This document shows positions 1 through 64,000 of a stretch of 64,000 bases of DNA, one piece after another. Source of the stretch: an uncultured Alistipes sp. GTDB taxonomy: Bacteria > Bacteroidota > Bacteroidia > Bacteroidales > Rikenellaceae. The DNA is taken from positions 53,612 to 117,611 of the forward strand of contig CANBCZ010000003.1 in assembly GCA_947367255.1 (NCBI GenBank), read 5' to 3'. The notes under the pieces were generated by a model. The model was not told where the DNA came from. It saw only the letters and a list, made by a program, of their open reading frames with translations, and made no database searches. The first letter of the stretch is position 1, and each line of letters starts with the position of its first letter. A program made the position numbers and the translations under genes.

Positions 1-49
1 TTGAGAGAATTTTATCCAATATAAGTCCTCGAATGGATAAATAAAAGTG

Positions 50-139
50 TTAGTTCAAGGCTTGCGATGTGCGAAAAACCGCAGCATACTTAGACGTATG
101 TGAGGATTTTGAGCACGAGCGTAACGCAGAAATAACCTT
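50..139 (+). repeat. Hairpin repeat element (B module: CCGCAG-CATAC-loop-GTATG-TGAGG) abutting the rfbB stop codon
   Basis: ccgcagcatac-ttagac-gtatgtgagg at 79-105 recurs at 5632-5657; the tail ggattttgagcacgagcgtaacgcagaaataacc recurs, degenerate, at ~29222-29255. Confidence 0.7.
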
Positions 140-1276
140 TTATTTATTCATTCGATACATATCGTCGTAATACTTCTCGTATTCTCCAGAGGTAATATTA
201 TCCATCCACTCCTGATTGTCCAGATACCAGCGAACGGTCTTCTCGATACCCTCCTCAAACTGGAGTGAAGGCTCCCAGCCAAGCTCCTTCTGAAGTTTAG
301 TAGAGTCGATAGCGTAGCGCAAATCGTGACCGGCGCGGTCGGTAACATAGGTAATAAGCTCCTCGCTTGAGCCCTCAGGGTTACCGAGCAGGCGATCGAC
401 AGTCTTAATCATCACCTTGATAAGGTCGATATTCTTCCACTCATTGAAACCACCGATATTGTATGTCTCGGCAATCTTACCGTTGTGGAATATCATATCG
501 ATAGCGCGTGCGTGATCCTCAACATAGAGCCAGTCGCGAACATTCTCGCCCTTGCCATATACAGGCAGTGGTTTACGATGGCGTATATTATTGATAAAGA
601 GCGGAATAAGCTTCTCAGGGAACTGATAAGGTCCGTAGTTATTCGAGCAGTTGGTAACGATAGTAGGCATACCGTAAGTGTCGTGATAAGCACGCACAAA
701 GTGGTCTGATGATGCCTTTGCTGCCGAATATGGAGAGTGCGGATTGTACTTTGTAGTCTCGTAGAAGAACTCTGTACCATAGGCAAGGTGGTGCTCCGAC
801 GAAGAGGCTGTAGTGGTAAATGGCGGCTCGATACCCTCCGGGTGGGTCATCTCGAGTGCTCCATATACCTCATCGGTAGAGATGTGGTAGAAGCGCTTAC
901 CCTCATACTTCTCAGGCAGAGACTCCCAATAGAGTTTTGCCGCCTGCAGAAGGCTCAGAGTACCCATAACATTGGTGCGGGCGAAGGTAAACGGATCCTT
1001 TATAGAGCGGTCTACATGGCTCTCGGCTGCAAGGTGGATAATGCCATCGACCTTCTCGTCCTGCATCAGCTGATAGAACGCCTCGAAGTCGCAGATATCC
1101 ATCTTGACGAACTTGTAGTTCGGCTTATCCTCAATATCCTTCAGATTGGCAAGGTTACCGGCATAGGTAAGCTTGTCAAGGTTGATAATGTTGTACTCCG
1201 GATATTTATTGACAAACAGACGCACAACGTGGCTGCCAATAAAGCCTGCACCGCCTGTGATAACGATATTTTTCAT
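140..1276 (-). CDS. rfbB: dTDP-glucose 4,6-dehydratase
   Basis: GGAGFIGS, HLAAESHVDRSI, STDEVYG, YSAAK, NCSNNYGPYQFPEKLIP motifs. Confidence 0.97.
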   Translation of the reverse strand: MKNIVITGGAGFIGSHVVRLFVNKYPEYNIINLDKLTYAGNLANLKDIEDKPNYKFVKMDICDFEAFYQLMQDEKVDGIIHLAAESHVDRSIKDPFTFARTNVMGTLSLLQAAKLYWESLPEKYEGKRFYHISTDEVYGALEMTHPEGIEPPFTTTASSSEHHLAYGTEFFYETTKYNPHSPYSAAKASSDHFVRAYHDTYGMPTIVTNCSNNYGPYQFPEKLIPLFINNIRHRKPLPVYGKGENVRDWLYVEDHARAIDMIFHNGKIAETYNIGGFNEWKNIDLIKVMIKTVDRLLGNPEGSSEELITYVTDRAGHDLRYAIDSTKLQKELGWEPSLQFEEGIEKTVRWYLDNQEWMDNITSGEYEKYYDDMYRMNK

Positions 1277-1280
1277 AGTG

Positions 1281-2147
1281 TTATTTCTGTTTTAATCTGT
1301 TAATACAATGGATCATCGACTCGCGCCAATGTGGAATCTCGACATCAAAAGTTCTCTTTACCTTACTCTTATCGAGCACCGAGTATGGCGGACGGGTAAC
1401 CTTTGACGGGAACTCGTCGGAGTGGCAAGGGTTGATACGGCACTCTGTATGACCTGCCGCAGCGGCAATCTCGGTAGCGAAATCATACCAGCTGCACACA
1501 CCCTCGTTCGAGAAGTGGTAGATACCCTCGTTACCCTCGTAGGTACCATACTCTATAATAGAGAATATCAACACCGCGAGGTCTCCGGCATAGGTCGGAC
1601 TACCTACCTGATCAAAGACCACATTAAGGGCAGGACGCTCGGCAGTAAGACGGAGCATAGTCTTGAGGAAGTTGTTGCCAAACTCCGAGTAGAGCCACGC
1701 CGTACGGAAGATAAGCGCCTTGCAACCACTTGCAGCAATAGCCTGCTCGCCGTGGAGCTTTGTTACGCCATATACACCGAGCGGAGCTGTCGGCATCTCC
1801 TCGGTACGAGGGGTATTGCCGTCAGTACCAAAGACGTAGTCGGTAGAGACATGTATAAGTGTGCCATCCACACTCTTTGCAGCCTCGGCAAGATTTGCCA
1901 CTGCTGTAGCGTTGATAAGTTCGGCTGTAGCCTCATCATCCTCAGCCTTATCTACATTGGTATATGCCGCGCAGTTTACGATAACATCGACACTATTTGC
2001 CGCAACGAAAGCAGCAACGGCAGCCTTGTCGGTAATATCGAGCTCGGCGACATCAGTAAAGATATAGTTATTGGGAGAGATAGAGCCAAGGCGGCGCATC
2101 TCGCTACCAAGTTGTCCGTTTGCGCCTGTTACAAGAACATTTTTCAT
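1281..2147 (-). CDS. rfbD: dTDP-4-dehydrorhamnose reductase
   Basis: Start set at MKNVLVTGANGQLG (2147); NCAAYTNVDKAE, STDYVF, YGVTK, DQVGSPT. Confidence 0.95.
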   Translation of the reverse strand: MKNVLVTGANGQLGSEMRRLGSISPNNYIFTDVAELDITDKAAVAAFVAANSVDVIVNCAAYTNVDKAEDDEATAELINATAVANLAEAAKSVDGTLIHVSTDYVFGTDGNTPRTEEMPTAPLGVYGVTKLHGEQAIAASGCKALIFRTAWLYSEFGNNFLKTMLRLTAERPALNVVFDQVGSPTYAGDLAVLIFSIIEYGTYEGNEGIYHFSNEGVCSWYDFATEIAAAAGHTECRINPCHSDEFPSKVTRPPYSVLDKSKVKRTFDVEIPHWRESMIHCINRLKQK

Positions 2148-2148
2148 A

Positions 2149-2727
2149 TTAAAATTCCGGATAGAGGTTTTCGTTATAGTCAAACGGAGAGTCGAAATCG
2201 GCAAGGCAGAGGTGCTTCAGATCCTTCTCCGAGAGCAGTGCGCTCTCTGTAGGAATCTGCCAATCGATACCCAGACTCTCGTCCTTGATGCTGATACCGC
2301 CATCTGCCTCGGGTGCGTAGAAGTTGTCGCACTTATACTGGAAGACAGCTGTCTCGCTGAGCACTGCAAAGCCGTGGGCAAAGCCGCGCGGAACGAAGAA
2401 CTGGCGATGGTTATCCTCTGTCAGCTCCACTGCCACATGCTTGCCGTATGTTGGCGAGCCCTTGCGAATATCCACTGCCACATCGAGCACACGACCCTTG
2501 ACGCAGCGCACAAGCTTACTCTGGCTATATGGCGGACGCTGGAAGTGCAGACCGCGCATAACGCCATAGCTCGACATACTCTCGTTATCCTGAACAAAGT
2601 TTACCTTGCGTACCTTCTGCTCGAACTCTCGCTGCGAGAAGCTCTCAAAGAAGTAGCCGCGAGCATCCTTGAACACCTTCGGCTCGATGATTACCAAGCC
2701 CTCAATATCTGTCTTTATAACCTCCAT
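2149..2727 (-). CDS. rfbC: dTDP-4-dehydrorhamnose 3,5-epimerase
   Basis: DARGYFFESF, QDNESMS, RGLHFQ, GFAHGF. Confidence 0.97.
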   Translation of the reverse strand: MEVIKTDIEGLVIIEPKVFKDARGYFFESFSQREFEQKVRKVNFVQDNESMSSYGVMRGLHFQRPPYSQSKLVRCVKGRVLDVAVDIRKGSPTYGKHVAVELTEDNHRQFFVPRGFAHGFAVLSETAVFQYKCDNFYAPEADGGISIKDESLGIDWQIPTESALLSEKDLKHLCLADFDSPFDYNENLYPEF

Positions 2728-2729
2728 TG

Positions 2730-3635
2730 CTACTCAAGATTGGGTTTTCCTGTCTCCTTCAACTCCTCGATAACCTTCAGCAGATACTGTCCGTACTGGT
2801 TTTTAAGCATCGGCTGTGCAAGTTCGCGCATACGCTCCTCAGAGATCCAACCCTGACGGTAAGCAATGCCCTCCAGACACGCCACCTTAAGACCCTGACG
2901 CTTCTCCAGCACCTCGATATATGTCGATGCCTCAGAGAGTGAGTCGTGAGTACCTGTATCGAGCCACGCAAAGCCACGACCGAGGGTCTGAACCTTCAGC
3001 TCGCCATCGGCAAGGAACTCCTGATTTACTGTGGTAATCTCATACTCGCCACGTGCCGATGGTTTGATATTTCTCGCCACCTCGACAACCTTATTCGGAT
3101 AGAAGTAAAGACCTACAACGGCGTAGTTTGACTTCGGATTTGCAGGCTTCTCCTCAATAGAGAGGCAGTTGCCATTCTTATCAAACTCTGCCACGCCATA
3201 GCGCTCGGGATCGTTTACCCAATAGCCGAAGACAGTCGCCTTCTGCTCCTGTTCTGCTGTACGCACAGCCTCACGCAGCATCTTTGTAAAGCCTGCGCCA
3301 TGGAAGATATTGTCGCCCAAAACAAGGCACGCGCTATCGTCACCAATAAAATCGGCACCGATAGTAAACGCCTGTGCCAGACCATCCGGAGATGGTTGCT
3401 CGGCATACTCAAAGTGAACACCGTAGTCGCTGCCATCACCAAGTAGGCGCTTGAAGCCCGGAAGGTCATAAGGAGTGGAGATTATGAGAATATCTCTGAT
3501 ACCGGCAAGCATAAGCACCGAGATCGGATAGTAGACCATCGGCTTGTCATAAATCGGCATCAACTGCTTTGAAATTCCCTTTGTGATAGGATAGAGGCGT
3601 GTTCCGCTTCCTCCTGCCAATACAATACCTTTCAT
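2730..3635 (-). CDS. rfbA: Glucose-1-phosphate thymidylyltransferase
   Basis: [33 protein letters not shown]. Confidence 0.97.
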
Positions 3636-3657
3636 AAGTTATCTGTTTATAGTGTTT

Positions 3658-4890
3658 TTAATCTCTTCTGAAAATGTCGCGTGTATAGACCTTGTCGCGC
3701 ACATCATCAAGGTCCGTATCATAACGATTTGAGACTATCACGCGCGACTCTCGCTTAAAGCGCTCCAAATCGTTCACAATCTTACTGCCAAAGAATGTCG
3801 TTCCATCCTCCAATGTAGGCTCGTAGACAATCACCTCGGCACCTTTTGCCTTTATGCGTTTCATTACGCCCTGAATGGAGGATTGGCGGAAGTTATCCGA
3901 GCCACTCTTCATTGTCAGGCGATAGACTCCTATAGTGCACGGCTTCTCGCGCTTGGCGTCGTAGTCACTGCTGCCTGTGTAGTAACCCGCCATAGTAAGA
4001 ATACGGTCGGCAACAAAGTCCTTGCGTGTGCGGTTGCTCTCGACAATTGCCGACATCATATTCTGCGGCACATCGGCGTAGTTCGCAAGTAGCTGCTTCG
4101 CATCCTTCGGCAGGCAGTAACCACCATAGCCGAACGACGGATTATTATAGTGGGTGCCGATACGCGGATCAAGACCCACACCCTCGATTATTGCGTGGGT
4201 ATCAAGCCCCTTCATCTCGGCGTATGTATCGAGCTCGTTGAAGTAGCTCACACGCAGGGCAAGATATGTATTTGCAAAGAGCTTGACCGCCTCCGCCTCT
4301 GTAGTTCCCATAAATAGCGTCGGAATATCCTTAGCAATTGCGCCCTCGACAAGCAGTTGTGCAAAACTCTGAGCAGCAGCCATTAACGCCTCGTCATCGC
4401 CCGGCACGCCGACAATAATTCGACTCGGATAGAGGTTGTCGTAGAGGGCTTTGGTCTCTCGCAAAAACTCGGGCGAGAAGAGTATATTTTTATTGCCACT
4501 CTTTGCACGAATCTGCTCTGTGTAACCCACCGGAACAGTGCTCTTGATGATGATAACAGCCTTTGGATTTATGCGGGTAACAAGATTTATTACCGACTCT
4601 ACAGCCGAAGTATCGAAGAGGTTGAGTCGGCTGTCGTAGTTGGTCGGCGTTGCGACAATAACAAACTCCGCATCGCTGTATGCAGCCTCGGCGTCGGTCG
4701 TAGCGACAAGGTTTAACCGGCTCTCTGTCAGATACCTCTCGATATACTCATCCTGAATTGGCGAGCGGCGGCGATTGACCGCATCGACCCTCTCGGGAAC
4801 AATATCCACAGCCACCACCTCATTGCGCTGGGCAAGCACAATGGCGAGGCTCAATCCGACATATCCCGTTCCGGCAACTGCTATTTTCAT
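3658..4890 (-). CDS. ugd: UDP-glucose 6-dehydrogenase
   Basis: Start set at [12 protein letters not shown] (4890); [24 protein letters not shown]. Confidence 0.95.
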
Positions 4891-5156
4891 AATAGTTCTT
4901 CTGCAAAATATATGCACATTTGCGCATAATATGTTGCAAATATACTAAATTATCCTTTGAAAAGCAACAGGATGGCAACTTTTTAGCCAATAGCGACCAA
5001 CTCTGCCGTAAATAGAGCCGTTTTGCGCAGTCAAAACTCTCGGAGTCAGGATAAAGAGAAAATAACCTCCCCATTATGTCATACTTTTACAACAAAATTG
5101 TTAATTTTGTGCCAATTTGTCAATCTCTCTGCCAAAGTTGGCACAGAAAATGTTTT

Positions 5157-5171
5157 TGGCACAAGGATTGA
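5157..5171 (+). promoter_or_regulatory. Candidate sigma54-type -24/-12 promoter of groES
   Basis: TGGCACAAGGATTGA matches TGGCACG-N4-TTGC spacing with 2 differences; upstream inverted pair tgtgccaa (5108-5115) / ttggcaca (5138-5145). Confidence 0.45.
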
Positions 5172-5218
5172 TTGATAGTTGAGCAAATTGAAAATTTAAC
5201 TAAAACATATTCAAAGTT

Positions 5219-5488
5219 ATGATTAAACCATTATCTGACAGAGTGCTCGTTCTGCCAAATCCGGCAGAGGAGGTGACCGCCGGAGGTCTTATTATTCCGG
5301 ACACAGCAAAGGAGAAGCCGCTTGCCGGCAAGATTATCGCCGTAGGTCCCGGCACAAAGGATGTTACTATGGAGGTTAAGGCAGGTGACCAGATTCTCTA
5401 TGGTAAGTATTCAGGTACCGAGGTAAACCACGAGGGTACAACCTATATCATCATGAAGCAGTCGGAGATTCTCGCTGTTGTTGAGTAG
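5219..5488 (+). CDS. groES: Co-chaperonin GroES
   Basis: MIKPLSDRV, GGLIIPDTAKEKP, KYSGTEV. Confidence 0.98.
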   Translation: MIKPLSDRVLVLPNPAEEVTAGGLIIPDTAKEKPLAGKIIAVGPGTKDVTMEVKAGDQILYGKYSGTEVNHEGTTYIIMKQSEILAVVE

Positions 5489-5507
5489 TAAAAAATTAAA
5501 ACACGTT

Positions 5508-7356
<1,849 letters not shown>

Positions 7357-7357
7357 T

Positions 7358-7394
7358 AAAAAATTAGGGCAGCCGAAAGCTGCCCTAATTTTTT
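7358..7394 (+). terminator. Intrinsic terminator after groEL
   Basis: aaaaaattagggcagc-cgaaa-gctgccctaatttttt perfect stem with A/T tails. Confidence 0.85.
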
Positions 7395-7449
7395 ACGCTG
7401 TTAGCTATTCTGACGCGTTCAGACACACTCTGCCACATATATGCACCCG

Positions 7450-7571
7450 TTTGTTGTCAAAAGTGCGTAGCTGTGGTATATCGTGAAAAATCCCCGGATG
7501 GGTTGTACTATGTGTACTACTCATTCGGGGATTTGAGGGATATGCCGCAGATGCTGGCTTTTCACAACAAA
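7450..7571 (+). mobile_element. T1 hairpin element (122 bp, 13-bp TIR)
   Basis: tttgttgtcaaaa ... ttttcacaacaaa; central stem aaatccccggatggg/ctcattcggggattt with GTAC-N-GTAC apex. Confidence 0.7.
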
Positions 7572-7591
7572 GAATATTTTTATAAAAAATA

Positions 7592-7623
7592 TTTGCTTTT
7601 TACAATTAAAAGCACTACTTTTG
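7592..7623 (+). promoter_or_regulatory. Bacteroidetes sigmaA promoter of rimP-nusA-infB
   Basis: TTTG (7592-7595), 20-nt spacer, TACTTTTG (7616-7623). Confidence 0.7.
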
Positions 7624-7639
7624 TGGTGTGAATGAATGG

Positions 7640-7666
7640 AAGGGGACGAAAAAGTCCCCTTATTTT
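7640..7666 (+). promoter_or_regulatory. rimP leader hairpin (probable attenuator)
   Basis: aaggggac-gaaaaa-gtcccctt followed by attttg in the 5' UTR; terminator-like leaders are known upstream of rimP. Confidence 0.55.
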
Positions 7667-7700
7667 GTACCTTACGAGAAACAAATAACAACATAAAGCT

Positions 7701-8165
7701 ATGGATATCAACAAGTTAATAGAGGTAGTAGAGCAGCATCTCGAGGGCAGCGATGTGTTCGTTGTGGAGTGCACCTCTACCCCATCGAATGAAATTTCAC
7801 TCACTTTGGATGCCGACAGCAGAGTTACTATCGACACCTGCGTTGCCGTTTCACGTGCTGTGGATGCAGTATTTGACCGCGACGTGGAGGATTTTTCACT
7901 CACCGTAGCATCTGCAGGTATTGGCGAGCCGCTCAAGCTGTTGCGTCAGTATCACAAGATTGTAGGTTCTCCTGTTGAGGTACTTCTCAAGGATGGTATC
8001 AAGATTTTGGGTACCCTTGACGAGGCGAATGAGGCGGGCATAACTATCTCTTACGACGAGAAGGTTGCTGTTGAGGGCAAGAAGCGCAAGGAGTTGCAGC
8101 ACATTGTTCGCACAATAGCTTTTGAGGATATCAAGACTGCCAAGGAATATTTAGATTACAAATAA
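7701..8165 (+). CDS. rimP: Ribosome maturation factor RimP
   Basis: DFSLTVASAGIGEPL motif; upstream of nusA. Confidence 0.93.
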   Translation: MDINKLIEVVEQHLEGSDVFVVECTSTPSNEISLTLDADSRVTIDTCVAVSRAVDAVFDRDVEDFSLTVASAGIGEPLKLLRQYHKIVGSPVEVLLKDGIKILGTLDEANEAGITISYDEKVAVEGKKRKELQHIVRTIAFEDIKTAKEYLDYK

Positions 8166-8182
8166 TATAAAAAGCAAAGACA

Positions 8183-9424
8183 ATGAACAATTTGAATCTT
8201 ATCAGCAACTTTGCAGAGTTCAAGGAGCTGAAAAACATCGACAAATCGACAATGATCGGTGTTCTCGAGGATGTATTCCGTCACGCTCTTCAGAAGCAGT
8301 ACGGCACAGACGAGAACTTTGATGTCATTATCAATGCCGACAAGGGCGACCTTGAGATCTGGCGCAACCGCGTGGTTGTTGCCGATGAGGAGTTTGAGGA
8401 TGATGTTCGTCAGATTTCACTCTCTCAGATTCAGGCTATCGACCCATCTTACGAGGTTGGCGACGAGTACACAGACTTTATCACTTTCGAGTCTTTCGGT
8501 CGTCGTGCAGTGCTCTCACTGCGTCAGAACCTCGCATCTCGAATCCTCGACCTTGAGAAGGCTACCCTTTACGAGAAGTACCGCGACCGCGTGGGCGAGA
8601 TTGTATCGGGCGAGATCTATCAGGTATGGAAGAAGGAGGTGCTCATCCTCGACGATGACGACAACGAGCTCATTCTGCCTCGTGCAGAGCAGATCCCAGG
8701 CGAGTTCTACCACAAGGGCGACACTCTGAAGGCAATTGTAAAGAGCGTAGAGATGAATAACAACCAGCCTCGCATTATCCTCTCTCGTACAGCAAACCAA
8801 TTCCTCGAGCGACTCTTCGAGGCTGAGGTACCTGAGATTTACGACGGTCTGATTACTATCAAGAAGATTGCCCGCATCCCCGGCGAGCGTGCAAAGGTTG
8901 CCGTAGAGTCTTATGACGACCGTATCGACCCTGTAGGCTCTTGCGTGGGTATGAAGGGTGCTCGTATCTACACTATCGTTAAGGAGTTGCACAACGAGAA
9001 TATCGACGTTATCAACTATACATCAAACACCAAGCTGCTCATCCAGCGTTCACTCAACCCTGCTAAGACTACCGAGATTGTGGTTGATGAGGAGCGTATG
9101 ACAGCATCTGTATACCTCGATCCTGATCAGGTATCACTTGCTATCGGTAAGGGTGGTCTGAACATCAAGCTCTCGAAGATGCTGACAGGTTACAACATCG
9201 ACGTATACCGCAACATCGAGGGTGGCGACTTCCCTATCACAGAGTTCTCGGATGTTATCGAGGCTTGGCAGATTGAGGCTCTCTCTGCAGTAGGTCTTGA
9301 CCGCGCGAAGGCTGTCCTTGCACTCAGCGCAGAGGAGATTGCCGAGCGTGCAGACCTCGAGGTTGAGCAGGCTGAGGCGATTATCGCTATCCTTGAGAGA
9401 GAGTTGGAGCAGAGTGAGGAGTAA
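8183..9424 (+). CDS. nusA: Transcription termination/antitermination factor NusA
   Basis: FGRRA, S1 and KH domains (ARIPGERAKVAV, DPVGSCVGMKGARI, SLAIGKGGLN). Confidence 0.97.
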   Translation: MNNLNLISNFAEFKELKNIDKSTMIGVLEDVFRHALQKQYGTDENFDVIINADKGDLEIWRNRVVVADEEFEDDVRQISLSQIQAIDPSYEVGDEYTDFITFESFGRRAVLSLRQNLASRILDLEKATLYEKYRDRVGEIVSGEIYQVWKKEVLILDDDDNELILPRAEQIPGEFYHKGDTLKAIVKSVEMNNNQPRIILSRTANQFLERLFEAEVPEIYDGLITIKKIARIPGERAKVAVESYDDRIDPVGSCVGMKGARIYTIVKELHNENIDVINYTSNTKLLIQRSLNPAKTTEIVVDEERMTASVYLDPDQVSLAIGKGGLNIKLSKMLTGYNIDVYRNIEGGDFPITEFSDVIEAWQIEALSAVGLDRAKAVLALSAEEIAERADLEVEQAEAIIAILERELEQSEE

Positions 9425-9502
9425 TTCCGTTCCCCAGAATCCGGCTACGAGATTTTCGTAGCACACTAAAGATTGTTTAACGAAAAAAATAGCAAAAATA
9501 TA

Positions 9503-12166
9503 ATGGAGAACGAAACAAAGAAATTACGCCTTATTCAAGTAGCAAAGGAGTTCAAGGTGGGTCTTAACACCGTTACCGACTTCTTGCGCAAGAAGGGTGT
9601 AGCTATCGACGGCTCGCCCAACACACAGATTAGTGGAGATATCTATGCAATGGTAGAGAAGGAGTTCGGTGCAAACCGCACTTCAGGCTCTGCACGCGAC
9701 AATATCCGCGAGAAGATCTCAACAAAGCAGGCTACCGTATCTATCGAGGAGCCTAAGGCTGAGCCTAAGCGCACCATCGAGGTTAAGGACGAGGTACAGC
9801 AGCCGAAGATTCTCGGTCGCGTAGAGCTCGACAAGAATGGCAACATCGTGAAGCCACAGCCAAAGGCTGAGCCTAAGCCGGAGCCAAAGCCTCAGCCAAA
9901 AGTAGAGCCGAAAGTAGAGCCTGCACCTCAGCCTGCACCACAGCCAAAGGCTGAGCCTGTAGCTGTTGAGCCAAAGGAGAATGGTGCATTCCGTGCTACT
10001 GCTACCCCAACACTGAGCGGTCCTCAGATTTTGGGTAAGATTGACGTATCGGGTATGGTTCCCGGTGGCAAGCGTCGTAAGAAGATTGACAAGGAGAAGG
10101 TCGATATCACTCGCCAGCAGCAGCCTCAGCAGGGCGGCGGCAAGAAGAATCGTCCAGACTTCAAGCAGAATAACAACAATAACAACCAGCAGAATCAGCA
10201 GCAGGGCGGTGGCAAGAAGAACAAGCATCAGAAGCCACAGCCAAAGCCTGTAGTTCGTCCGGAGGTATCGGATGAGGAGGTTTCAAAGCAGGTAAAGGAT
10301 ACCCTTGCTCGTCTGACTGCAAAGGGTGCCAAGAATAAGGGTGCCAAGTACCGCAAGGAGAAGCGCGAGGAGGTACAGCAGCGTATGAACGAGGCTGTAG
10401 AGCGCGAGGAGATGGAGCGCAAGGTGCTCAAGGTTACAGAGTTTGTAACCGTGAGCGAGCTTGCAACAATGATGAATGTATCTCCGATGGAGGTTATCTC
10501 GGCTTGTATGAACCTCGGACTTATGGTATCTATCAACCAGCGTCTGGATGCAGAGGCTCTCGTAGTGGTTGCCGAGGAGTTCGGCTTTACCACCGAGTTC
10601 GTATCTGTAGAGATTCAGGAGGCTATCGGTGACGACGAGGTAGATGAGGCAGAGGATCTGCTCCCACGTCCGCCAATTGTAACCGTAATGGGTCACGTAG
10701 ACCACGGTAAGACCTCGCTGCTCGACAATATCCGTAAGACCAACGTTATCGCCGGCGAGGCGGGTGGTATCACCCAGCACATCGGTGCATACTCTGTTGA
10801 GCTGAATGGTCAGAAGATTACATTCCTCGATACTCCGGGTCACGAGGCGTTTACAGCGATGCGTGCGCGTGGTGCGAAGATTACCGACGTTGCAATTATC
10901 ATCGTTGCGGCTGATGACAGCGTGATGCCTCAGACTATCGAGGCTATCAACCACGCACAGGCTGCGGGCGTACCTATGGTATTTGCAATCAACAAGATTG
11001 ATAAGCCGGCTGCAAATGTTGAGCGCATCAAGGAGCAGCTTGCAAATATGAACTTCCTCGTTGAGGATTGGGGCGGTAAGTACCAGAGCCAGGATGTCTC
11101 TGCAAAGCAGGGTCTGAACCTCGACAAACTCCTTGAGAAGGTGCTTCTCGAGGCGGAGCTTCTCGACCTTAAGGCAAATCCTAACAAGCGCGCTAAGGGT
11201 GCCGTTATCGAGTCTACACTCGACAAGGGTCGTGGTTATGTAGCAACTGTCCTTGTTCAGGATGGTACACTGCGTATCGGTGATGTAGTACTCTCGGGTA
11301 CATACACCGGTCGTGTAAAGGCTATGTTTGACGAGAATGGTAAGAAGGTTACCGAGGCAGGACCTGCAACACCTGTACAGTTGCTCGGTCTTAACGGTGC
11401 ACCACAGGCGGGTGACTCATTCAACGTTATGGAGGATGACCGCTCGGCTCGTGAGGTGGCAAACAAGCGTGAGCAGCTTCAGCGTATGCAGGGTCTGATG
11501 ACTCAGAAGCACGTAACACTCGACGAGATTGGTCGTCGTATCGCTATCGGTTCGTTCAAGGAGCTCAATATTATCGTTAAGGGTGACGTGGATGGCTCTG
11601 TAGAGGCTATGTCAGGCTCACTGATTAAGCTCTCTAAGGAGACTGTTCAGGTAAATGTTATCCACTCTGCCGTTGGTCAGATTTCGGAGAGCGACGTACT
11701 GCTCGCAACTGCTTCTAACGCAATTATCGTCGGCTTCCAGGTTCGTCCGTCGGCTGCCGCTCGTCGTCTTGCCGAGAAGGAGGAGATTGAGATTCGTCTC
11801 TACTCTATCATCTACGACGCAATCAACGAGATTAAGGACGCTATCGAGGGTATGCTCGAGCCGGTAATGAAGGAGGAGATTGTCTGCTCTGTCGAGGTAC
11901 TCGAGACCTTCAAGATCTCTAAGGTCGGTACTATTGCCGGTGGTATTGTTCGCGAGGGTAAGATTCAGCGTAACACCCCTATCCGCGTAATCCGTGACGG
12001 TATCGTTATCCACACCGGTCGTCTTGGCTCTCTCAAGCGTTTCAAGGACGATGTTAAGGAGGTACTGACAGGTCACGACTGCGGTCTGAACATCGAGTCT
12101 TACAACGACATCAAGGTCGGCGATATTATCGAGGGCTACGAGCAGGTCGAAGTAAAGAGAAAGTAA
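9503..12166 (+). CDS. infB: Translation initiation factor IF-2
   Basis: [34 protein letters not shown]; start set at MENETKK. Confidence 0.98.
9854..10240 (+). repeat. Low-complexity P/K/E and Q/N coding repeats in the IF-2 N-terminal linker
   Basis: [33 protein letters not shown]; [11 protein letters not shown] ... [17 protein letters not shown]. Confidence 0.8.
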
Positions 12167-12198
12167 TTTCACAACCTAATACTAAATAATTAAGAGCT

Positions 12199-13512
12199 AT
12201 GATTAAGTTTGTAACAGCAGAAGAGGCTGTAAAGGTAATCAAGTCAGGTGATCACATTCACCTCAGTTCAGTTGCATCGGCACCTCAGTGCCTGATTAAG
12301 GCTATGTGCGACCGCGGTCGCAATGGCGAGCTTAAGGATGTACACATCCACCACCTCCACACAGAGGGTCCTGCGCCATACGCAGATCCTGAGTTCGATG
12401 GCGTATTCCAGCTCGATTCATTCTTCGTGGGTGGTAATGTGCGCAAGGTAACCCAGAGCGGTTATGCTGACTACATTCCAATTTTCTTGAGCGAGACACA
12501 GAAGCTCTATCGTAGTGGCGCAGTGCCTTGTAATGTAGCTATGATTCAGGTATCTACACCTGACAAGCACGGCTATGTATCTCTCGGTACATCTGTAGAT
12601 GCTACTCTGGCAGCTGTTGAGTGCGCAGATCACGTAATTGCAGTTGTGAACAAGTATGTTCCACGTGCATTCGGTGATGCAATGATCCACAGCTCAAAGA
12701 TCGAGTTCTTCGTAGAGGACGATCAGCCACTCGAGGAGGCTCACTTCGCAGCTCCAAACGAGGTTGAGACTAAGATTGGTAACCTCTGCGCAGGTCTTAT
12801 CGAGGATGGTGCTACCCTTCAGATGGGTATCGGCGCTATTCCTAACGCAGTACTCGCACAGCTGGGTAACCACAAGAACCTCGGTGTTCATACCGAGATG
12901 TTCGCTGACGGTGTGCTCCCACTCGTAGAGAAGGGCGTAATCAACGGCGCAGCAAAGAATATCGATAAGGGTAAGATGGTATCTACCTTCCTTATGGGTT
13001 CACAGAAGGTTTACGACTTTATCGACGACAACCCGGGCGTACTGATGATGGACGTAGGTTACACTAACGACCCATTCATCATTGCAAAGAACGACCGCGT
13101 AACTGCTATCAACTCTGCTCTGCAGGTAGATATCACCGGTCAGGTTTGCGCTGACTCTCTCGGTCGCAAGTTCTACTCAGGCGTAGGTGGTCAGGTAGAC
13201 TTTATCTATGGTGCATCACTCTCTAAGGGTGGTAAGGCTATTATCGCAATGCCTTCTATCACTAATAAGGGTGTATCTAAGATCTCTGATGTTCTTACCG
13301 AGGGTGCAGGTGTTGTTACAACTCGTAACCACATCCACTGGTTCGTTACTGAGAATGGTGCTGTAGATCTCTACGGCAAGAGCCTGCAGGAGCGTGCTCG
13401 CCTTATCATCTCTGTTGCTCACCCATCAGCACAGGAGGCTCTCGACGAGGCTGCATTCAACCGCTACGGCAGCCACCACCACTATATTAAGGGGTATATG
13501 GACAAGAAGTAA
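12199..13512 (+). CDS. Acetyl-CoA hydrolase/transferase family CoA-transferase (Cat2/4-hydroxybutyrate CoA-transferase-like)
   Basis: LQMGIGAIPNAVL, HTEMF, INSALQVDITGQV, SGVGGQVDF, VTENGAVDL. Confidence 0.9.
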   Translation: MIKFVTAEEAVKVIKSGDHIHLSSVASAPQCLIKAMCDRGRNGELKDVHIHHLHTEGPAPYADPEFDGVFQLDSFFVGGNVRKVTQSGYADYIPIFLSETQKLYRSGAVPCNVAMIQVSTPDKHGYVSLGTSVDATLAAVECADHVIAVVNKYVPRAFGDAMIHSSKIEFFVEDDQPLEEAHFAAPNEVETKIGNLCAGLIEDGATLQMGIGAIPNAVLAQLGNHKNLGVHTEMFADGVLPLVEKGVINGAAKNIDKGKMVSTFLMGSQKVYDFIDDNPGVLMMDVGYTNDPFIIAKNDRVTAINSALQVDITGQVCADSLGRKFYSGVGGQVDFIYGASLSKGGKAIIAMPSITNKGVSKISDVLTEGAGVVTTRNHIHWFVTENGAVDLYGKSLQERARLIISVAHPSAQEALDEAAFNRYGSHHHYIKGYMDKK

Positions 13513-13574
13513 TCTTTGCGGTTACTTATCTATATGCAAGGCTTTCTCTTCTGGGAAGGCCTTCTTTTTACCCC

Positions 13575-13655
13575 TTAATATAGTGGTGTAAACACCACCT
13601 TTTGTGTTACCTATCCCCCAAACCCCCTTTCTGTAAAGGGGGCTTCTCGCTACGC
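13575..13655 (+). repeat. Degenerate direct repeat copy 1 (TTAATATAG-GGTG/CACC hairpin-CCCCC/GGGGG hairpin-GCTACGC)
   Basis: Aligns by eye with 13767-13855. Confidence 0.7.
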
Positions 13656-13732
13656 TCCAATTAAGGAGTTATACCTTAGAGTACAATATATCAAAAGCTA
13701 TATGAAGAAGTAAGCATTTCTTCGTATAATCA

Positions 13733-13762
13733 CAAAGGTCTCCCCAAAAGGAGACCTTTGTT
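13733..13762. terminator. Terminator-like hairpin between the two repeats
   Basis: caaaggtctcc-ccaaaa-ggagacctttg. Confidence 0.6.
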
Positions 13763-13766
13763 GCTT

Positions 13767-13855
13767 TTAATATAGCGGTGGTGCCAAAAAACACCACCTT
13801 CTTTTATGTTACCCACCCCCTAAATCCCCCTCCTGTGAGGGGGACTTTGCTACGC
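13767..13855 (+). repeat. Degenerate direct repeat copy 2
   Basis: ttaatatagcggtggtg...caccacc...ccccctaaatccccctcctgtgagggggact..gctacgc. Confidence 0.7.
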
Positions 13856-13884
13856 AGTACATTTTGAACAAGCCCCCAAATATA

Positions 13885-13916
13885 TTTGCTCGTTCAGAAA
13901 TAATTTTTTAACTTTG
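13885..13916 (+). promoter_or_regulatory. Bacteroidetes sigmaA promoter
   Basis: TTTG (13885-13888), 20-nt spacer, TAACTTTG (13909-13916). Confidence 0.75.
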
Positions 13917-13920
13917 TAGG

Positions 13921-14204
13921 GCAATCCTCGGATTGCAGACATATTATTAGTGAAAGTGTTTCGCTAATCCTTATTGAGAAATCTGGTAAATTTCAAATGT
14001 ATCAAGGATAACGAATGCTTACATCACTTGTATTAGTATGCTATGTAGGCACATTCTGTGCCTACATAGCATACTATACAGGTGTGGAGTATTGTTTATT
14101 TGATACAAGGCTTACCAGAGCCTCTCAATAGATAAACGAACATCTCCACACTTTCTTTATTTTATAATCCGCCTAATGGAGATAGGGCGACAAAACTATT
14201 TTTT
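13921..14204 (+). ncRNA. Long structured 5' leader / candidate cis-regulatory RNA
   Basis: Nested inverted blocks from 13952 to 14155 ending in a perfect 20-bp stem (14034-14053/14057-14076); alternative stem 14082-14099/14132-14151 followed by a U-rich tract. Confidence 0.55.
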
Positions 14205-14654
14205 ATGAAAAAGTTTCTACAATTTTTTATCATTGCAGTAGTAGGTTGCTGCGTTAGCATTTCTTGTGAGAAAGAAAATGCAGGAGGTATAGGAAGTATG
14301 GAGGATCTTGTAGGCACATATTCTGTTAATTTAGAACAGAACATTGTGTGGGGAGGAGACTCGGGAACAGCATATGATAGCGGAACAATTACTATTACCA
14401 AGACATCTGGTAATAGAGTTAAATTAAGAGGATTTATTTCAACCACAGGAGAACTTATCAATGGTAAACTTCATCTGGATTCAAATACTAGCACAGACAG
14501 CTATGGATATCTAACAACAACATATAACAGCGTCATATTTGGAGGTGGTATTATAACAATATGGGCAAGGACATCAGGTCAATTGGCAACAACTCCATAT
14601 GGAACTAAATACTCATTTAGCAGTCTTGATTATTTTGAAGGCAGGAAATACTAA
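14205..14654 (+). CDS. Hypothetical surface lipoprotein (AT-rich, beta-rich, possibly lipocalin-like)
   Basis: Signal peptide II ending ISC followed by EKEN; own promoter; stop followed by a hairpin. Confidence 0.75.
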   Translation: MKKFLQFFIIAVVGCCVSISCEKENAGGIGSMEDLVGTYSVNLEQNIVWGGDSGTAYDSGTITITKTSGNRVKLRGFISTTGELINGKLHLDSNTSTDSYGYLTTTYNSVIFGGGIITIWARTSGQLATTPYGTKYSFSSLDYFEGRKY

Positions 14655-14670
14655 ACATCTGCCACAATAA

Positions 14671-14706
14671 CGCACAATGGGTGTCCTGTCAGACACCCAT
14701 TGTGCG
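14671..14706. terminator. Hairpin between convergent genes
   Basis: cgcacaatgggtgtc-ctgtca-gacacccattgtgcg, 15-bp perfect stem. Confidence 0.7.
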
Positions 14707-14723
14707 TTTTATCAATCATTGAG

Positions 14724-15074
14724 CTACAATGTAAACGTATCTCTCTCGCACACCTCGAGCAGTTGCTCCCAGAGGTGAGTTTGGTCGGCGTTCATAGCGC
14801 CATCGATGGTGGCGACGGAGTAAAGGAGATCTTTTGCCCACTCGAGCTCCTCGTCGCCGAGTGTTGTGAGTGCTGCGGCTGAGGTATTAAAGTCGAGAAA
14901 GCCTGACATACGTACTGCCGTCTCCATATTTTCAGGGTCAAGGAATGCTGCCAGTCCATAGACCAATTTCTTTGCGGCAGCCTCGTTCTGAGGGTTGTCG
15001 CTCTGTCCTATCAATAATTGACCGATACGCATTATGGCGCAGAGGTCTCGCATCATAAATTGCATACTACTCAA
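14724..15074 (-). CDS. Small TerB-like helical protein
   Basis: LLYSVATIDGAMNADQ resembles the TerB (A)DG motif; overlaps the upstream gene by 8 nt. Confidence 0.5.
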   Translation of the reverse strand: MSSMQFMMRDLCAIMRIGQLLIGQSDNPQNEAAAKKLVYGLAAFLDPENMETAVRMSGFLDFNTSAAALTTLGDEELEWAKDLLYSVATIDGAMNADQTHLWEQLLEVCERDTFTL

Positions 15075-15855
15075 GTCTTAGAAGTTCACCAACTGCTGCA
15101 TTTATCTCGATATATGCGTTCTCAATAAGCGCAGCCGAGGTAAAGCCCATAAGTTTATAGCCGCTATCACTCTCAAGAGCAAAGACGATATTTCCCTTAA
15201 TCTCTGCGCCCGAGCCATAGAGGAGTGTTCCGGTCATATTATCGCCGATATCCTCCTTTTGGTAGCCCTCTCTATCGACAAGGAATACAAGGTGGCAGCC
15301 AACAAGTCCCAACTGCTTTGAAAGGGTATTCAGAGGTGCTGTATAACGAACAATCTCTGTTCTATTAGCGCCAATATGCTCTGCAATATCTGCATCGAGT
15401 TCCTGCCAATTCTCCGCCTTGCTCTGGAAAGGATATGCAAGGCCATTTGTCTTTGCTGCGAGGAATGTCGGAGCGATAACATCGTCAGGATTGTCCACCA
15501 GCGGTGTTGCAGGCTCCGGCAGACCGCAGAGGTTACGTGTGCCGTTAAACAATACCATCTTCTTCTCAGAGATCTGCTCGTCTGCACGAACAATATCGGC
15601 ATAGACATTGACCAGCTTCAGCTTAACATCTACATCTAATGATTTTACCAGCTCTACAGACCTCTCCATAGTGAGGTTTTCGTTGTTCTTGACACAATCC
15701 AGAACCTTCTGCATTGCCTCGTTGGTAAAGCCATTTATACCTCCGTAGAACTTCTCAAGAGGCACAACTGACTCCGGCTTAAGGTCGCCATCTGCCCAAA
15801 CAATAGCCATACCGATATTATAAATAGCCGCAAGAGTCTCAATTGTAACTTTCAT
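15067..15855 (-). CDS. TerB-like N-terminal domain fused to a DUF3846-like domain
   Basis: Two AD(G/E) helical repeats (WADGDL, VRADEQIS); C-terminal FLVDREG...NMTGTLLY...IKGNIVF resembles DUF3846. Confidence 0.5.
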   Translation of the reverse strand: MKVTIETLAAIYNIGMAIVWADGDLKPESVVPLEKFYGGINGFTNEAMQKVLDCVKNNENLTMERSVELVKSLDVDVKLKLVNVYADIVRADEQISEKKMVLFNGTRNLCGLPEPATPLVDNPDDVIAPTFLAAKTNGLAYPFQSKAENWQELDADIAEHIGANRTEIVRYTAPLNTLSKQLGLVGCHLVFLVDREGYQKEDIGDNMTGTLLYGSGAEIKGNIVFALESDSGYKLMGFTSAALIENAYIEINAAVGELLRLE

Positions 15856-16009
15856 AGTCTATTTCGATTTAGGTTAGTACTCACATGGTATGTTATATAC
15901 AAATATACGAATATTTTATGAATATGTTACATTTTTCAGAATATTTTTGCAGACATCAAAGGTTTCATCAGGTCGTGGCAGATACTCGCTTCAATCAAAA
16001 TAACATAAT

Positions 16010-16170
16010 TTTGGCGTCAGAACGCTGCGATTAAGCCGAAGGCAGAGTGTGCTTGCACGCTATGCTGAGGCGGAGCAGTGAAGGGTCGCCGTAGGCGAGC
16101 CAATGGGGCAGATACTCCGCTCGGCATATAAAACAGCAAAGGGCTGTACTATGCGTACATCCCATTGCAG
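16010..16170 (+). repeat. Composite hairpin element (T1-like left end, C module and GTAC module)
   Basis: aacgctgcgattaagccgaa..tgctgaggcggagcagtgaa shared with 5530-5590; gggctgtactatgcgtacatccc core. Confidence 0.65.
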
Positions 16171-16212
16171 GTGGTTAGGGGTGGACCAAAGTGGTACACT
16201 TCAATAATTACC

Positions 16213-16337
16213 TTTTGTTGTCAAAATGCGTTAGAGATGGTGCATCGTAAAAAATTTCAGTCGCGGATAGTACAAAACGTACAGCCGCGACTGAAATTTA
16301 AGCGATGTGCCATATATGACACATTTTCACAACAAAA
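16213..16337 (+). mobile_element. T1 hairpin element abutting the ppiD stop codon
   Basis: 15-bp TIR with 1 mismatch; perfect 15-bp stem aaatttcagtcgcgg/ccgcgactgaaattt; stop codon at 16338-16340. Confidence 0.75.
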
Positions 16338-18362
16338 TTAGAAGTAGCCTACAGTATTATCCTCTACCTCCGCCAGCTCCTGAACTGCATAGAAAGCACG
16401 AGTTGCTGACTGCTCGGCTGCTGCCTGCTGCTTAACCTGCTCAGCCTCGAGAGTCTGAGCCTCATCAGCAGCGGTTACACCGTCGGTAACGAGTACAAAT
16501 ACACCGCTTGCACCCTTTACAGGAGCAGAAACAGCGCCCTGCTCGAGAGCAGAGATAGTACCGAGTACGCGTGGCTCAACGCCGATACCCGGGATATAGT
16601 AAGCATCGTACTTAACATTCTCGAAGGTCTTAACCTCTGACTCTGCAGCTGCAGCAACCTCCTCGATAGTAGCACCTGCCATCTTTGCAGCAATCATCTC
16701 GAACTTCTTGTCGCGGAGCAGAGTGCTCTTAATCTGAGCAGCAACCTCGTTTACAGAGCGGTACTCGCTGTCGGTAATGCCTGTAAGGGTTGCAACTACA
16801 TAGTGGTTGTTATCAAGCTTGATAAGCTCAGAAACATCACCAACCTTAGCCTTGTTAGCCCAGAATACAACCTCGAGAGAGTGACCGTCGATACCGCGAA
16901 CAGAACGAGCAGCCTTCTCGATAGTAACGGTGCGTGAAGCCTGACCCTGAGCAGTAGCAGTAGCGTCGAAGCCCTCCTTTGCAGCAGAGACTGCGAAGAG
17001 GCTTGCTGCGTTGTGAACATCACGCTGAGTAGCCTGTGATGCTACGAGCGGATAGCTGAGTGTAGCGAGCTTATAGTGCTTCTGGATTGCGCTTACGCCA
17101 TCAACCTTGAGGATCTGGATAACATTACCCATAGAGATCTTAACGATATCACCCTTCTTCTTACCGAGCAGTGCATCTGCGAACTCAGGAGCGAGAGTAG
17201 AGTAGGTAACCTCACCAATCTTACCACCCTCAGCAGCAGTCTCTGTAGCGAGTGAGTACTGAGCAGCGAGAGCAGCGAAATCGCCCTTCTTTGCAACAGT
17301 TACGAGGCTGTCAGCGAGCTTATCGTCAGTGTAGTTGAGAACGATGTGGCTGAGAGTATACTTCTCTGCAACATTGCGAACATCTGCTACGCGAGCTGCA
17401 CGCCACTCGTCAGCAACGAGTACAGGACCGTACATCTTGCCCTTAGTAAGAGCTGCGCTCTCCTCAGAGGTCATCTGAGCAGCGGTGATATAGCTCTGAG
17501 CAACTGATGCATGACGGTTCTCACGAGTGTAAGTCTTGAGGTCAGAAACTGTAGCGAACTGCTCTGCAGCAGCCTTAGCCTCAGCCTCGATAGCAGCCTT
17601 ATCTGCATCGGTAGCCTCAACATTGAACTCAACATAAGAGATTGTGCGGAAAGGAGTACGCTTGTACTGAGCCTTATTTGCCTTGTAGTAAGCCTTGATC
17701 TCGCTGTCAGAAACGGTTACGAGAGAGTCTGCAACAGTGTTGTAGCGGCTAACAACATAACGACCGTTGTAGGTGTTGTTTGCGCTCTTTACACCACGCT
17801 CAACCTCAAGCTTATTTGCATAAGCGCCCTTCTGAACAAGTGCCTGATACTTCATCATAGCACGATCGAGGTCAGCCTGCTTGCTGAAGAATGACCAAGC
17901 CTTCTGTGCCTGTGGGTTATTCTCTAACTCTGCAAGGAAAGCTGCTACAGCCTCAACATTGTACTCACCTGTCTGTGGGTTACCAAAGAGGCTTGACATA
18001 ACATTGCTTGCACGCTCACCACGAACAAGAGCCTTGTGCTCTGCCTTACCTACTGCAAGACCGAGCTCCTCGAAGCCTGGGGTAAATACGTGGTCAGAGA
18101 GCAGAATCTGCCAAGTGTTGGCAAGAGCCTGCTGAGCCTGCTCATCTGTAGTGAGCTCGCCCATCTGAGCCTTAACATCGTCATAAGCTGCAAGGAACTC
18201 AGAGTAGTGAATATCCTTGCCATTGATTGCGCCGACCTTAGGGTCATTGCCTGAAAATCCCATCTCTGACTTCAGAGAGAAGATAAACGCCAAAAGCGCG
18301 CCTGCAATAATTACAGAGAGCAGTACGCCGAATTTGGTTCTCATTGTGTTCAAACTTACCAT
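16338..18362 (-). CDS. ppiD: PpiD/SurA-type periplasmic chaperone (peptidyl-prolyl isomerase family)
   Basis: N-terminal TM anchor, SurA_N-like region, rotamase-like HIVL..GDFAALAAQYS..EGGKIG; conserved position after the CBS/gldE gene. Confidence 0.8.
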   Translation of the reverse strand: MVSLNTMRTKFGVLLSVIIAGALLAFIFSLKSEMGFSGNDPKVGAINGKDIHYSEFLAAYDDVKAQMGELTTDEQAQQALANTWQILLSDHVFTPGFEELGLAVGKAEHKALVRGERASNVMSSLFGNPQTGEYNVEAVAAFLAELENNPQAQKAWSFFSKQADLDRAMMKYQALVQKGAYANKLEVERGVKSANNTYNGRYVVSRYNTVADSLVTVSDSEIKAYYKANKAQYKRTPFRTISYVEFNVEATDADKAAIEAEAKAAAEQFATVSDLKTYTRENRHASVAQSYITAAQMTSEESAALTKGKMYGPVLVADEWRAARVADVRNVAEKYTLSHIVLNYTDDKLADSLVTVAKKGDFAALAAQYSLATETAAEGGKIGEVTYSTLAPEFADALLGKKKGDIVKISMGNVIQILKVDGVSAIQKHYKLATLSYPLVASQATQRDVHNAASLFAVSAAKEGFDATATAQGQASRTVTIEKAARSVRGIDGHSLEVVFWANKAKVGDVSELIKLDNNHYVVATLTGITDSEYRSVNEVAAQIKSTLLRDKKFEMIAAKMAGATIEEVAAAAESEVKTFENVKYDAYYIPGIGVEPRVLGTISALEQGAVSAPVKGASGVFVLVTDGVTAADEAQTLEAEQVKQQAAAEQSATRAFYAVQELAEVEDNTVGYF

Positions 18363-18439
18363 ATCAGAATATTTTTTTGTAAAATTTTCAAATAACTCGC
18401 GAATATAGTAATTTTATTCCAATTATTCGCCTTTTTACA

Positions 18440-19708
18440 CTATTTTTTAGCTATCTCTACCCTCGCAAGTTCTATTCGAGAGCGAGTAGTTCGCAAAATC
18501 TTAATCTTCAGTCCGTCGAACTCCATCTGTGTACCCGCCGTAGGTAACTCCTTATAGCGGTAGATAATGTAGCCGGCAAGGGTGTCATACTCCTCACTCT
18601 CGGCAATACCGAGTCCATACTTCTCGTTCAGATACTCAACCTCAAGACGGCACGAGAAGACATACTCGTTCTCTGCCACCTGCTTCTCTACAGCATCCTC
18701 AACATCGTGCTCATCCTCAATCTCGCCAAAGATCTGCTCCAGCACATCCTCAAGCGATATGATACCTGCCGTACCGCCGAACTCGTCAATAACTACGGCG
18801 ATATTACTCTTCTGCTTGATAAACTGCGTCAGAACATCCTGCAGAGGCATTGTCTCGACAACAAAGTCCACCTCGATAAGTACCTGCTCAATACTCTTTG
18901 GAGCGGTAAAGAGGCTCTTTGAATTGACATAACCGATAATATTATCGACACTATCTCTCCAGACGAAGATACGCGAGTATTTACTCTCCACAAAGCGCTC
19001 GGTGAGGCTCTCTATTGTAGTCTCATCAATATCTACAGCCTCCATATCGACACGCGACACCATACAGTCGCGCACGCGGAGATCCGCAAAGTCAAGCGCA
19101 TTCTGGAACATCTTTATCTCCGCCTCGGTCTGGTCGTCAGACTCGGCATTGTTTGTATCGAGCAGACTCTCAAGGTCGCTACGGTCAAACTCGACATCCT
19201 TCTCTGCCTGAGCCGTTGTTCTGCCAAAGAGGCGCAACAGTCCATACGAGAGCAGCGTCGTGAAACGAGCAACAGGATAGAGCAGCAGATAGAATACGAA
19301 GATTATCGGAGAGAAGATACGATAGTAGAAGTTCGGATTTGCCCTAAATACAGACTTAGGGATATACTCGGCAACGAAGATGACAATAATGGTCGGGATG
19401 ATGGTCTCGAGAAGAAATGAGCCCTCACTATAGATACTATCCCAGCCCAACAGATATGCCACACCGCGAATAAGCTGCGACATACACATAGAGTAGATAA
19501 CAAGTGTGATGTTATTACCTACGAGTATAGTTGTGATATATTGCCCCTGATTTTGTGCAAAGATATTGGCAATATAGTCAAAGATGCGGCTCTGTTTACG
19601 ATCAATCTCGAGTTTAAGACGGTTTTTATTCAAAAACGCAATCTCCATACCCGAGAAAAATGCCGACAGAAGCAGCATTAGCAGTATGATTACTATCGAT
19701 GTGGTCAT
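18440..19708 (-). CDS. Hemolysin/CorC-family CNNM-CBS domain protein
   Basis: SAFFSGMEIAF, AEYIPK, VRDCMVSRVDM, VIDEFGGTAGIISLEDVLEQIFGEIEDEHD. Confidence 0.92.
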   Translation of the reverse strand: MTTSIVIILLMLLLSAFFSGMEIAFLNKNRLKLEIDRKQSRIFDYIANIFAQNQGQYITTILVGNNITLVIYSMCMSQLIRGVAYLLGWDSIYSEGSFLLETIIPTIIVIFVAEYIPKSVFRANPNFYYRIFSPIIFVFYLLLYPVARFTTLLSYGLLRLFGRTTAQAEKDVEFDRSDLESLLDTNNAESDDQTEAEIKMFQNALDFADLRVRDCMVSRVDMEAVDIDETTIESLTERFVESKYSRIFVWRDSVDNIIGYVNSKSLFTAPKSIEQVLIEVDFVVETMPLQDVLTQFIKQKSNIAVVIDEFGGTAGIISLEDVLEQIFGEIEDEHDVEDAVEKQVAENEYVFSCRLEVEYLNEKYGLGIAESEEYDTLAGYIIYRYKELPTAGTQMEFDGLKIKILRTTRSRIELARVEIAKK

Positions 19709-19721
19709 TACCTATATAATA

Positions 19722-20456
19722 TTACTCGATACGCTCGCTTGCGCCGGCAAGATTTCTATCCAGCTTTGTCGGTGTGGTAACCCCCTGCTTTCGAGGCGGG
19801 AACTGAGGTTTGGTGCGCTGCGGTTGCTCCTCACGCTTCTCGACTACCGGCTTAGGATTACTCTCTACAGCCGTAGTGTCGCTACCCGACGGCATACTCT
19901 TCTCATCCATCTTCACCTTGCCCTTCCAATGGCGGAAGTTGAGCTCTACAAGCTCCTCATCGGACTCAAAGCCCTCGGTAAAGTGGGTATCGTTATTTGT
20001 TACGATTTTGGTATCTACATTCGAGTAGACTCGTTTGGTAGTAGAGTTCCAGAAGAGTTGCTGGGTATACACCTTTGTTCCGTCGTGCTTGATAATGCGC
20101 ACATTACCCTTAGCCTCCCACAATTTACGATTTTCGTAGTAGATGGCATAGTTGGACTCGATAGTGGCATTGACAGTGGTCAGAGAGTCATCCTGATAGG
20201 TTGTAATCTTGATACCCTTACGGAACTCTCTGTATGGGTCACGACCCAACATATAGCCCTCAAGCAGCGGTGTGGCAAAGCGGTATGAGCGACGACCATT
20301 CTCCGAGACGATAATTGTAAGGTTATTACTCTTCTCGGTCATAATAACGTCGAGAGACTCCTCCTCGCGTACCTGCTCCTCCTTGCACGAAAAGAGCAAA
20401 GCACTCCCCGATAAAAGGAGTGCTATTGCTAAATATCTGTGCAATACTTTTCTCAC
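19722..20456 (-). CDS. lptC: LPS export periplasmic protein LptC
   Basis: Lipoprotein-like N-terminus, WEAKGNV, LFWN..TKRVYS beta-jellyroll; Bacteroidetes synteny. Confidence 0.8.
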   Translation of the reverse strand: MRKVLHRYLAIALLLSGSALLFSCKEEQVREEESLDVIMTEKSNNLTIIVSENGRRSYRFATPLLEGYMLGRDPYREFRKGIKITTYQDDSLTTVNATIESNYAIYYENRKLWEAKGNVRIIKHDGTKVYTQQLFWNSTTKRVYSNVDTKIVTNNDTHFTEGFESDEELVELNFRHWKGKVKMDEKSMPSGSDTTAVESNPKPVVEKREEQPQRTKPQFPPRKQGVTTPTKLDRNLAGASERIE

Positions 20457-20481
20457 TGAACAGTATCTTATATCTTACTGA

Positions 20482-21828
20482 TTACTGACGTGGACGAACG
20501 CGAGTTGAAATGCCCTGTGCAAAGCCGCAGTTTACAACATAGGTTGAACCGTCAGCAAGCTCGTTGAAGAAGCACTCCTCCTTTGTAGGGAATGCACCAC
20601 GATAAGCAGCGGCAAGCTGGTTTGCTGCAGCTACACGGTCAGCATCCTGAGCCTCGAGAAGTGGAAGAGCCTTCTGGATAAGGTCGTATGCAACCCAGTA
20701 GATAGCGTCCTTAGCAAGACCTGAGCAACCCTTTGCACCATTTACATAGCACTGTGCAAGGAAGAATGGAGCGTGTGCGTTCTCAGGGTTGATAGCCTGT
20801 GCCTCACGGAATGCAGCAACTGCAGATGCGAAGTTGTTGATACTCATATCGAGGATACCGATACGAACATAGAGCTTCTCACGCTGCTCTGCGTCCTGCT
20901 CAACTGCAAGTGCCTCACGCAGATACTGGTTAGCCTTGTCGAAGTTACCCTTATCCTGGAATGCCTGTGCAAGTGCCATAGCAACTGATGCAGATGGCTG
21001 GAGTGAGTAGAACTTCTCACCTACAGTGAAGAAGAACTCTGTGTTGCAACCTGTACGAGCAAGGAGGCTGTATGCCTGAGATACGAGCAGCTCGTCATCC
21101 ATATTACCCTCGAGCTTCTTTGAGAAGATAGCCTCGATATTATCGCAAGATGCTGCACCGCTGACGCCAAAGCACTGCTCGAACTGGTTCTTGTACTGCT
21201 GCTGCTCAGGTGCGATGTTCTCGAAATACTTAGCGTATTCGTCGTAAGTATTAACGATAGTCATTGCATCTACGATATCGTTCTGATAGTCGTCGCAGAG
21301 GTTCTTGAAGTAGATAACTACAACCTCATGATCTACTACGCCAGCCTTCTTCTGTGCGTCGAGAGCTGCCTCAAATGCCTCAGCTACACCCTCACGGTCG
21401 TCACCCTTATAGGTGAGGTACTCACGAGCCTTACGCTCGAGGATGTATGCGCTACCACGCTTAGGGTGTGATGCATAGTGCTGCAGACGGATGTCGTAGA
21501 GGAGGATGATTGAATCAACATACATCTTCTTCTCTGCAAGAGTCTCGGCACGGTTTACGCGCTCCTTGTAGAGCTTAACACCGTTTGCATAGATGTTCTC
21601 AGAAGCTGCAGGACACTTAGTCAAGAGCTGCTGCAGATAAGCCGCAGCTGAGTTGAAGTGGCGGTTTGCAATCTCCTCCTTCAGGTATGAGCTTGCAAGC
21701 ATATTCTCCTTGCGCTCCTCCGGAGTCTCACCCCACTTTGCATACTTAGGGTCACTAAAGTCCTGTGCAACAGCTGTTGTTGCCATAGCAGCCATAGCTG
21801 CAATGATTAAAAACTTAATAGCCTTCAT
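20482..21828 (-). CDS. Tetratricopeptide-repeat periplasmic protein
   Basis: Signal peptide, TPR-like helices, C-terminal AIYWVAYD..FPTKEECFF conserved in Bacteroidetes. Confidence 0.8.
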   Translation of the reverse strand: MKAIKFLIIAAMAAMATTAVAQDFSDPKYAKWGETPEERKENMLASSYLKEEIANRHFNSAAAYLQQLLTKCPAASENIYANGVKLYKERVNRAETLAEKKMYVDSIILLYDIRLQHYASHPKRGSAYILERKAREYLTYKGDDREGVAEAFEAALDAQKKAGVVDHEVVVIYFKNLCDDYQNDIVDAMTIVNTYDEYAKYFENIAPEQQQYKNQFEQCFGVSGAASCDNIEAIFSKKLEGNMDDELLVSQAYSLLARTGCNTEFFFTVGEKFYSLQPSASVAMALAQAFQDKGNFDKANQYLREALAVEQDAEQREKLYVRIGILDMSINNFASAVAAFREAQAINPENAHAPFFLAQCYVNGAKGCSGLAKDAIYWVAYDLIQKALPLLEAQDADRVAAANQLAAAYRGAFPTKEECFFNELADGSTYVVNCGFAQGISTRVRPRQ

Positions 21829-21858
21829 TGTGTTGTTTTTTATTGTGTTATTTAATTT

Positions 21859-23253
21859 TTAGTCAATCTTAGGGCGTACAAACCAGTAATCCTCTCCGAA
21901 GAGCGAGAAGCCGAGGTGTACCTTGATATAGTTCTGGCGAATAAGACCTATACGCTGGTTAAGCTTAGGCATAAGTACCGAAGAGTGGTTGCCTCTGCCG
22001 CCGATCTCGATACCTGCGTTGATGCTGTGTGCCGCCATAAATCGAATCGGGAATCCGAAACCGGCAGTTACGCACCACTGGTCTATTCTGCGACCCTCGT
22101 AGCTCTGATAGTAGTTACCATAGCGAGCACCGATACGGTATGAGATACGCTTGAAGTAGTTACGAACATCAAAACGGTTAGGGATATACTCGAAACCGAA
22201 CTTATATGTGTGGGTATCTACATACTTAATTCGCATACCGGTATAAGAGTCGTGGTGGTAGAAGGCGTTGTCGCCGCCCCAATTCTGGTACTCATAGTCG
22301 GCATTGACGATAAACTTCGCATCCTGATACGAGATACCTGCACCTACAGAGTGTGGCAAACGCATCTGACCGCGGCTATCCTCCTGAAATACGACTGAAG
22401 AGGCGTAATCGCCAATATAGATGGTCTGAACAACCTTCGGGTTGAGCGGACCGCCGTAGTCGTAAGTTGCACCGAGGGTAAGCATTCGCTTCTTTGTTGC
22501 TATAAGGTTTGCCTGCAGACCCACCTGAAACTTGAAGTTCGAGATAGCATAGTCGTCAAGACCCTTTGTCGATACATAGTCACCCGAACCTACATAGTCA
22601 CCATAGATAGAGGTGGTATAGTTGTGCAGGATGTTACCCCAATAGTACTTTGCTGCAATACCTACAGAGACGCCGCGAACAAACTCCCAACCAATACCTG
22701 CCTTAATCTCGGTCACATCACCATCGCCCTGATAGTTGTACATAACGGCACCAACTGTACCCCAAGTATCCTCACCCTGCTCAAAGGCGTGCATCTTATA
22801 ACCGACACTACCATAAGGAGTGAGGCTGAGACCAAAGCCCAAGCCCTTTGCTACAGGGAACTGGATAGCTATCTCGCGGAGGTTTATGCTATTCTTCGCA
22901 TTAGCGGCTGTAGTATAGTCAGAGGTTGAGTTTGACGAGTACTTGCGCTGAGTATTCTTCAAAAAGTTACCCTCCAAACCTACTTCAAAGATAAAGCTGT
23001 TACGAAGTGTTGCACTATAGCCTGCAGGGTTGAGAAGGCTTGCCATCTGAGTACTGCGTAATGCGATACCCGAGCCACCCATAGCGCGGTTGATAGCATT
23101 TCCATTAACACCCAGCTCTCCGATACCATACATCGTGTATGGAGAGTAGGCATTTACTGCCGAATCCTGTGCCGATACACGACCGACTACACCGAAAAGA
23201 GTGATGACAAATGCCATCAAAAACACTCTGCTATATATTTTCATTCTCTGCAT
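21859..23253 (-). CDS. Outer-membrane beta-barrel protein (FadL/TodX-like)
   Basis: SPYTMYGIG, NRAMGG, NPAGY; amphipathic strands; C-terminal EDYWFVRPKID. Confidence 0.75.
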   Translation of the reverse strand: MQRMKIYSRVFLMAFVITLFGVVGRVSAQDSAVNAYSPYTMYGIGELGVNGNAINRAMGGSGIALRSTQMASLLNPAGYSATLRNSFIFEVGLEGNFLKNTQRKYSSNSTSDYTTAANAKNSINLREIAIQFPVAKGLGFGLSLTPYGSVGYKMHAFEQGEDTWGTVGAVMYNYQGDGDVTEIKAGIGWEFVRGVSVGIAAKYYWGNILHNYTTSIYGDYVGSGDYVSTKGLDDYAISNFKFQVGLQANLIATKKRMLTLGATYDYGGPLNPKVVQTIYIGDYASSVVFQEDSRGQMRLPHSVGAGISYQDAKFIVNADYEYQNWGGDNAFYHHDSYTGMRIKYVDTHTYKFGFEYIPNRFDVRNYFKRISYRIGARYGNYYQSYEGRRIDQWCVTAGFGFPIRFMAAHSINAGIEIGGRGNHSSVLMPKLNQRIGLIRQNYIKVHLGFSLFGEDYWFVRPKID

Positions 23254-23986
23254 TATACTCTAAAATTCTATTAAGTCCGTAAAAGACGACTTTACGACCT
23301 GCAAATATCGCATTTTTAATTCGATTCTCAAAATATTCTGCGTCTCCACCGATAAAAATTGTCAATAAATCTGCATTTTTCTCAGCAAAAGCGTCAATAT
23401 ACCCTTTTACTTCGTAAAAAACACCCTCCATTACGCCAAAAATTATCGCCTCTTCGGTCGAGTGTCCCAACTGCGGCGCCGCTCCGTCAAGAGCCTTCGG
23501 CGAGCAGAGCGGAAGAGTCGCCGTCTTCTCACTTAATGCCTCAAGTCGCATATCTACTCCGGGCGAGATATTACCGCCGCGAAATACTCCGCAATCTACA
23601 AAATCGAGGGTTATCGCCGTACCTGCATCCACCACAAGGATACTCTTGTCGGCGCCATACATCTCCACTGCACCCACTGCCGCCGCTATACGGTCCGTAC
23701 CGATAGTGGCACGATTGTAGTCTAAAGTTATCGGCAGCGGAGTCTTGCTATCCAAACAAAGAACATACTGCACCCTTCCGTCGAGCATTTCTCGGCTCCT
23801 CTCGGCATCACCGCGAGTGGAGGAGATTATCGCCTTTGAAGGGGCATACTGACTACAAAGTTGTTCAACAATCTCCTCTGTAAGTTCAGGAACTACCCTC
23901 TCTTCCAGAATAGTGTTGTTTACATCTATAACGGCAATTTTGTGAAAAGTATTGCCCGTATCTATGATTAAATTACAAGTTTGCAT
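23231..23986 (-). CDS. coaX: Type III pantothenate kinase
   Basis: IIDTGNT, IGTDRIAAA, VDAGTAITLD, GGNISPG; start set at MQTCN. Confidence 0.93.
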   Translation of the reverse strand: MQTCNLIIDTGNTFHKIAVIDVNNTILEERVVPELTEEIVEQLCSQYAPSKAIISSTRGDAERSREMLDGRVQYVLCLDSKTPLPITLDYNRATIGTDRIAAAVGAVEMYGADKSILVVDAGTAITLDFVDCGVFRGGNISPGVDMRLEALSEKTATLPLCSPKALDGAAPQLGHSTEEAIIFGVMEGVFYEVKGYIDAFAEKNADLLTIFIGGDAEYFENRIKNAIFAGRKVVFYGLNRILEYNAENENI

Positions 23987-24040
23987 CGTCTCTCGCTCTA
24001 TATTGAGTACTACATTGCCGTTAAATTGCATCTTTACATT

Positions 24041-24070
24041 CCCTCCAAACCTCCCTTTGGCAAAGGGAAA
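24041..24070 (+). repeat. REP-like CCCT..AAAC-CCCTTT/AAAGGG hairpin
   Basis: ccctccaaacctccctttggcaaagggaaa resembles the hairpins at 13616-13642 and 13816-13843. Confidence 0.45.
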
Positions 24071-24090
24071 TTCGCCATTTTTACCGCTCG

Positions 24091-27000
24091 CTACTCTCTC
24101 AACTCTGTCAAAACTCTTACTCCATCAGCGACCGAAGCAACGCCTCGTACAGTCATCGCAAGTTTCGTATCGCGCTGCTTGAGGACAAAGCGCTCGGGCT
24201 GTGAGGTGACGCGGCGCAGCAGGGTCATAAACTGCTCGGTCTTATAGAACGGCGAGCGGTCATCTCCCACAAAGGCGACAATCATCAATCCGTTCTTAAT
24301 CTTCACGCGCTCTATACCAAGCTCTGCCGCCACCCAACGCAGGCGGACAACATCCAGTAGTTGTCGTGTTGCATCCGGAATACGACCAAATCTATCGACA
24401 AGGCGTGTCTCAAACTGCTGCAGAAGCTGCTCATCGACAATAGAATCCAACTCGCGATAGAGTCGCAGTCGCTCTGCCGGCTGCTGTACATAATCGGCTG
24501 GCAATGAGGCATCTACGCCAAGTTCCACCGATACATCATCGACATAGCTTATTCTATCGACAACCTTCTGCTCCTCGGCACTCAGACCCGCCACATCAAG
24601 ACCTTCGGCACGAAGTTCGGAGATAGCCTCATTGAGGATTTTCTGGTATGTCTCAAAGCCTATATCGGCGATAAATCCGCTCTGCTCTGCGCCCAGCAGA
24701 TTACCCGCACCGCGAATATCAAGGTCCTGCATAGCGATATTAAATCCCGAGCCCAAATCGGAGAACTCCTCGATAGCCCTCAATCTGCGGCGTGCATCAC
24801 TCGAGAGCAGTTCGTCCGGCTTACTGAGCAGGTAGCAGTATGCCTTGCGGTCACTTCGACCCACACGACCTCGCAACTGATGGAGGTTACTCAGTCCGAA
24901 GTGGTCGGCATTGTTGATGATTATCGTATTTACATTCGGGATATCCACACCGCTCTCGATAATCGATGTTGCCACAAGCACATCGCTCTCGCCATAGATA
25001 AAGTCCATAATGAGCTTCTCCATATCGCCCGCCTTCATTCTGCCGTGTGCAGCAACCACGCGAGCCTTCGGGCAGAGACGGGTAATCATACCGCGGATAT
25101 CCTCGAGCTGCTCAACATTGTTATGGATAAAGTAGACCTGACCACCGCGCGACAACTCCTCCTCGATAGCATCGCGCACAAGCTCCTCTGAAAATGTATG
25201 TGACTCAGTAATAATAGGTTGGCGGTTTGGCGGAGGGGTCGAGATGACCGACAAATCGCGTGAGCCCATAAGTGAGAACTGAAGGGTTCGCGGGATAGGT
25301 GTTGCCGTAAGGGTCAGAGTATCGACGCTGACACTCATCTGCGTAAGTTTCTCCTTTGCCGCCACACCAAAGCGCTGCTCCTCGTCAATAATCAGCAGAC
25401 CGAGGTCGCGGAACTTTATTGCACTGCCGAGCATCTTATGTGTACCTATCAGGATATCGATCTTGCCACTCTCCAGATCCTCTGCAATCTGTCGGGTCTG
25501 CTTGGCGCTCTTCGAGCGGTTGAGATACTCGACCTTTACAGGCATATCGCGCAGTCGCTCCATAAATGAGCGGTAGTGCTGCAGCGCGAGGATTGTTGTC
25601 GGCACAAGCACTGCCACCTGCTTGCCATCAACCGCAGCCTTAAATGCCGCACGGATAGCCACCTCGGTCTTTCCGAAGCCCACATCGCCGCAGACAAGTC
25701 TATCCATCGGACGCGACGACTCCATATCGCTCTTTACAGCCTCGATAGCTCGCTGCTGATCGGGGGTCTCCTCATAGCGGAACGACGCCTCCATAGCCTG
25801 CTGAAGGTAGCTGTCTGGCGAGAAGGCAAAACCTTCGCTCGCCTTACGCTTGGCATAGAGGGCGATAAGTTCTCGCGAGATATCCTTAACTGCTTTTTTG
25901 GTTGCAGTCTTAATCTTCTGCCAAGCACCGCTGCCGAGTTTATGCACCTTCGGACGCTCTCCATCGCCACTCTTGTAGCGAGAGATGCAGTGGAGCGAGT
26001 GGACATTTATAAAGAGCACATCGCCATCGCGATAGACAAGTTTGATAACCTCCCTCGGCTTACCACCCATAGGGTCAGGCAGGGTTACAAGACCGTCAAA
26101 GCGACCTACACCGTGGTCGATATGGACAACATAGTCGCCCACGCGCAGAGCATTGAGCTCGGCAACGGTCATCTGCTCATCTCGCTTAATCTCGCCATTT
26201 ATCTTATAGCGACGGTAGCGGTCAAATATCTGATGCTCAGTATATAAGCATAGTTTTGTATCGTAATCTACAAAGCCTTCGGAGAGCATCAGTCGCATCA
26301 TCTCGAGGCTCACATCCGGGCGCGAAATGGAGTGGAAAATATTCTCAAGGCGCTCCATCTGTGCGTGGTTATCCGAGAGGATATAACACTTCAAGCCCTC
26401 GCTCTTGCGGTAGGTAATATCATCGGCAAGGCGTTCGTAATTCTTGCCAAACTTCGCCTGCGGCTGGGTATGGAAGACGACTGTCGCACGGGCAGCACGC
26501 TCCGTGAGATTATTCTTCAGCAGCAACAGTGTGCTCTGCTCCATATCCGCAAGCAGCTCTCGACGCGAGGTCATACGCTCTGCCACCAACTGCGGCTCCT
26601 CGCTGCTCTCCATAGCCTTTATACGGATATCATCAACCTTACGCAGAACATAGTCGGCATCGTAAAACCAATAGTTGCCCCCCTCACCGACAAACGATGC
26701 AAAGGAGCTATTGCGGCTCTCCGCACGGTTGATATTTCCGATAATATCTATACTCTCCAACTTGTCGGAAGAGAGCTGATTTGCAATCTCAAAACGGCGC
26801 AGCGACTCCACCTCGTCATCAAAGAAGTCAAGGCGGTATGGTCGGCTCTCGGAGTACGAGAATATATCCACGATACCTCCTCGAACAGAGTACTGACCCG
26901 GCTCATAGACAAAATCCACACGCACAAAGCCCTGATTTTCCAACTCTTCGACAAGGTCCGAGATATCTACTCTATCGCCACGCGAAATCTTTATCTTCTG

Positions 27001-27420
27001 CTCCTCAAGCGCCTCACTTGTCACAATCTTCTCGGCAATGGCATCGGGATATGTGCAGACGACAAGGTATTCACCCGCAGCAAGACTCTTGATAGCATTC
27101 ATCGTATTTGTACGCATCACGATACTCTCGGCATCCTCACGACCGTAGAGTACAGAGCGTTTATAGGCGGACGGGAAGAAGAGCACCCTCTTCTCGTCAA
27201 GCAGTGCGTAGAGGTCGTTCATAGCGTATGCCGCCGCATCGCGATCCTCTGCCACAAGTATATGCAGACCGGCAGTTTTTGCCACCGATGCTGCCAAATA
27301 AAACGAAAGGGCTCCTCCGACTAACTCATTGAGATAGACGGTGTTGCCCTTCTGTTTCAACTCTTTTTGCAGCTGCACAAACGGAGTAGTCTCTGCCGCT
27401 GCCTGAACTATTTTGTGCAT
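24091..27420 (-). CDS. mfd: Transcription-repair coupling factor
   Basis: VHIDHGVGRF CarD domain, CGDVGFGKTEVA, DEEQRFG, TATPIPRTL, QLRGRVGRS, TRCF domain. Confidence 0.98.
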   Translation of the reverse strand: MHKIVQAAAETTPFVQLQKELKQKGNTVYLNELVGGALSFYLAASVAKTAGLHILVAEDRDAAAYAMNDLYALLDEKRVLFFPSAYKRSVLYGREDAESIVMRTNTMNAIKSLAAGEYLVVCTYPDAIAEKIVTSEALEEQKIKISRGDRVDISDLVEELENQGFVRVDFVYEPGQYSVRGGIVDIFSYSESRPYRLDFFDDEVESLRRFEIANQLSSDKLESIDIIGNINRAESRNSSFASFVGEGGNYWFYDADYVLRKVDDIRIKAMESSEEPQLVAERMTSRRELLADMEQSTLLLLKNNLTERAARATVVFHTQPQAKFGKNYERLADDITYRKSEGLKCYILSDNHAQMERLENIFHSISRPDVSLEMMRLMLSEGFVDYDTKLCLYTEHQIFDRYRRYKINGEIKRDEQMTVAELNALRVGDYVVHIDHGVGRFDGLVTLPDPMGGKPREVIKLVYRDGDVLFINVHSLHCISRYKSGDGERPKVHKLGSGAWQKIKTATKKAVKDISRELIALYAKRKASEGFAFSPDSYLQQAMEASFRYEETPDQQRAIEAVKSDMESSRPMDRLVCGDVGFGKTEVAIRAAFKAAVDGKQVAVLVPTTILALQHYRSFMERLRDMPVKVEYLNRSKSAKQTRQIAEDLESGKIDILIGTHKMLGSAIKFRDLGLLIIDEEQRFGVAAKEKLTQMSVSVDTLTLTATPIPRTLQFSLMGSRDLSVISTPPPNRQPIITESHTFSEELVRDAIEEELSRGGQVYFIHNNVEQLEDIRGMITRLCPKARVVAAHGRMKAGDMEKLIMDFIYGESDVLVATSIIESGVDIPNVNTIIINNADHFGLSNLHQLRGRVGRSDRKAYCYLLSKPDELLSSDARRRLRAIEEFSDLGSGFNIAMQDLDIRGAGNLLGAEQSGFIADIGFETYQKILNEAISELRAEGLDVAGLSAEEQKVVDRISYVDDVSVELGVDASLPADYVQQPAERLRLYRELDSIVDEQLLQQFETRLVDRFGRIPDATRQLLDVVRLRWVAAELGIERVKIKNGLMIVAFVGDDRSPFYKTEQFMTLLRRVTSQPERFVLKQRDTKLAMTVRGVASVADGVRVLTELRE

Positions 27421-27436
27421 CTTTACAGGTTATACC

Positions 27437-29125
27437 CTACTCTTTATCCTTTGTCACAGACACCTTCTTACCCTTGCGCTTACCGCTGCCGCTACCCTTG
27501 CGATCCTTGCTCTGTGGGGTAATCTTTTCGACATCTATAGTAACGCGCTTCTTGGGCTTACGGTTGCCTACATAGTTTGGATGCAACATATCCTCTCCCT
27601 TACGGTCGAGATACTTCACCTCGATAATACCCGCGCTCTGCGAAGCGGTAATAGAGATAAACATACCGTAGCGCAGCGCCCAGCGAGTACGCAGCGAGAA
27701 TACGCCCTGCTTGAGGAAGGCTGCGATATATGGGCTTACCACAAGGTTTACATAACGCTCGCCGTGCTCCTCCGCGAGGAGTGACAACTGATTCTCGATA
27801 GTGCGCTCGAGCAGCACTGTCGGCTCAACCTTACCCGAGCCGCCACAAGTAGGACAAAGCTCGCGGATATCCTTCACAGCCACAGGACGGATGCGCTGAC
27901 GGGTAATCTGCATAAGTCCGAACTTTGTGAGCGGGAGGATAGTATGGCGCGCCTTGTCTGTAGCCATCAGGCGCTGCATCTCCTCATAGAGCAGCTGACG
28001 GCTCTGCGCCTTGTGCATATCGATAAAGTCGATAATAACAATACCGCCCAAGTCTCTGAGTCGCAGCTGTCGAGCCACCTCGGCCGCCGCTGCCAGATTG
28101 ACCTCAAGGACATGCTGCTCCTGATTGTCATCTGCCTTTGTGCGGTTACCTGAGTTTACATCGATGACATTCATCGCCTCTGTAGACTCTATAATAAGGT
28201 ATGCTCCCCTCTTCAGGGATACATATCGAGCAAATAGCGACTTTATCTGTCGCGAGATGTCGAAGTTGTCAAAGATCGGCACCGAGCCTCGGTAGAGCTT
28301 TACCAGCTTCACCTTCTCGGGATCCACCGACTGGATATAGTTGCGAATTTCGTTATACATACCCTCGTCATCGACGCAAATCTGCGTAAACGATCCGTCG
28401 AGGGAGTCACGAATAATTGTGTTGGCGCGATTCATCTCGCCCATAAGCAGTGCCGGAGCCTGATTGCGGCGAATCTGCTGGCAGGTCTTATTCCACTTCT
28501 CTACTGCAGCAAGGATATCCTGCTCGACATCAAGATCGGTGGCATTTGTGGCTGCGGTGCGGATGATAACACCAAAATTCTTCGGAAGCACGCCTGCAGC
28601 AACACGCTTGAGGCGCTTCTTCTCCTCGTTTGAGCGAATCTTCTGCGAAAGGAAGACCTTTGAGGAGAACGGAACAAGGACAATATTTCTTCCCGCTAAC
28701 GAGATATCGCAAGTCAGACGTGGTCCCTTTGTGGAGATTGCCTCCTTTGAAACCTGAACCATCACAGTCTGACCTACTTGCAGATGGTCTGAAATCTTAC
28801 CATCCTTCTCCAGAGCAGAATCAACCTTCATTGCCTCTACTCGAATACACTTCTTACCTGGAGCCCAACTATCGACAACCTTGTCGAGCGACGGGAAGTG
28901 TGGTCCTAAGTCCTGATAGTGGATAAAAGCGTCGCGCTCGTGTCCGATATTCACAAACGCGGCATTGAGTCCGGGCATAATCTTGCGCACCTTTCCAAGG
29001 TATATGTCTCCCACCGAGAAACCGGTCTGTGCCATATCCTTTCCCAACTCTACGAGCACCTTGTCCTCACAGAGGGCAATGTTTATCTCGGTAGATGTTA
29101 CATTGATTATTAACTCACGGTTCAT
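27437..29125 (-). CDS. rng: Rne/Rng family ribonuclease
   Basis: GDIYLGKV S1 domain, KGPRLT, VIDVNSG, LRDLGGIVIIDFIDM. Confidence 0.92.
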   Translation of the reverse strand: MNRELIINVTSTEINIALCEDKVLVELGKDMAQTGFSVGDIYLGKVRKIMPGLNAAFVNIGHERDAFIHYQDLGPHFPSLDKVVDSWAPGKKCIRVEAMKVDSALEKDGKISDHLQVGQTVMVQVSKEAISTKGPRLTCDISLAGRNIVLVPFSSKVFLSQKIRSNEEKKRLKRVAAGVLPKNFGVIIRTAATNATDLDVEQDILAAVEKWNKTCQQIRRNQAPALLMGEMNRANTIIRDSLDGSFTQICVDDEGMYNEIRNYIQSVDPEKVKLVKLYRGSVPIFDNFDISRQIKSLFARYVSLKRGAYLIIESTEAMNVIDVNSGNRTKADDNQEQHVLEVNLAAAAEVARQLRLRDLGGIVIIDFIDMHKAQSRQLLYEEMQRLMATDKARHTILPLTKFGLMQITRQRIRPVAVKDIRELCPTCGGSGKVEPTVLLERTIENQLSLLAEEHGERYVNLVVSPYIAAFLKQGVFSLRTRWALRYGMFISITASQSAGIIEVKYLDRKGEDMLHPNYVGNRKPKKRVTIDVEKITPQSKDRKGSGSGKRKGKKVSVTKDKE

Positions 29126-29305
29126 AGTACAAGATTATGGATTTTTGTCTACTCGAAGACAATTTTGTGATACAGAGAGATAAAAAGAACTTTTTAGATG
29201 CTAAAGGTTGTATAACAAGAGGGATTTCAAGCACGAGAGTAACGCAGAAATCACCTTGTTAGGCAAGCTTCGACCGAATAGATACTTCCCACTCTCAATA
29301 ATAGG

Positions 29306-29336
29306 AACGCTAAAGAGTTCAGAACTCTTTAGCGTT
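29306..29336 (-). terminator. Hairpin terminator after bS22-like gene
   Basis: aacgctaaagagttc-a-gaactctttagcgtt near-perfect palindrome. Confidence 0.7.
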
Positions 29337-29373
29337 AAACTCCTATCTAAGCAATATACCGCCGGGCGGCATA

Positions 29374-29463
29374 CTACTTCTTCTTGTGACGATCCTTACG
29401 CAGACGCTTCTTACGCTTGTGGGTCGCCATCTTGTGACGCTTATGCTTCTTTCCGTTTGGCAT
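29374..29463 (-). CDS. Small basic ribosomal protein bS22 (AURKAIP1/COX24/mS38 family), 29 aa
   Basis: Hand translation MPNGKKHKRHKMATHKRKKRLRKDRHKKK; ATG at 29463, TAG at 29374-29376; downstream of HU. Confidence 0.88.
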   Translation of the reverse strand: MPNGKKHKRHKMATHKRKKRLRKDRHKKK

Positions 29464-29499
29464 AGTTGTAAATATTAATGATTAAACAATAGTGTCAAA

Positions 29500-29772
29500 T
29501 TACTTAACCTTTGCAGTGAAAGTCTTCGCAGGCTTGAAAGCCGGAATCTTATGCTCAGGGATAGTGATAGTAGTGTTCTTAGAGATGTTGCGAGCAACCT
29601 TCTCAGCACGAGTCTTAACGATGAAAGAACCGAAACCGCGGAGGTATACATTCTCACCACGACCCAGAGAGTCCTTAATCTCATCCATGAAAGACTCTAC
29701 GATAGCCTGAATCTGAACCTTCTCAACACCAGTCTTCTTCGCGATCTCTGTTACGATATCTGCTTTTGTCAT
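29500..29772 (-). CDS. hup: HU family DNA-binding protein
   Basis: MTKADIV, VYLRGFGSF, ARNI..TITIPEHKIPAFKPAK. Confidence 0.95.
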   Translation of the reverse strand: MTKADIVTEIAKKTGVEKVQIQAIVESFMDEIKDSLGRGENVYLRGFGSFIVKTRAEKVARNISKNTTITIPEHKIPAFKPAKTFTAKVK

Positions 29773-30019
29773 AGCTGTAAATTTTTGTGTTATTAATTAT
29801 ACCTATTTCTTTACTCAAAAACCTATCTCACTCTCAATCAGAGCGAAATCGGCGACAAATATACACTTATTTTTGCAAAAGGTAAAACTTTCGACCAGTT
29901 TTTTTGAGATTTTTTTGTACTCCGCCACTTTCGTGCGCTCATTTGTCGTCAGAGTTTGCACTCCGTTACCTCTTCGCACTCATTTGTTGTCCAGAGTGAG
30001 ATAATTAAAGTGACGTCCC

Positions 30020-30148
30020 AATTTATCGTCAAAATGCGGTAGTGGGCGTGCATAGCGTAAAAAGCCCTGCGATGGATAGTACTTGAGCGTACAGCCATTG
30101 CAGGGCTTTTTAGCGATGTGCGGCTAATGCCGTATTTTCACGACAAAT
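30020..30148 (+). mobile_element. T1 hairpin element abutting the stop codon of the SRPBCC gene
   Basis: aatttatcgtcaaaat ... attttcacgacaaatt; stem aaaaagccctgcgatgg/ccattgcagggcttttt; GTAC-ttgagc-GTAC. Confidence 0.75.
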
Positions 30149-30556
30149 TTAGATGCGATTGAAAGCTTGAACAAAACCCTCCACAGCCTGATCCAACCCC
30201 TTCTGAATCTTACTGCCAACCATCATACGCATCATCATATTGAGTTCGCAGTGGAGAACCATACGGATACGGGTATCGGTCGGAGTGACCTCGTGGAGCT
30301 GAATCCAGAAGTTGAAGTCGATAGGCACGCCGCCATCGTCGCCGGTAATCTTGACATGCTTACCATAGACCTTATCGACCATACGCAGTTTGACGGTAAA
30401 GCCCTTGACCTTGAACGAGCAGCTATCCTCGGTAGCCTGCCACTCCTCCACCTTATCGGATACAGCGGGGGTAAGCAGCGAAAAGTTGGATATAAGCGGA
30501 TATATCTGTGCTGCCGACTTAAATATCTGACCCTGTTTTGATTCGTACTTCTCCAT
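30149..30556 (-). CDS. SRPBCC/polyketide-cyclase-like protein
   Basis: 135 aa; pattern typical of the Bacteroidetes SRPBCC family (WQATEDSCSF, LNMMMRMMV). Confidence 0.65.
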   Translation of the reverse strand: MEKYESKQGQIFKSAAQIYPLISNFSLLTPAVSDKVEEWQATEDSCSFKVKGFTVKLRMVDKVYGKHVKITGDDGGVPIDFNFWIQLHEVTPTDTRIRMVLHCELNMMMRMMVGSKIQKGLDQAVEGFVQAFNRI

Positions 30557-30613
30557 GATGTTTTTCTCTTTGCCTGCAAAGGTACAAATAAAAAATGGAA
30601 AGTCTGCTTTACA

Positions 30614-31432
30614 CTAAAGATTTTTTACCATTTTGTACTTTTCGACGAGTAGTTCTACTACTGCATCGGTCGCTTTCGGGAATACTTTTCGCAGGTCTAT
30701 CTCGTCGGTTGTGGTAAGAATAGCCTTCAAGTTGCGCATAAATGTATCCTTTATCTCGGTTGCAAGGTTTACCTTGACAATACCGTTTGAGATAGCGCTC
30801 TGCACCATATCGTGCGGAATACCCGAGCTACCGTGGAGTACAAGTGCCACATCTGTTGCTGCGTGAATCTGAGCAAGGCGCTCGATATCGAGCTTCGGAG
30901 CCTGCTTATAGAAGCCGTGTGCCGAGCCGATAGATACTGCGAGGGCATCTACGCCGGTCTGCTCAACGAAGAGTTTTGCCTCCTCGGGGGTTGTAAAACC
31001 GCCACCCTGCTGCTGTCCGAGCTTTGCCACATAACCCAACTCAGCCTCAACATTGACGCCATAAGGGGCAGCGAGCTCCACCACGCGACGGGTAGTCTCG
31101 ACATTAACCTCAAACGGCTCCTCACTCGCATCTATCATCACCGAGTCGAAACCTGCATCCAGACAGCGCTCGACAAGCTCCACGCTACCGCCATGGTCAA
31201 GGTGAATCCATCCATCGACGCCATAGTCGGCAATAGTCTGGCGAGCCATTACAACGGCATTTTTCAGACCCATATAGTCGATGCTCGAGCGGGTAAGTTG
31301 CAACAAAACGGGAGACTTTGTCGCCTGCGCAGCACGCATAACCGCCTGCAGGGTCTCGAGGTTATAGAAGTTGGTGGCAAGCACAGCACTCTTGCTCTGC
31401 TGGCAACCTTTGAGCAGTTCTTTTACATTCAT
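30614..31432 (-). CDS. Class II ketose-1,6-bisphosphate aldolase (fructose/tagatose; GatY/KbaY-like)
   Basis: IHLDHG, SVMIDAS, VEAELG, AVSIGSAHG, LVLHGSSG, KVNLATE. Confidence 0.9.
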   Translation of the reverse strand: MNVKELLKGCQQSKSAVLATNFYNLETLQAVMRAAQATKSPVLLQLTRSSIDYMGLKNAVVMARQTIADYGVDGWIHLDHGGSVELVERCLDAGFDSVMIDASEEPFEVNVETTRRVVELAAPYGVNVEAELGYVAKLGQQQGGGFTTPEEAKLFVEQTGVDALAVSIGSAHGFYKQAPKLDIERLAQIHAATDVALVLHGSSGIPHDMVQSAISNGIVKVNLATEIKDTFMRNLKAILTTTDEIDLRKVFPKATDAVVELLVEKYKMVKNL

Positions 31433-31435
31433 TGT

Positions 31436-32692
31436 TTATTCAGTTTTTTTATCTCTTAGGAATAGATGTTCGAGAAGCAGAATAATGATAATACCCATCA
31501 CAAAGGCGTTGCCCACGATAGGACGGAGCAGAGCAGGAATAGTCTGCGTAGCCGACTGCGGAGCAAAGGAGAGGATGGTGGTAAACATAATCGGGATGGC
31601 GAGAATAAGACCATCCTTGAAGCTCGCCGTAGCCGATGTGGTATGTATCATATGCAGACCGGCAGCAATCTGTGTTGCCATCAAAAAGAGCAGCACCACG
31701 CCCATAACCGGCTGAGGGATAGTCAGCAACACCGACACTGCTCCCGGCATAAAGGCGAGTGCTATCATCGCCACAGCAGCCGGCAGAACGGTGTAGCGCG
31801 AAGCACAGCCCGTAGATGCCACAACACCCGGAGAGAGCGAGTAGTCCACAGGTCCGACAACACCCAGCACACCGCTGACAACATTCATTACACCCTGCAC
31901 TATCATACCGCGACTTTGGCGTGCAGGCATATTCTCTGCGCCTATCAGTTCACCCAGCGACTGCACAGAGCCTATCTGATTGATAAACAGCGCAATATAA
32001 CAGAAGATAAAGGCGATGACAATACCCGCATTTATCTCTACCCCCTCCACAAAGAGGTGGCGAGGTGCACTATCGGCAATAAACTCGGTCGGGAAGCCTG
32101 TAAAGCAGTAGTAGATTATCGAGCCCAAAATCATCGCCACGATAACCACCATAGATTTCCAGACACCCTTCAGCAGGTTATTTGCCACAGCCATTGCGAT
32201 AACAGTAACTACAGCGAAGACCATAGCGAGCAGCTGGTGGTCGTCATCGGAGAATATCATACCCACGATAGGTTTTGCCATCGTAAAGGAGATAAGCACA
32301 ACGATAGCCACGACAATTCGCGGAGTGAAGAGTCGCTGCATCTTTCGCATAAGACCAAATGCCGCGATAAGGGCTATCATCACGCCACCGACAGCCATTG
32401 AGGGGTATATCTCGGCAACACTACCTCCGTGCTGCGCCGCCGCAAGCACACCCATAAGCAAAACAGCCGCAGGACCCGCAATAAGCGGCAGACGATGACC
32501 AAACAGAGAGTTCAAAATCATCGTAACACCCATAACGGCAAAGAGCTTCTGGGTAAAAAAGAGGGTCTGCCCCTCCGGTGCGACAAAGGTACTTGTCAGC
32601 ACAACGGGGATGCAGATCATCAGCCACTGTAGTCCGTAGAGAATAGTCGCCCCAAAAGAGGGACGACTATCTACACCATATTTGAAGTTCAT
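31436..32692 (-). CDS. NCS2 (xanthine/uracil/ascorbate) family permease with atypical signature
   Basis: Start MNFKYG coupled to the glpQ stop (TAATG); YGLQWL, HRLPLIAGPA; multiple TM helices. Confidence 0.8.
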   Translation of the reverse strand: MNFKYGVDSRPSFGATILYGLQWLMICIPVVLTSTFVAPEGQTLFFTQKLFAVMGVTMILNSLFGHRLPLIAGPAAVLLMGVLAAAQHGGSVAEIYPSMAVGGVMIALIAAFGLMRKMQRLFTPRIVVAIVVLISFTMAKPIVGMIFSDDDHQLLAMVFAVVTVIAMAVANNLLKGVWKSMVVIVAMILGSIIYYCFTGFPTEFIADSAPRHLFVEGVEINAGIVIAFIFCYIALFINQIGSVQSLGELIGAENMPARQSRGMIVQGVMNVVSGVLGVVGPVDYSLSPGVVASTGCASRYTVLPAAVAMIALAFMPGAVSVLLTIPQPVMGVVLLFLMATQIAAGLHMIHTTSATASFKDGLILAIPIMFTTILSFAPQSATQTIPALLRPIVGNAFVMGIIIILLLEHLFLRDKKTE

Positions 32693-33492
32693 TACTTGCA
32701 CATCTCTTTGATTAACTTGGTCGCAAGCACCGGATTGTCGGTTGTGATATAATCGACACCCTGCTCGATAACCCAACGCAACTTCTCCTCGGCATCCACA
32801 GTCCATACATTGACCTTCAGACCGCGCTTATGGCAATCCTTGATCCAGTGTGGCTTCTTCTTAAGCACATCGAACTTATAGTCGATACCTGCGATACCCA
32901 TACCCTTGACATAAGCAGGATTGTAGTCGCCATTGAGGTAAGCGATAGGTGTACCCTCCGGAGCAAGGCGCTTGAGCTCGAAACATACCCACGGACGGAA
33001 GGCGATATACTCAACCATATCGTTAAGACCGAACTTTGCTACCATATCTACGGTCTTCTGAACAATCTCGGTCTCCCTCTCTGGGGTTGCGTGGTCCTTA
33101 ATCTCGATAATGAGCTTGGTCTTCTTACTCTTCTTGAGCTGAGTCAGATACTGCTCGAGGGTAGGCATAGGCTCACCATTCTCCAAAGGGATGGTCAGAA
33201 GCTCCTCATAGGTGCTCTTCTGAATAGTCAGGCGTGGGATATCCTCACCCTTACGATAGATCTTATCCGGATGCAGACCTCCGTGAGCTACCACGATAAC
33301 ACCATCCTTTGTAAGATTGATATCGCACTCCGAGCCGTAAAGACCCATCTTCTGAGCCTGCTTGAGTGCCTCGATAGAGTTACGACAAGAGCCTTTAGTG
33401 GCGTGGAAACCACGATGCGCAATTACCTGCGGCTGAGCAAATGCCGCAACTGAAACCATAGCTGCAACTAACACTGTAACAATTTTTTTCAT
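32692..33492 (-). CDS. Secreted glycerophosphodiester phosphodiesterase family protein
   Basis: Signal peptide MKKIVTVLVAAMV (start 33492); IAHRG, ECDINLTKDG..VVAH, IIEIK, NVWTVD, ITTDNP. Confidence 0.9.
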   Translation of the reverse strand: MKKIVTVLVAAMVSVAAFAQPQVIAHRGFHATKGSCRNSIEALKQAQKMGLYGSECDINLTKDGVIVVAHGGLHPDKIYRKGEDIPRLTIQKSTYEELLTIPLENGEPMPTLEQYLTQLKKSKKTKLIIEIKDHATPERETEIVQKTVDMVAKFGLNDMVEYIAFRPWVCFELKRLAPEGTPIAYLNGDYNPAYVKGMGIAGIDYKFDVLKKKPHWIKDCHKRGLKVNVWTVDAEEKLRWVIEQGVDYITTDNPVLATKLIKEMCK

Positions 33493-33612
33493 AACATTAG
33501 ATTTTTCTTGAAACAAAATTAGAAATTTTCCATCAAATAAGCAATTTATTCTCCAAAAAATAGTACCTTTGTACGCAACAAGAGAAAACTTTAACAAAAT
33601 ATAGTGCGTATT

Positions 33613-34281
33613 ATGGCTAATAAAATCTCCGTATCGGTAATGTGCTCCGATCTTATGAATCTTGAGCGCGACATCAAAACTCTCGAGCGCAACGGTATCG
33701 ACTGGTTGCATATCGACGTTATGGATGGTCACTTCGTACCAAATATGACATTTGGTCCCGACTTTCCTAACGCAATGCACAAGGTTACAAACCTGCCTCT
33801 CGACATCCACCTTATGTGCGAGGAGCCTGAGTTCATCTGCTCAAAGATCGATGTTCACGAGGGTGACATCATATCAACTCACGTCGAGCTGGACAAGGAT
33901 CTGAGCGAGTTTGCTGCCGACATCCACTCTAAGGGTGCTATGTTCGGTGTTGTTATCAACCCAGATACCCCTGTAGAGGCAGTTGCTCCGCACATGGCTT
34001 ATACAGATATGGTTACCCTTATGCTCGTTCACCCGGGATTCTCAGGTGCAAAGCTCGTAGACGGCATCCTTGACAAGGTTGCTCTGATGCGTCAGTGGCT
34101 TGACAACAACGGTTACGAGAAGGTACTCATCAGCGTTGATGGCTCTGTATCTTGCGAGCGTGCCGAGCTTATGGCAGGTATGGGTGCAAATGTATTCGTA
34201 GGTGGTACCGCAGGTGTTTACCGCAAGGGTATGACCCTCGACGAGTCTATTCCACAGCTCCGCGCTGCTATCTCAAAGTAG
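33613..34281 (+). CDS. Ribulose-phosphate 3-epimerase family; D-allulose-6-phosphate 3-epimerase (AlsE)-like
   Basis: HIDVMDGHFVPNMTFG, DIHLM, SVDGS; N-terminal SVMC resembles AlsE more than Rpe SIL. Confidence 0.85.
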   Translation: MANKISVSVMCSDLMNLERDIKTLERNGIDWLHIDVMDGHFVPNMTFGPDFPNAMHKVTNLPLDIHLMCEEPEFICSKIDVHEGDIISTHVELDKDLSEFAADIHSKGAMFGVVINPDTPVEAVAPHMAYTDMVTLMLVHPGFSGAKLVDGILDKVALMRQWLDNNGYEKVLISVDGSVSCERAELMAGMGANVFVGGTAGVYRKGMTLDESIPQLRAAISK

Positions 34282-34282
34282 T

Positions 34283-34777
34283 ATGAGCGAAAGACAAGAA
34301 CGAGTATTCGATTTTCTGCAACAGCAGCAGATCGAATACTCTTTTTATACCCATCCCGAGGCTCCGACAATCGAGATTGCCCGCCAATATTGGCACAACG
34401 ACGGCTCGAAGCACTGCAAGAACCTCTTTTTCCGCAACCACAAGGGCAACCGCCACTATCTTGTCGTATTTGACAGCGAGCAGTCGCTTGCCATACACGA
34501 CCTCGAGCAACGACTGAAGCAGGGAAAGCTCTCCTTTGCTTCGGAGCAGCGTATGGACCGTTATTTAGGTCTTAAGCCCGGCTCGGTCTCCCCTTTCGGA
34601 TTGATTAACGACGCTGAAAATCATGTTCATCTCTTCCTTGACAAGAATCTGCTGAACTACCCGTCGCTCAGTTTTCATCCAAACGACAATCGTGCCACGG
34701 TAGTCATCTCGCAGGAGATGTTTGCGAAATATCTTGCAGCGGTAGGAAACAGTTACGAGTATATCGAGTTATACTAA
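34283..34777 (+). CDS. YbaK/ProX-family tRNA editing protein (PrdX/ProXp-ala-like)
   Basis: KNLFFRN, LSFAS, GSVSPFGLIND, FHPNDN. Confidence 0.88.
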   Translation: MSERQERVFDFLQQQQIEYSFYTHPEAPTIEIARQYWHNDGSKHCKNLFFRNHKGNRHYLVVFDSEQSLAIHDLEQRLKQGKLSFASEQRMDRYLGLKPGSVSPFGLINDAENHVHLFLDKNLLNYPSLSFHPNDNRATVVISQEMFAKYLAAVGNSYEYIELY

Positions 34778-34808
34778 AAAAGTAGGTTGAGATTTCAACC
34801 TACTTTTT
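34776..34808. terminator. Bidirectional terminator
   Basis: aaaaagtaggttga-gatt-tcaacctacttttt between convergent genes. Confidence 0.85.
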
Positions 34809-34832
34809 AGTTTTTAGCTGTTCCGCCACCTC

Positions 34833-35264
34833 TTATTGAGCTAACTGCAGTTGCTCTACAGGCTCCTCCGGAAGCAGCGAGCCTTCAGGCAGCGCCGGCA
34901 CATCGTGAGTGATAATACTATCTACAATAAATCGGGTAAAACCTCGCCACGGCAGAGCACCGAAATACTCCTTATAGCGCAGCTCGACAACCTTACCGCC
35001 CTCGAGCATCAACTTCTCGGCAATGCGCTGATTCTCAACAGAGAACTCAAACTCATACGACTGGATAGAACCCGCAGCCTTTGAGCGGATACCCGACTGG
35101 ATGAGTTTACCCTCGTAGGTCTTGAAGATAACGCCCTTCTTTACGACATAGTTAAGCTCACCGCTCTTCACACCCTCGCCAAAGACAAAGTAGAAGCGGA
35201 AGTAGAAGGCTCCTGCGCCAATGGCAAGAAGCACAAGCAGTGTCACAACCCAGAACTTTTTCAT
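34833..35264 (-). CDS. Conserved Bacteroidetes membrane-anchored hypothetical protein
   Basis: N-terminal TM; GVKSGEL..KGVIFKTYEG..FEFSV..VELRYKE. Confidence 0.75.
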   Translation of the reverse strand: MKKFWVVTLLVLLAIGAGAFYFRFYFVFGEGVKSGELNYVVKKGVIFKTYEGKLIQSGIRSKAAGSIQSYEFEFSVENQRIAEKLMLEGGKVVELRYKEYFGALPWRGFTRFIVDSIITHDVPALPEGSLLPEEPVEQLQLAQ

Positions 35265-35265
35265 A

Positions 35266-36438
35266 TTACTCCAAATTTATACCCAAGTTAAGTTTACCCT
35301 CAACAGGATTTGCATAGATACCGAGCAGGATATCGCGTGCCACATCCTTATCTACGCCCATAACCTCAAACTGAGCATTTGAGCGCACAAGGTAGAGTGC
35401 AAACTGCTGCTCTGCCGCTGCTGTGTAGTACTTTGCAAAGCGACGAGTGCCGTGCTTGATGTCGTATGCGATATAGTTGGTATCGTAGAGCTTATAGCCC
35501 GAGATAATGCGCTTGTCGATAATCTCTGCAAGTGCCTTACACTGCTCTGCACGTGGCAGCTGAGCTACCGCCTCCAGCTCCTCGGTAGTGATAGGATCGC
35601 AGAAGGTCATATGGCTGTCGCCCTTCCACGCCTTGATACCTGTAAGGATACTGAGGAAGTCCTCATTCTCCGCCTTCTGATATGGTGCACCACTCCGACG
35701 ACGACAAAGCTCGACAGCCTTGAATACGTCGCACGGCTCATATTGGTAGCTGATAGCAACCGGAGCGATGTGGAGCTGAGAGAAGTTCTCGACAACATCC
35801 GCAGAGCCACTGAGGCTGAACATCTTGATAATACCCGGCTCGGTCATATCTATTCCGTCCTTTGTACGACCATTGCGCTGCGCAATCCATACAGAGCGGT
35901 GCGCATCGTTGATACGGTGGCGGATATACTCCGAGAGGTGCTTTGAGTTCTCGAGAAACTCGCGCGGAGTGACGTCATCCTTGCGGATAACCTTAATCAT
36001 ATAGTTTGCCTTACAGAGCTCGAAGACCAGCGGTGTACGCAAAAGGTTGTCACCCAACGAGATATCTGTCGTAGGCAGGTTCTTCTCGAACAGGGCGTAC
36101 TGCATAAGCATCGCATCGAGAGTGATGTCTCGGTGGTTGGAGATATAGAGCCAGCTGTTCTTATCTGTCAGATGCTCACAGCCCGAGGTGGTAAAACGGC
36201 GCATTGTGCGGTGGATAATACCGCCAATTGCCGGATACATAATCTTACGCTGAATATCATCTGTAGTCTGACAGGAGCTGATAAGGTTGCGCACCTGCTC
36301 AATATCCAAATTCGGAAAGACAAATTGTGCCGCAGGAATGAGCAGCGGATCTGAAGCAATCTTCTCCACAACCGCCGGAATCTCCTCATCTCGATAAGCA
36401 CGAATGTCATCAAAGAATGATTGAGTATTTTCTTCCAT
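35266..36438 (-). CDS. PlsC-family glycerol-phosphate acyltransferase
   Basis: NHRDITLD (HX4D), GDNL, WIAQRNGRTKDG; start set at MEENTQ. Confidence 0.88.
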   Translation of the reverse strand: MEENTQSFFDDIRAYRDEEIPAVVEKIASDPLLIPAAQFVFPNLDIEQVRNLISSCQTTDDIQRKIMYPAIGGIIHRTMRRFTTSGCEHLTDKNSWLYISNHRDITLDAMLMQYALFEKNLPTTDISLGDNLLRTPLVFELCKANYMIKVIRKDDVTPREFLENSKHLSEYIRHRINDAHRSVWIAQRNGRTKDGIDMTEPGIIKMFSLSGSADVVENFSQLHIAPVAISYQYEPCDVFKAVELCRRRSGAPYQKAENEDFLSILTGIKAWKGDSHMTFCDPITTEELEAVAQLPRAEQCKALAEIIDKRIISGYKLYDTNYIAYDIKHGTRRFAKYYTAAAEQQFALYLVRSNAQFEVMGVDKDVARDILLGIYANPVEGKLNLGINLE

Positions 36439-36682
36439 CTTCAAAAAAATTTCTATAGCTGTCAGTCTGCGGTTTGACGACACAAACCAACAACTCTATG
36501 TGCAATATACACCGCAAAGATAATAATTTTTTCATAAATCGTGCAAAAACGCCAAAAAATTACATATCTTTGTAGCGGTAAAAGTGTGAAACATACAATA
36601 TTTATTATTGTATTAGGGTAACATCCCCGTAAGGTGTTTTTTATCTGATGAATCGAAGTTAAACCTTATAATATTTTCAACA

Positions 36683-37909
36683 ATGGCTAAAACTGAAAGA
36701 CTCTTAAAGCGTATGGCAGAGCTTGAGGAGCAGACCGGTGTTAAGCGCACCATTTTTGCTGCCTGCCCTAACTCTTCAGCCGTAATCCGTGCATCTATTC
36801 GCTCGGCAAAGCGTAACAATGCGCCTATCTACTTCGCTGCAACCCTTAACCAGATCGACACTGACGGTGGTTATACAGGTATGACCCCTGCAGATTTCGT
36901 AAAGGTTTGCCGTATGGAGTGCGAGGCTATCAACTTCACAGGTGACTGTATCATCGCTGTAGACCACGGTGGTCCATGGCTCAAGGATAAGCAGAACACT
37001 GAGCGTTGGGAGACCGAGCGCGCAATGAATGCTGTTAAGGACTCTTTCGAGGCTGCTATTGCTGCAGGTTTCGACCTTATCCACGTAGACCCAACTGTCG
37101 ATATCAACGTTCCTAAGGGCGAGGTTATCGATATTCACCTCGTTGTTCGTCGTACCGTTGAGCTTATCGAGCACTGCGAGAAGTTCCGTCGTGCAAATGG
37201 CTACCCAGAGATCTCTTATGAGGTAGGTACCGAGGAGGTTCACGGCGGTCTTGCTGACGACACCGTATTCGATACATTCCTCGTAGAGCTCAAGGAGGGT
37301 CTTGCAGCTGTAGGTCTTGCTGATGTATGGCCTTGCTTTATCGTTGGTAAGGTTGGTACCGACCTCCACACTACCCTCTTCGACGGTGAGGTTGCAAAGA
37401 AGCTCACTGCAAAGGTTCGTCCACTCGGCAGCTACATCAAGGGTCACTACACTGACGGCGTAAGCAACCCACAGGATTACCCTCTCTGCGGTATGGGTGG
37501 TGCAAACGTTGGTCCTGAGTTTACTATCAGCGAGTACGAGGCACTCGAGGAGCTCGAGGCTAAGGAGGTTGAGTACTACAACGCAGGTCGCGTAGCTATG
37601 CTCTCAAATATCACCGAGGTACTCACTCGCCTTGTTTACGAGTCTAACCGTTGGAAGAAGTGGTTGCTCGAGTCTGAGAAGGGTGTAGATTTCTACCAGA
37701 TCGACCCTGAGCGTCGCGCTTGGCTCGTGAAGACCGGTTGCCGCTACATCTGGCAGAAGCCTGAGGCACTTGTTGCTCGTACTGCTCTCTATGAGAACCT
37801 CAAGCGTGTAGGTATGGATCCTGAGAACATCGTTCTCGACCGCATCGAGCACGATATGGACAAGTACTTCTACGCATTCAACATCGTAGATCTGAACAAA
37901 ATGTTATAA
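36683..37909 (+). CDS. gatZ: GatZ/KbaZ family protein (tagatose-6-phosphate 4-epimerase / aldolase accessory subunit)
   Basis: ATLNQID.DGGYTGMTPADF, DHGGP, IHVDPT, YEVGTEE..GG, HYTD, ANVGPEFT. Confidence 0.85.
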   Translation: MAKTERLLKRMAELEEQTGVKRTIFAACPNSSAVIRASIRSAKRNNAPIYFAATLNQIDTDGGYTGMTPADFVKVCRMECEAINFTGDCIIAVDHGGPWLKDKQNTERWETERAMNAVKDSFEAAIAAGFDLIHVDPTVDINVPKGEVIDIHLVVRRTVELIEHCEKFRRANGYPEISYEVGTEEVHGGLADDTVFDTFLVELKEGLAAVGLADVWPCFIVGKVGTDLHTTLFDGEVAKKLTAKVRPLGSYIKGHYTDGVSNPQDYPLCGMGGANVGPEFTISEYEALEELEAKEVEYYNAGRVAMLSNITEVLTRLVYESNRWKKWLLESEKGVDFYQIDPERRAWLVKTGCRYIWQKPEALVARTALYENLKRVGMDPENIVLDRIEHDMDKYFYAFNIVDLNKML

Positions 37910-37944
37910 TTGACGACTCTCATTTAAGGACAAAAAGAGGATAT

Positions 37945-37980
37945 AAAAAAGAACTATCGCGGTTGCGATAGTTCTTTTTT
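37945..37980. terminator. Intrinsic terminator after gatZ
   Basis: aaaaaagaactatcgc-ggtt-gcgatagttctttttt. Confidence 0.85.
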
Positions 37981-38072
37981 GATTAATATATCACAGGTTG
38001 ACACTAAAATAATCTATCTTATTGGTAACCATTTCAATAGATGAGATTGTTCCCAGCTATATGTTTATTATT
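37981..38072 (+). repeat. Direct repeat left of the GNAT gene
   Basis: gattaatatatcacaggt identical to 38904-38921, followed by degenerate tggtaa..cccagc.atatgtt. Confidence 0.65.
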
Positions 38073-38292
38073 ATTCTCTTAATAATTTCTTACTAATCTC
38101 TCTAATTCTCTATAAATCACCAAGTTAAATTATTTAACACGCATTTGGATATTATTGGAATGATTGGTATCTTTGTGGGGTGCTGGGTGAGAGTTAGTGT
38201 ACACCTTGAGCATATTAATGAAAAATACTGATATATTGATTTTTACAATCGGATTATATATCTTTACATCCATAAATCGGAATTTGATAGAT

Positions 38293-38835
38293 ATGGAATT
38301 ACAAACCCAAAGATTGTTGCTGAGACCTTGGCAAGAGGATGATGCTGACGAACTATACAAGTACGCCAAAGACCTACAAGTGGGACCAGCTGCAGGATGG
38401 CCAGTACATACAAGCGTTGAGAATAGCAGAGAAATAATCCGCACAGTTCTCTCCGCAGTAGAGACTTACGCTGTGGTATTGAAGCAAACATGCAAACCTG
38501 TTGGCTGCATCGGATTGATGATAGGCAGGCAAAGTAATATTGGGCTACCCGACAATGAATGCGAGGTGGGCTACTGGATTGGCGTGCCCTATTGGGGACA
38601 GGGGCTGATACCCGAGGCTGTTCGTGAGTTGCAACATCGAGCCTTTGAGGTCCTGGGAATGCAGAAAATGTGGGCTGGTTACTTCGATGGCAACGAGAAG
38701 TCAAAACGTGTGCAAGAAAAATGCGGTTTTAAGTATATGTTCACGAAATGCAACGTGTCATCACAATTGGTTGGTGAGTTGCGGACGGAACACATTACTT
38801 GCCTAACAAAGATGGAATGGTTAACAAGTAAGTAA
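38293..38835 (+). CDS. GNAT N-acetyltransferase (RimJ/RimL family)
   Basis: LQTQRLLLRPW, EVGYWIGVPYWGQGLIPEA, NEKSKRVQEKCGF; start set at MELQT. Confidence 0.9.
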   Translation: MELQTQRLLLRPWQEDDADELYKYAKDLQVGPAAGWPVHTSVENSREIIRTVLSAVETYAVVLKQTCKPVGCIGLMIGRQSNIGLPDNECEVGYWIGVPYWGQGLIPEAVRELQHRAFEVLGMQKMWAGYFDGNEKSKRVQEKCGFKYMFTKCNVSSQLVGELRTEHITCLTKMEWLTSK

Positions 38836-38864
38836 ATTCGAATTTAACTCACGTATTCAAAAAT

Positions 38865-38902
38865 AAAGTGTATTCAGAAAAATCAATTTGAATACACTTT
38901 TT
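38865..38902. terminator. Terminator after the GNAT gene
   Basis: aaagtgtattca...tgaatacactttt. Confidence 0.7.
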
Positions 38903-38903
38903 A

Positions 38904-38985
38904 GATTAATATATCACAGGTGTACAACACTTTCATGGTAATTTCCAATCAATTTCCAAAGCACCCAGCAATATGTTATTTTTTA
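38904..38985 (+). repeat. Direct repeat right of the GNAT gene
   Basis: 18-bp identity with 37981-37998 plus degenerate extension. Confidence 0.65.
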
Positions 38986-39113
38986 ACTTGCTGTAGTTCA
39001 GTGCATTGGTGCAAAATTAAGAATTATTCCATAAAGTTCCAGATTCATCTAGTGATTTACCATCCAATCAGTTAGGGATTTTTATTGTATACCATGAGTA
39101 TATTAACTCTTTT

Positions 39114-39830
39114 TTATATCTTATCCACTCGCTTGAAAAACTTCAGCAGATAGTACTTTACCGGATTCTTATACTTCAGCTGCTTCCACGGGCGCGATGC
39201 GTGTGGGCGGTGAATAACCGGCAGGTCGCAGAAGAGGTAGTTATTCAGCCCCAAATCCTGAGAAACATGAGAGATATGGACATCAAACCAATGCTTCTCG
39301 GGGTTGAGTTTATTGAAATCGTAACAGTTTAGCAGCCTATTTGTCAGCAGCGAACAGCAGAAACTGCAGTGTTTCTCGACCTTATATGCCTCGCCCTCAT
39401 GACCCTTGGCGTAGTTATACGGATAGTTTATAGCTCCATTATCATCTACCGTTACTGAGGCAGCAATACCGCAATCGTCGCGCTCGATAGCCCCATTTAC
39501 AAGCTTCTGAACAGTATCTTTTTCGACAATAACATCGCTCTCGACAATCAGCAGACTCGCCTCGTTCTCAATAGCACGCTTCTGTGCCATCTGCAACACA
39601 AGCAGGTAGTTTGGTGACGGGTGGTCGGTAATATCGGCAAGATTTACAAGCTCAAAGCCCAGCTCTGCGGAGTACTTCTTGAGCAGCTCCGTATTCTCGG
39701 CACTACTGAAGTCGTTATAGACCGTATATATATATGGAACATCTATCTGCGACGCAAGCAAAGCACGAATAGTCAAAATCGTGGAATCAATAGAGTCTTT
39801 TACCGGCGTGATAATATGCAGGTTTTTCAT
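39114..39830 (-). CDS. Glycosyltransferase family 2 protein
   Basis: IITPVKD, VYNDFSS, IVESDV (DXD-like). Confidence 0.8.
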   Translation of the reverse strand: MKNLHIITPVKDSIDSTILTIRALLASQIDVPYIYTVYNDFSSAENTELLKKYSAELGFELVNLADITDHPSPNYLLVLQMAQKRAIENEASLLIVESDVIVEKDTVQKLVNGAIERDDCGIAASVTVDDNGAINYPYNYAKGHEGEAYKVEKHCSFCCSLLTNRLLNCYDFNKLNPEKHWFDVHISHVSQDLGLNNYLFCDLPVIHRPHASRPWKQLKYKNPVKYYLLKFFKRVDKI

Positions 39831-39893
39831 CTGTCTGTTGATTTTTCTTAAAAAATAGCGTACCTTTGTTACGATTTACACACGCAAAGGTAT

Positions 39894-40880
39894 ATGAAAA
39901 AAATCAGATTTACAATAGTTTATGTCATATTTACGACATTGGCAACGCTATATACGACAGCGGAGGCTCGCCAAACTCGTGAGGAGTACATCGAGAGATA
40001 CAAATCTATTGCCGTAGCACATATGGAGCGTTACGGTATTCCGGCAAGTATCACAATGGCGCAGGGCATACTCGAGTCGGATGCCGGAAATAGTGCACTC
40101 TCTATCTCGTCAAACAACCACTTCGGCATAAAGTGCAAGAAGAATTGGACCGGCAGAAAGGTCTACCACGATGACGACGCCAAGGGCGAATGTTTCCGCG
40201 CATACCCCTCTGTCGAGGAGTCATATCAGGACCACGCCGAGTTTCTCGACTCATCACCTCGCTACGACTCGCTCTTTGCCTATCCGTCCAACGACTATCG
40301 CAGCTGGGCTCGCGGTCTGAAGGCTGCAGGATATGCCACAGCTCCCGACTACGCCGAGCGTTTGGTGGCAATTATCGAGAAGTACAACCTCCACCTGCTC
40401 GACCAGCAGGATGGCGATGCAATCTACTCATCGGGCAAAAATGCAAAGGAGAATGCCGAGTATTTCGCTATCCAGAGCACCATCAACCGACAGGAGGCTG
40501 TGGGTATCGACCCATTTCGCATCAGTTCGTCAATGCATAAGGGGTACAATGTCTACCGCACCAATAATACTTGCTATATCGTTGCTAAACAGGGCGATAC
40601 ATACTCCTCTTTGGGCAAAATCTTCGCCATTAGCGAGAAGATGCTCCGCCGCTTCAATGATGTAGATAAGTCGGAGACCCTGACCGAGAACGAGATTGTC
40701 TTTATCGAGCGCAAGAAGGATCGTTGGCTTGGCGACGCACTGCTGCACGAAGTCCGCGACGGCGAGGATCTTCACACCCTCAGCCAGACCTTCGGCATCC
40801 GCAAAAAGAACCTTGCCCGCCTCAACCACCTCCGCCCTAACAGCAGTCTGGAGAAGGGTCAGACGGTCAGAATTAGATAA
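39894..40880 (+). CDS. GH73 glucosaminidase (peptidoglycan hydrolase) with LysM domains
   Basis: IPASITMAQGILES, NNHFGIKC, GYATAPDYA; two C-terminal LysM repeats. Confidence 0.92.
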   Translation: MKKIRFTIVYVIFTTLATLYTTAEARQTREEYIERYKSIAVAHMERYGIPASITMAQGILESDAGNSALSISSNNHFGIKCKKNWTGRKVYHDDDAKGECFRAYPSVEESYQDHAEFLDSSPRYDSLFAYPSNDYRSWARGLKAAGYATAPDYAERLVAIIEKYNLHLLDQQDGDAIYSSGKNAKENAEYFAIQSTINRQEAVGIDPFRISSSMHKGYNVYRTNNTCYIVAKQGDTYSSLGKIFAISEKMLRRFNDVDKSETLTENEIVFIERKKDRWLGDALLHEVRDGEDLHTLSQTFGIRKKNLARLNHLRPNSSLEKGQTVRIR

Positions 40881-41128
40881 CACCGCAGATTTCACAATAC
40901 AACAACCCCAAGAGTTTGAACTTCTTGGGGTTGCTTATGTTTTACCTATACTGGAAGATGGGATTGACTTCGCTACGCTCGTCTTTCCCATCCGCTCGCC
41001 GCGGGGGCTCCTTCAAAGTTTGAAAGTATCTTTGACACTAACTTTTTTATTTACAGAGCCGTATGAGAACGAGTTCTCACGGCTATGTAAATAAAAAAAG
41101 CCTTGCGATTGCAAGGCTTTCAAACTTT

Positions 41129-41150
41129 GGGTGGAAGATGGGATTCGAAC
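41129..41150 (-). repeat. 22-bp duplicate of the tRNA-His 3' end (att-like)
   Basis: gggtggaagatgggattcgaac identical to 41363-41384; a 14-bp third copy at 40952-40965. Confidence 0.8.
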
Positions 41151-41363
41151 GGCTTTAGCCGTCACCGAGGGAGTGCCGTAGTCGCGCAGTGCGCGGTGCG
41201 GAGATACACGACCGAGGTAACCCTAACTTTTCCCATATTGCATTACTGAAAGCAGGTGCACGAAGTGCGGGATTTTTGTTTGGAGAGGAGTGGGAGCTGG
41301 CTCACAAACTCCGATACAAACAAAAAAAAGATGCGAGGCAAAACCTCGCATCCTGCTTTCAGG

Positions 41364-41438
41364 GGTGGAAGATGGGATTCGAACCCACGACCTTCGGAAC
41401 CACAATCCGTCACTCTAACCGACTGAGCTACATCCACC
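41364..41438 (-). tRNA. tRNA-His (GUG)
   Basis: Minus strand GGTGGATGTAGCTCAGTCGGTTAGAGTGACGGATT-GTG-GTTCCGAAGGTCGTGGGTTCGAATCCCATCTTCCACC; G-1 present; CCA not encoded. Confidence 0.95.
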
Positions 41439-41605
41439 ATATAATTCGTTTCCGAATCGGGGACAAAAGTAATACAGTTTTTTTACTCCTCCAAATTTTT
41501 TGGGAATCTTTTTTGATAAAATCACAAAAAAAAGTATTTTATATCTCCCAAAAACGAGCATTAGTCTAAAATTTACCTATATTTGCATTATAAAACCATT
41601 GAAAT

Positions 41606-42805
41606 ATGGAATCTATAAGAGAATTATACAAGGTTGGTTGTGGTCCTTCGAGCAGCCACACAATGGGTCCGAAGCGTGCAGCCGAGCAGTTTGCCGAGCG
41701 CACAGCAGGTGCCGAGGCTTATCGTGTAACACTATACGGATCTCTTGCTGCGACAGGTAAGGGTCACTTGACACACAGCGCCATACTCTCTGTACTGGAG
41801 CCGCTTGCACCGACAGAGATTATCTGGAAGGCAGATGTTGTGCTCGACTTCCACCCGAACGGAATGTTGTTCGAGGCATTGAAGGGTGGCGAGGTGTTCG
41901 ACAGCTGGCAGATATTCAGCGTCGGAGGAGGTTCTCTTGCCAACGAGAATACTGTAGCTACTGCGTCCGAGAGCATCTATCCGCTGACAACTATTCAGGA
42001 GATTAAGCAGTGGTGCTACGATGAGGGTAAGACCTATTGGGAGTATGTAGAGCAGTGCGAGGGTCCTGAGATTTGGGATTTCCTCGACAATATATGGAAT
42101 ATAATGTGCGAGACTGTGCAGCGCGGACTCAACAACGACGGCGTGCTGCCCGGAGGTCTTAAAGTTGCCCGAAAGGCGAGCACATACTATGTAAAGAGCA
42201 AGAGCTACACAGACTCACTGAGTTCTCGTGCCAAAATATACGCATACGCGCTCGCAGTTGCCGAGGAGAACGCCTCGGGTGGTACGGTAGTCACTGCACC
42301 TACCTGCGGCTCATGTGGCGTACTTCCGGGAGTGTTGTACCATATGACAACTTCGCGCGAGTTCCTCAGAATCAGAGTATTGCGCGCCCTTGCTACCGCG
42401 GGTCTGTTTGGTAATGTTGTTAAGACCAACGCCTCTATCTCGGGTGCCGAGGTGGGCTGTCAGGGCGAAATTGGTGTTGCCTGCGCTATGGCGGCAGCGG
42501 CAGCGTGTCAGCTCTTTGGCGGAACACCCGCACAGATCGAGTATGCGGCAGAGATGGGTCTTGAGCACCACTTAGGACTCACTTGCGACCCTGTTTGCGG
42601 ACTTGTACAGGTACCTTGTATTGAGAGAAATGCCGTAGCGGCAGCGCGTGCGCTGGATGCAAATGCATACGCAACACTCTCTGACGGTTCGCACTTGGTA
42701 TCTTTCGATAAAGTTGTCGAGGTAATGAAGGAGACCGGTATCAACCTGCCGAGCCTCTACCGCGAGACCTCCGAGGGTGGTCTGGCACTACATATTAAAC
42801 GATAG
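41606..42805 (+). CDS. sdaA: Fe-S dependent L-serine ammonia-lyase (single chain)
   Basis: GCGPSSSHTMGP, YGSLAATGKGH, APTCGSCGVLP, GCQGEIG, LTCDPVCGLVQVPCIERN. Confidence 0.95.
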   Translation: MESIRELYKVGCGPSSSHTMGPKRAAEQFAERTAGAEAYRVTLYGSLAATGKGHLTHSAILSVLEPLAPTEIIWKADVVLDFHPNGMLFEALKGGEVFDSWQIFSVGGGSLANENTVATASESIYPLTTIQEIKQWCYDEGKTYWEYVEQCEGPEIWDFLDNIWNIMCETVQRGLNNDGVLPGGLKVARKASTYYVKSKSYTDSLSSRAKIYAYALAVAEENASGGTVVTAPTCGSCGVLPGVLYHMTTSREFLRIRVLRALATAGLFGNVVKTNASISGAEVGCQGEIGVACAMAAAAACQLFGGTPAQIEYAAEMGLEHHLGLTCDPVCGLVQVPCIERNAVAAARALDANAYATLSDGSHLVSFDKVVEVMKETGINLPSLYRETSEGGLALHIKR

Positions 42806-42816
42806 AGATCAGAGTT

Positions 42817-43170
42817 ATGAAGATTGCAGTTCCTACACGTGACAATATGGTCGATAACCACTTCGGACATTGCGACCACTACACCATCTACACCATCGAG
42901 GAGGGAAGAGTTGCAGAGAGTTCTACCCTGCCATCTCCACAAGGCTGTGGATGTAAATCGAACATTGCCTCCGTACTGCAGCAGATGGGTGTAACCGTTA
43001 TGCTGGCAGGCAGTATGGGAAAGGGTGCAAAGAATAAGCTTGAGGCGCACAATATTCGCGTCATCCGAGGCTGCTCGGGTGTTGTAGAGAGTGTTGTCGA
43101 GGGCTTTTTGAAGGGTTTTGTATTCGACTCGGGCGTAGGATGTGTTGCGCACGAGTGCCACGAACATTAA
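42817..43170 (+). CDS. NifB/NifX-family (dinitrogenase FeMo-co-binding fold) protein
   Basis: KIAVPT, HFGHCDHY, GCGCK, MLAGSMGKGA; Cys/His-rich tail. Confidence 0.85.
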   Translation: MKIAVPTRDNMVDNHFGHCDHYTIYTIEEGRVAESSTLPSPQGCGCKSNIASVLQQMGVTVMLAGSMGKGAKNKLEAHNIRVIRGCSGVVESVVEGFLKGFVFDSGVGCVAHECHEH

Positions 43171-43179
43171 TAACACGAC

Positions 43180-43509
43180 ATGAACAAGTTAAAGACAAAT
43201 ATTATCATCGATATACTGATGCTCGCAGCAATGGCGACAGTCAGTGGTTCGGGCTACCTGCTTGATGAGGTTGTTCGCCGAGGTGTGAAATTTTTGGGTA
43301 TGAGCCGCGGAGTGTGGAGAGATATTCACCTCTGGTCGGGTATTATTATCGTTGTGCTGCTTATTCTGCACATCGTTTTCCACTGGAGCACCATCAACGG
43401 CTTCTTCAAGAAACATATTCCGAACGCTATTGCCCGCTATGCAGTATATATGCTGCTGTTGGCACTTGTTTTGATAGCTTCTATTCCATGGTTATTTATG
43501 AAATTATAA
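43180..43509 (+). CDS. DUF4405-like membrane protein
   Basis: SG.LL, WRDIHLWSG, LHIVFHW (two His in TM helices). Confidence 0.75.
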   Translation: MNKLKTNIIIDILMLAAMATVSGSGYLLDEVVRRGVKFLGMSRGVWRDIHLWSGIIIVVLLILHIVFHWSTINGFFKKHIPNAIARYAVYMLLLALVLIASIPWLFMKL

Positions 43510-43512
43510 ATT

Positions 43513-43671
43513 ATGAAAAAGTATCGTTGTATTGTTTGCGATTGGGTCTATGACCCTGCAGTCGGAGATCCTGACCACGGCATTGCTGCCGGAACCCCAT
43601 TTGAGGAGCTACCTGATGATTGGGCTTGCCCGCTATGTGGCGCCGGCAAAGAGGATTTCGAGGAGGAGTAA
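43513..43671 (+). CDS. Rubredoxin, 52 aa
   Basis: Hand translation [52 protein letters not shown]; two CxxC motifs. Confidence 0.97.
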
Positions 43672-43706
43672 CAAAAAAACAGAGCAGTCGCTCTGTTTTT
43701 TTTGTT
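43670..43706. terminator. Bidirectional terminator
   Basis: aacaaaaaaacagagc-agtc-gctctgttttttttgtt. Confidence 0.85.
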
Positions 43707-43726
43707 ATTTGTCGCTTAACTCCCAT

Positions 43727-43815
43727 TTTGGCGTCAAAACGGGGCGGTAGTTCGATTAAAACAACAACCGATTTGTCGTCAAAACGTGTTAGAGATGGTG
43801 CATTTTCACGGCAAA
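43727..43815 (+). mobile_element. Internally deleted T1 element preceded by an extra T1 left end
   Basis: atttgtcgtcaaaacgtgttagagatggtgcat joined directly to ttttcacggcaaat. Confidence 0.6.
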
Positions 43816-43821
43816 TACAAA

Positions 43822-44844
43822 TTATATGGAGTGTGACAGAGGCGGCGGAACCACTCCCCCAAACTCATAATCCCCCCAACGCTCGGCAATTGACGATATA
43901 GTATCTTGAAGTTCATCGACATCGGTGAGGGTGACGAGTTTCATACGAGTCTGCTTGAAGTCGGGAAGTCCCTTGAAGTAGTTGGAGAGGTGGCGACGCA
44001 TCTCGAAGACACCGACCTTATCGCCCTTAATCTCTACGGACTTTGCAAGGTGTTCTTTTGCAATAGCGATACGCTCAAGGACTGATGGTTGCGGGAGCAG
44101 CTCGCCAGTTTCGAGGTAGTGCCTTACCTCGCGGAAGATCCATGGGCGACCATATGTTGCACGACCAATCATCACACCATCTACGCCATAGCGGTCAAAC
44201 ATCTGCTTAGCCTTCTCGGCGGAGTCAATATCGCCATTTCCGATAATCGGGATATGGATTGTCGGGTCGTTCTTAATCTTTCCAATCAGGGTCCAGTCCG
44301 CCTCACCGGTATATAGCTGGCAACGAGTACGACCGTGGATAGTCAGGGCTGCGATACCCACATCCTGCAGGCGATGGGCTATCTCCTCGATATTTTTACT
44401 ATCATCATCCCAGCCAAGGCGGGTCTTTACGGTAACAGGTTTCTTCACGGCATTGACTATCTGGCGAGTCATCTCGACCATCAGCGGCACATCACGCATC
44501 ATACCCGAGCCTGCGCCACGACCGGCAATCTTCTTCATAGGACAGCCGAAGTTGATGTCGATAACATCGGGATCAGCACCCTCGGCAATGCGTGCAGCCT
44601 CGACCATCGGCTCTATCTGGTTACCGTAGATCTGAATACCTACGGGGCGTTCAAAGTCGTTTATATTGAGCTTTGCAAGCGACTTGCGGGCATCGCGGAT
44701 AAGTCCGTCGGAGGAGATAAACTCCGTAGTTACCATATCTGCGCCAAATCGCTTACACATATAGCGAAATGACGGATCGGTAACATCCTCCATAGGTGCC
44801 AAAAAGAGCGCTCGGTCGCGCAACTGAACATCTCCAATCTTCAT
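43822..44844 (-). CDS. dusB: tRNA-dihydrouridine synthase
   Basis: LAPMEDVTD, IDINFGCP, GAGSGMM, TVKTRLGW, IHGRT, IGNGDI, MIGRA. Confidence 0.95.
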   Translation of the reverse strand: MKIGDVQLRDRALFLAPMEDVTDPSFRYMCKRFGADMVTTEFISSDGLIRDARKSLAKLNINDFERPVGIQIYGNQIEPMVEAARIAEGADPDVIDINFGCPMKKIAGRGAGSGMMRDVPLMVEMTRQIVNAVKKPVTVKTRLGWDDDSKNIEEIAHRLQDVGIAALTIHGRTRCQLYTGEADWTLIGKIKNDPTIHIPIIGNGDIDSAEKAKQMFDRYGVDGVMIGRATYGRPWIFREVRHYLETGELLPQPSVLERIAIAKEHLAKSVEIKGDKVGVFEMRRHLSNYFKGLPDFKQTRMKLVTLTDVDELQDTISSIAERWGDYEFGGVVPPPLSHSI

Positions 44845-45740
44845 TAGTCCCTCTTTTTATAGATTTGGTATGAGTTTACGATATTTTGCCAAACGATATA
44901 TGCTGTCGGAGCAACGGCAGAGAGCGGAGAGAGAAACGACTGCGCCATCCATATAGCAAGTATCGTATTCTTCTGTCCCAACGACTGTCCGCCGGCAACG
45001 GTATCGCCGTACTTTGCGCCGATCTTTCGACCCAGCGCAAACTGCGCAAGGCATATCACTGCCGATATTGCAGCCAGAATAATCTCGGTTTTAGCCTCGG
45101 TTGCACTGTGGTCAATGACAAATGCTGTCGTGCGACCCACGACAATCGAGAGCGACACGAGCCATATATAGAACGAATATCTGCTATGGTCGGCAACCCA
45201 TCCTGCCACCTTCGGGGTTAAAAATCGGCAGAGCTGTCCCGCCACAAAAGGTGCGACAAGCAGCGGTGCCACCTTGCTGAGAATCTGCATAAGTGTACAC
45301 TCGCCATCACCCACCCACGAGAGGATAAATGGTGCCACAAGTGCCGTTCCGAGGTTGCAGAGCAGGCTGTATGTTGTCATATTCTCGATATTTGCGCCAA
45401 GCATTCCTCCGATAACCACCGCAGCCATAGCAATCGGTGCGAGGGCGCATATCATCGCACCCTGAGCCACCGTCTGACCAAGTGGCAAAAAGAGTATGTA
45501 GAGCGCTACTGAGCCGACAATCTGCGCAGCAAAGAGAAAGAAGTGCATCATCGTCACACGCATCTTTGTAATATCTACACGACAGTATGTAAAGAAGAGC
45601 ATTACAAAGATAAGCAGTGGCGTCAGATATCCGGAGCTCCAGCTATCGAGAGCCACAATCTGACGACACAACAGAGCACCCACAACCATACCGAGAGGCA
45701 TAGAGAGGGTGCGCAGTGTATGTGACGACAGTTGTTTCAT
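44844..45740 (-). CDS. Bile acid:sodium symporter (BASS)-like transporter
   Basis: About 9-10 TM helices; APIAMAA, GQKNT motifs. Confidence 0.75.
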   Translation of the reverse strand: MKQLSSHTLRTLSMPLGMVVGALLCRQIVALDSWSSGYLTPLLIFVMLFFTYCRVDITKMRVTMMHFFLFAAQIVGSVALYILFLPLGQTVAQGAMICALAPIAMAAVVIGGMLGANIENMTTYSLLCNLGTALVAPFILSWVGDGECTLMQILSKVAPLLVAPFVAGQLCRFLTPKVAGWVADHSRYSFYIWLVSLSIVVGRTTAFVIDHSATEAKTEIILAAISAVICLAQFALGRKIGAKYGDTVAGGQSLGQKNTILAIWMAQSFLSPLSAVAPTAYIVWQNIVNSYQIYKKRD

Positions 45741-47347
45741 TACTCTATTCCGTCAAAGAAGTAAGGTGCATGGTTAAAGCCCTGCTTGTCGTAGAGCCTA
45801 CGCAGTATATGCATACGACGAGCAAAGTCATCATAATCCTTGTTCCCATACGACCAACCGGTCTCGGCAAGTGCTGCAAGACGCGGCAGGAGCATATGTT
45901 GCACATGGTCAAATGTAGAGATATACTCGGTCCAGAGGTTTACCTGCACACCCTTGATAAACTTCTGCTGCTCCTCGTTAAGCTCGGCATAAGGGTCAAG
46001 CTCATAGGTCTTGCGCAGTGTTACAGGGAAACGACCGTTACCGAGAGGCTCGCCATTTGCCTTATGGTCAGAGGTCTGGTAGTAGTCGATATAGCAGTGG
46101 GTATTTGGCGTCATAATAACCTGATTACCAAGCTTTGCAGCCGCAATACCTCCCTTGCTGCCACGCCACGACATAACTGTTGCACTCTTCGATATTCCGC
46201 CCTGCAAAATCTCATCCCAGCCGATAATCTTTCGACCACGCTCGGCAAGCCAACGCTCAACACGCTCCATAAAGTAGCTCTGAAGCTGGTTCTCGTCCTT
46301 AAGACCCTCCTCCTTGATGCGCTTCTGGCAGTGAGGGCACTTTTTCCACACATCACGCGGAGCCTCATCGCCGCCGATATGGATATACTTGTACGGGAAG
46401 AGCTCAAGCACCTCCGTAAGGACATTTTCGATAAACTCAAAGGTGCTCTCCTTACCTGCGCAGAAGATATCCTTGCTGATACCCCAGCGAGTCCAAACCT
46501 CATACGGACCGCCTGTACAGCCGAGCTCCGGATAGGTTGTAAGTGCCGCAATGGCGTGACCCGGCATCTCAATCTCCGGGATAACATCGATATATCGTGC
46601 AGCGGCATAGGCGACAATATCACGCACCTGATCCTGAGTAAATACGCCACCATAGCGGGTATTATCGTAGATCTTCGAACGGCGATTTCTGCCCACAAGG
46701 GTCTCGTTGCGATATGCACCGACAGCCGAGAGCTCCGGATAGCGCTTAATCTCTATACGCCAACCCTGATCCTCGGTAAGGTGCCAATGGAACTTGTTAC
46801 ACTTGTGCAGGGCGAGGATGTCGATATACTTTTTCACCTCCTCGACAGTAAAGATATGGCGGCAGACATCGAACAGGCTACCGCGATACTCAAAGTGCGG
46901 CTTATCGCTAATTTCGACACCACAGAGTGCCACACCGCCCTTTACAGCATCCGATGCAGCAGCAATCTGCAGAAGGCTCTGTAATCCGTAGAATACGGCA
47001 CGCTCCGTTCCACCGACAATACGCACGCCATCCTTCGAGATGTTGAGTCTATACTCCTCCGGCTGCAGCGAGCTCTCCAGAGCAAGGCTGATAGCGCCAC
47101 TCTTTACAGTCGAGCGCTTAACTGCGAGCTTCGAGCCGGTAACGGCAGCCAAATCCTCTGAAAATATTGTTGCAGCACCAACAAGCGACTGCACCTCAGC
47201 ACGCACAACGGTCTTTGGTGTGAGGATAAACTCCCCCTCAACGGCTCTGCATTTAACAGGTCGTGGCACGATGACATTGGCATAATCTGCAGCAAAAACT
47301 ACAGATGTGCAGGCAAGTGCCGCGATAAGTAAAAATAATCTTCTCAT
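45740..47347 (-). CDS. Beta-N-acetylhexosaminidase (GH20)
   Basis: YRGSLFDVCRH, HWHLTEDQGWRIEI, PEIEMPGH, HIGGDE, LWTEY. Confidence 0.95.
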   Translation of the reverse strand: MRRLFLLIAALACTSVVFAADYANVIVPRPVKCRAVEGEFILTPKTVVRAEVQSLVGAATIFSEDLAAVTGSKLAVKRSTVKSGAISLALESSLQPEEYRLNISKDGVRIVGGTERAVFYGLQSLLQIAAASDAVKGGVALCGVEISDKPHFEYRGSLFDVCRHIFTVEEVKKYIDILALHKCNKFHWHLTEDQGWRIEIKRYPELSAVGAYRNETLVGRNRRSKIYDNTRYGGVFTQDQVRDIVAYAAARYIDVIPEIEMPGHAIAALTTYPELGCTGGPYEVWTRWGISKDIFCAGKESTFEFIENVLTEVLELFPYKYIHIGGDEAPRDVWKKCPHCQKRIKEEGLKDENQLQSYFMERVERWLAERGRKIIGWDEILQGGISKSATVMSWRGSKGGIAAAKLGNQVIMTPNTHCYIDYYQTSDHKANGEPLGNGRFPVTLRKTYELDPYAELNEEQQKFIKGVQVNLWTEYISTFDHVQHMLLPRLAALAETGWSYGNKDYDDFARRMHILRRLYDKQGFNHAPYFFDGIE

Positions 47348-47357
47348 GTTTTATAGG

Positions 47358-50318
47358 TTAATGTATTAGGTATTCGACAATATCTTTCATAAGCAAATCG
47401 CGCTCAGTTCTCTCTGTAACAGACTCAAACGGCAGACCCATTACAAAGGTTGAGTGGTCATCGCCCTTATATCCCACCGCCGCAGCAATACGGCTATCCG
47501 GATAGTAGATAAGCGCTTTGGCAGCACCGACGGCTCTGAAGCCATCAACGGAGTTTACGGTATAGTAGTCGTGGCGATAGTCGCGGCAGAAGTGGTACTC
47601 TCTGCCCGTAAATGCACTCGGCTGGCGGCTGATGGTCGTAACCACACTCTTTCGTGAAGCATTGGCACCGACAAATGTAAGGTGGAGCGATTTTTTCGCA
47701 AACTCGCGGTCGGCATCTGTTGTCTTATCGCTGCCAAGAAGGTCAGTACCGATATAGGCTCCCGAGACAAACAGCGCACCCTTTGAGTCCAGATACGCAG
47801 CAAGTGCGCTCTGCAACTTATCTGAAAAGCACTCATATTTGCTCTGCACAACACCGCGACCAACAGTTGTTGTACGCTGCTTGCCGAGCAGAAGATCGAC
47901 CATATTGTAGCACGACAAATCGACATTACCACTCTCCACTGCCGCCACACTTGAGGAGTAGAATGAGCAGCCTGCTGCTACAAGGCTCTCTCCGTGCAGG
48001 TATGGATAGTCAAAGGTATTTCCGCCGACAATACCTCCCTGATAGTCGCTAAACGAGTAACCGAGGGCACTCTGCTCGACCTTTTCGCGACGCTTGGAGG
48101 TGTCATAAACACGCTGCTCGCCGACAAATGCGACATCTCGAATATATGCCACACCGCTATCGAACTCATTATGAAATCCATCCTCGCGGCACTCCGGCGC
48201 CGACAGGCGGTCAAAGCCATTGACAACCATAACCGTCGCCACAGCATCGCTACGACGACATACGGCAAGTGTTTCGCTCGGAAAACTCTCACCTCCGGCA
48301 TTGATTGCAGTAACTCGGTAGCTATAGATTATATCGTCACTCTGTCTGACAACAACCTCCGTCCCTGTCACTACACGACCGGAGTCGAAACCGCCATTAC
48401 CCTTGCGGGTATAGACAACATATGCAGTTGGAGCAGCACTACTCTCAAGCGAGTCTACTGTCGGCTGCCAACTAAGGCGCACGCCGTCACCATCGATTGG
48501 CGAGGTCGAGAAGTTCTTCACAGGCAGCGGAGTGACACAATATGGTACATCGTACTGCGCCGAGAGGTGGCGAAGCATAGCCTTATATATTGCGCGGGCA
48601 ACGGTAAACTTGAAGTTCGGGTCGTGACCCAGACGCATATCGGCAAGGTTCTGATGCGAGAGCAGCTCGAGGAGCATTGTCGGCGTAGATGGTACGCGTG
48701 CCTCATAGTAGGAGCGGTTCCACATTCCGCGACGACGCCACTCGGGCTCGTATGTACGACGCAGATCGTCGGATATTTGCGACATAACAAGGTCTGTCAA
48801 ATCGCGCGAAAGATAGCGTTTGGCTCCACCCTCGAACTTACCCTTTTGGAACTTGGTGTAGAAGATACCCAGCGTACCGATAGTGGCATCGTTGTCGGTA
48901 ATTCCGGCGTCGGTATGGAAGGCAAACGAGAGATCGACAGGTATAGCTAATCCCTCCTCCTTCTTCAGGCGCTCGGAGCCACCCATAAGGGCATTGACCC
49001 ACTCGCCACGCGACATATAGTCATCCTTATAGTCGTTACCCTCTCTATTCGGAGAGTAGACCTTCTCATCGAAACCTGCCCACTGCAGCCAATATCTTGC
49101 ACCCTCGCAGTAGCGCGGCATACCGCTTGTAATCGGGGTATAATCGCCACCCGCCACCTGCAGCGAGTCACGAACCGTACGGGCAATATTACCATAGCCG
49201 CCACCAACCTTTACCGCATCGGCACTGACTATTACACCCTCCTTATCCAGCAGGTTTGAGAGTGTCACCACCACCCTCTTCTCGCCCTCTGTAAAGCGAT
49301 GTGTTCCCAAGTATATCCATGTGCCGCCACCCATACGCTGATTGACCTGGTAACGACTCTCGCCGCCCGCGTGATGAACAGTATAGACCACACCGTCGGC
49401 ACTATCGGGGAAGGATTTGTAGCTTACATAGACTGCATAGTCGTCGCTCTTTTGAAAGGCTGCGCTCCATTTGGCAACACTCGAGTTATCGGCTGCCGAT
49501 ACGCTGCGAGTTGCGCGGCTTGTACCATCTGCAAAGGGATTTTCGCCCGTAAGGTATGTCGTCTTGCGGTGTGCAAAGCCATCCTCAATGCTCTGCCAGC
49601 GATATTTACCTACCTTTTCGGTGTAATTTTCACTATCGTTGTCGATGATAATTTCGGTTGTCTGGAAGTCGCGCTCGCGTGGCAGAAGCACCGTTGCACC
49701 TGCACTCTCAAGCATAGGGACAAGGTACGGCAGCACATAGCTCTGGGTATAGAGGTCCTCGACGGTCTGCCAAAGTAGCGAGCGCTGCCATGTCCAGTCG
49801 TTTATACCCTCATCGAAGTAACGACCGTGACTCTGCCACATAGCAATATGGCGGTCGGCAAGTCCCTTTGTAATCGAGAATGGTCGCTCGGGGCGCACAA
49901 GCTGTCCTCCGTCGCCACTATTGGTAAACGGTTTTACACCTTTGCGCGAAGTGCGGTCGTAGAGTGGTATGTAGTAGTCGAGAGAGTAACCTTCGGAGAC
50001 AATCTCTATCTTCTTATCCCTCAGACCATTAGGCAGGCAAAGACGCACAGAGTCATAGATTGCGGCAAGATTATCCTCCCTTACGGGATAGTAGGACATA
50101 CCCACCGAGGTATAGATAACGACCTTACCACTGCGTTGCGAGATATTGGATACCCTTACAGGCACGCCCTTCACCTCACGCTGAACGATACGCGTAAGGG
50201 TCTGAGAGATAGCCTCTTTGGTGCTATCTGCAAAGGACTTTGGCGCTGCCGAAACGAGTATTGGCAGGAGTAAAAGAGGTATGAGTATATATAGTTTTTT
50301 TACAAAATCTCGATTCAT
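47358..50318 (-). CDS. Large secreted multidomain protein: Amidase_3-like domain with inserted Golvesin/xanthan-lyase-C-like domain, FN3 and C-terminal alpha/beta domain
   Basis: WQSHG, VEDL, AFHTDA, LLELLSH Zn-amidase-like motifs; VNQRMGGGTWIYLG; YSYRVTAINAGGES. Confidence 0.65.
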   Translation of the reverse strand: MNRDFVKKLYILIPLLLLPILVSAAPKSFADSTKEAISQTLTRIVQREVKGVPVRVSNISQRSGKVVIYTSVGMSYYPVREDNLAAIYDSVRLCLPNGLRDKKIEIVSEGYSLDYYIPLYDRTSRKGVKPFTNSGDGGQLVRPERPFSITKGLADRHIAMWQSHGRYFDEGINDWTWQRSLLWQTVEDLYTQSYVLPYLVPMLESAGATVLLPRERDFQTTEIIIDNDSENYTEKVGKYRWQSIEDGFAHRKTTYLTGENPFADGTSRATRSVSAADNSSVAKWSAAFQKSDDYAVYVSYKSFPDSADGVVYTVHHAGGESRYQVNQRMGGGTWIYLGTHRFTEGEKRVVVTLSNLLDKEGVIVSADAVKVGGGYGNIARTVRDSLQVAGGDYTPITSGMPRYCEGARYWLQWAGFDEKVYSPNREGNDYKDDYMSRGEWVNALMGGSERLKKEEGLAIPVDLSFAFHTDAGITDNDATIGTLGIFYTKFQKGKFEGGAKRYLSRDLTDLVMSQISDDLRRTYEPEWRRRGMWNRSYYEARVPSTPTMLLELLSHQNLADMRLGHDPNFKFTVARAIYKAMLRHLSAQYDVPYCVTPLPVKNFSTSPIDGDGVRLSWQPTVDSLESSAAPTAYVVYTRKGNGGFDSGRVVTGTEVVVRQSDDIIYSYRVTAINAGGESFPSETLAVCRRSDAVATVMVVNGFDRLSAPECREDGFHNEFDSGVAYIRDVAFVGEQRVYDTSKRREKVEQSALGYSFSDYQGGIVGGNTFDYPYLHGESLVAAGCSFYSSSVAAVESGNVDLSCYNMVDLLLGKQRTTTVGRGVVQSKYECFSDKLQSALAAYLDSKGALFVSGAYIGTDLLGSDKTTDADREFAKKSLHLTFVGANASRKSVVTTISRQPSAFTGREYHFCRDYRHDYYTVNSVDGFRAVGAAKALIYYPDSRIAAAVGYKGDDHSTFVMGLPFESVTERTERDLLMKDIVEYLIH

Positions 50319-50355
50319 AGATGCAAAGATAGCAAATAGTTATTAAATTTGCGAT

Positions 50356-51129
50356 ATGAAGCAGCTTTTATCAGCCATATTGTTACTCCAAATTCTCTTT
50401 ACCGGATGCTATGACCACCACTCGGCACCAAAACCGAGCGAGAATGAGCAGATTGTAACAGCGACCATTGCCGATCTATACGAAATGTGCAACGGCAGTC
50501 AGATAATCCAGATAAAGAGTAGTATCTCCACCCACGGAGTAGTGGTATCGTCTGACTCTCAAAGTTTTATCAACAAGGCTATCTATATTGACGACGGCAC
50601 TGCGACGGCGAAGATATCTATCGATATGAGCCAGATATCGTCACTCTATCCCATAGGCTCAAAGCTGACAATATCCCTCAACGGTCTGGTACTTACCATC
50701 CGAAACTATCAGCTCCATATTGCAATGCTCGACAACGACGATCCGACCGAGATTAAGGGTATTAAATCCGAGGTGCTGTTAGATAGGCACATATCGTGTG
50801 AGAGTAGACCATACACCGTTGAGCCACAAGTAGTTCTGCCGTACGAACTAAACTCACTGCTATGCGGAAAACTCGTACGCCTTGAGGGTATGATGCACAG
50901 CCCGACAGATGAGGCTGACAGCTATATTGCAGGTGGATTTCATCGCTTCAGCAATCTGCGGGGCGACCACACTTACATCTATATCGACCAATACAGCTCC
51001 GCCTTCGGCAAACCGCTCCCAACGGGTGAAGTGACCCTAACGGGCATTGTCACTTGGTACCCCGAAATCTATGGCGAAAAGAACACCATCGCCCTTCTCC
51101 CGCGCTACAAAAGCGATATAGGGATGTAA
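50356..51129 (+). CDS. DUF5689-like OB-fold lipoprotein
   Basis: Lipobox FTGC; TIADL, GVVVSSD..F..IYIDDGT; TLTGIV..Y..LLPR. Confidence 0.75.
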   Translation: MKQLLSAILLLQILFTGCYDHHSAPKPSENEQIVTATIADLYEMCNGSQIIQIKSSISTHGVVVSSDSQSFINKAIYIDDGTATAKISIDMSQISSLYPIGSKLTISLNGLVLTIRNYQLHIAMLDNDDPTEIKGIKSEVLLDRHISCESRPYTVEPQVVLPYELNSLLCGKLVRLEGMMHSPTDEADSYIAGGFHRFSNLRGDHTYIYIDQYSSAFGKPLPTGEVTLTGIVTWYPEIYGEKNTIALLPRYKSDIGM

Positions 51130-51198
51130 AAAAGCGCATGCATCTGCATACGCTTTTTAATGCTATTGGCTTGTTGGCTTTCAGCTGCAAAGAATTTG

Positions 51199-51425
51199 TT
51201 TGAAGCTGCTCGTAGGTCTGAAAAGCGGAGTTTACTTTGTCGTAAATGAACATTTTCAGAACAAGGCAGATGCCAAAAGAGCCTTGTTAGACCTTTATTA
51301 CTTTTATAAGAATTTGTATAACAAAAGCTATTTTGAAGCTGCTCGCAGATCTGAAAAGCGGAGTTTACTTTGTCGTAAATGAGCATTTTCAGAACAAGGC
51401 AGATGCCAAAAGAGCCTTGTTAGAC
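51199..51425 (+). repeat. Tandem pair of 94-bp hairpin elements (51199-51292, 51332-51425)
   Basis: 3 differences in 94 bp; core ctgaaaagcggagtttac-tttgtc-gtaaatga(a/g)cattttcag. Confidence 0.85.
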
Positions 51426-51434
51426 GAATTCTTA

Positions 51435-52877
51435 CTATTTGCAGTTCTTCAGCACATCTAAAAGCAACGCCCAGAACTTATCTACAGTTGCAATCTCCAA
51501 TCGCTCGTCAGGCGAGTGTACGCCGCGCAGGGTTGGTCCGAAAGAGACCATCTCGAGGTGTGGATACTTCTCGAGGAAGAGTCCGCACTCAAGACCTGCG
51601 TGGATAGCGCGCACCTTCGGCTCGGCAGCAAAGAGTCGCTTATATGACTCGAAAGTTGTTGCAAGCAGAGCTGACGATGGGTCAGGAGTCCAGCCCGGAT
51701 AGCCGTCAGAGTGCTCTACCTCAGCACCTGCGAGGGTAAGAACAGCCTCGATGCTGTGCATTGCGTCGCGCTTTGCACGCTCGACAGAGGAGCGCTGTGA
51801 GGTGGTAACGACAATCTGATTTTCCACAAACTTTACAGATGCGAGGTTTGTCGAGGTCTCGACAAGACCCTTCATAGTCTGCGAGAAGGCGAGAACTCCA
51901 TTTGGAAGACCAACGAGTGCAGAGAGCAGTGCCGACTGTGTATCCTCGTCGATTACAGGTTGCAGAGCCGCCTCGCCAACAGTAATCTTCAGATTTGGCT
52001 CGGTAGGGGCATAGAGTGCCTTTACTGCCGAGATATATGTTGCAAGTGCAGTCTCAAAGAGGAGTGCTGTCTGCTCCGGAACAGCAACAACGGTGTATGC
52101 CTCGCGAGGGATGGCATTTCTAAGATTACCACCATCGAACATACCCAGACAGATGCCGTAGCGCTGTGCGTCATAGAGGAAGGCAGCCAAAATCTTATTG
52201 GCATTACCCAGACCCTTATCGATATCGTCGCCCGAGTGACCACCCTTCAGACCCGCAACATTGATACGGTAGAGGAGATACTCTCCCTCCAAAGTCTCTG
52301 TTGTATAGTCGAAGCGGGCAAGGGTATCCACACCACCGGCACAGCCGATAAATATCTCACCCTCATCCTCAGAGTCGAGGTTTATCAGGTACTTGCCTGT
52401 AAGCATACCCTCACCGAGGTTGAAAGCACCGGTAAGACCGGTCTCCTCATCAACAGTAAAGAGTGCCTCGATAGCTCCGTGCTCGACAGCAGGGTCGATA
52501 AGCACCGCGAGTGCCGCTGCCATACCGATACCACAATCGGCGCCGAGTGTAGTACCCTCTGCCTTTACCCAACCATCGACAATCTTTGTACGGATCGGGT
52601 CGGTATCGAAGTTGTGAACGGTATCCGAGTTCTTCTCGCAGACCATATCCATATGCGACTGCAAAATAACTGTCGGCAGAGCCTCATAGCCTGCAGTGGC
52701 AGCTTTACGAATAACGACATTGCCAATCTCGTCGCGCTGAGCCTCCAAAGAGTGCTTTGCGGCGAAGGCAAGCAGGTAGTCGATAATCTTCTCCTCACGC
52801 TTTGACGGGCGTGGAACAGCTGTAATCTCATCAAAAATCTCCCAGATGAGTTTTGGTTGTAAATCTCTGATAGTCAT
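51435..52877 (-). CDS. pepD: Aminoacyl-histidine dipeptidase (M20)
   Basis: LQSHMDMV, TTLGADCGIG, TVDEETGL, NLDSEDEG, IHAGLECG, HSPDE. Confidence 0.95.
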   Translation of the reverse strand: MTIRDLQPKLIWEIFDEITAVPRPSKREEKIIDYLLAFAAKHSLEAQRDEIGNVVIRKAATAGYEALPTVILQSHMDMVCEKNSDTVHNFDTDPIRTKIVDGWVKAEGTTLGADCGIGMAAALAVLIDPAVEHGAIEALFTVDEETGLTGAFNLGEGMLTGKYLINLDSEDEGEIFIGCAGGVDTLARFDYTTETLEGEYLLYRINVAGLKGGHSGDDIDKGLGNANKILAAFLYDAQRYGICLGMFDGGNLRNAIPREAYTVVAVPEQTALLFETALATYISAVKALYAPTEPNLKITVGEAALQPVIDEDTQSALLSALVGLPNGVLAFSQTMKGLVETSTNLASVKFVENQIVVTTSQRSSVERAKRDAMHSIEAVLTLAGAEVEHSDGYPGWTPDPSSALLATTFESYKRLFAAEPKVRAIHAGLECGLFLEKYPHLEMVSFGPTLRGVHSPDERLEIATVDKFWALLLDVLKNCK

Positions 52878-52890
52878 AGTAGTATATTTT

Positions 52891-53367
52891 TTAATCTTTG
52901 TAAATCAATGCTACACAGGTCGCTGACACACCCCTCTCCTCGCCCTCAAAGCCGAGGTGCTCGGTGGTTGTCGCCTTGACCGATACGCACTCTACCTCGA
53001 TACCCATAGTCAAGGCTATCTGCTCGCGCATAGAGTCGATATATGGGCGCAGTTTTGGTCGCTGCATAGCTATTGTCGAGTCTACATTTCCGACCTTATA
53101 ACCCCTATCTGCAAGTAGCGCCACAACCCTTGCAAGCAGTTTGCGGGAGTCGATGCCCTTAAACTCGGCAGCGGTATCGGGGAAGTGCTTGCCTATATCG
53201 CCAAGCGCAGCGGCTCCGAGCAGTGCATCGCATATAGCGTGAATAAGCACATCGCCGTCAGAGTGGGCAATACACCCCTTTGTGTGAGGTATCTCTACCC
53301 CACCAAGCACCAATCGAAGTCCATCGCCAAGGGCGTGTACGTCGTACCCGTGACCAATTCTAAACAT
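52891..53367 (-). CDS. ispF: 2-C-methyl-D-erythritol 2,4-cyclodiphosphate synthase
   Basis: RIGHGYDVH, HSDGDVLIHA, GDIGKHFPD, KATTTE. Confidence 0.97.
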   Translation of the reverse strand: MFRIGHGYDVHALGDGLRLVLGGVEIPHTKGCIAHSDGDVLIHAICDALLGAAALGDIGKHFPDTAAEFKGIDSRKLLARVVALLADRGYKVGNVDSTIAMQRPKLRPYIDSMREQIALTMGIEVECVSVKATTTEHLGFEGEERGVSATCVALIYKD

Positions 53368-53371
53368 ACTA

Positions 53372-54664
53372 TTATATAAATATATACTTAAGGACAAAGA
53401 GTACTGCCAGAATATACATTGCAGGAGTCAATTTGCTAAACTTACCGCAAATCATATTCATCAGCACATATGAAATCATACCCAAAAGAATACCGTTAGA
53501 GATAGAGTATGAGAATGGCATCATTACAATACAAACGAATGCAGGAATTGCCTCTGAGAAGTCATCCAACGGAATCTGTGTAATCGGAGTCATCATCAAA
53601 AGACCCACAATAATCAGCGCAGGAGCAGTTGCCGCTGCCGGGATAGAGAGGAAGAGCGGCGAGAAGAAGAGCGCCACTGCAAAGCAGCACGCAATAGCAA
53701 AGGCGGTAAGACCTGAGCGACCACCCTGAGCAACACCTGCTGCACTCTCTACGTATGTTGTAGTGGTAGAAGTTCCGAGCATTGCACCTACTGTAGTTGC
53801 GATAGCATCTGCCATAAACGCCTGCTTAAGGCGGCGAATATGACCATTCTCATCGACCATATGTGACTTTGTACATACACCAATAAGTGTACCAACGGTA
53901 TCAAACATATCGATAAAGAAGAAGGTAAACACAATTATCGCCATATCCATAGTAAAGATATGCTCCCACTCAAACTTACAGCAGATTGAACTGATAGACT
54001 CTGGATGAGAGATAATGCCCTTAAACTCGGTAACACCCATCGGAATACCGATAAGCATAGTAATAAGGATACCGATAAGGATTGAACCAGGGATACCTCG
54101 CATATACAAAAGTCCTGTGATAATCAGACCGATAAGGGCAAGCAGAGCCGAGCCTGAAGTAATATCACCAAGACCTACGAGTGTAGCCTCGTTGTTGACA
54201 ATAACACCTGCACTATTAAAACCAATAAAGGTAATAAAGAGTCCGATACCTACACCAATCGCTCTACGAAGACTCAGCGGAATTGCCTCAACAATTGCAT
54301 CTCGAACATTTGTAATGGTCAGAACAATAAAAATCAGACCCTCGATAAGCACTGCTGTAAGGGCAAACTGCCAAGAGTAACCCATACCGATACAGACGCT
54401 ATATACAAAGAATGCATTAAGACCCATACCTGGAGCAAGACCAAATGGAAGTTTACCCCAGAATGCCATTGCAAGACAACCTACAATAGCTGCGAGTGCT
54501 GTAGCGGTAAACACTGCACCGCTTGACATACCCTCAAGCTGACTAAAAATAGATGGGTTTACTGCAAGGATATACGACATTGTAAGGAATGTGGTAATTC
54601 CCGCAAAGATCTCCTTTTTGACCGTAGTTTGACTCGGGTCAAAACCGAATAGTTTGTTAAGCAT
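53372..54664 (-). CDS. AzgA-type NCS2 adenine/guanine permease
   Basis: GITTFLTMSYIL.VNP, LAPGMGLNAFF, DMFDTVGTL, TTTYVESAAG..GGRSG. Confidence 0.92.
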   Translation of the reverse strand: MLNKLFGFDPSQTTVKKEIFAGITTFLTMSYILAVNPSIFSQLEGMSSGAVFTATALAAIVGCLAMAFWGKLPFGLAPGMGLNAFFVYSVCIGMGYSWQFALTAVLIEGLIFIVLTITNVRDAIVEAIPLSLRRAIGVGIGLFITFIGFNSAGVIVNNEATLVGLGDITSGSALLALIGLIITGLLYMRGIPGSILIGILITMLIGIPMGVTEFKGIISHPESISSICCKFEWEHIFTMDMAIIVFTFFFIDMFDTVGTLIGVCTKSHMVDENGHIRRLKQAFMADAIATTVGAMLGTSTTTTYVESAAGVAQGGRSGLTAFAIACCFAVALFFSPLFLSIPAAATAPALIIVGLLMMTPITQIPLDDFSEAIPAFVCIVMMPFSYSISNGILLGMISYVLMNMICGKFSKLTPAMYILAVLFVLKYIFI

Positions 54665-54683
54665 TGTTTATTGGATTAGAGTG

Positions 54684-55394
54684 TTAAAAATTCCATTTAA
54701 GAGCAATAGTTGGATTTGCAGCAAAGCCCTTCTTGAAGAAGTTGCAAGAGAGCTCCACCTCTGTACCTACGCTGAGGCGCACCTTATCCCAACCCTTGAT
54801 ATTCTGCAGGTTTACCCACAGCTGAGGTTCGGTAAGGAAGATAAACTCTGTGCCCTGCCAAACTCTTGCCTCACGCCAGAAATCGGCAAAACCGTTGAAT
54901 GAAATCCAGTGTTTGAAGAAGTCCAAGTTCCAAACACCTGTAATCTGGAAGTTATGAGCCTGCTCCTCGCCATTAAGTCCGATAGTTCCTGGAATTGCCT
55001 TATACGAAGCTGTCACCGACCAAGTCTTGCTCCAGTCCTTAGAGTGACCAGAGTAGGTTGCACCAACCAAGAAACAGTTGTTGAACGAACCTGCAGCGGT
55101 GCTTAGTCCACCATTATACTCGATATGAGCCGAGAGCCAATTCATCTTGCTATTCTGCCAGAAGCAGAGCTCACGAGCAATCTCCCAATATGCGCCACTC
55201 ACCTTTGGAGAGTAGTCCATATCTACAAAGAAGAAGGTGCTTCCACCACCATCTGGGCGAAACATCTCAACTGTAGTTGTCGCACACTGGCGACCAAAGT
55301 CGTAATGCAACTGCACATTTTGACCAAAAGCGTCAGACTTTGCCAACATCAGCAAACCGACCGCTAAGACACAAATTAGTTTGGATCTTTTCAT
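54684..55394 (-). CDS. DUF5020 outer-membrane protein (Tsx-like nucleoside channel fold)
   Basis: Signal peptide; QNVQLHYDFG, TVEMFRPD..GSTFFFVDMDY, YWEIARE; terminal WNF. Confidence 0.75.
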   Translation of the reverse strand: MKRSKLICVLAVGLLMLAKSDAFGQNVQLHYDFGRQCATTTVEMFRPDGGGSTFFFVDMDYSPKVSGAYWEIARELCFWQNSKMNWLSAHIEYNGGLSTAAGSFNNCFLVGATYSGHSKDWSKTWSVTASYKAIPGTIGLNGEEQAHNFQITGVWNLDFFKHWISFNGFADFWREARVWQGTEFIFLTEPQLWVNLQNIKGWDKVRLSVGTEVELSCNFFKKGFAANPTIALKWNF

Positions 55395-55511
55395 AGGGAT
55401 AGTAAATTTACGCAAATATAATCAAAAGAGTGCGAAATAGCAAATAGAGTACGGGGATATAGCGGTGATTTGGTTTCAAATTTGCTACAGTTTGTTCGTA
55501 ATCAAAATTTA

Positions 55512-56105
55512 ATGGCTATGAAACGAAAAATCTTCACACTGTTACTGCTACTTATTGCCGCAGTTACGATTGTTACCGTTGTGCGTTCACAATCGAGCAA
55601 GACGGTACACAAGACGGCAACAACTGTACAAAAACCTATCAACGACACCCGCGAACAGCGCCACAAGGAGCGCGAGCAGCGTCGTGCCGAGCGACTTGCA
55701 GAGTACGAACGATTTATGGACTCGATAGTCCTTGCCCGCAACTTCAAGTTCTTACCATCATCTGTTCAGCAGGAGCCTGCAGGACCTACGCGTCTGCTGA
55801 CAAATCCTAACTACGAACTCTCTGTTTGGGGTTCGGAGGTCGATGTCTGCCTGCCATATATCAAGGGAGTGACACCGCCATACTACTTCGTGCTGCTCAA
55901 CTATACCCTGCCGTCGGTCGAAAGGTATATCACCGAGCAGACCCACGAGGGTTGGAATGTCAGCTTCTCATCCTCGCTCTTCTCGGCGACAGAGTATAAC
56001 TTCTCCCTTGACATCTACTCCTCCTCGGGCACAGCAACCCTTACAATCTCCTCGACTTGGTACCCCGATGTGCAGTACAACGGCTCGATAGTGAGTGTTA
56101 ATTAG
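55512..56105 (+). CDS. DUF4251-like exported protein
   Basis: N-terminal signal/TM; F.F.P, VDVCLPY, GTATLTIS..VQYNG. Confidence 0.7.
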   Translation: MAMKRKIFTLLLLLIAAVTIVTVVRSQSSKTVHKTATTVQKPINDTREQRHKEREQRRAERLAEYERFMDSIVLARNFKFLPSSVQQEPAGPTRLLTNPNYELSVWGSEVDVCLPYIKGVTPPYYFVLLNYTLPSVERYITEQTHEGWNVSFSSSLFSATEYNFSLDIYSSSGTATLTISSTWYPDVQYNGSIVSVN

Positions 56106-56211
56106 CTGTTAGCCTTACAGATGTATCCGCAAAGCGGATGAATATTTATATTTTTGCACTCCACACTATTTCTGCGCTGTTTTGTCAGAGAGTATAATCA
56201 AAGCGACGACC

Positions 56212-56338
56212 AATTTATTGTCAAAACATGTTAGCGATGGTGCATAGTGAAAAATTTCAGCCTCGGATAGTACAAAACGTACAACCGAGGCTGAAATTTG
56301 AGCGATGTGCCATATATGACACATTTTCACGATAAATT
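56212..56338 (+). mobile_element. T1 hairpin element overlapping the stop codon of the phosphoesterase gene
   Basis: aatttattgtcaaaa ... ttttcacgataaatt; perfect stem aaatttcagcctcgg/ccgaggctgaaattt. Confidence 0.75.
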
Positions 56339-59111
56339 ATTCCATTAGAGTGTAGTCGTAGTCAGCAGTAACCTCACTGCAAACATATTTGGTACCAAAA
56401 CGATCGGTAGCCTCAACACGAATATTGGTTGTGTTCGGATTTTTGAGGGTATACTTATACATATGGTAGCAAGCGTTCGAATATGAGCTATTCTTACCGC
56501 GACCAACTACGCCAATATGGTAGCCGATGCTCCACCAGTCCTGACTCGAGTCAGTAGGCACAAGGCACGGATAGTCACCCAGCGCGTCGGCATTGTACTT
56601 CTTTGCAGGGATGAGGCTCATAGTACCGCTAAGGGTGCCATCTTCGTAGACCTCAACCTTCCACGAGGAGTCTGCATTGAAGACATTTGCGAGCAGCACG
56701 CCGTGACCGAGCTGAGTATTGAAACTCTTGCTCGGAGTACCGCCCTTAATATCACCACGATAGAGGCGCATCTGGTAGTTGCGGTCGTCCATACCCTTAT
56801 TTACACCCATATAGTACCAATTCTTGATGGTAGCACCCTCAATGTCGTAGACGCCGTAGCCGTTAGGCACTCCATCGGCGTTCATATTGGACCACCACCA
56901 CTGACCGCACACTGCGCCGTGAACATGCTCATACAGACCACTTGACTCGATATTGCGACCATAGTGGGTATGACCTGCCATAATGTGAGCCTCCTTGAAC
57001 TGCTTGAGAAGGGCGATAGCGCTCTTTATATTGGCGTTACTTGAGGTCGAGATTGGGATATGCACGCAGAGGATAACGAGTTTATCCTTCGGCACAACAG
57101 CAAGATCCTGACGCAACCACTCGAGCTGCTCGTTGGTAAATGCTGTTGAGTATGAGCTCCAAGTATCGTTCTTGCTCCACTGCATAGTACGCATACCGAC
57201 AATATGCGCATCGCCACGATTCCACGAGTAGTTGATAGGTCCGAAGACAGTCTCAAATGCTCGCTGCGCCTTGATATTATAGGTCGAAGATGTTGCGTCG
57301 GCGCTAATCGGTTTGTTGGTGTGGAAGTATGTGTAGTCGTGGTTACCCATAACATTGAAGATAGGCATACCTGCCTTGTCTATATGCATCTTATCGCGCA
57401 TATCGTCCATAAATGCCTCATTATTTCGACTACCCTCCGAATAGACAACATCACCCAGAGTGGTACCATAGCAAGGTGCGCTCTTTGTTGCGGCGTGAGC
57501 CTTGATGGCAGGGATAGACTCGTTTGCAAAGCGGTCACCGTGACGACGACCCTTATTATCGGTTGCTGTATTATCCTTACACTGCGGATCGGCAAGGCAG
57601 AAGAGTGTAAAGGCGCTCTCCTTACCACCCGCAAGCTTTGTCAGAGTGAAGTTATAGACGGTATTCTTGCGGTCGTAGCGCGCAAAGAAGCAAGGCTGAC
57701 CGTAGTTATTTGTATCCACCTTACAATCTGCAGGCACAGAGTAGTAGATATACCAGCAATCCTTATGCGGGGTGATTGTATATTTACCCGCACTATCGGT
57801 CTTTACAACGCTATAGCCGTCAGATACTGCTACACCTGCCGCAGGAGTACCATCAGAGTAGGTTATAGTACCTGTAACATCAACAATCGGAGCCTCCTTA
57901 TAGGACTTGATAGATACACAGATATCATCGAGCATAAAGCGGTTGGTCTCTGTTGCACCCAGCGCACCACCGATAGCAATGGCAGAGGTCGAGGTGACAT
58001 CTGTAAGGGTCACTGTATACTCCTTCCAATCCGAGATCAGATCACCCTCGAGAGTCACATTCTGCTCCGAAGCAACACTCAGGTAATCTACGCTGTAGTT
58101 TGTGTTGTATGTAACATCTTTCAGAGCCTTTACGGTTATATAACGCTCGGCATCATTAACACTGCCATTCTCCATTGTTCCGTAGGTAACAGCCTTAAAC
58201 TTAACCTCTACAGTCGCCTCCTTATCATCAGGAATAGCAGAGAGCAATGGTGTACAGATAAATGAGCGGTTGGCAGTAGTACCGATCTTAACATAACCCG
58301 GACGGGCACATATAGAGCCACCTGTAGCACCACTCTTGCCGCCAATCCAACCCCAACCGTCAATACCGGCCTCATCCAGAATACCCTTGAGGGTATTGAA
58401 CAGACCAATCTCCACATCGGCACCTGTCATATAGTAGCCAGAGTTTGCTACAGTAATCTCTCCCTTGCAGTCGGCATCGCTAAACGAGTTGAGAGAGCCG
58501 CGATCTGTACGCGACAGACCGGCACCGCGAGAGGTTATATCGCCGGCATAGATAAGTCCGTCAAAGTTCTCAAAGAGGATAATGTCCGAAGGCTGCGCAT
58601 TTGTTGTAACGACACTCTTCTTGTCGGCTACCGATGCCTTGGTCACTACACGCAGCGCCTTTGCATTGGATGTGCCGTCTGTAAGGTTCTCAACCTTTAC
58701 ATAGTATGTCGTTCTCTGCTTAAGACCGGTAAATACAAAGCGTGGCGGACAGGTCTTGCTGTTATAGAGTGCCTTTGCATCCACCATATTCTCCTGAATA
58801 GGGCTTACGCTTACCTCTACATTTGTACACGCAGAGTTGTTATAGAGCGAAACTCTATACTGCTTTGTAATATCCTCCGAATAGTCTGCCTCGGGGCTCG
58901 GCTCAATCTGTCCGATATATGGCACATTGCTCTCGGTGATGGTCCAACCGATAGTAATTGTGCTATCTGTAGCCCTTACAACCGCTACATTAAGGTTAGG
59001 ATCTACCTCGACTGCAGGCGGAGTCTGAGTAGGTTCTTCGCCATTTGGCTCAGGGTTACAGGCAACCAGCAGAGCCGAAAGCGCGACAATTGATACTAAA
59101 AATCTCTTCAT
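56337..59111 (-). CDS. Lipoprotein with FN3-like, jelly-roll-like and calcineurin-like metallophosphoesterase domains
   Basis: Lipobox LVAC; LADPQ, LGDVVY, GNHDY, VHIP, GHTH; C-terminal GAVCGQWW..DGVPNGY. Confidence 0.88.
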   Translation of the reverse strand: MKRFLVSIVALSALLVACNPEPNGEEPTQTPPAVEVDPNLNVAVVRATDSTITIGWTITESNVPYIGQIEPSPEADYSEDITKQYRVSLYNNSACTNVEVSVSPIQENMVDAKALYNSKTCPPRFVFTGLKQRTTYYVKVENLTDGTSNAKALRVVTKASVADKKSVVTTNAQPSDIILFENFDGLIYAGDITSRGAGLSRTDRGSLNSFSDADCKGEITVANSGYYMTGADVEIGLFNTLKGILDEAGIDGWGWIGGKSGATGGSICARPGYVKIGTTANRSFICTPLLSAIPDDKEATVEVKFKAVTYGTMENGSVNDAERYITVKALKDVTYNTNYSVDYLSVASEQNVTLEGDLISDWKEYTVTLTDVTSTSAIAIGGALGATETNRFMLDDICVSIKSYKEAPIVDVTGTITYSDGTPAAGVAVSDGYSVVKTDSAGKYTITPHKDCWYIYYSVPADCKVDTNNYGQPCFFARYDRKNTVYNFTLTKLAGGKESAFTLFCLADPQCKDNTATDNKGRRHGDRFANESIPAIKAHAATKSAPCYGTTLGDVVYSEGSRNNEAFMDDMRDKMHIDKAGMPIFNVMGNHDYTYFHTNKPISADATSSTYNIKAQRAFETVFGPINYSWNRGDAHIVGMRTMQWSKNDTWSSYSTAFTNEQLEWLRQDLAVVPKDKLVILCVHIPISTSSNANIKSAIALLKQFKEAHIMAGHTHYGRNIESSGLYEHVHGAVCGQWWWSNMNADGVPNGYGVYDIEGATIKNWYYMGVNKGMDDRNYQMRLYRGDIKGGTPSKSFNTQLGHGVLLANVFNADSSWKVEVYEDGTLSGTMSLIPAKKYNADALGDYPCLVPTDSSQDWWSIGYHIGVVGRGKNSSYSNACYHMYKYTLKNPNTTNIRVEATDRFGTKYVCSEVTADYDYTLME

Positions 59112-59116
59112 ATTAT

Positions 59117-62100
59117 CTATTTAGTCATTAACGAATAGTCATAGTCGCCAATAATATCCGAACTTGAGTATGTTCTGCCAAAGCGGTCAGTAGCCTCAAC
59201 ACGAATCTTGGCACTCTTATTCTTTAGAGTATACTTGTACACATGGAAGCAGTTAGAGAGGTAATTTGTACGATTTCCACCGCTGTAACCACGACCCACA
59301 ACGCCAATATGGTAGCCGATAGCCCACCAATCCTGACTTGATGAGGTGCTTGGCTTTGTAGGATTACCTGCATCCGGAGTGGTCTTCTTATTAGGAATCA
59401 TAGTCATATTACCCGAATATGCGCCATCCTCATAGACTTTGATAACCCACTCCTTGTCGGCATTGAAGACATTTGCAAGCAGAACATTATCACCAAACTG
59501 CAGCTCGAACTTCTCGTATTCTCCACCACACTTCATGTTACCACGATAGAGGCGCATCTGGTAGTCACGGTCGTTCATACCATTATTAAAGCCCTTGTAG
59601 TACCAATTTGTGATTGTATTGCCGTCAATATCGTATACTCCATAGCCATTAGGAGCACCATCTCCATTGACTCTTGACCACCACCAGTTACCGCATACCG
59701 CAGCGTGAATATGCTCAAAGATACCACCCGAGAGTGTCGGCTCGTTACGAGAGTAGTGGGTATGACCCGACATAATGTGAGCCTCCTTGAACTGCTTGAG
59801 CAGCGCGATTACATTCTGAACATTCTTGTTGCTCGAGTTTGTGATAGGAATATGTACGCAGAAGATAACCATCTTATCCTTAGGCACATACTGCAGATCC
59901 TGACGCAACCAGTTGTACTGCTCGTCGGTAAAGCACATGGTATACTTAGACGCATCGGAGTTTGAGGTCCACTGCATATTTCGCATACATACGATATGCA
60001 CATCACCACGATCCCACGAGTAGTCGATAGGTCCAAAGACAGCCTCAAACTCACGCTGAGCCTTCATATTGTAGGTCGATGAGGTCTCATCGGCAGAGAT
60101 TGGAGAGCCCGACTGGAAGTATGTATAGTCGTGGTTACCCATTGTCTGGAAGATAGGCATACCGATATTGCTATTTGACATATGGGTACGCAGGTACGGC
60201 ATCTGAGACACGCAATTTCGTTTACCCTCAGAGTATGCCACATCGCCCAAAGTGACGCCATAGCAAGGTACACCCTTTGTCGAGATATGAGTCTTTACAT
60301 CAGGCACACACTCGTTATTGAAGCGGCTACGGTGTGTTGCATCCTTACACTGCGGATCGGCAAGGCAGAAGAGTGCAAACTTGCTCTCCTTGCCATTTGG
60401 CAGCTTCTTCAGGGTAAAGCTGTAGCCGGTCTGACCCTCTACATACTTTGCAAAGAATGCAGGCTGTCCGTAGCTGTTGATAGGCACCTGACAATCTGCC
60501 GGAACAGTATAATATATATAATAGGTATCCTGACATACGGTCAGCGAGTACTTACCCTCTGCATCGGTCTGAGTAACCTCAAAACCGTCAGATACAGATA
60601 CGCCTACAGCCGGTGTACCATCCTCATACGTGAGGTATCCGCTCACAACATCCACTGCAGGGGCATCCTCGAGTTTATCGACATAGATTCTCACATCGTC
60701 AAGCAGCAGTCGGCAGGTTGTTGTCGGTCCTGCGCCACCACCCAGCGAGATTGATGCACCTGATGGGACATTGGTAAGGGTGACGGTATACTCGCGCCAA
60801 TCCCAAATCTCCTGCGATGTAAGTTCAAACTTTTGCTCGCTCACAACGCCCTGATAGTTCATTCTGTAGTCAGATGCAAGCGACGGCTTTGCAAGTGCAC
60901 GAACACTCATCATGCGCTCACCCTCATTGGTCACATAGGCGTTTGGACTGCCGTAAGGGATTGCCTTGAAGACAATGCGCAGCGAGGCGACCTTATCCTG
61001 CGGAATAGCCGACAGCGCCGGAGTACATACATGCGAGCAGTTGTTAGCCGTACCAATCTTGAGATAACCGGTGCGGGCACATACAGAGCCACCTGTAGCG
61101 TCACTCTTGCCACCAATCCAACCCCAATTCTGGAAGCCATAGTCATCGACAAGGTTCTTCATTGTATTAAACAGACCAATCTCGGTACCAGACGGAGCGG
61201 CATAGAAGCCTGTGCTGCTTGATACAATCTCACCCTTGAGCGGAGCAATCTCGGTAAGTTTATTTCTATCTGTGCGAGATACGCCCGCTGCATAGGAGCA
61301 CATATCGCCGGCATAGATAAGGGATGCGAAGTTCTCGAAGAGAATCATATCACCCTCCTTGGCATTGCTCTTAACGACCTTTGCAGGGTCTACCACAGTC
61401 GCCGAGGTGGTAATCTCGACAATATTCGACTCATAGTCGTCGGTAGTATCCCACACCTTTGCATAGTACTTTGTGCTTGGAGCAAGACCTGTAAAGACAA
61501 AGCGCGGAGGATTGATTTTAGCAGTATATACAGACCCGCCATTGAGTTTATCGTCCTTAATGTCGCTTACGCTAACGATAAGGTCGGTACAAGCAGCATC
61601 GTTGTAGAGTGCCACCTTGTAGGTCTTGGTAATATCTACCGAGTAGTCGGCAGCCTCATTCGGACGCACCTGACTAAGATAAGGGACATTTGACGCAGTG
61701 ATAGTCCAGCCGATAACACCTGTAGAGTCTGTTGCACGGACAAACTTAGCAACAAGGTTACTCTGGGCAACATAGCAGCCATCCTCCAGCTGACCGAACG
61801 AAGCTACCTTTGTAAACTTTGTAACATCCAAATTGAGGGTGTAGATATAACCCGCCTCAAAGTTCTTTGTAGGTCGCTTGCAGAAGGTGTAAGAACCTCG
61901 GTTGGTCTTGACGATATAGAAGACCTTACCCTCAGATGCTGTCCACGCCACAGGGGCAACAAGTGCCCAACCATCGGTCGAAGTGCCTGTCTCCGGATTC
62001 TGGTAGTTTACGGTAACAGCACTCTCCGACGCCTTTGCAAGTGTAAGTGTGTTGATATCTACAGTTGCTCTTCCCGAGAGTTTGTCATTCTCGGCACTCA

Positions 62101-62737
62101 TAGTAACAGAGAGAATCTCCTCATTATCCGCCACCTTGATATTGAAGCGGGCAACAGATGCCAACATCTTAAAGTCGAATGTATGTCCGTTGTCGGATGT
62201 AGTACCGATCATAATATTACGCTCCTGATCGCTCTGACCGACAATATTCGAGTAGCGCTGTGCTGTCGGGATATTTACGCTCAGAACACCCTCAAAAGAG
62301 TCTCCCGCAGCACGGGTTTCATCCCACGGAGTCTCCACCTCACCGAGTGACGGCAGTGTCGCACCTGCAGAGGTGTTACTAAATATAGCCGCCGAGTATG
62401 GCGATACACCATAGAGAGGCTTTGAGTCACTGAATGTAACACCCTTAGATGTATCGGCAACAACAAATGTTCCTACATCGCTACCCTCTCCCGAGTCGAG
62501 GTTGTACTTGGCAATATTTTCACCATCTGTCACTGCAAGACAATCGGTGTGGTGCCAATAGATATTCAAATCACCATCCGTACCCAATACAGAGAAAGTA
62601 CGCGAATTGTCATTTGCAATCTTAGCCGTAAAGGAGTCTATCTTACGACCCGAAACAATATCCAGACTCTCCTCAGTATCGACACAAGCGACAGCCGCAA
62701 GCAGAGCCACTACAGAAATCAATAAAAATCTCTTCAT
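59117..62737 (-). CDS. Lipoprotein with fimbrillin-like N-domain plus the same phosphoesterase module
   Basis: Lipobox AVAC; FTAKIANDNSRT..W..D..V and GYIYTLNL fimbrillin-like pattern; LADPQ, GNHDY, GHTH. Confidence 0.85.
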   Translation of the reverse strand: MKRFLLISVVALLAAVACVDTEESLDIVSGRKIDSFTAKIANDNSRTFSVLGTDGDLNIYWHHTDCLAVTDGENIAKYNLDSGEGSDVGTFVVADTSKGVTFSDSKPLYGVSPYSAAIFSNTSAGATLPSLGEVETPWDETRAAGDSFEGVLSVNIPTAQRYSNIVGQSDQERNIMIGTTSDNGHTFDFKMLASVARFNIKVADNEEILSVTMSAENDKLSGRATVDINTLTLAKASESAVTVNYQNPETGTSTDGWALVAPVAWTASEGKVFYIVKTNRGSYTFCKRPTKNFEAGYIYTLNLDVTKFTKVASFGQLEDGCYVAQSNLVAKFVRATDSTGVIGWTITASNVPYLSQVRPNEAADYSVDITKTYKVALYNDAACTDLIVSVSDIKDDKLNGGSVYTAKINPPRFVFTGLAPSTKYYAKVWDTTDDYESNIVEITTSATVVDPAKVVKSNAKEGDMILFENFASLIYAGDMCSYAAGVSRTDRNKLTEIAPLKGEIVSSSTGFYAAPSGTEIGLFNTMKNLVDDYGFQNWGWIGGKSDATGGSVCARTGYLKIGTANNCSHVCTPALSAIPQDKVASLRIVFKAIPYGSPNAYVTNEGERMMSVRALAKPSLASDYRMNYQGVVSEQKFELTSQEIWDWREYTVTLTNVPSGASISLGGGAGPTTTCRLLLDDVRIYVDKLEDAPAVDVVSGYLTYEDGTPAVGVSVSDGFEVTQTDAEGKYSLTVCQDTYYIYYTVPADCQVPINSYGQPAFFAKYVEGQTGYSFTLKKLPNGKESKFALFCLADPQCKDATHRSRFNNECVPDVKTHISTKGVPCYGVTLGDVAYSEGKRNCVSQMPYLRTHMSNSNIGMPIFQTMGNHDYTYFQSGSPISADETSSTYNMKAQREFEAVFGPIDYSWDRGDVHIVCMRNMQWTSNSDASKYTMCFTDEQYNWLRQDLQYVPKDKMVIFCVHIPITNSSNKNVQNVIALLKQFKEAHIMSGHTHYSRNEPTLSGGIFEHIHAAVCGNWWWSRVNGDGAPNGYGVYDIDGNTITNWYYKGFNNGMNDRDYQMRLYRGNMKCGGEYEKFELQFGDNVLLANVFNADKEWVIKVYEDGAYSGNMTMIPNKKTTPDAGNPTKPSTSSSQDWWAIGYHIGVVGRGYSGGNRTNYLSNCFHVYKYTLKNKSAKIRVEATDRFGRTYSSSDIIGDYDYSLMTK

Positions 62738-62749
62738 AACTCCCCCTCT

Positions 62750-62893
62750 CTACCAAGCGTCGCCGCCATTATTATAGTCCAATATACTGTCTTTATCCGC
62801 TCCGGGTATGTTGTCAGGAATGTCAGACTCCGCAAAGCCACGCTCCGGAATAAACTGATAGGCTGCCACCTCTGGCTTTAAGTACTTTTTCAT
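62750..62893 (-). CDS. 47-aa leader-like peptide preceding the fimbrillin-like gene
   Basis: Hand translation MKKYLKPEVAAYQFIPERGFAESDIPDNIPGADKDSILDYNNGGDAW; promoter -7 box TATCTTTG at 62942-62949; 12 nt from the next ATG. Confidence 0.7.
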   Translation of the reverse strand: MKKYLKPEVAAYQFIPERGFAESDIPDNIPGADKDSILDYNNGGDAW

Positions 62894-63068
62894 ATAGGTT
62901 AAGTTTTAAGTGTTCGACTGTAAATATCCTAAGATATTTAACAAAGATAGGAATAAAAATTCAAAACACAAAATCCACGACAATTCTTAGGCTATTGGCT
63001 ATTAGCTATTGGCTTACCGATTATAGGAAGATTAGGAAATTTAGGAAGTTTAATTAATGTGACGCATT

Positions 63069-63188
63069 TTATCGTCAGAGTGCTGTAGTTGCGGTATATC
63101 GTGAAAAATCCCCGGATGGGTCGTACTGAGCGTACTACCCATTCGGAGATTTGAGGGATGTGCCGCAAATGCGGCACTATCACGATAA
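63069..63188 (+). mobile_element. T1 hairpin element, close relative of 7450-7571
   Basis: ggtatatcgtgaaaaatccccggatggg..gtac..gtactacccattcggagatttgagggat. Confidence 0.7.
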
Positions 63189-63244
63189 TACCAATTTGTT
63201 GTCAAAAGGTAGTAGAAAAAGCCTCAAACAACGCAATAGCTAAA

Positions 63245-63360
63245 TTGATTTTAGGCGAGAAATTTCCACGCTCGCTCTAAAAAACAACGAAGGGCTGTAC
63301 TGCGCGTACTGCCCTTTGTTGGAGTTTAGAGTAGCGGAAGAAATTTCCGCATAAAATCGA
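63245..63360 (+). mobile_element. T2-terminus hairpin element abutting the decarboxylase beta-subunit stop codon
   Basis: ttgattttaggcg ... ccgcataaaatcga; core gggctgtac-tgcgc-gtactgccc; stop codon at 63362. Confidence 0.7.
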
Positions 63361-63361
63361 T

Positions 63362-64000
63362 TTAGCCCAGGAAGGCGAGGAGAATACCAGCCGCAACCGC
63401 CGAACCCACAACACCTGCTACGTTTGGACCCATAGCGTGCATGAGAAGGAAGTTTGACTTGTCGTACTCCTGACCTACGGTCTGAGATACACGTGCTGCC
63501 ATAGGCACTGCAGATACACCTGCAGAACCAATCAGTGGGTTAATCTTCTTACCCTCCTTAGCGAAGAGGTTCATAAGCTTTGCAAGAAGAACACCACCTG
63601 CAGTACCGCAACTAAATGCGAGGATACCCAGAACGAGGATACCCAGAGTCTTGAAGTTGAGGAATGAACCTGCAGTAGCAGTAGCACCTACAGAGATACC
63701 GAGGAAGATAACCACGATATTCATCAGCTCGTTCTGAACGGTCTTTGAGAGACGATCCACAACGCCACACTCCTTCATAAGGTTACCGAGCATCAGACAG
63801 CCCACGAGTGGAGCAGCAGATGGGAGGAGGAGTGAGATAACAACAGCGATGATAACAGGGAAGAGAATCTTCTCAGTCTTAGATACCTGACGCAGCTGTG
63901 ACATCTTAATCTTACGCTCTGCATCGGTAGTCAGCGCGCGCATAATTGGCGGCTGAATAACCGGTACCAGTGCCATATAAGAGTAAGCAGCGATAGCGAT
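63362..64000 (-). CDS. Na+-translocating decarboxylase beta subunit (OadB/MmdB/GcdB family), 5' end outside the window
   Basis: [49 protein letters not shown]. Confidence 0.95.

Follow-up and report, generated by a model that had tools for sequence, protein, structure and literature searches.

A mosaic family of long-hairpin repeats at gene 3′ ends in herbivore-gut Alistipes

How REP-like repeats spread, and what role they play, has long been debated, mostly from proteobacterial cases. One REP super-family bears CGTC/TGTC as its tag (PMC3733652), and in Bacteroidetes atypical hairpins with further copies elsewhere in the genome flank the genes of TnpA_REP subclass 2.6 (RayT) (Quentin et al. 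2018, PMC6006769, whose supplement has no Alistipes entry). To judge from sequence matches, this protein family is large in Bacteroidetes: a Bacteroidetes RayT-like query, approximate and used only to retrieve real proteins, retrieved 7,990 PF01797 proteins at no more than 77% identity, mostly from Flavobacteriia. Here we describe from cattle-gut Alistipes a DNA repeat of about 130 bases, present in many copies, each of which folds as one long hairpin. The REP hallmark of a 20-40 nt palindrome with an unpaired GTAG/CGTC foot is not seen in it, the CGTC/TGTC of its own foot, TTTGTYGTC, being base-paired inside the outer stem. The family is a Bacteroidota case with sharp rules, namely docking on the gene's last base in 80-87% of arrays, one orientation, pairing on one strand and module exchange between strains of one gut species, and these rules make the terminator, insulator and selfish single-strand element ideas testable. 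The repeats are also the cause of breaks at many gene ends in short-read assemblies of ruminant-gut Alistipes.

The stretch of DNA analyzed (64 kb; hereafter the window) holds seven copies as identified with a covariance model trained on 94 copies: five full, one internally deleted and one divergent, all on the + strand. The five full copies score 109-140 bits on the + strand vs 50-68 bits on the − strand. The six copies of the earlier note are all present, and the model recovers each on the + strand. The copies are flanked by housekeeping genes in conserved synteny, among them groEL, infB, mfd, dus and oadB. The first full copy (7445-7574, +; 109 bits on + vs 50 on −) is free-standing and contacts no gene end, lying 94 nt past the groEL stop and groEL's own terminator and just upstream of the rimP promoter region; its ortholog is present in L051, and L128/L129 retain only the last ~35 nt. 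The second (16209-16339, +; 140 bits) meets with its right end the TAA stop (16338-16340, −) of a gene for a SurA/PpiD-like PPIase (16338-18362; Pfam), which stands 2 nt beyond ...CACAACAA. The third (30017-30150, +; 121 bits) likewise meets the stop (30149-30151, −) of a 135-aa gene (30149-30556), and the fourth (56209-56339, +; 124 bits) overlaps the TAA stop (56337-56339, −) of a metallophosphoesterase gene (56337-59111). The internally deleted copy (43767-43818, +; 33.8 bits, E 1.4e-6) retains its two ends plus a portion of the left arm, is separated by 3-4 nt from the dus stop (43822-43824, −) and has the same form in other strains; a left-end-like TTTTGGCGTCAAAACGG stands upstream of it (43727-43745, +). 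The fifth full copy (63063-63192, +; 113 bits) has ends of the GTCAGAG/CTATCAC type and forms the distal part of a composite array: immediately behind it come a solo left-end sequence TTTGTTGTCAAAAGGTAGTAG (63196-63215, +) and then a divergent long hairpin (63239-63364, +; 34 bits, E 1.3e-6) that has other arms and a GGGCTGTAC-N5-GTACTGCCC core and that meets the oadB stop (63362-63364, −). The same oadB stop is contacted by a canonical copy in L068 and L094.

About 150 further copies were found in Alistipes/Rikenellaceae genomes from herbivore guts, with 153 in the window plus 85 fetched loci, the latter retrieved via a right-arm pattern that biases the apparent conservation of that arm. All true family matches come from Alistipes/Rikenellaceae genomes assembled from herbivore-gut metagenomes. 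The plasmid and phage collections searched gave no match, and three pattern matches in viral contigs are attributable to chance, none of them matching the profile. The Rfam comparison proposed in the earlier note yields no described counterpart: in an Rfam 15 scan of the window only a tRNA passes its gathering score, and the best sub-threshold match is a plant miRNA precursor model (26.5 bits vs a gathering score of 117). Our literature search found no description of this Alistipes repeat family.

The unit of the family is a single long modular hairpin of ~125-135 bp, and the full window copies fold at −55 to −70 kcal/mol, which relative to shuffles gives z-scores of −10 to −11.6. Its ends are terminal inverted repeats of 11-14 bp, whose terminal pairs covary and whose degenerate consensus is (A/G)(A/T)TTTGTYGTCARAR ... 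YTWTCACRAYAAA(W)(Y); the conserved frame TTTGTYGTC-ARAR ... YTWT-CACRAYAAA carries a fixed C·C mismatch. The earlier note had given all its copies ttg(t/c)(t/c)gtcaaaa ... ttttcac(a/g)acaa ends. The motif does stand above chance, with six occurrences of TYGTCAAAA in the window vs 0.9 expected, but three window copies start with TTATCG or TTATTG rather than TTG(T/C)(T/C)G, and copy 63063-63192 departs further in having the GTCAGAG/CTATCAC ends. Likewise, the GTAC-N5/6-GTAC apex that it described is enriched (six GTAC-N5-GTAC vs 0.6 expected) but not invariant, being in relatives a covarying 4-bp stem (GTAC/GTAC, ATAC/GTAT, GTAG/CTAC). The three central stem pairs that it quoted are correct, and its view of a dispersed family whose hairpin is kept by compensatory change is borne out by the 94-copy alignment: double-sided changes occur in 28 of the 50 base pairs, paired cells make up 89.6% vs 34-48% with slid partners, and double-sided-change cells number 682 vs 219 in shuffles, none of 500 shuffles reaching 682.

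Pairing is preserved on one strand only. Cells with G·T outnumber those with A·C by 513 vs 63, four positions being conserved wobble pairs; the mean fold over copies is −67.7 kcal/mol on the + strand vs −54.4 on the − strand, and in 94 of 97 copies the + strand gives the more stable fold. In the window this holds for the free-standing copy 7445-7574 (−69.2 on + vs −45.0 kcal/mol on −), copy 63063-63192 (−69.5 vs −51.2) and the divergent hairpin 63239-63364 (−70.6 vs −62.1). This strand-specific G·T pairing, the docking at gene 3′ ends, the uniform orientation and the head-to-tail arrays are all new relative to the earlier note.

With ORFs of at least 100 codons and a span of −16 to +25 nt around the right end, the stop of an opposite-strand ORF was found at the right end of 90 of 104 arrays (87%), vs 2 of 83 left ends (2%) and 4.4% of random positions. 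The docking is replicated in independent metagenome contigs (24/30). Two arrays abut the 3′ end of a tRNA-Arg, and nine ORFs terminate at the TGA within the element's GTGA. As a side observation, the repeats alter the last codon and the stop codon of some genes. A TA or stop-codon target was entertained and rejected: TGA seemed depleted at junctions, yet the genomes use TGA for ~10% of stops, and the junction stops (TAA 56%, TAG 29%, TGA 15%) compare with a background of 54%, 36% and 10% (p = 0.24). The flanks of the copies have nothing in common beyond the stop codon, and no fixed target was found in them.

All units along a contig are co-oriented, over contigs of up to 470 kb: the runs are 7/7 over 470 kb, 5/5 and 4/4, and a single switch occurs on another contig. 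Genes on the strand opposite to the element account for only 58%. Orientation tracks strand composition, the element's + strand being rich in C and A at third codon positions (GC3 component −0.060, 95% CI −0.080 to −0.041; AT3 component +0.084), and 63% of codons are on the strand opposite to it. With replication direction deduced from skew and gene bias, no mapped origin being used, the fold-competent strand is the inferred leading-strand template. We take the uniform contig orientation to mean co-orientation over whole replication arms. Lagging-strand gene ends are nearly free of repeats, with 2 of 236 occupied.

The units stand alone or in arrays, 33 multi-copy arrays being head-to-tail and adjacent inverted pairs occurring only twice, in L045 and L092. 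They are further combined with other short modules. Two tandem L-modules (29915-29996, +), with the pattern TTTG[T/C]ACTCCG-N~12-[T/C]GC[A/G]C-N2-ATTTGTYGTC[C]AGAG, lie upstream of and co-oriented with copy 30017-30150; one more (56154-56190, +), followed by the conserved spacer ATAATCAAAGCGACGACC, precedes copy 56209-56339, and ~35 copies in other genomes also have an L-module upstream. The region 16010-16200 (+) holds a left-end-like TTTTGGCGTCAGAACG and remnants of a second hairpin family (D20), among them a solo GGGCTGTAC-N5-GTACATCCC hairpin of that family at 16137-16168. The inner sequence of this region fills the standard end-frame at the site orthologous to copy 30017-30150 in L103/L105/L107, and that site has other fillings in L019, L067 and L103-L112. 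The site of copy 56209-56339 comes in three different intergenic versions among strains with an identical neighboring protein. Modules are swapped at one site among strains with identical flanking proteins, and orthologous copies differ by entire modules; copies also decay via internal deletion, as seen in deletion derivatives. The sites are occupied in all strains and species compared, and their filling varies module by module. DNA metagenome contigs break at the repeats and thus carry no information on strain polymorphism. Copies at different loci are 98-99% identical, with the identity ending exactly at the conserved termini, a pattern that gene conversion and transposition explain equally well.

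No other terminator follows the five docked genes of the window, while at least nine other transcription-unit ends have a classic hairpin followed by a T-run. Metatranscriptome contigs of gene 30149-30556 extend 30-43 nt into the proximal arm of copy 30017-30150, and contigs continuous with oadB also enter the proximal arm; these contigs are unstranded and assembled, end near hairpin centers or break at repeats and palindromes, and thus show presence only. The distal side of these two elements is covered by no metatranscriptome contig.

As the best explanation, to which we give about an even chance, these are lineage-specific mosaic palindromic intergenic repeats, REP/BIME- and ERIC/Correia-like, that sit at the terminator position of leading-strand genes and are homogenized by recombination. 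On the strand asymmetry, we suggest that the family was filtered by a strand-specific replication-linked process or, by analogy and with no new insertion event found, was spread by one. Such filtering would arise from the instability of long hairpins on the lagging-strand template; only the orientation with the weaker A·C-mismatched fold on that template would survive, and therefore only leading-strand genes would carry the repeat. A copy might persist by filling the terminator position, where it would supply a 3′ hairpin to the gene's mRNA and block oncoming transcription at the gene boundary, and recombination between copies would both keep them alike and reshuffle their modules. The enzyme that made the copies may be encoded elsewhere or may have been lost. 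Against a terminator reading, the T4 run is found in copies with GTCAAAA/TTTTCAC ends, and about half of the copies, those with GTCAGAG/CTATCAC ends, are without the T-run expected of an intrinsic terminator. Moreover, the pairing-selected strand is antisense to the docked gene's mRNA, so a role as an mRNA hairpin does not by itself explain the asymmetry.

Possible, though on the unlikely side, is that the repeats mark a so far undescribed mechanism, being either replication-coupled single-stranded DNA elements that home, by means of an undescribed enzyme, to the exact 3′ boundaries of leading-strand genes, protein-coding or tRNA, or promoter-equipped hairpin RNA units placed head-on at gene ends. 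With either mechanism the docking, the shared contig orientation and the strand-specific fold would belong together as one system; in the RNA-unit variant, the long-hairpin RNAs would stop or process convergent transcription.

It is unlikely that the hairpins are REPs or REPINs proper, i.e., the "atypical secondary structures" of the Bacteroidetes subclass 2.6 RayT, which would be cut and copied at the fork in single-stranded form. The uniform contig orientation, the strand-specific fold, the high copy number, the long persistence at sites, the absence of target duplication and the CGTC/TGTC within the ends would all agree with it, as would the recurring hairpins beside subclass 2.6 genes in this large Bacteroidetes family. 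However, the window and the loci examined, which amount to 654 kb from genomes and 450 kb from metagenomes (~1.1 Mb in all), yielded no Y1/HUH ORF, a regular expression for HUH/Y1 motifs gave no match, and tblastn with 12 of the retrieved PF01797 proteins found none in the window or any locus. The search proposed in the earlier note for a copy flanking a RAYT or transposase gene, as run on this ~1.1 Mb, found none, and its statement that the window encodes no cognate enzyme stands for the 50 window ORFs, which in the Pfam scan were housekeeping or without a match and included no transposase, integrase or HUH domain. Further, the hairpins flanking a Maribacter RayT locus are short (15-20 nt) and unlike the Alistipes repeats, the Alistipes arrays are head-to-tail where REP dimers are head-to-head or tail-to-tail (PMC3733652), and the fold-competent strand is on the inferred leading-strand template, not on the lagging-strand template used by IS608-type enzymes.

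We consider it equally improbable that the units are small RNA genes, in which the L-module, with TTTG boxes 24 nt apart, acts as a Bacteroidetes-type promoter driving a ~125-nt + strand hairpin RNA that ends at the neighbor's stop codon, the RNA and not the DNA being the functional product. As in structured RNAs, covariation and G·U pairs favor the + strand, on which the covariance model exceeds the − strand by about 60-70 bits; the L-modules are invariably upstream and in + orientation, the left end resembles the −7 box/start region of the nearby HU promoter TATATTTGTCGCCG, and the A4...T4 around the hairpin in half of the copies is terminator-like. Yet the RNA contigs, from two element regions, cover the gene-proximal right arm but hardly reach the left arm or the L-modules, and no RNA contig lies over the free-standing copy 7445-7574. 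On visual reading, the L-modules also lack the TA of TAnnTTTG, which is reportedly the Bacteroidetes promoter consensus, and many copies have no L-module and are preceded instead by another copy. Neither the uniform contig orientation nor the head-to-tail arrays are expected of small RNA genes, and no Rfam family matches.

Quite unlikely, too, is a history with no mobility at all, in which ordinary bidirectional terminators derived from a few ancestors, were homogenized by gene conversion and spread through local duplication only. The occupied terminator position, the conservation of sites across species, the swapping of modules and the inter-copy identity that stops at the conserved ends would fit, as would the finding of no enzyme, target duplication or empty site. 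Against this, an initial route to each site is required for no fewer than 113 arrays, which stand at unrelated genes, the orientation bias (7/7, 5/5, 4/4) exceeds that of the genes, the few occupied lagging-strand gene ends do not agree with it, and half of the copies lack the T-run.

A classical MITE, derived from a DDE-type insertion sequence by internal deletion, bounded by terminal inverted repeats and mobilized in trans, is very unlikely. The size of 125-135 bp, the 11-14 bp terminal inverted repeats and the dispersed copies, some 98-99% identical, point toward it, but no direct repeat indicative of a target-site duplication was found at 83 junction pairs, a left TA occurs in a minority only, and the whole unit, beyond its ends, is a covarying hairpin with strand-biased orientation and precise gene-end docking. 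No parent insertion sequence or transposase with the same ends was found in ~1.1 Mb of element-bearing DNA, nor did the plasmid, phage and viral collections hold the family. Of the MITE/REPIN reading in the earlier note, the dispersed, structure-conserved family stands, but "active or recently active" is not shown, there being no target-site duplication, no transposase in the ~1.1 Mb and no empty site in any strain comparison. A reading of the repeats as attC-like sites of gene cassettes, folded single-stranded substrates of an integron-type integrase, is close to refuted: they are imperfect palindromes of attC-like length directly past stop codons, with structure kept while sequence varies, strand-specific features and an orientation tied to replication, but their ends do not fit RYYYAAC ... 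GTTRRRY core sites, the neighbors are syntenic housekeeping genes and not cassettes, the window has no integrase, and the hairpin is convergent on the gene instead of co-oriented in a cassette array.

Taken as recombination-homogenized mosaic repeats at gene ends, the Alistipes units share with the REP/BIME elements of the E. coli type the nature of high-copy extragenic palindromes at transcription-unit 3′ ends, mosaic arrays with other short motifs, strand-specific mismatches, the absence of target duplication and persistence at orthologous sites. They differ in that a REP measures 30-40 nt, has GTAG at its 5′ foot and pairs head-to-head or tail-to-tail, seldom head-to-tail, whereas the Alistipes units are single hairpins of 125-135 nt with TTTGTYGTC/CACRAYAAA ends, arranged head-to-tail and docked at stop codons with a single orientation; the ~1.1 Mb showed no association with TnpA_REP. 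With the RAYT-associated REPINs of Pseudomonas and Enterobacteria they have in common a long hairpin-forming non-autonomous repeat, graded within-genome similarity and long vertical inheritance. A REPIN consists of two inverted REPs, each palindromic, whereas the arms of the Alistipes repeat are not palindromic and no RAYT was seen in the ~1.1 Mb; we know of no description of gene-end docking for REPINs. The IS200/IS605 elements and PATEs likewise show no terminal duplication, hairpin dependence and a fork-related orientation bias, but IS200/IS605 elements carry subterminal hairpins that differ between left and right and use a fixed target of 4-5 nt, in contrast to one symmetric hairpin with no fixed target and no TnpA found in the ~1.1 Mb. 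ERIC/IRU (127 bp) and the Neisseria Correia elements are also imperfect palindromes of ~100-150 bp in transcribed intergenic regions, which fold within mRNA and affect transcripts according to their orientation, and Correia elements can carry promoters; these generate a TA target duplication and are found in either orientation, unlike the Alistipes repeat with its uniform contig orientation and no duplication, and no sequence similarity to them was seen. Finally, the repeats resemble bidirectional intrinsic terminators in lying directly past the stop, in the A-run/T-run that flanks a strong stem in about half of them and in replacing the classic terminator, and they differ from the usual ones in being 3-4 times longer, in missing the T-run in the other half and in forming a repeated family that is co-oriented along the contig.

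The dispersed hairpin family described in the earlier note is seen on direct reading at all six places claimed for it in the window, and a covariance model recovers it there. The five full copies, of ~125-130 nt each and aligning at 73% mean column identity, score 109-140 bits on the + strand versus 50-68 bits on the - strand; further + strand matches mark an internally deleted copy (43767-43818) and a seventh, divergent hairpin (63239-63364). Every full copy folds as one long hairpin, at -55 to -70 kcal/mol and with a z-score relative to dinucleotide shuffles close to -11. The motifs GTAC-N5-GTAC (6 observed versus 0.6 expected) and TYGTCAAAA (6 versus 0.9) occur in the window exclusively on the + strand. 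An Rfam search of the window, as the same note had suggested, gave no family matching the element, and neither in Rfam nor in the literature searched did we find it described.

For the analysis of structure, the hairpin of the copy at 16209-16339 was the template for 94 distinct copies. Standard pairs fill 89.6% of the cells, compared to 34-48% with slid partners, and 28 of the 50 base pairs have changed on both sides, which bears out the claim that stem pairing is kept through sequence change. Such two-sided changes number 682 cells versus 219 in shuffles, with none of 500 shuffles reaching 682; as the copies are related, this shuffle control overstates the significance, a problem of which the slid-partner control is free. 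The RNAalifold result agrees with this count, and the covariation is present in every helix, from the outer stem (TTGTTG/CAACAA, TTATCG/CGATAA and TTGTCG/CGACAA) to a 4-bp stem at the apex (GTAC/GTAC, ATAC/GTAT and GTAG/CTAC). Hence, the apical GTAC of the earlier note is a stem and not a site. The right-arm motifs GATRTGC, ATG and TCAC seem invariant only because the search pattern required them, and a fixed C.C mismatch lies between GTC and CAC. The fold is also strand-specific: the + strand is the more stable in 94 of 97 copies (mean -67.7 versus -54.4 kcal/mol), with G.T in 513 cells versus A.C in 63 across the 94 copies. Wobble pairs occupy four positions, each in 63-76 of the 94 copies, where the alternatives are almost entirely Watson-Crick and the mirror mismatch appears once, at one position.

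The most striking result, absent from the earlier note, is the docking of these elements at gene 3' ends. In 90 of 104 evaluable arrays, the stop of an opposite-strand ORF of at least 100 codons falls within -16 to +25 nt of the right end; among the 96 single copies tallied first, most had the two only 1-2 nt apart. The same test yields 2 of 83 for left ends and 4.4% for random positions, and docking was repeated in 24 of 30 independent metagenome contigs. The ORF in nine copies continues through the terminal TTTGTYG to end at the TGA of the element's GTGA. In two species, the right end touches the 3' end of an opposite-strand tRNA-Arg(CCT) gene, the two being separated or overlapping by at most one base (arrays at 119-316 of L030 and 4911-5108 of L060, two related loci from other genomes); hence, the gene end and not the stop codon is the thing recognized or selected. 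Stop codon usage of the docked genes equals the genome background, which rules out a TA target at the junction.

The docked genes of the window code for a SurA/PpiD-like PPIase, a 135-aa protein, Dus, a metallophosphoesterase and OadB. These five genes have no second terminator; of the window's other transcription-unit ends, at least nine bear a classic A-run/stem/T-run hairpin. The ordinary terminators of this genome are illustrated by a 52-aa rubredoxin ORF within 43513-43703, below the 80-aa ORF cut-off, which is followed by a textbook A-run/stem/T-run terminator. In metatranscriptomes, RNA contigs continuous with the gene at 30149-30556 extend 30-50 nt into the proximal (gene-side) arm, as is also seen for oadB in a related strain, and none of these contigs covers the distal flank of the docked elements. 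The proximal arm is transcribed together with the docked gene, which is all that these contigs, being unstranded and breaking at palindromes, show. RNA contig depth reaches 800-1000 at 29400-29487, just downstream of the HU stop (29500) and far above what these runs show over the HU coding region; a stable fragment of the 3' UTR or a small RNA could account for it.

All seven window copies lie on the + strand, and co-orientation extends elsewhere to 7 of 7 copies over 470 kb on one contig and to 5/5, 4/4 and 3/3 on others, with a single orientation switch on one contig. Local gene orientation fails to explain this uniformity because only 58% of the genes in the loci are opposite to the element and merely 2 of 236 same-strand gene 3' ends are occupied. 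We oriented 85 sequences (84 loci and the window) with their copies on + and split the third-position skew into coding and strand parts. The element's + strand proved C-rich (GC3 component -0.060, bootstrap 95% CI -0.080 to -0.041) and A-rich (AT3 component +0.084), with 63% of codons on the opposite strand. The leading strand is usually G/T-rich and gene-rich; by this rule, the well-paired + strand would correspond to lagging-strand sequence. From skew and gene bias, rather than from a mapped origin, we infer that the A.C-mismatched version lies on the lagging-strand template.

The reading that we favor, with our confidence evenly balanced, is that of a REP/BIME-like mosaic palindromic repeat in the terminator position of leading-strand genes, held there by a tie to gene ends and a replication filter. 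The right end would be tied to the gene boundary, with the hairpin providing the 3' structure of the gene; the hairpin, whose fold is strongest on the opposite strand, could there be a barrier to transcription running antisense into the gene. Replication would tolerate only the orientation with the weaker fold on the lagging-strand template; alternatively to such a filter, the copies may have been laid down by a fork-linked single-strand process. We propose that lagging-strand genes are spared because the gene-end tie and the replication filter act together.

Each of the 50 sizeable window ORFs either proved to be a housekeeping gene in a Pfam scan or gave no hit, and transposase, integrase and HUH domains were absent, in keeping with the earlier statement that no cognate enzyme is encoded in the window. 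Bacteroidetes have their own class of REP-associated tyrosine transposases (RAYTs), subclass 2.6, flanked by "atypical secondary structures" (PMC6006769). A protein search found this family to be large, and at one such locus the flanking hairpins are short, unlike the element. No RAYT, whether as a Y1/HUH motif or as a RayT-like match, was found in ~1.1 Mb of element-bearing DNA. We consider a true REPIN-RAYT system unlikely.

Approximately 35 copies are preceded by a 40-nt L-module in the same orientation, TTTGCACTCCG-N~12-TGCAC-N2-ATTTGTYGTCARAG, often in tandem; the window has such modules at 29915-29996 and 56154-56190, each oriented like the copy downstream. The Bacteroidetes -33/-7 promoter, with the consensus TAnnTTTG, has TTTG boxes at a spacing like that of the two in the L-module, which are 24 nt apart. 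The copies might be read as + strand small-RNA genes driven by the L-module, an account that we consider as unlikely as a REPIN-RAYT system; the module is without the TA of that consensus.

Right-end 11-mers, TCACGGCAAAT for example, are likewise found repeated in tandem, and a second long-hairpin family (16010-16200 and 63239-63364) shares the end-frame or apex with the main family. A long intergenic hairpin at 29-155 (-51.9 kcal/mol, z -7.8), overlapping the stop of a dTDP-glucose 4,6-dehydratase-like gene (140-1276, - strand), belongs to a further repeat family, since a second version of its segment 104-139, 89% identical, lies at 29222-29257. The 692-nt gap 13512-14205 holds a near-perfect 110-nt hairpin (13998-14107; -61.7 kcal/mol, z -10.7), whose sequence is unrelated to that of the main family and which scores only 18.7 bits with the covariance model. 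In the spacer 51129-51435, a 94-nt segment containing TTTTCAGAACAA, which nearly matches the right end of the family, is tandemly duplicated (51199-51292 and 51332-51425; 97% identical, 133-nt spacing). Among genes, adjacent metallophosphoesterase paralogs (56337-59111 and 59117-62737), both with MetallophosN and MetallophosC domains, share DNA blocks of 71-83% identity, the longer having an extra fimbrillin-like N-terminal part, and the N-terminal part of translation initiation factor IF-2 has a PKAEP-like motif encoded by a run of 21-nt repeats (9746-10255).

The filling of a site differs among strains with identical HU, DUF4251 or RimP proteins. The stop of the 135-aa gene has at least four fillings across strains, two of them differing in the central hairpin alone and one placing the standard end-frame around arms of the second hairpin family. 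Three intergenic versions of 56106-56336 occur among strains, and the metallophosphoesterase gene changes its last codon and stop along with the adjoining version (GAA TAA versus AAG TAG); this change is seen at 56337-56345 of the window relative to the related loci L115/L116, in strains with an identical neighboring DUF4251 protein. In the groEL-rimP spacer, a deletion between ATATGC repeats has left only the last ~35 nt of the copy in some strains. Between species with flanking DNA 82-90% identical, orthologous copies differ by whole modules from a small set of discrete types. Copies at separate loci within one genome reach 98-99% identity; the near-identical stretch begins at the left end, or at an end remnant ahead of it, and runs up to ...CAAA(A), directly before the stop codon. 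Gene conversion by way of the conserved ends accounts for this pattern no less well than transposition does. At 3651-3847 of the related locus L014, a copy has its right half (apex to right end) tandemly duplicated (matches at 3747-3778 and 3813-3844), which points to slippage or one-sided copying. That the copies are terminators with no mobility at all, homogenized by conversion, is a rather improbable explanation. Under the favored REP/BIME-like reading, we propose that mosaics, near-identical pairs and conserved occupancy arise from recombination between copies.

A classical MITE is highly improbable, as target-site duplication, sought at the element junctions, is absent. No empty site was seen in the strains compared. 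The dispersed hairpin family of the earlier note is confirmed, and its reading as an active MITE or REPIN has only partial support. The attC-like sites can be dismissed almost outright, since core sites are absent.

In a scan of one genome per species with a right-arm pattern, at least 87 of the 100 matches listed are Alistipes or Rikenellaceae gut-metagenome genomes, chiefly, among the matches listed, from cattle, yak, goat, sheep, deer and buffalo; the remaining 13 listed are chance hits in unrelated taxa, without the hairpin. The window's own DNA is present in bovine gut and manure metagenomes, the metagenome collection, scanned completely, yielded no more than 35 true loci, and the plasmid, phage and viral collections searched held no copy. 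A sequence profile counts 153 copies in the window and 85 fetched loci, which group into 113 arrays: 80 single copies, 27 dimers, 5 trimers and one tetramer, with neighboring copies nearly always head-to-tail.

REPs are short palindromes with a foot of GTAG or CGTC and pair head-to-head, and the element shows neither feature; it also has no fixed target, unlike IS200/IS605 derivatives. In the way it works, it is like the REP/BIME, ERIC and Correia elements and, taken as a whole with its companion modules, it resembles a BIME in its mosaic build.

Follow-up and report, generated by a model that had tools for sequence, protein, structure and literature searches.

Bacteroidales dominate the gut and rumen, and we know of very little work on RNA-level control of their accessory genes. 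Among described systems, the four-segment attenuators of the trp/his, PyrR, TRAP, and BglG/LicT types have a 1:2 / 3:4 pairing that alternates with 2:3, and place a G+C-rich 3:4 stem with a U-tract between the promoter and the first gene. Riboswitch platforms, such as OFF-type purine and c-di-GMP riboswitches, combine exclusive terminator and antiterminator helices around a common strand with strong sequence conservation, and c-di-GMP riboswitches have many surface-protein targets. The phage P4 CI and P1/P7 c4 RNAs are leader RNAs with short intramolecular boxes and premature termination; after processing from the leader, they work in trans on target boxes that occur as repeats. In Bacteroidaceae, FopS and GibS are multicopy, conserved promoter-plus-terminator units, possibly spread by phages; they are short sRNAs, included in Rfam, in which a single-stranded R1 seed precedes a terminator hairpin and which target susC mRNAs in trans (PMC11697453). 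ERIC and MITE repeats are long, imperfect, transcribed intergenic palindromes that vary in presence and absence. Finally, 6S RNA is a single-copy rod of ~180-200 nt with a central bubble resembling an open promoter.

We investigated a structured leader in a 64-kb window (the whole stretch of DNA analyzed, 64,000 nucleotides) that has traits in common with several of these systems. Judging from sequence comparison, the element is probably a portable transcription-attenuator leader, belonging to an uncatalogued cis-acting family of Bacteroidales and located here 5′ of a lipoprotein mRNA. Its features are as follows.

13885-13916, plus strand: promoter of Bacteroidetes type, read from the sequence (TTTG at 13885-88, 20-nt spacer, TAACTTTG at 13909-16)
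13921-14204, plus strand: structured 5′ leader, preceding the lipoprotein ORF
13921-13936, plus strand: small hairpin GCAAUC-CUCG-GAUUGC near the predicted transcript start
13938-45, plus strand: conserved GACAUAUU, directly after the small 5′ hairpin
13952-13959, plus strand: segment 1, GAAAGUGU, 5′ strand of P1; rod partner 14148-55
13968-13973, plus strand: 5′ strand of Pa, UCCUUA (family consensus UCCUUG); partner in the alternative fold 14003-08
13971-13979, plus strand: 5′ strand of P2; partner 14123-31
13982-13989, plus strand: 5′ strand of P3, UCUGGUAA; partner 14112-19
13998-14005, plus strand: 5′ strand of P4; partner 14100-07; overlaps the 3′ strand of Pa
14003-08, plus strand: 3′ strand of Pa, CAAGGA; overlaps the 5′ strand of P4
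14017-14033, plus strand: segment 2, 5′ strand of P5, GCUUACAUCACUUGUAU (family consensus ACACUCAUCAC); rod partner segment 3
14034-14076, plus strand: apex hairpin, perfect 20-bp stem with a 3-nt loop, common to both folds
14080-14102, plus strand: segment 3, GGUGUGGAG then UUGUUUAUUUG
14082-89, plus strand: 5′ strand of the terminator outer stem, within GGUGUGGAG; alternatively 3′ strand of P5
14092-14102, plus strand: 5′ strand of the terminator inner stem, UUGUUUAUUUG; alternatively 3′ strand of P4
14112-14131, plus strand: 3′ strands of P3 (14112-19) and P2 (14123-31), with rod covariation
14129-14139, plus strand: 3′ strand of the terminator inner stem, CAGAUAAACGA, pairing with UUGUUUAUUUG
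14141-14155, plus strand: segment 4, CAUCUCCACACUUUC, with three partners
14142-47, plus strand: part of segment 4, AUCUCC, forming the pseudoknot with the downstream loop
14144-51, plus strand: part of segment 4, CUCCACAC, forming the terminator with segment 3
14148-55, plus strand: part of segment 4, ACACUUUC, forming P1 with segment 1
14152-14163, plus strand: U-tract UUUCUUUAUUUU (family form UUUCUUUUU), directly after the G+C-rich terminator stem
14170-14189, plus strand: downstream hairpin CGCC...GGCG with loop AAUGGAGAUA; its stem covaries in nearly all copies
14178-83, plus strand: pseudoknot strand GGAGAU, pairing with AUCUCC at 14142-47
14205-14654, plus strand: downstream gene, a 149-aa lipoprotein that starts MKKFLQFFIIAVVGCCVSISC and has no Pfam or PHROG family

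Folded as RNA, 13921-14204 reached −108.4 kcal/mol, against −56.0 ± 4.6 kcal/mol for 200 shuffles (z = −11.4, none as good), and the minus strand gave a weaker fold (−98.4 kcal/mol). The first-pass annotation had read a rod into this leader together with a mutually exclusive terminator-like fold, and had proposed the leader as a candidate new attenuator or switch; each element of that proposal is supported by the comparative data below. Its nested pairings lie at gaaagtgt/acactttc (13952-59/14148-55), tattgaga/tctcaata (13972-79/14123-30), tctggtaa/ttaccaga (13982-89/14112-19), and tgtatcaa/ttgataca (13998-14005/14100-07), closing on the perfect 20-bp stem (14034-53/14057-76), and the alternative gtgtggag/ctccacac lies at 14082-89/14144-51, followed by the U-run at 14152-63. 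The alternative inner pairing gtttat/ataaac that it named is a stem kept in the family, in diverged copies by means of compensatory changes. The promoter that it called consensus is indeed present and of Bacteroidetes type; a sigma-70 scan of 13885-13916, a scan type irrelevant to Bacteroidetes promoters, gave no match.

The predicted rod structure is far beyond chance. Among 119 non-identical homologues, its helices were 94.5% paired, compared with 80.1 ± 0.4% when shuffled and 37-51% when slid; both-sided changes occupied 512 cells against 146 expected, the covariation score was 0.416 against 0.145, and 18 pairs carried both-sided changes. P1 was paired in 89-100% of the 101 copies found without constraining it, depending on the position, with both compensatory and helix-length covariation. 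P2 was 96.8% paired, most of its positions showing four pair types (e.g., UA38 AU33 GC24 CG22), and P3 covaried in discrete classes (CUGGUAA/UUACCAG, CUGACAG/CUGUCAG, UUUGGCG/CGCCAAA, GUGGAAG/CUUCCAC). The base of P4 was 92-100% paired with covariation, and changes in P5, as seen by RNAalifold, were mostly one-sided and compatible with G-U pairing (alignment pair 163/253: UA47 CG40 UG32). Conserved G-U pairs in the rod, such as GU in 117 of the 119 homologues at alignment 131/277, and the better fold of the plus strand suggest that the structure is specific to the plus-strand RNA. Two local hairpins, GAAAU...AUUUC and AGGCU...AGCCU, were 84% and 69% paired with little covariation. The 5′ strand of P3 could be the loop of such a hairpin, kissing its 3′ partner; that local stems present P3 as kissing loops is an idea rather than a finding, to which these frequencies lend weak support.

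The copies also preserve pairings that the rod does not use. In the alternative fold, pairing was 94.9%, compared with 36-60% when slid, with 10 both-sided pairs against 5.5 expected. Pa (UCCUUG:CAAGGA) was 90% paired, compared with 35-68% when slid, and showed compensatory pairs at three positions (CG107 / UA3 / GC2, UA78 / CG10, and UA85 / CG7; in the unbiased set described below, CG81 / UA11). Positions 13971-73 of Pa belong to P2 when the rod forms, and Pa nucleotides have other partners there, likewise with covariation. The 3′ half carries a canonical intrinsic terminator, GUGUGGAG:CUCCACAC followed by UUUCUUUAUUUU, which in the family takes a two-tier form, GUGUGGRG:CUCCACAC plus UUGUUUAUUUG:CAGAUAAACGA. 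In the 101 copies of the unbiased set, all 8 positions of the outer stem were 98-100% paired; the inner stem was 92-95% paired, with some both-sided changes. Although their sequences differ, seven diverged copies (L085b, L055b, L143, L153, L192, L214, and L216) retained P1, the terminator, and the pseudoknot. Segments 1 and 2 may also pair in the alternative fold: a terminator-forced fold and a few variant copies point to a candidate pairing of AGUGA (13949-53) with UCACU (14024-28), the general complementarity being GAUGA-GUGU / ACAC-UCAUC, with GAGCGU:ACGCUC in L143 and GCGU:ACGC in L085b among the few variants. A nested-energy model favored the rod over the terminator fold in 115 of 116 copies, with a median difference of 12.9 kcal/mol (8.6 kcal/mol here), so the terminator may rarely form unaided.

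The two folds share a strand. The terminator strands are sequestered by a conserved alternative pairing, P1 (1:4) together with P5 (2:3), and an A-to-G change in the shared P1/terminator strand was accompanied by U-to-C changes in both partner strands. Three-way counts were 86 for (U,U,A), 9 for (C,C,G), and 2 for (U,U,G), without a single C-A mismatch; since the four switch segments are nearly invariant, this P1/terminator covariation comes from ~10 variant copies, possibly 5-6 lineages.

The loop of the hairpin downstream of the U-tract takes part in the pseudoknot nnnCUCC:GGAGnnn, which has 6 bp in this copy and 7 bp in most. The triplet that follows GGAG and the one that precedes CUCC covary (mean extension of 2.76, compared with 1.59 ± 0.11), all 7 of 7 pairs formed in 53 of 94 copies of the unbiased set against 25.7 (maximum 34) in shuffled sets, and the covariation reached z ~10 in two independent sets. 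Comparison of the copies thus demonstrates selection on both predicted, mutually exclusive folds and on the predicted pseudoknot. The CUCC strand and its context (GAACAnCUCC...UUUCU) have what we take to be a resemblance to the 3′ tail of 16S rRNA; in the phylum of the Bacteroidales, Shine-Dalgarno pairing is largely unused.

We investigated the distribution of the element by pattern scans. The first scan pattern forced GTGTGGRGTAYTGTTT and CTCCACACTTTC, so their invariance in the resulting alignment A1 is by construction; the analysis was therefore repeated on a second, unbiased set, the pattern of which was anchored on P3 only. Among the matches listed, the scans gave more than 240 loci, and carriers included Alistipes, Rikenella, Tidjanibacter, Bacteroides, Phocaeicola, Muribaculaceae, phage contigs, and gut metagenomes, i.e., at least three Bacteroidales families and their phages. 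Cultured carriers include Bacteroides acidifaciens DSM 15896 (L085), Phocaeicola faecicola AGMB03916 (L045), and B. finegoldii (L014). Several copies occur per genome, with differing helix sequences and the same layout: a TAnnTTTG promoter, 5′ hairpin, rod of ~200 nt, U-tract, GGAG-loop hairpin, and start codon. The TAnnTTTG box was found in 116 of 118 family copies, at a median of 37 nt 5′ of the P1 strand. The 5′ hairpin differs in sequence among copies and is constant in shape, 99 of 105 distinct 5′ segments folding at −4 kcal/mol or better (mean −9.0, compared with −3.7 kcal/mol when shuffled). The ORF starts at a median of 53 nt (IQR 48-57) past the terminator strand, and the distance from CUUUC to the start codon is 49 nt in this copy (family median 53 nt).

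Behind the element, we found 180 distinct kinds of first ORF among the matches listed, mostly without a Pfam family and mostly encoding exported or surface proteins; the Pfam families present included BACON, LRR_5, DUF4988, REase-ARP, Mfa-like, and others, and no common pathway or transport function was found among these genes. Homologues with covariation, the lack of which the first-pass annotation had named as a refutation, exist in Bacteroidales before many unrelated genes. It had suggested control of a surface lipoprotein; the module is not specific to the lipoprotein gene, homologues of which are present in Alistipes MAGs. Similarly, the perfect 20-bp apex exists in this strain but is strain-specific: no other part of the family varies as much as the apex, which in relatives is imperfect and differs in length. 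At an orthologous locus (L003), the same lipoprotein gene follows the same promoter and the 5′ hairpin is retained, while the rest of the leader is absent, which indicates that the leader is dispensable.

The element appears to be uncatalogued. No Rfam 15 family matched it: over positions 12000-16000 of the window at E ≤ 10, mir-568 scored highest across the element, with 35 bits where its gathering score is 75, and such sub-threshold microRNA-like matches were rejected as generic hits on the perfect apex hairpin. Six other loci bearing copies gave no matches at E ≤ 0.1, and a literature search by conserved 12-15-mers and by topic retrieved no description of the element. A second copy in the 64-kb window was not found by blastn, pattern search, or nhmmer. 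Nor did we find a conserved leader peptide, the sole ATG of the leader (13998) opening 4 codons in the variable P4 strand.

In its four segments with 3:4 against 2:3 pairing and a candidate 1:2 pairing, and in its G+C-rich 3:4 stem and U-tract between promoter and first gene, the element is most readily compared with the known attenuators. The trp/his type was rejected, as there is no conserved short ORF overlapping segment 1 and no conserved leader peptide. Furthermore, segment 1 has segment 4 as a further partner, which would make the antiterminated form the full 200-nt rod; three covarying helices join the halves, a pseudoknot follows the terminator, there is no known binding protein, and the element precedes hundreds of unrelated genes, not a single operon. 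Like riboswitch platforms, the element has exclusive terminator and antiterminator helices with a common strand, strong sequence conservation, and, as for c-di-GMP, many surface-protein targets; unlike them, it shows no multi-helix junction or conserved pocket, leaves its inner sensor strands free to vary, has no Rfam match, and has a gene context that suggests no ligand. We did not assign it to the riboswitches, given the variable inner strands of the 5′ domain and the lack of association with genes of a single pathway.

The analogy with P4 CI and P1 c4 RNAs drawn in the first-pass annotation is a loose one: leader position, short intramolecular boxes, premature termination, and the presence of copies on phage or prophage contigs are in common, whereas all pairings of the element are intramolecular and we saw no sign of processing or trans targets, as judged by complementarity only. 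FopS and GibS resemble it as multicopy, conserved promoter-plus-terminator units, but identity was rejected, since the element is a ~235-nt rod and a cis leader without an Rfam match (PMC11697453). ERIC and MITE repeats have in common with it the long, imperfect, transcribed intergenic palindrome and presence/absence variation, and differ in that the element is fixed in orientation and position, brings its own promoter, shows strand-specific features, and has evolved by compensatory changes; it was not placed among MITE or REP elements, being single in the window, with copies elsewhere that are diverged and sit between promoter and ORF. 6S RNA was rejected because the element has no Rfam 6S match, is multi-copy, has a leader position, and is absent from the orthologous locus. 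T-box, retron ncRNA, and IS-associated omega or bridge RNAs were dropped, as there was no Rfam match and no adjacent RT, IscB, or IS110, and the element is a multi-copy leader.

The leader most likely gates the downstream genes, because one RNA could take two shapes, a long hairpin or a transcription-stop form. We infer that the choice of fold sets downstream expression and that something decides the choice. Each of the four conserved segments would have two alternative partners. In fold A, the rod, 1:4 (P1) and 2:3 (P5) would form with the variable P2-P4 between them, tying up both halves of the terminator so that RNA polymerase could read into the gene. In fold B, the 5′ half would close on itself by Pa, and probably also by 1:2, and the 3′ half would form the two-tier hairpin GUGUGGAG:CUCCACAC plus UUGUUUAUUUG:CAGAUAAACGA; with the U-tract directly after it, this hairpin would act as an intrinsic terminator, stopping transcription at ~14155-14163. 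After read-through, the GGAGAU loop would pair with AUCUCC immediately 5′ of P1, and pseudoknot and P1 may form one continuous stacked helix that locks the full-length mRNA into fold A. What decides the fold could be how fast transcription and strand exchange proceed, or else a protein, an RNA, or a small molecule. A more ambitious version, which we regard as conceivable but doubtful, is that of a bistable 'universal leader' that reads the global state of the cell and brings dozens of surface, phage, and defence genes in each genome, all obtained by horizontal transfer, under joint control, with the pseudoknot as a second layer. This state could be sensed, for example, through temperature or elongation rate, or through an RNA chaperone, a helicase, or a novel protein or second messenger; rod and two-domain terminator form would possibly interconvert via a covarying P3 loop-loop contact, and the Shine-Dalgarno-like GGAG loop:CUCC pseudoknot would add a translational or stability layer.

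Several observations can also be accommodated without a switch. Promoter and leader move as one unit and keep a fixed spacing to genes of very diverse kinds, in 115 of 116 copies the terminator fold is far less stable than the rod, the pseudoknot is 3′ of the termination point and thus cannot affect termination, and the orthologous locus does without the leader; all of this would suit a constitutive expression module, a portable promoter-plus-UTR cassette for new genes in which rod, 5′ hairpin, and pseudoknot mainly stabilize the mRNA or set translation and the terminator-like pairing is no regulated switch, being either an intermediate of folding or a constitutive attenuator of weak effect. 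We consider such a module unlikely, given that selection keeps the G+C-rich stem with its U-tract, Pa, and the inner stem, all absent from the rod, and that the three-way covariation of the shared strand would be difficult to account for if the second fold had no function. The covariation of the post-terminator loop with the leader makes sense only in a read-through transcript, and with the fixed orientation and distance to the next start codon and the several copies per genome with differing helix sequences, it renders a stand-alone sRNA gene improbable, even though the element has its own promoter and a canonical terminator, a rod shape reminiscent of protein-binding RNAs, and better metatranscriptome coverage than the ORF. 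In that case, the ~235-nt unit from promoter to U-tract would act in trans or sequester a protein, and the ORF would be just a neighbor or be served by incidental read-through.

A small-molecule riboswitch, in which 1:2 and Pa close an aptamer that a metabolite ligand stabilizes, favoring the terminator, would be a special case of the attenuator. It fits the OFF-type layout, with the strand closing the 5′ domain common to the antiterminator and a terminator following, as well as the long, highly conserved blocks; yet those blocks are fully explained by their double pairing roles, the P2, P3, and P4 strands vary freely and pair with the 3′ half, leaving no fixed pocket, and the downstream genes have no common pathway or transport function, so we give it little credence. 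Hardly any remains for a mobile palindrome acting at the DNA level (MITE, REP, or ERIC-like) and inserted by chance in the 5′ UTR. The imperfect palindrome is long and also folds on the minus strand, orthologous loci differ in its presence, and the genome is rich in other hairpin repeats, but the copies keep a single orientation between promoter and ORF at a fixed distance, have a strand-specific U-tract and conserved G-U pairs, have diverged with compensatory changes rather than being near-identical, and conserve the non-palindromic pseudoknot, Pa, and terminator; moreover, the copy in the 64-kb window is a lone one.

For the portable attenuator that we favor, the comparative signature of two exclusive folds is unusually clear, and the leader is abundant and multi-copy. 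It precedes variable surface lipoproteins, BspA/LRR adhesin-like proteins, small peptides, and defence genes, which shape interactions with host, phage, and community. Should it prove a regulated switch, Rfam would gain a new class of RNA and a new point of control over a whole regulon would be defined; were it a constitutive module, it would offer a natural portable expression cassette for Bacteroides engineering.

We also searched RNA data. Mouse-gut runs compared with the B. acidifaciens copy yielded no RNA coverage that could be used. For bovine and other gut runs, we used assembled contigs only and claim no transcription start or 3′ end from them. Gut metatranscriptome contigs spanned the leader at 13921-14158 with the ORF less covered or uncovered, their ends possibly being branch points of the assembly graph. 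One 80-nt contig (X25, 14079-14158) resembles a product of the terminator hairpin, though its ends may likewise be assembly-graph branch points in conserved blocks. Some contigs of relatives continued past the U-tract into the GGAG hairpin. In addition, strain variants among the metatranscriptome contigs altered the apex at 14035, 14047, 14053, and 14066-69.

The comparative sequence evidence indicates that the region 13921-14204 is a real, conserved leader RNA with two selected folds, a rod of helices P1-P5 and a mutually exclusive terminator-like fold, much as the first-pass annotation had proposed for a candidate new RNA. As RNA, this region forms one long hairpin of −108.4 kcal/mol (shuffles −56.0 ± 4.6, z −11.4), and its minus strand folds more weakly (−98.4). 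All the pairings that the proposal named were recovered at its coordinates, from the sequence and with a repeat finder (the apex stem with the latter); they are listed here together with the promoter, Pa, the pseudoknot and the downstream gene:

13885-13916, + strand, Bacteroidetes-type promoter, TTTG-N20-TAACTTTG
13952/14148, 13972/14123, 13982/14112 and 13998/14100, + strand, four nested 8-bp helices
13968-13973 / 14003-14008, + strand, Pa (UCCUUG with CAAGGA), present in the non-rod fold only
14034-14053 / 14057-14076, + strand, perfect 20-bp apex stem
14082-14089 / 14144-14151, + strand, alternative pairing, followed by a U-run at 14152-14163
14142-14147 / 14178-14183, + strand, pseudoknot (AUCUCC with GGAGAU)
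14205, + strand, start of the lipoprotein gene (149 aa), downstream of the leader

The claimed perfection of the apex stem holds exactly in the window, but it is strain-specific, with mismatches in relatives, including metatranscriptome variants. Contigs from the gut metatranscriptome runs X30 and X31 carry A14035G, A14047C, A14053G and changes at 14066-14069 in the apex (14034-14076), which leave an imperfect stem like that of other Alistipes copies. The lipoprotein matched no Pfam or PHROG family. The flanking genes encode IF-2, an acetyl-CoA hydrolase/transferase and a SurA-like PPIase, the source Alistipes comes from bovine gut or manure, and no second copy of the leader was found within the 64-kb window.

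We found the leader well beyond this locus. It occurs at syntenic lipoprotein-homologue loci (L004, L009) and in a different genomic context at L005-L008, where the lipoprotein homologue has 58% protein identity; across these loci, blocks are invariant and the intervening helices carry compensatory changes. A 21-mer from the 5' block matched four viral contigs, in which the leader precedes small ORFs and then BspA-LRR/DUF4988/BACON surface proteins, and blastn against phage and plasmid collections returned a B. finegoldii replicon and two human-gut "phage" scaffolds. A 3'-block pattern run on one genome per species gave at least 120 loci, and a second pattern, anchored on P3 only, gave at least 120 loci in metagenomes. 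The genome-scan matches listed include Alistipes, Rikenella, Tidjanibacter, other Rikenellaceae, Bacteroides, Phocaeicola, Muribaculaceae, Cryptobacteroides and Egerieisoma, with two or three copies in several assemblies. The layout is shared: a TAnnTTTG box in 116 of 118 copies (median 37 nt 5' of the first conserved strand), a small hairpin by the predicted transcript start (99/105), and a median of 53 nt (IQR 48-57) from the terminator strand to the next ORF start. In phage- or prophage-type copies (L010-L013, L020, L034, L117, L124), the block ACTTTGTAACTACAATACCCCAAGAGTGTTGCGTATTGAGAAACATTTT is also conserved just 5' of the TAACTTTG box, ~60 nt before the promoter box; it could serve as a second promoter or as an operator. 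Two metagenome loci, L204 and L252, have only the P3 module (GAAATCTGGTAAATTTC ... TTTACCAGAACCTC) in common with the family; their flanks are quite unlike it, the CUCCACAC terminator block is absent, and the two could represent a distinct relative or recombinants.

On an alignment of 119 non-identical leader copies, RNAalifold returned P1-P5. Rod cells were paired in 94.5% (shuffled 80.1 ± 0.4, slid 37-51%), 512 had changes on both sides (control 146), and the covariation score was 0.416 (control 0.145), with P2 the clearest helix (e.g., one pair UA38 AU33 GC24 CG22). G-U pairs are conserved, e.g., in 117/119 copies at one P4 position, which shows that the constraint acts on the plus-strand RNA rather than on the DNA.

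The terminator has two tiers, with GUGUGGAG:CUCCACAC as the outer and UUGUUUAUUUG:CAGAUAAACGA as the inner stem, and then a U-tract. Since the first scan pattern had fixed the terminator blocks, we re-tested pairing on 101 copies from the P3-anchored pattern; the terminator was 98-100% paired at all eight positions and P1 89-100%. The 3' strand common to both (segment 4) behaves, by its substitutions, as expected of a strand with two partners: A to G in segment 4 is accompanied by U to C in the 5' strands of both P1 (segment 1) and the terminator (segment 3).

Bases at the P1 5' / terminator 5' / common 3' strands, and number of copies
U, U, A: 86
C, C, G: 9
U, U, G (wobble in both): 2
Any C-A mismatch between the common 3' base and either partner: 0

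Where P1 is one nucleotide shorter, both strands are shortened together, and in the diverged copies L085b, L055b, L143, L153, L192, L214 and L216, P1, the terminator and the pseudoknot are remade from different sequences. Pa was 90% paired (slid 35-68%), three of its positions show compensatory pairs (CG to UA or GC; UA to CG), and its nucleotides have other, also covarying, partners in the rod. Over the whole alternative structure, 10 pairs had changes on both sides against 5.5 expected, a value not reached in 500 shuffles. With both folds under selection, the conserved blocks are explained by double duty. The leader shares the logic of a four-segment attenuator, with the rod as 1:4 plus 2:3 (P5) and the alternative as Pa plus 3:4; pairing of 1:2 is probably part of the alternative fold.

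About 15 nt after the U-tract, nearly all copies have a small hairpin with a covarying stem and the loop ..AGGAGnnn... The three bases 3' of GGAG covary with the three bases 5' of CUCC (pair classes include CAA:UUG 17, CGA:UCG 17, CAU:AUG 14, CAU:GUG 8, CGG:CCG 5 and CUG:CAG), with a mean contiguous extension of 2.76 (1.59 ± 0.11 in 1000 shuffles). In the copies from the P3-anchored pattern, all 7 of 7 pairs were present in 53/94 (shuffles 25.7, maximum 34), and the GGAG:CUCC core itself covaries in diverged copies (GGUGC:GCACC, GGGACUG:CAGUCCC, GAGACUU:AAGUCUC). As AUCUCC adjoins the P1 3' strand, stacking of the pseudoknot on P1 would give a single helix of ~15 bp, which would take up all of segment 4. 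The loop is transcribed only once polymerase is past the U-tract and therefore has no influence on termination; we infer that the pseudoknot locks the read-through fold, or acts on translation or stability. The loop is Shine-Dalgarno-like (GGAGGUG in one class of copies), and GGAG is ~20-25 nt away from the AUG, more than a normal Shine-Dalgarno site would allow. Segment 4 with its context (14137-14160, GAACAUCUCC-ACAC-UUUCUUU) may resemble the tail at the 3' end of 16S rRNA in Bacteroidetes (..GAACACCUCCUUUCU).

In a nested-energy model, which leaves out a possible 7-bp loop-loop contact via P3, the rod of the window copy was 8.6 kcal/mol more stable than its terminator fold, and across the family the rod won in 115/116 copies (median 12.9 kcal/mol). 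During transcription, the 5' domain (Pa plus 1:2) could form first, and the outcome would be a race between rod zipping and the emergence of segment 4. If segment 3 invaded the 5' domain and the rod zipped from the apex before segment 4 emerged, read-through would follow; if the 5' domain persisted, segment 3 would stay free, the terminator would form and transcription would stop. Whatever stabilized the 5' domain would favor termination, and so would a shift in how fast transcription runs relative to strand exchange. Within 13921-14158, bovine and other gut metatranscriptome contigs match the leader, some of them exactly (e.g., an 80-nt contig of run X25 at 14079-14158), and relatives' contigs cross the U-tract and enter the GGAG hairpin or sit in transcripts several kb long, which shows that family members are transcribed. 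The lipoprotein ORF had less or no contig cover. The overall pattern is compatible with partial termination; the ends of contigs do not mark those of the RNA, and some contigs may stem from carried-over DNA.

The first downstream ORFs encode 180 distinct proteins, 108 with signal-peptide-like and 53 with lipobox-like N-termini. Only a minority of the 128 scanned had Pfam matches (BACON 9, BspA-type LRR_5 8, DUF4988 8, REase-ARP 3, and also Mfa-like fimbrillin, OMP beta-barrels, CHAT and AbiGi), and PADLOC identified few defence proteins. About 10 copies stand before peptides of ~40 aa ending in W. A peptide family of ~38-51 aa comes first after L023, L024, L038, L066, L074, L087, L098, L121 and L122, with the core ..Y(L/I)APE.EV..V.VEQGF.. 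and usually a C-terminal W (e.g., L038, L098); these may be precursor peptides or a bacteriocin-like family. No common pathway was found among the first downstream ORFs, a point that speaks against a riboswitch for a metabolite and in favor of a module by which accessory genes are generally controlled or expressed. Rfam 15 had no family matching the window or six other leader copies, and literature searches by conserved sequence words and topic terms found no description; the leader is apparently uncatalogued. FopS/GibS, multicopy Bacteroides sRNAs in Rfam, differ in architecture. The leader is a new RNA family that probably works by a known principle, terminator versus antiterminator, and is unusual in its whole-rod antiterminator, its post-terminator pseudoknot and its portability along with the promoter.

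At the orthologous lipoprotein locus L003 (Alistipes sp. GCA_017463615.1, 2880-3056; gene 82% identity), compared with window 13860-14260, the promoter, 5' hairpin and last ~25 nt before the ATG are kept, and the ~246-nt module of rod, terminator and pseudoknot (~13936-14180 of the window) is missing. In run X26, a 1619-nt contig connects 13767 with 14731 (65 other nt in between) and 13488 with 13693, pointing to a related strain that lacks the first of two direct repeats and the entire cassette of promoter, leader and lipoprotein gene; an insertion hotspot seems to lie in the gap that follows the CoA-transferase gene. These ~85-bp repeats (13575-13655 and 13767-13855) each directly follow a terminator hairpin. 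Many different metatranscriptome contigs with diverse flanks match the repeat core (13807-13847, CCCCCTAAATCCCCCTCCTGTGAGGGGGAC...; word depths ~100 and above), which gives it the appearance of a REP-like element that is dispersed and transcribed.

Follow-up and report, generated by a model that had tools for sequence, protein, structure and literature searches.

The window analyzed here is a stretch of 64,000 nucleotides from an uncultured Alistipes sp. (contig CANBCZ010000003.1), in which palindromic repeats adjoin the 3' ends of several genes. ORFs were taken from a program-made list, and the genes at the repeat junctions were named from Pfam assignments. The repeats and the gene ends beside them are listed below, with stops written as they read on the plus strand.

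104 to 139, plus strand: truncated B-type end (...GCAGAAATAACCTT), flush on the stop TTA 140-142 of an rfbB-like (dTDP-glucose dehydratase-like) gene
7450 to 7571, plus strand: A-type copy away from any stop, 94 nt past the groEL stop and its native terminator
16010 to 16200, plus strand: gene-distal degenerate palindromic unit of the ppiD array (apex GTACTATGCGTAC)
16214 to 16337, plus strand: A-type copy (TTTGTTGTCAAAA ... TTTTCACAACAAA plus one A), running to 16336, then the A, then the stop of the ppiD-like gene
16338 to 16340: stop TTA of the ppiD-like gene (Pfam SurA_N_2/Rotamase)
29942 to 30021, plus strand: remnants of left ends (TTTGTCGTCAGAG..., TTTGTTGTCCAGAG...), degenerate and on the distal side of the intact copy that starts at 30022
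30022 to 30149, plus strand: A-type copy of the AA..TT kind, running to 30147, then one T, then TTA 30149-30151, the stop of an SRPBCC/CoxG-like gene
43772 to 43821, plus strand: internally deleted A-type copy (43772-43815) followed by TACAAA, 6 nt left over from an earlier right end and flush with the stop TTA 43822-43824 of dusB
51199 to 51425, plus strand: two tandem 94-nt B-like repeats, the nearer ending 9 nt before CTA (TAG) 51435-51437
56214 to 56338, plus strand: A-type copy of the AA..TT kind, running to 56336 and followed directly by TTA 56337-56339, the stop of a calcineurin-like phosphoesterase gene
63068 to 63244, plus strand: gene-distal array members at the oxaloacetate decarboxylase (OAD) beta gene; 63068-63189 is an A-type copy that has diverged, and from 63195 the left end of an A-type repeat is fused to the second family
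63245 to 63363, plus strand: second palindromic family (inverted repeat AAATYGATTTTAKGCG, GTAC..GTAC apex), whose last TT overlaps TTA 63362-63364

A first-pass annotation of this DNA had described repeat ends as touching, or lying within a few nucleotides of, the stops of these genes. Such contacts do exist at the ppiD-like, SRPBCC and phosphoesterase genes, where the repeat ends lie 0-1 nt from the stop or overlap it; the terminal TT at 30148-30149 shares the first base of the SRPBCC/CoxG-like stop, and the terminal TT of the 56214..56338 copy forms the first two bases of the phosphoesterase stop. The same is true of the rfbB-like gene, where the B-type end reads ...AACCTT to 139 and the stop begins at 140, leaving a gap of 0 nt. 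Three of the reported contacts need to be redrawn. The dusB stop is abutted, but through the 6-nt remnant rather than by the copy, which is internally deleted. The OAD beta stop is abutted and overlapped, but by the second family, which reads ...AAAATCGAT at 63361 and whose inverted repeat overlaps the stop; at two other loci (L064 and L085) an A-type copy occupies this gene end instead. Near the pepD-like M20 peptidase gene the repeats are close to the end as described (9 nt), but the TTA at 51432-51434 is not the stop, the true one being the CTA at 51435-51437. Strain variants were seen at the ppiD site, and related strains carry 15-16 nt in place of 16122-16213.

The ~125-base repeats (120-127 nt) resemble REPIN or MITE elements and apparently represent a large, undescribed superfamily in Alistipes of the herbivore (cattle) gut. 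An Rfam search of the window at the gathering score returned tRNA-His only, leaving the repeats unmatched, and a relaxed search added only hairpin matches far below threshold. By pattern scan the family is present in at least ~24 Alistipes/Rikenellaceae assemblies, with more than 100 stretches among the matches listed, and a profile gave 192 non-redundant matches in 860 kb of sampled loci. Our sample of 110 copies combines the 64-kb window with 100 loci from ~24 assemblies among the matches listed; because the collecting pattern demanded intact inverted repeats and the tetranucleotide KTAG, end-trimmed copies are under-sampled. Each copy is a single long imperfect hairpin: its inverted repeat is 13 nt long, its inner helices co-vary, and the GC-rich stem at the apex has an A-run and a T-run on its flanks. 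The terminal inverted repeats are TTTRTYGTCAAAA and TTTTCACRAYAAA, the latter being the right end of the A-type repeat, and they show a palindromic extension of at least 2 nt in 78 of 108 copies. The two arms are mutually inverted over ~55 nt, with KTAG in the left arm only; the right arm has CAT/ATG at the matching place, and the conserved (G/T)TAG faces ATG within the hairpin. GTAG (84) and TTAG (26) make up the tetranucleotides of the pattern-selected copies, for which KTAG was required by the pattern itself, while (G/T)TAG lies at the foot of helix P2 in 7/7 window copies, those found without the pattern. Sequence modules reassort among copies.

Counting a right end as flush when it falls at offset 0-1 from a stop whose convergent ORF has 80 codons or more, we find 57 of the 106 usable copies (54%) flush, at 47 distinct gene ends in 21 assemblies. 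Right ends fall within 14 nt of the stop in 82 of the 106, and intermediate distances are rare among the sampled copies. Left ends at offset 0-2 from a stop number 0 of 100. The first-pass annotation had suggested comparing distances to stops with random expectation; among the sampled copies, what it had noticed is confirmed and extends well beyond the window. Random positions fall at offset 0-1 in 0.4% of cases, and if position and orientation are randomized within the intergenic region of each copy, 1.18 of 79 copies are expected to be flush, whereas 44 are (Poisson P about 2e-52). These counts, together with left ends that are never flush and a median of 387 nt for the copy-bearing intergenic regions, lead us to reject chance placement, by which short intergenic gaps would put any repeat near a stop and which has only the general closeness of bacterial genes in its favor. 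Orientation follows the neighboring gene, with facing copies between convergent genes at two loci (L082 and L012). The genes abutted are ordinary housekeeping genes in conserved synteny, and tRNA-Thr and tRNA-Arg genes are abutted at 0-1 nt, at the discriminator base. Where repeat and gene meet, the polarity is fixed: the right end lies against the 3' functional boundary, and the junction is as tight as sequence permits.

How far the repeat overlaps the stop varies by subfamily (2, 1 or 0 nt). In the AATTTG...CAAATT subfamily the terminal TT gives two bases of the stop codon. Copies with AA at the left, classed by left flank alone, have TAA as the flush stop in 29 of 29 cases against a background of 60% (P = 3.7e-7), an excess that arises because the terminal TT doubles as stop bases; TT stands at +1+2 in 37 of the 42 AA-left copies, tRNA-gene and remnant junctions included, and none of the 42 lies behind a complete separate stop. 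AT-left copies have the stop at offset 1 (11 TAA, 1 TGA and 1 TAG).

A preference for TAA-containing targets, as the first-pass annotation had proposed, would resemble that of TA- or TTA-targeting MITEs, with intragenic insertions purged by selection. It would account for the TAA found at 54 of 61 flush stops (background 60%) and for right flanks that open with TT in 64-73% of copies. As a sufficient cause, however, it is contradicted by the element-free intergenic regions of the same genomes, in which 6.9% of the extragenic TAA/TTA trinucleotides are stops, yet nearly all TTA-touching copies touch a real stop; copies away from stops mostly have no free-standing TTA. The TT is part of the inverted repeat, where it pairs with the left AA, and it is found at the tRNA and remnant junctions too. 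TAG and TGA stops are abutted as well as tRNA ends, and some 6-7 long ORFs take their stop from a TGA within the repeat. Nor could a trinucleotide present on both strands yield strict polarity. The search for a target duplication that the same annotation had recommended gave no signal, since direct repeats of 2-6 nt at all tested boundaries did not exceed the shuffled control and TGCAC occurred on both sides of the repeat at 2 loci only; no fixed flank motif was found beside the copies. The TAA motif does not set the position of the repeat, and targeting of this kind is very improbable.

Orthologous sites bear on what limits that position. Compared with its empty ortholog L031, the ORF at L094 is without the last 9 codons and has 3 repeat-encoded codons in their place, ending ...RHLS* within the repeat, and the ORF at L012 is 2 codons shorter than that at L083. 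At the SRPBCC/CoxG-like gene, one orthologous site is filled (L063) and another is empty (L104); at a third (L102) the final codon and the stop are shared with the repeat (ATT TAG TCGTGAAAA) and the protein end NRI is preserved, and at a fourth (L103) the trimmed end of another family lies flush on TAA. In some junctions the end of the repeat itself is trimmed. The tRNA ends, in-repeat stops and shortened ORFs point to the function of the gene, and not its stop codon, as the limit. In empty orthologous sites the stop position is unchanged and native terminators stand 18-27 nt off; native terminators in the same genomes are not flush, and general genome compaction is therefore not the driver.

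The hairpin is better preserved on one strand than on the other. The plus strand, which is antisense to the gene, has a mean folding energy of -66.7 kcal/mol compared with -51.9 kcal/mol for the other strand, and it gives the better fold in 108 of 109 copies; in the same strand comparison wobble pairs amount to 8.0% vs 1.1% and mismatches to 4.6% vs 11.5%, and P1 pairs are drawn from 4-6 canonical pair types. That the antisense strand is the one whose fold is preserved suggests an intermediate of single-stranded DNA, handled by a strand-specific enzyme. On the gene-sense strand, 55 of 109 copies have a U-run of at least 5, compared with 28 of 109 for the opposite strand, and 71 of 109 have one of at least 4, although a convincing U-run is limited to about half of the copies. 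A simple terminator scanner made no call on the repeats because the apex loop exceeds its limit.

These observations bear on the second idea of the first-pass annotation, taken here as selection for a function in the RNA that demands zero spacing, so that copies not flush or wrongly oriented are lost. Examples would be a stop-adjacent hairpin opened by the terminating ribosome, or the lack of a single-stranded 3' UTR open to nucleases or Rho. The better U-run on the gene-sense strand would fit such a function, a weakened basal helix on that strand could avoid stalling, and the 13-nt arm is about as long as the mRNA covered downstream of a terminating ribosome; REPs of E. coli at most ~15 nt from a stop reportedly affect translation (Liang, Rudd and Deutscher 2015, listed as reference 30 in PMC6006769). 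The fold, however, is optimized on the antisense strand and not in the mRNA, tRNA genes are abutted in the same way, and native terminators do without flush placement. Filtering for 0 nt in over half of the copies would also imply a very large waste of random insertions, and copies at intermediate distances are rare. We regard this explanation as unlikely.

The junctions turn over. One gene end can be occupied by differing subfamilies or families across loci, and at the same genes several unrelated repeat families have this flush, overlapping kind of junction in common. At ~11 loci, what is left of older right ends separates the copy from the stop, an insertion is nested within the resident right repeat at L031, and the most intact copy is the gene-proximal one in 34 of 42 arrays. 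Within one genome, near-identical copies occur at different loci and are flush already. These young flush copies, the junction common to unrelated families, the polarity that follows the gene and the intactness of the gene-proximal copy would all be expected if some machinery read the polarity of gene expression and integrated directly at the 3' boundary, cued by transcription or translation termination or by a structure formed there, with later trimming giving the odd junctions. We know of no DNA-level signal, however, that marks a stop codon and a tRNA 3' end alike to the nucleotide. Stop overlap also differs by subfamily, which means that no gene feature lies a constant distance from the cut; in-repeat ORF ends and trimmed repeat ends would require additional events, and two loci with near-identical interiors and different end bases (L044/L045) look like gene conversion. 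Direct integration of this kind is thus rather doubtful. Less likely still is its most far-reaching form, in which a mobile element, or families sharing one enzyme, would home to the 3' boundary of any expressed gene (stop or tRNA end) by reading the direction and end of gene expression and not a DNA motif, arriving on the gene-proximal side and pushing older copies outward. If this is true, bacterial mobile DNA would have a new way of choosing its targets.

The reading we prefer, with a probability of roughly 0.45, is a one-sided process at the gene-proximal right end that is bounded by purifying selection on the gene and combined with renewal, a terminator role and mobilization through single-stranded DNA. 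New or converted copies would appear beside a resident copy's right end or within it, the gap to the gene would then be closed by small deletions at the junction, and older copies would decay on the gene-distal side. The apex hairpin and U-run may serve the gene as an intrinsic terminator, and the strand-specific enzyme may be, for example, a Y1 HUH (RAYT-like) transposase. The other possibility raised by the first-pass annotation, 3'-end selection, survives in a different form, as purifying selection on the gene that would limit the right end. Counting against this preferred reading, no deletion or insertion event was directly seen in the sampled loci, about half of the copies have no convincing U-run, and native terminators that are not flush leave general genome compaction out as a driver. 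Direct placement, or gene conversion of old flush copies, explains the near-identical, already flush copies no worse than a slow ratchet does. Within the 860 kb of sampled loci there was no transposase (no ORF with an HUH..Y motif) and no parent insertion sequence with the same ends.

The closest known relatives of these repeats are REP/REPIN elements. Like REPs, BIMEs and REPINs, which are mobilized by RAYT (TnpA-REP, Y1 HUH) transposases, they are many-copy short extragenic palindromes in arrays, placed mostly at gene 3' ends, with a strand-specific structure and a tetranucleotide at the hairpin foot that may correspond to GT[AG]G. The distance of convergent REPs from both ORFs is mostly below 20 bp, and the stop codon is often supplied by the terminus of a GTAG REP (PMC3733652). 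Bacteroidetes have RAYTs of subclasses 2.4 and 2.6, with hairpins that are long or atypical (PMC6006769). The Alistipes repeat differs in being one ~125-nt hairpin, with a 13-nt inverted repeat enclosing (G/T)TAG, and apparently not a doublet of short REPs; in canonical REPs the tetranucleotide is not inside an outer helix. It is also strictly polar (other end 0/100) and flush or overlapping in over half of the copies, and no RAYT gene was linked to the family in the 860 kb of sampled loci.

Other systems share some of these features. Palindrome-associated elements (PATEs) derived from IS200/IS605 likewise lack target duplication and have hairpins recognized on one strand only, and such reliance on single-stranded DNA would account for G.T pairs that are biased to one strand. 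However, PATEs insert 3' of a fixed tetra- or pentanucleotide and orient by replication, whereas the Alistipes repeats have no fixed flank motif and follow the neighboring gene in orientation. Correia/NEMIS, ERIC, RUP and other bacterial MITEs are similar in length (100-150 nt with terminal inverted repeats), in co-transcription with neighbors, in providing terminator or processing sites and in occasional overlap with ORF ends, but they duplicate their target (TA for Correia) and insert in either orientation, neither of which applies to the Alistipes repeats. Integron attC sites are alike in working and not by membership: they are imperfect palindromes folded on one strand, with conserved unpaired bases, and they start at or overlap the stop of the preceding cassette gene. 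The Alistipes repeats, in contrast, have no integrase, cassette structure or R/L box consensus, and their neighbors are housekeeping genes in conserved synteny.

One copy in the window, at 7450-7571 and absent from the first-pass annotation, makes no contact with a stop. It sits upstream of the promoter for the gene starting at 7701, and orthologous copies were found at two other loci (L051 and L071).

A-type copies, which make up the main family of hairpin repeats (about 125 nt), adjoin genes of the window by their right, or gene-proximal, ends, while further repeat families, the B-type and a second palindromic family, lie at other gene ends. Reading of the ORFs and junctions upheld the stop contacts that the first-pass annotation had placed at 140 and at the ppiD, SRPBCC, dusB, phosphoesterase and OAD beta genes. 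The TTA at 51432 that it took for the pepD stop was wrong, the real stop being the TAG at 51435.

Repeat junctions in the window
140: B-type repeat, flush
7450-7571: A-type repeat, the exception, off the stop; it follows groEL's own terminator and precedes a promoter
16338: A-type repeat at a ppiD-like gene; one A between repeat end and stop TTA
30149: A-type repeat at an SRPBCC/CoxG-like gene; one T between repeat end and stop TTA
43822: internally deleted A-type repeat at dusB; a 6-nt leftover of an earlier end separates it from stop TTA
51435: B-type repeat near pepD; the true stop, TAG, is 9 nt away
56337: A-type repeat at a phosphoesterase gene; gap 0, stop TTA
63362: second palindromic family at the OAD beta gene; its final TT overlaps stop TTA

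All statistics are based on the window together with 100 loci of 1.2-8 kb, taken from the matches listed in a pattern scan of species-representative genomes, and almost all of the assemblies belong to Alistipes or Rikenellaceae from the guts of ruminants and other herbivores. A second scan, of metagenome contigs, supplied relatives of the SRPBCC site. Since the pattern demanded KTAG and unbroken inverted repeats, copies whose ends are damaged are under-represented, and the conservation of these prescribed letters in the loci is uninformative. The sole match from outside the Bacteroidota (L004, Clostridium drakei) proved to be a chance pattern match in AT-rich DNA, without the hairpin repeat features, and was left out of the sample.

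The right end of the repeat lay flush, at offset 0-1, on the stop of a convergent ORF (80 codons or longer) in 57 of 106 usable copies, and within 14 nt of such a stop in 82 of 106, while no left (distal) end was found at offset 0-2 (0/100). The flush copies represent 47 distinct gene ends from 21 assemblies, and an offset of 0-1 occurs among 0.4% of random positions. Intergenic regions holding a copy have a median length of 387 nt; with random position and either orientation within each copy's own intergenic region, 1.18 flush copies would be expected among 79, compared to 44 seen. The closeness to stops first noticed in the window is thus far above random intergenic expectation in the window and the 100 loci combined. 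General genome compaction was rejected as a cause of flushness, as the native terminators of empty sites are separated from the stop by 18-27 nt. Copy orientation, which is shared in 46 of the 8-kb loci and mixed in 6, including facing pairs between convergent genes, is set by the gene and not by the replicon. Replication strand was likewise dismissed as the cause of co-orientation, given that GC skew in the window tracks gene direction and that copies face each other between convergent genes.

The first-pass annotation had suggested a preference for TAA-containing targets. Background stop usage in the loci is 60% TAA, 30% TAG and 10% TGA. Copies were classed as AA-left or AT-left by the two bases left of the 13-nt inverted repeat, that is, from the left flank only and hence independently of the stop. 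Every flush stop in the AA-left class was TAA (29/29, P = 3.7e-7), with the T contributed by the gene and the AA by the element, and none of the 42 AA-left copies stood behind a complete separate stop. TT occupied positions +1+2 in 37 of these 42, including copies beside a tRNA gene or remnants. In AT-left copies the stop lies one base further out, with a 1-base overlap (11 TAA, 1 TGA and 1 TAG), and the second family at 63362 has the same overlap geometry as the A-type. The element end therefore overlaps the stop maximally, making the TAA excess a by-product and no sign of a TAA target. The 175 intergenic regions free of elements contain 1317 TAA/TTA trinucleotides as opposed to 97 bordering TAA stops, so that an element that sought TAA and was purged from genes would meet a stop in only about 7% of cases. 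For three copies the neighbour is a tRNA gene, whose discriminator base lies 0-1 nt from the repeat; about 6-7 long ORFs extend into the repeat and terminate on its TGA; and no target-site duplication turned up at any tested boundary. Filled genes can be shorter: that of L094 has lost its last 9 codons relative to its empty ortholog in L031 and ends ...RHLS* within repeat DNA, and that of L012 is 2 codons shorter than its empty ortholog. On these grounds the proposed target preference was not borne out. Copies located off stops are mostly without a free-standing TTA. As an anecdotal observation, TGCAC...TGCAC flanks were seen in L046 and L093.

The A-type repeats of the window measure 122-127 nt by repeat finder and direct reading. 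On the + strand, the left part runs from TTTRTYGTCAAAA through a 5-nt variable helix (P1), (G/T)TAG and a second helix to an A-run; the centre is a GC-rich apex stem with a GTAC..GTAC, ATAC..GTAT or GTAG..CTAC loop; and the right part comprises a T-run, the return strands, ATG and TTTTCACRAYAAA, the entire unit forming a single long imperfect hairpin. The P1 pairs occur as 4-6 distinct canonical pair types among 109 copies, indicating that the helix is maintained by compensatory change. The fold is strand-specific: the + strand folds better in 108 of 109 copies (mean energy -66.7 kcal/mol vs -51.9 for the other strand) and, over the same pair set, has more G.U pairs (8.0% vs 1.1%) and fewer mismatches (4.6% vs 11.5%). 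A T.G pair joins TAG and ATG in 103/109 copies, a C.C mismatch inside the inverted repeat is constant, and the palindrome runs 2 nt past the 13-nt repeat in 78/108. Outer and inner modules are swapped among copies, a form of reassortment. Rfam returned no match to this family, and a literature search on Alistipes repeats found no description of it.

Across 80 metagenome relatives, the SRPBCC site provides a series of occupied and empty states. It is empty in all relatives of at most 84% identity and in L104 (88% protein identity), where the C-terminus NRI and the TAA stop are unchanged. The window and L063 carry full A-type copies, while in L102 an A-type repeat extends over both the stop and the final codon (ATT TAG TCGTGAAAA) with NRI retained, and in L103 another family sits with a trimmed end flush on the TAA. 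Diverged A-type relatives are also flush on a neighbouring gene in 3 more distant species. This series argues that the limit of the element is the functional gene end and that either partner can be trimmed.

Occupancy also turns over. The subfamily or family found at a given gene end can vary from species to species, and at the ppiD site the occupant differs even among strains that are 95% or more alike. Leftovers of an earlier right end, 6-11 nt long, separate an intact copy from the stop in about 11 loci; in 34 of 42 arrays the best-preserved copy is the gene-proximal one; and in L031 a copy is nested in the right repeat of a resident one. Where one genome carries near-identical copies at several loci, every one of them is flush, though their end bases can differ (L044/L045), a sequence difference that suggests gene conversion in addition to movement.

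Taken together, the A-type is a strand-specific hairpin repeat with a fixed polarity to the gene; its junction is as close as its sequence and the function of the gene permit, and its copies appear to be renewed at the gene-proximal side. A strand-specific single-stranded DNA enzyme may act on the repeat, junctions may be trimmed within bounds set by purifying selection, and the repeat possibly has a terminator role. Gene-sense U-runs of at least 5 occur in 55/109 copies vs 28/109 on the other strand. ORFs with an HUH/Y1 motif (RAYT-type) were absent from the sampled loci. The L081 gene between facing copies was discarded as a transposase because it encodes small non-transposase proteins, and a promoter reading, with stop plus repeat end forming a Bacteroidota -7 box (TAnnTTTG), was dropped because the spacing fits minority junction types only. 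Direct homing of repeats to gene ends retains a sizeable probability, since renewal with trimming does not explain the colonisation of virgin ends or the flushness of young copies, which are flush already.

Bacteria commonly carry small palindromic repeats, yet the way in which these come to their places is poorly understood, and to our knowledge nearly all work on them concerns Proteobacteria. REP elements lie mostly near 3' ends and GTAG REP termini often provide the stop codon (PMC3733652), which gives the phenomenon a precedent. The A-type differs from REPs in consisting of a single 125-nt hairpin that has an inverted repeat of its own, in its strict one-end polarity, in how many of its junctions are exactly flush or overlapping, and in its host phylum, Bacteroidota. 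RAYT subclasses 2.4 and 2.6 are present in Bacteroidetes (PMC6006769); we liken the A-type to REP/REPIN elements, for which a RAYT link is the defining feature, without claiming membership. The placement rule of the A-type is unusually clean (a single end, which abuts or overlaps stop codons and tRNA ends), and the dataset allows motif targeting, selection and polar placement, ideas usually conflated, to be told apart. Direct homing, if true, would be a new targeting principle, while renewal with selection-limited trimming would offer a natural read-out of each gene's functional 3' boundary. For annotation, it matters that stop codons, together with a few C-terminal residues, come from repeat DNA.

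Several further observations concern the same regions. At the ppiD site, window positions 16122-16213 are replaced by 15-16 nt (ATCACGCCAAAACAG or ATCACCTCAAAATCAA) in several DNA runs, and other contigs carry a different subfamily interior from after 16234. L079 keeps a solo left repeat (TTTTGTTGTCAAAA) flush on a TTA stop, with interior and right repeat gone, at the gene end where its ortholog L067 has a full copy. Tandem 41-nt units, each a solo left repeat (TTTGTCGTCAGAG) plus TTTGCACTCCGCTTACTCTTTGCACGCA, lie distal to intact copies (L069:3700-3830, window 29942-30021, L038, L046 and L100) and resemble a pile of internally deleted copies. Short 8-9-nt tandem units (TTAGGGAR / CTTAAACTC and complements) adjoin palindromic repeats in many loci, with runs left of the repeats in L015, L067, L007, L013, L047 and L098 and at window 63025-63060. 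Short intergenic repeats of the GCTATTAGCC / GGCTATTGGC type recur at window 62990-63020, in L008, L041 and L073, and downstream of the stop at the empty SRPBCC site of L104. The groES/groEL palindromic element (window 5487-5724) is polymorphic in cattle-gut runs, contigs omitting 122, 92 or 202 nt. Metagenome contig X25 joins 13767 to 14731, omitting 963 nt, which may be a strain-level indel spanning the small gene at 14205-14654.
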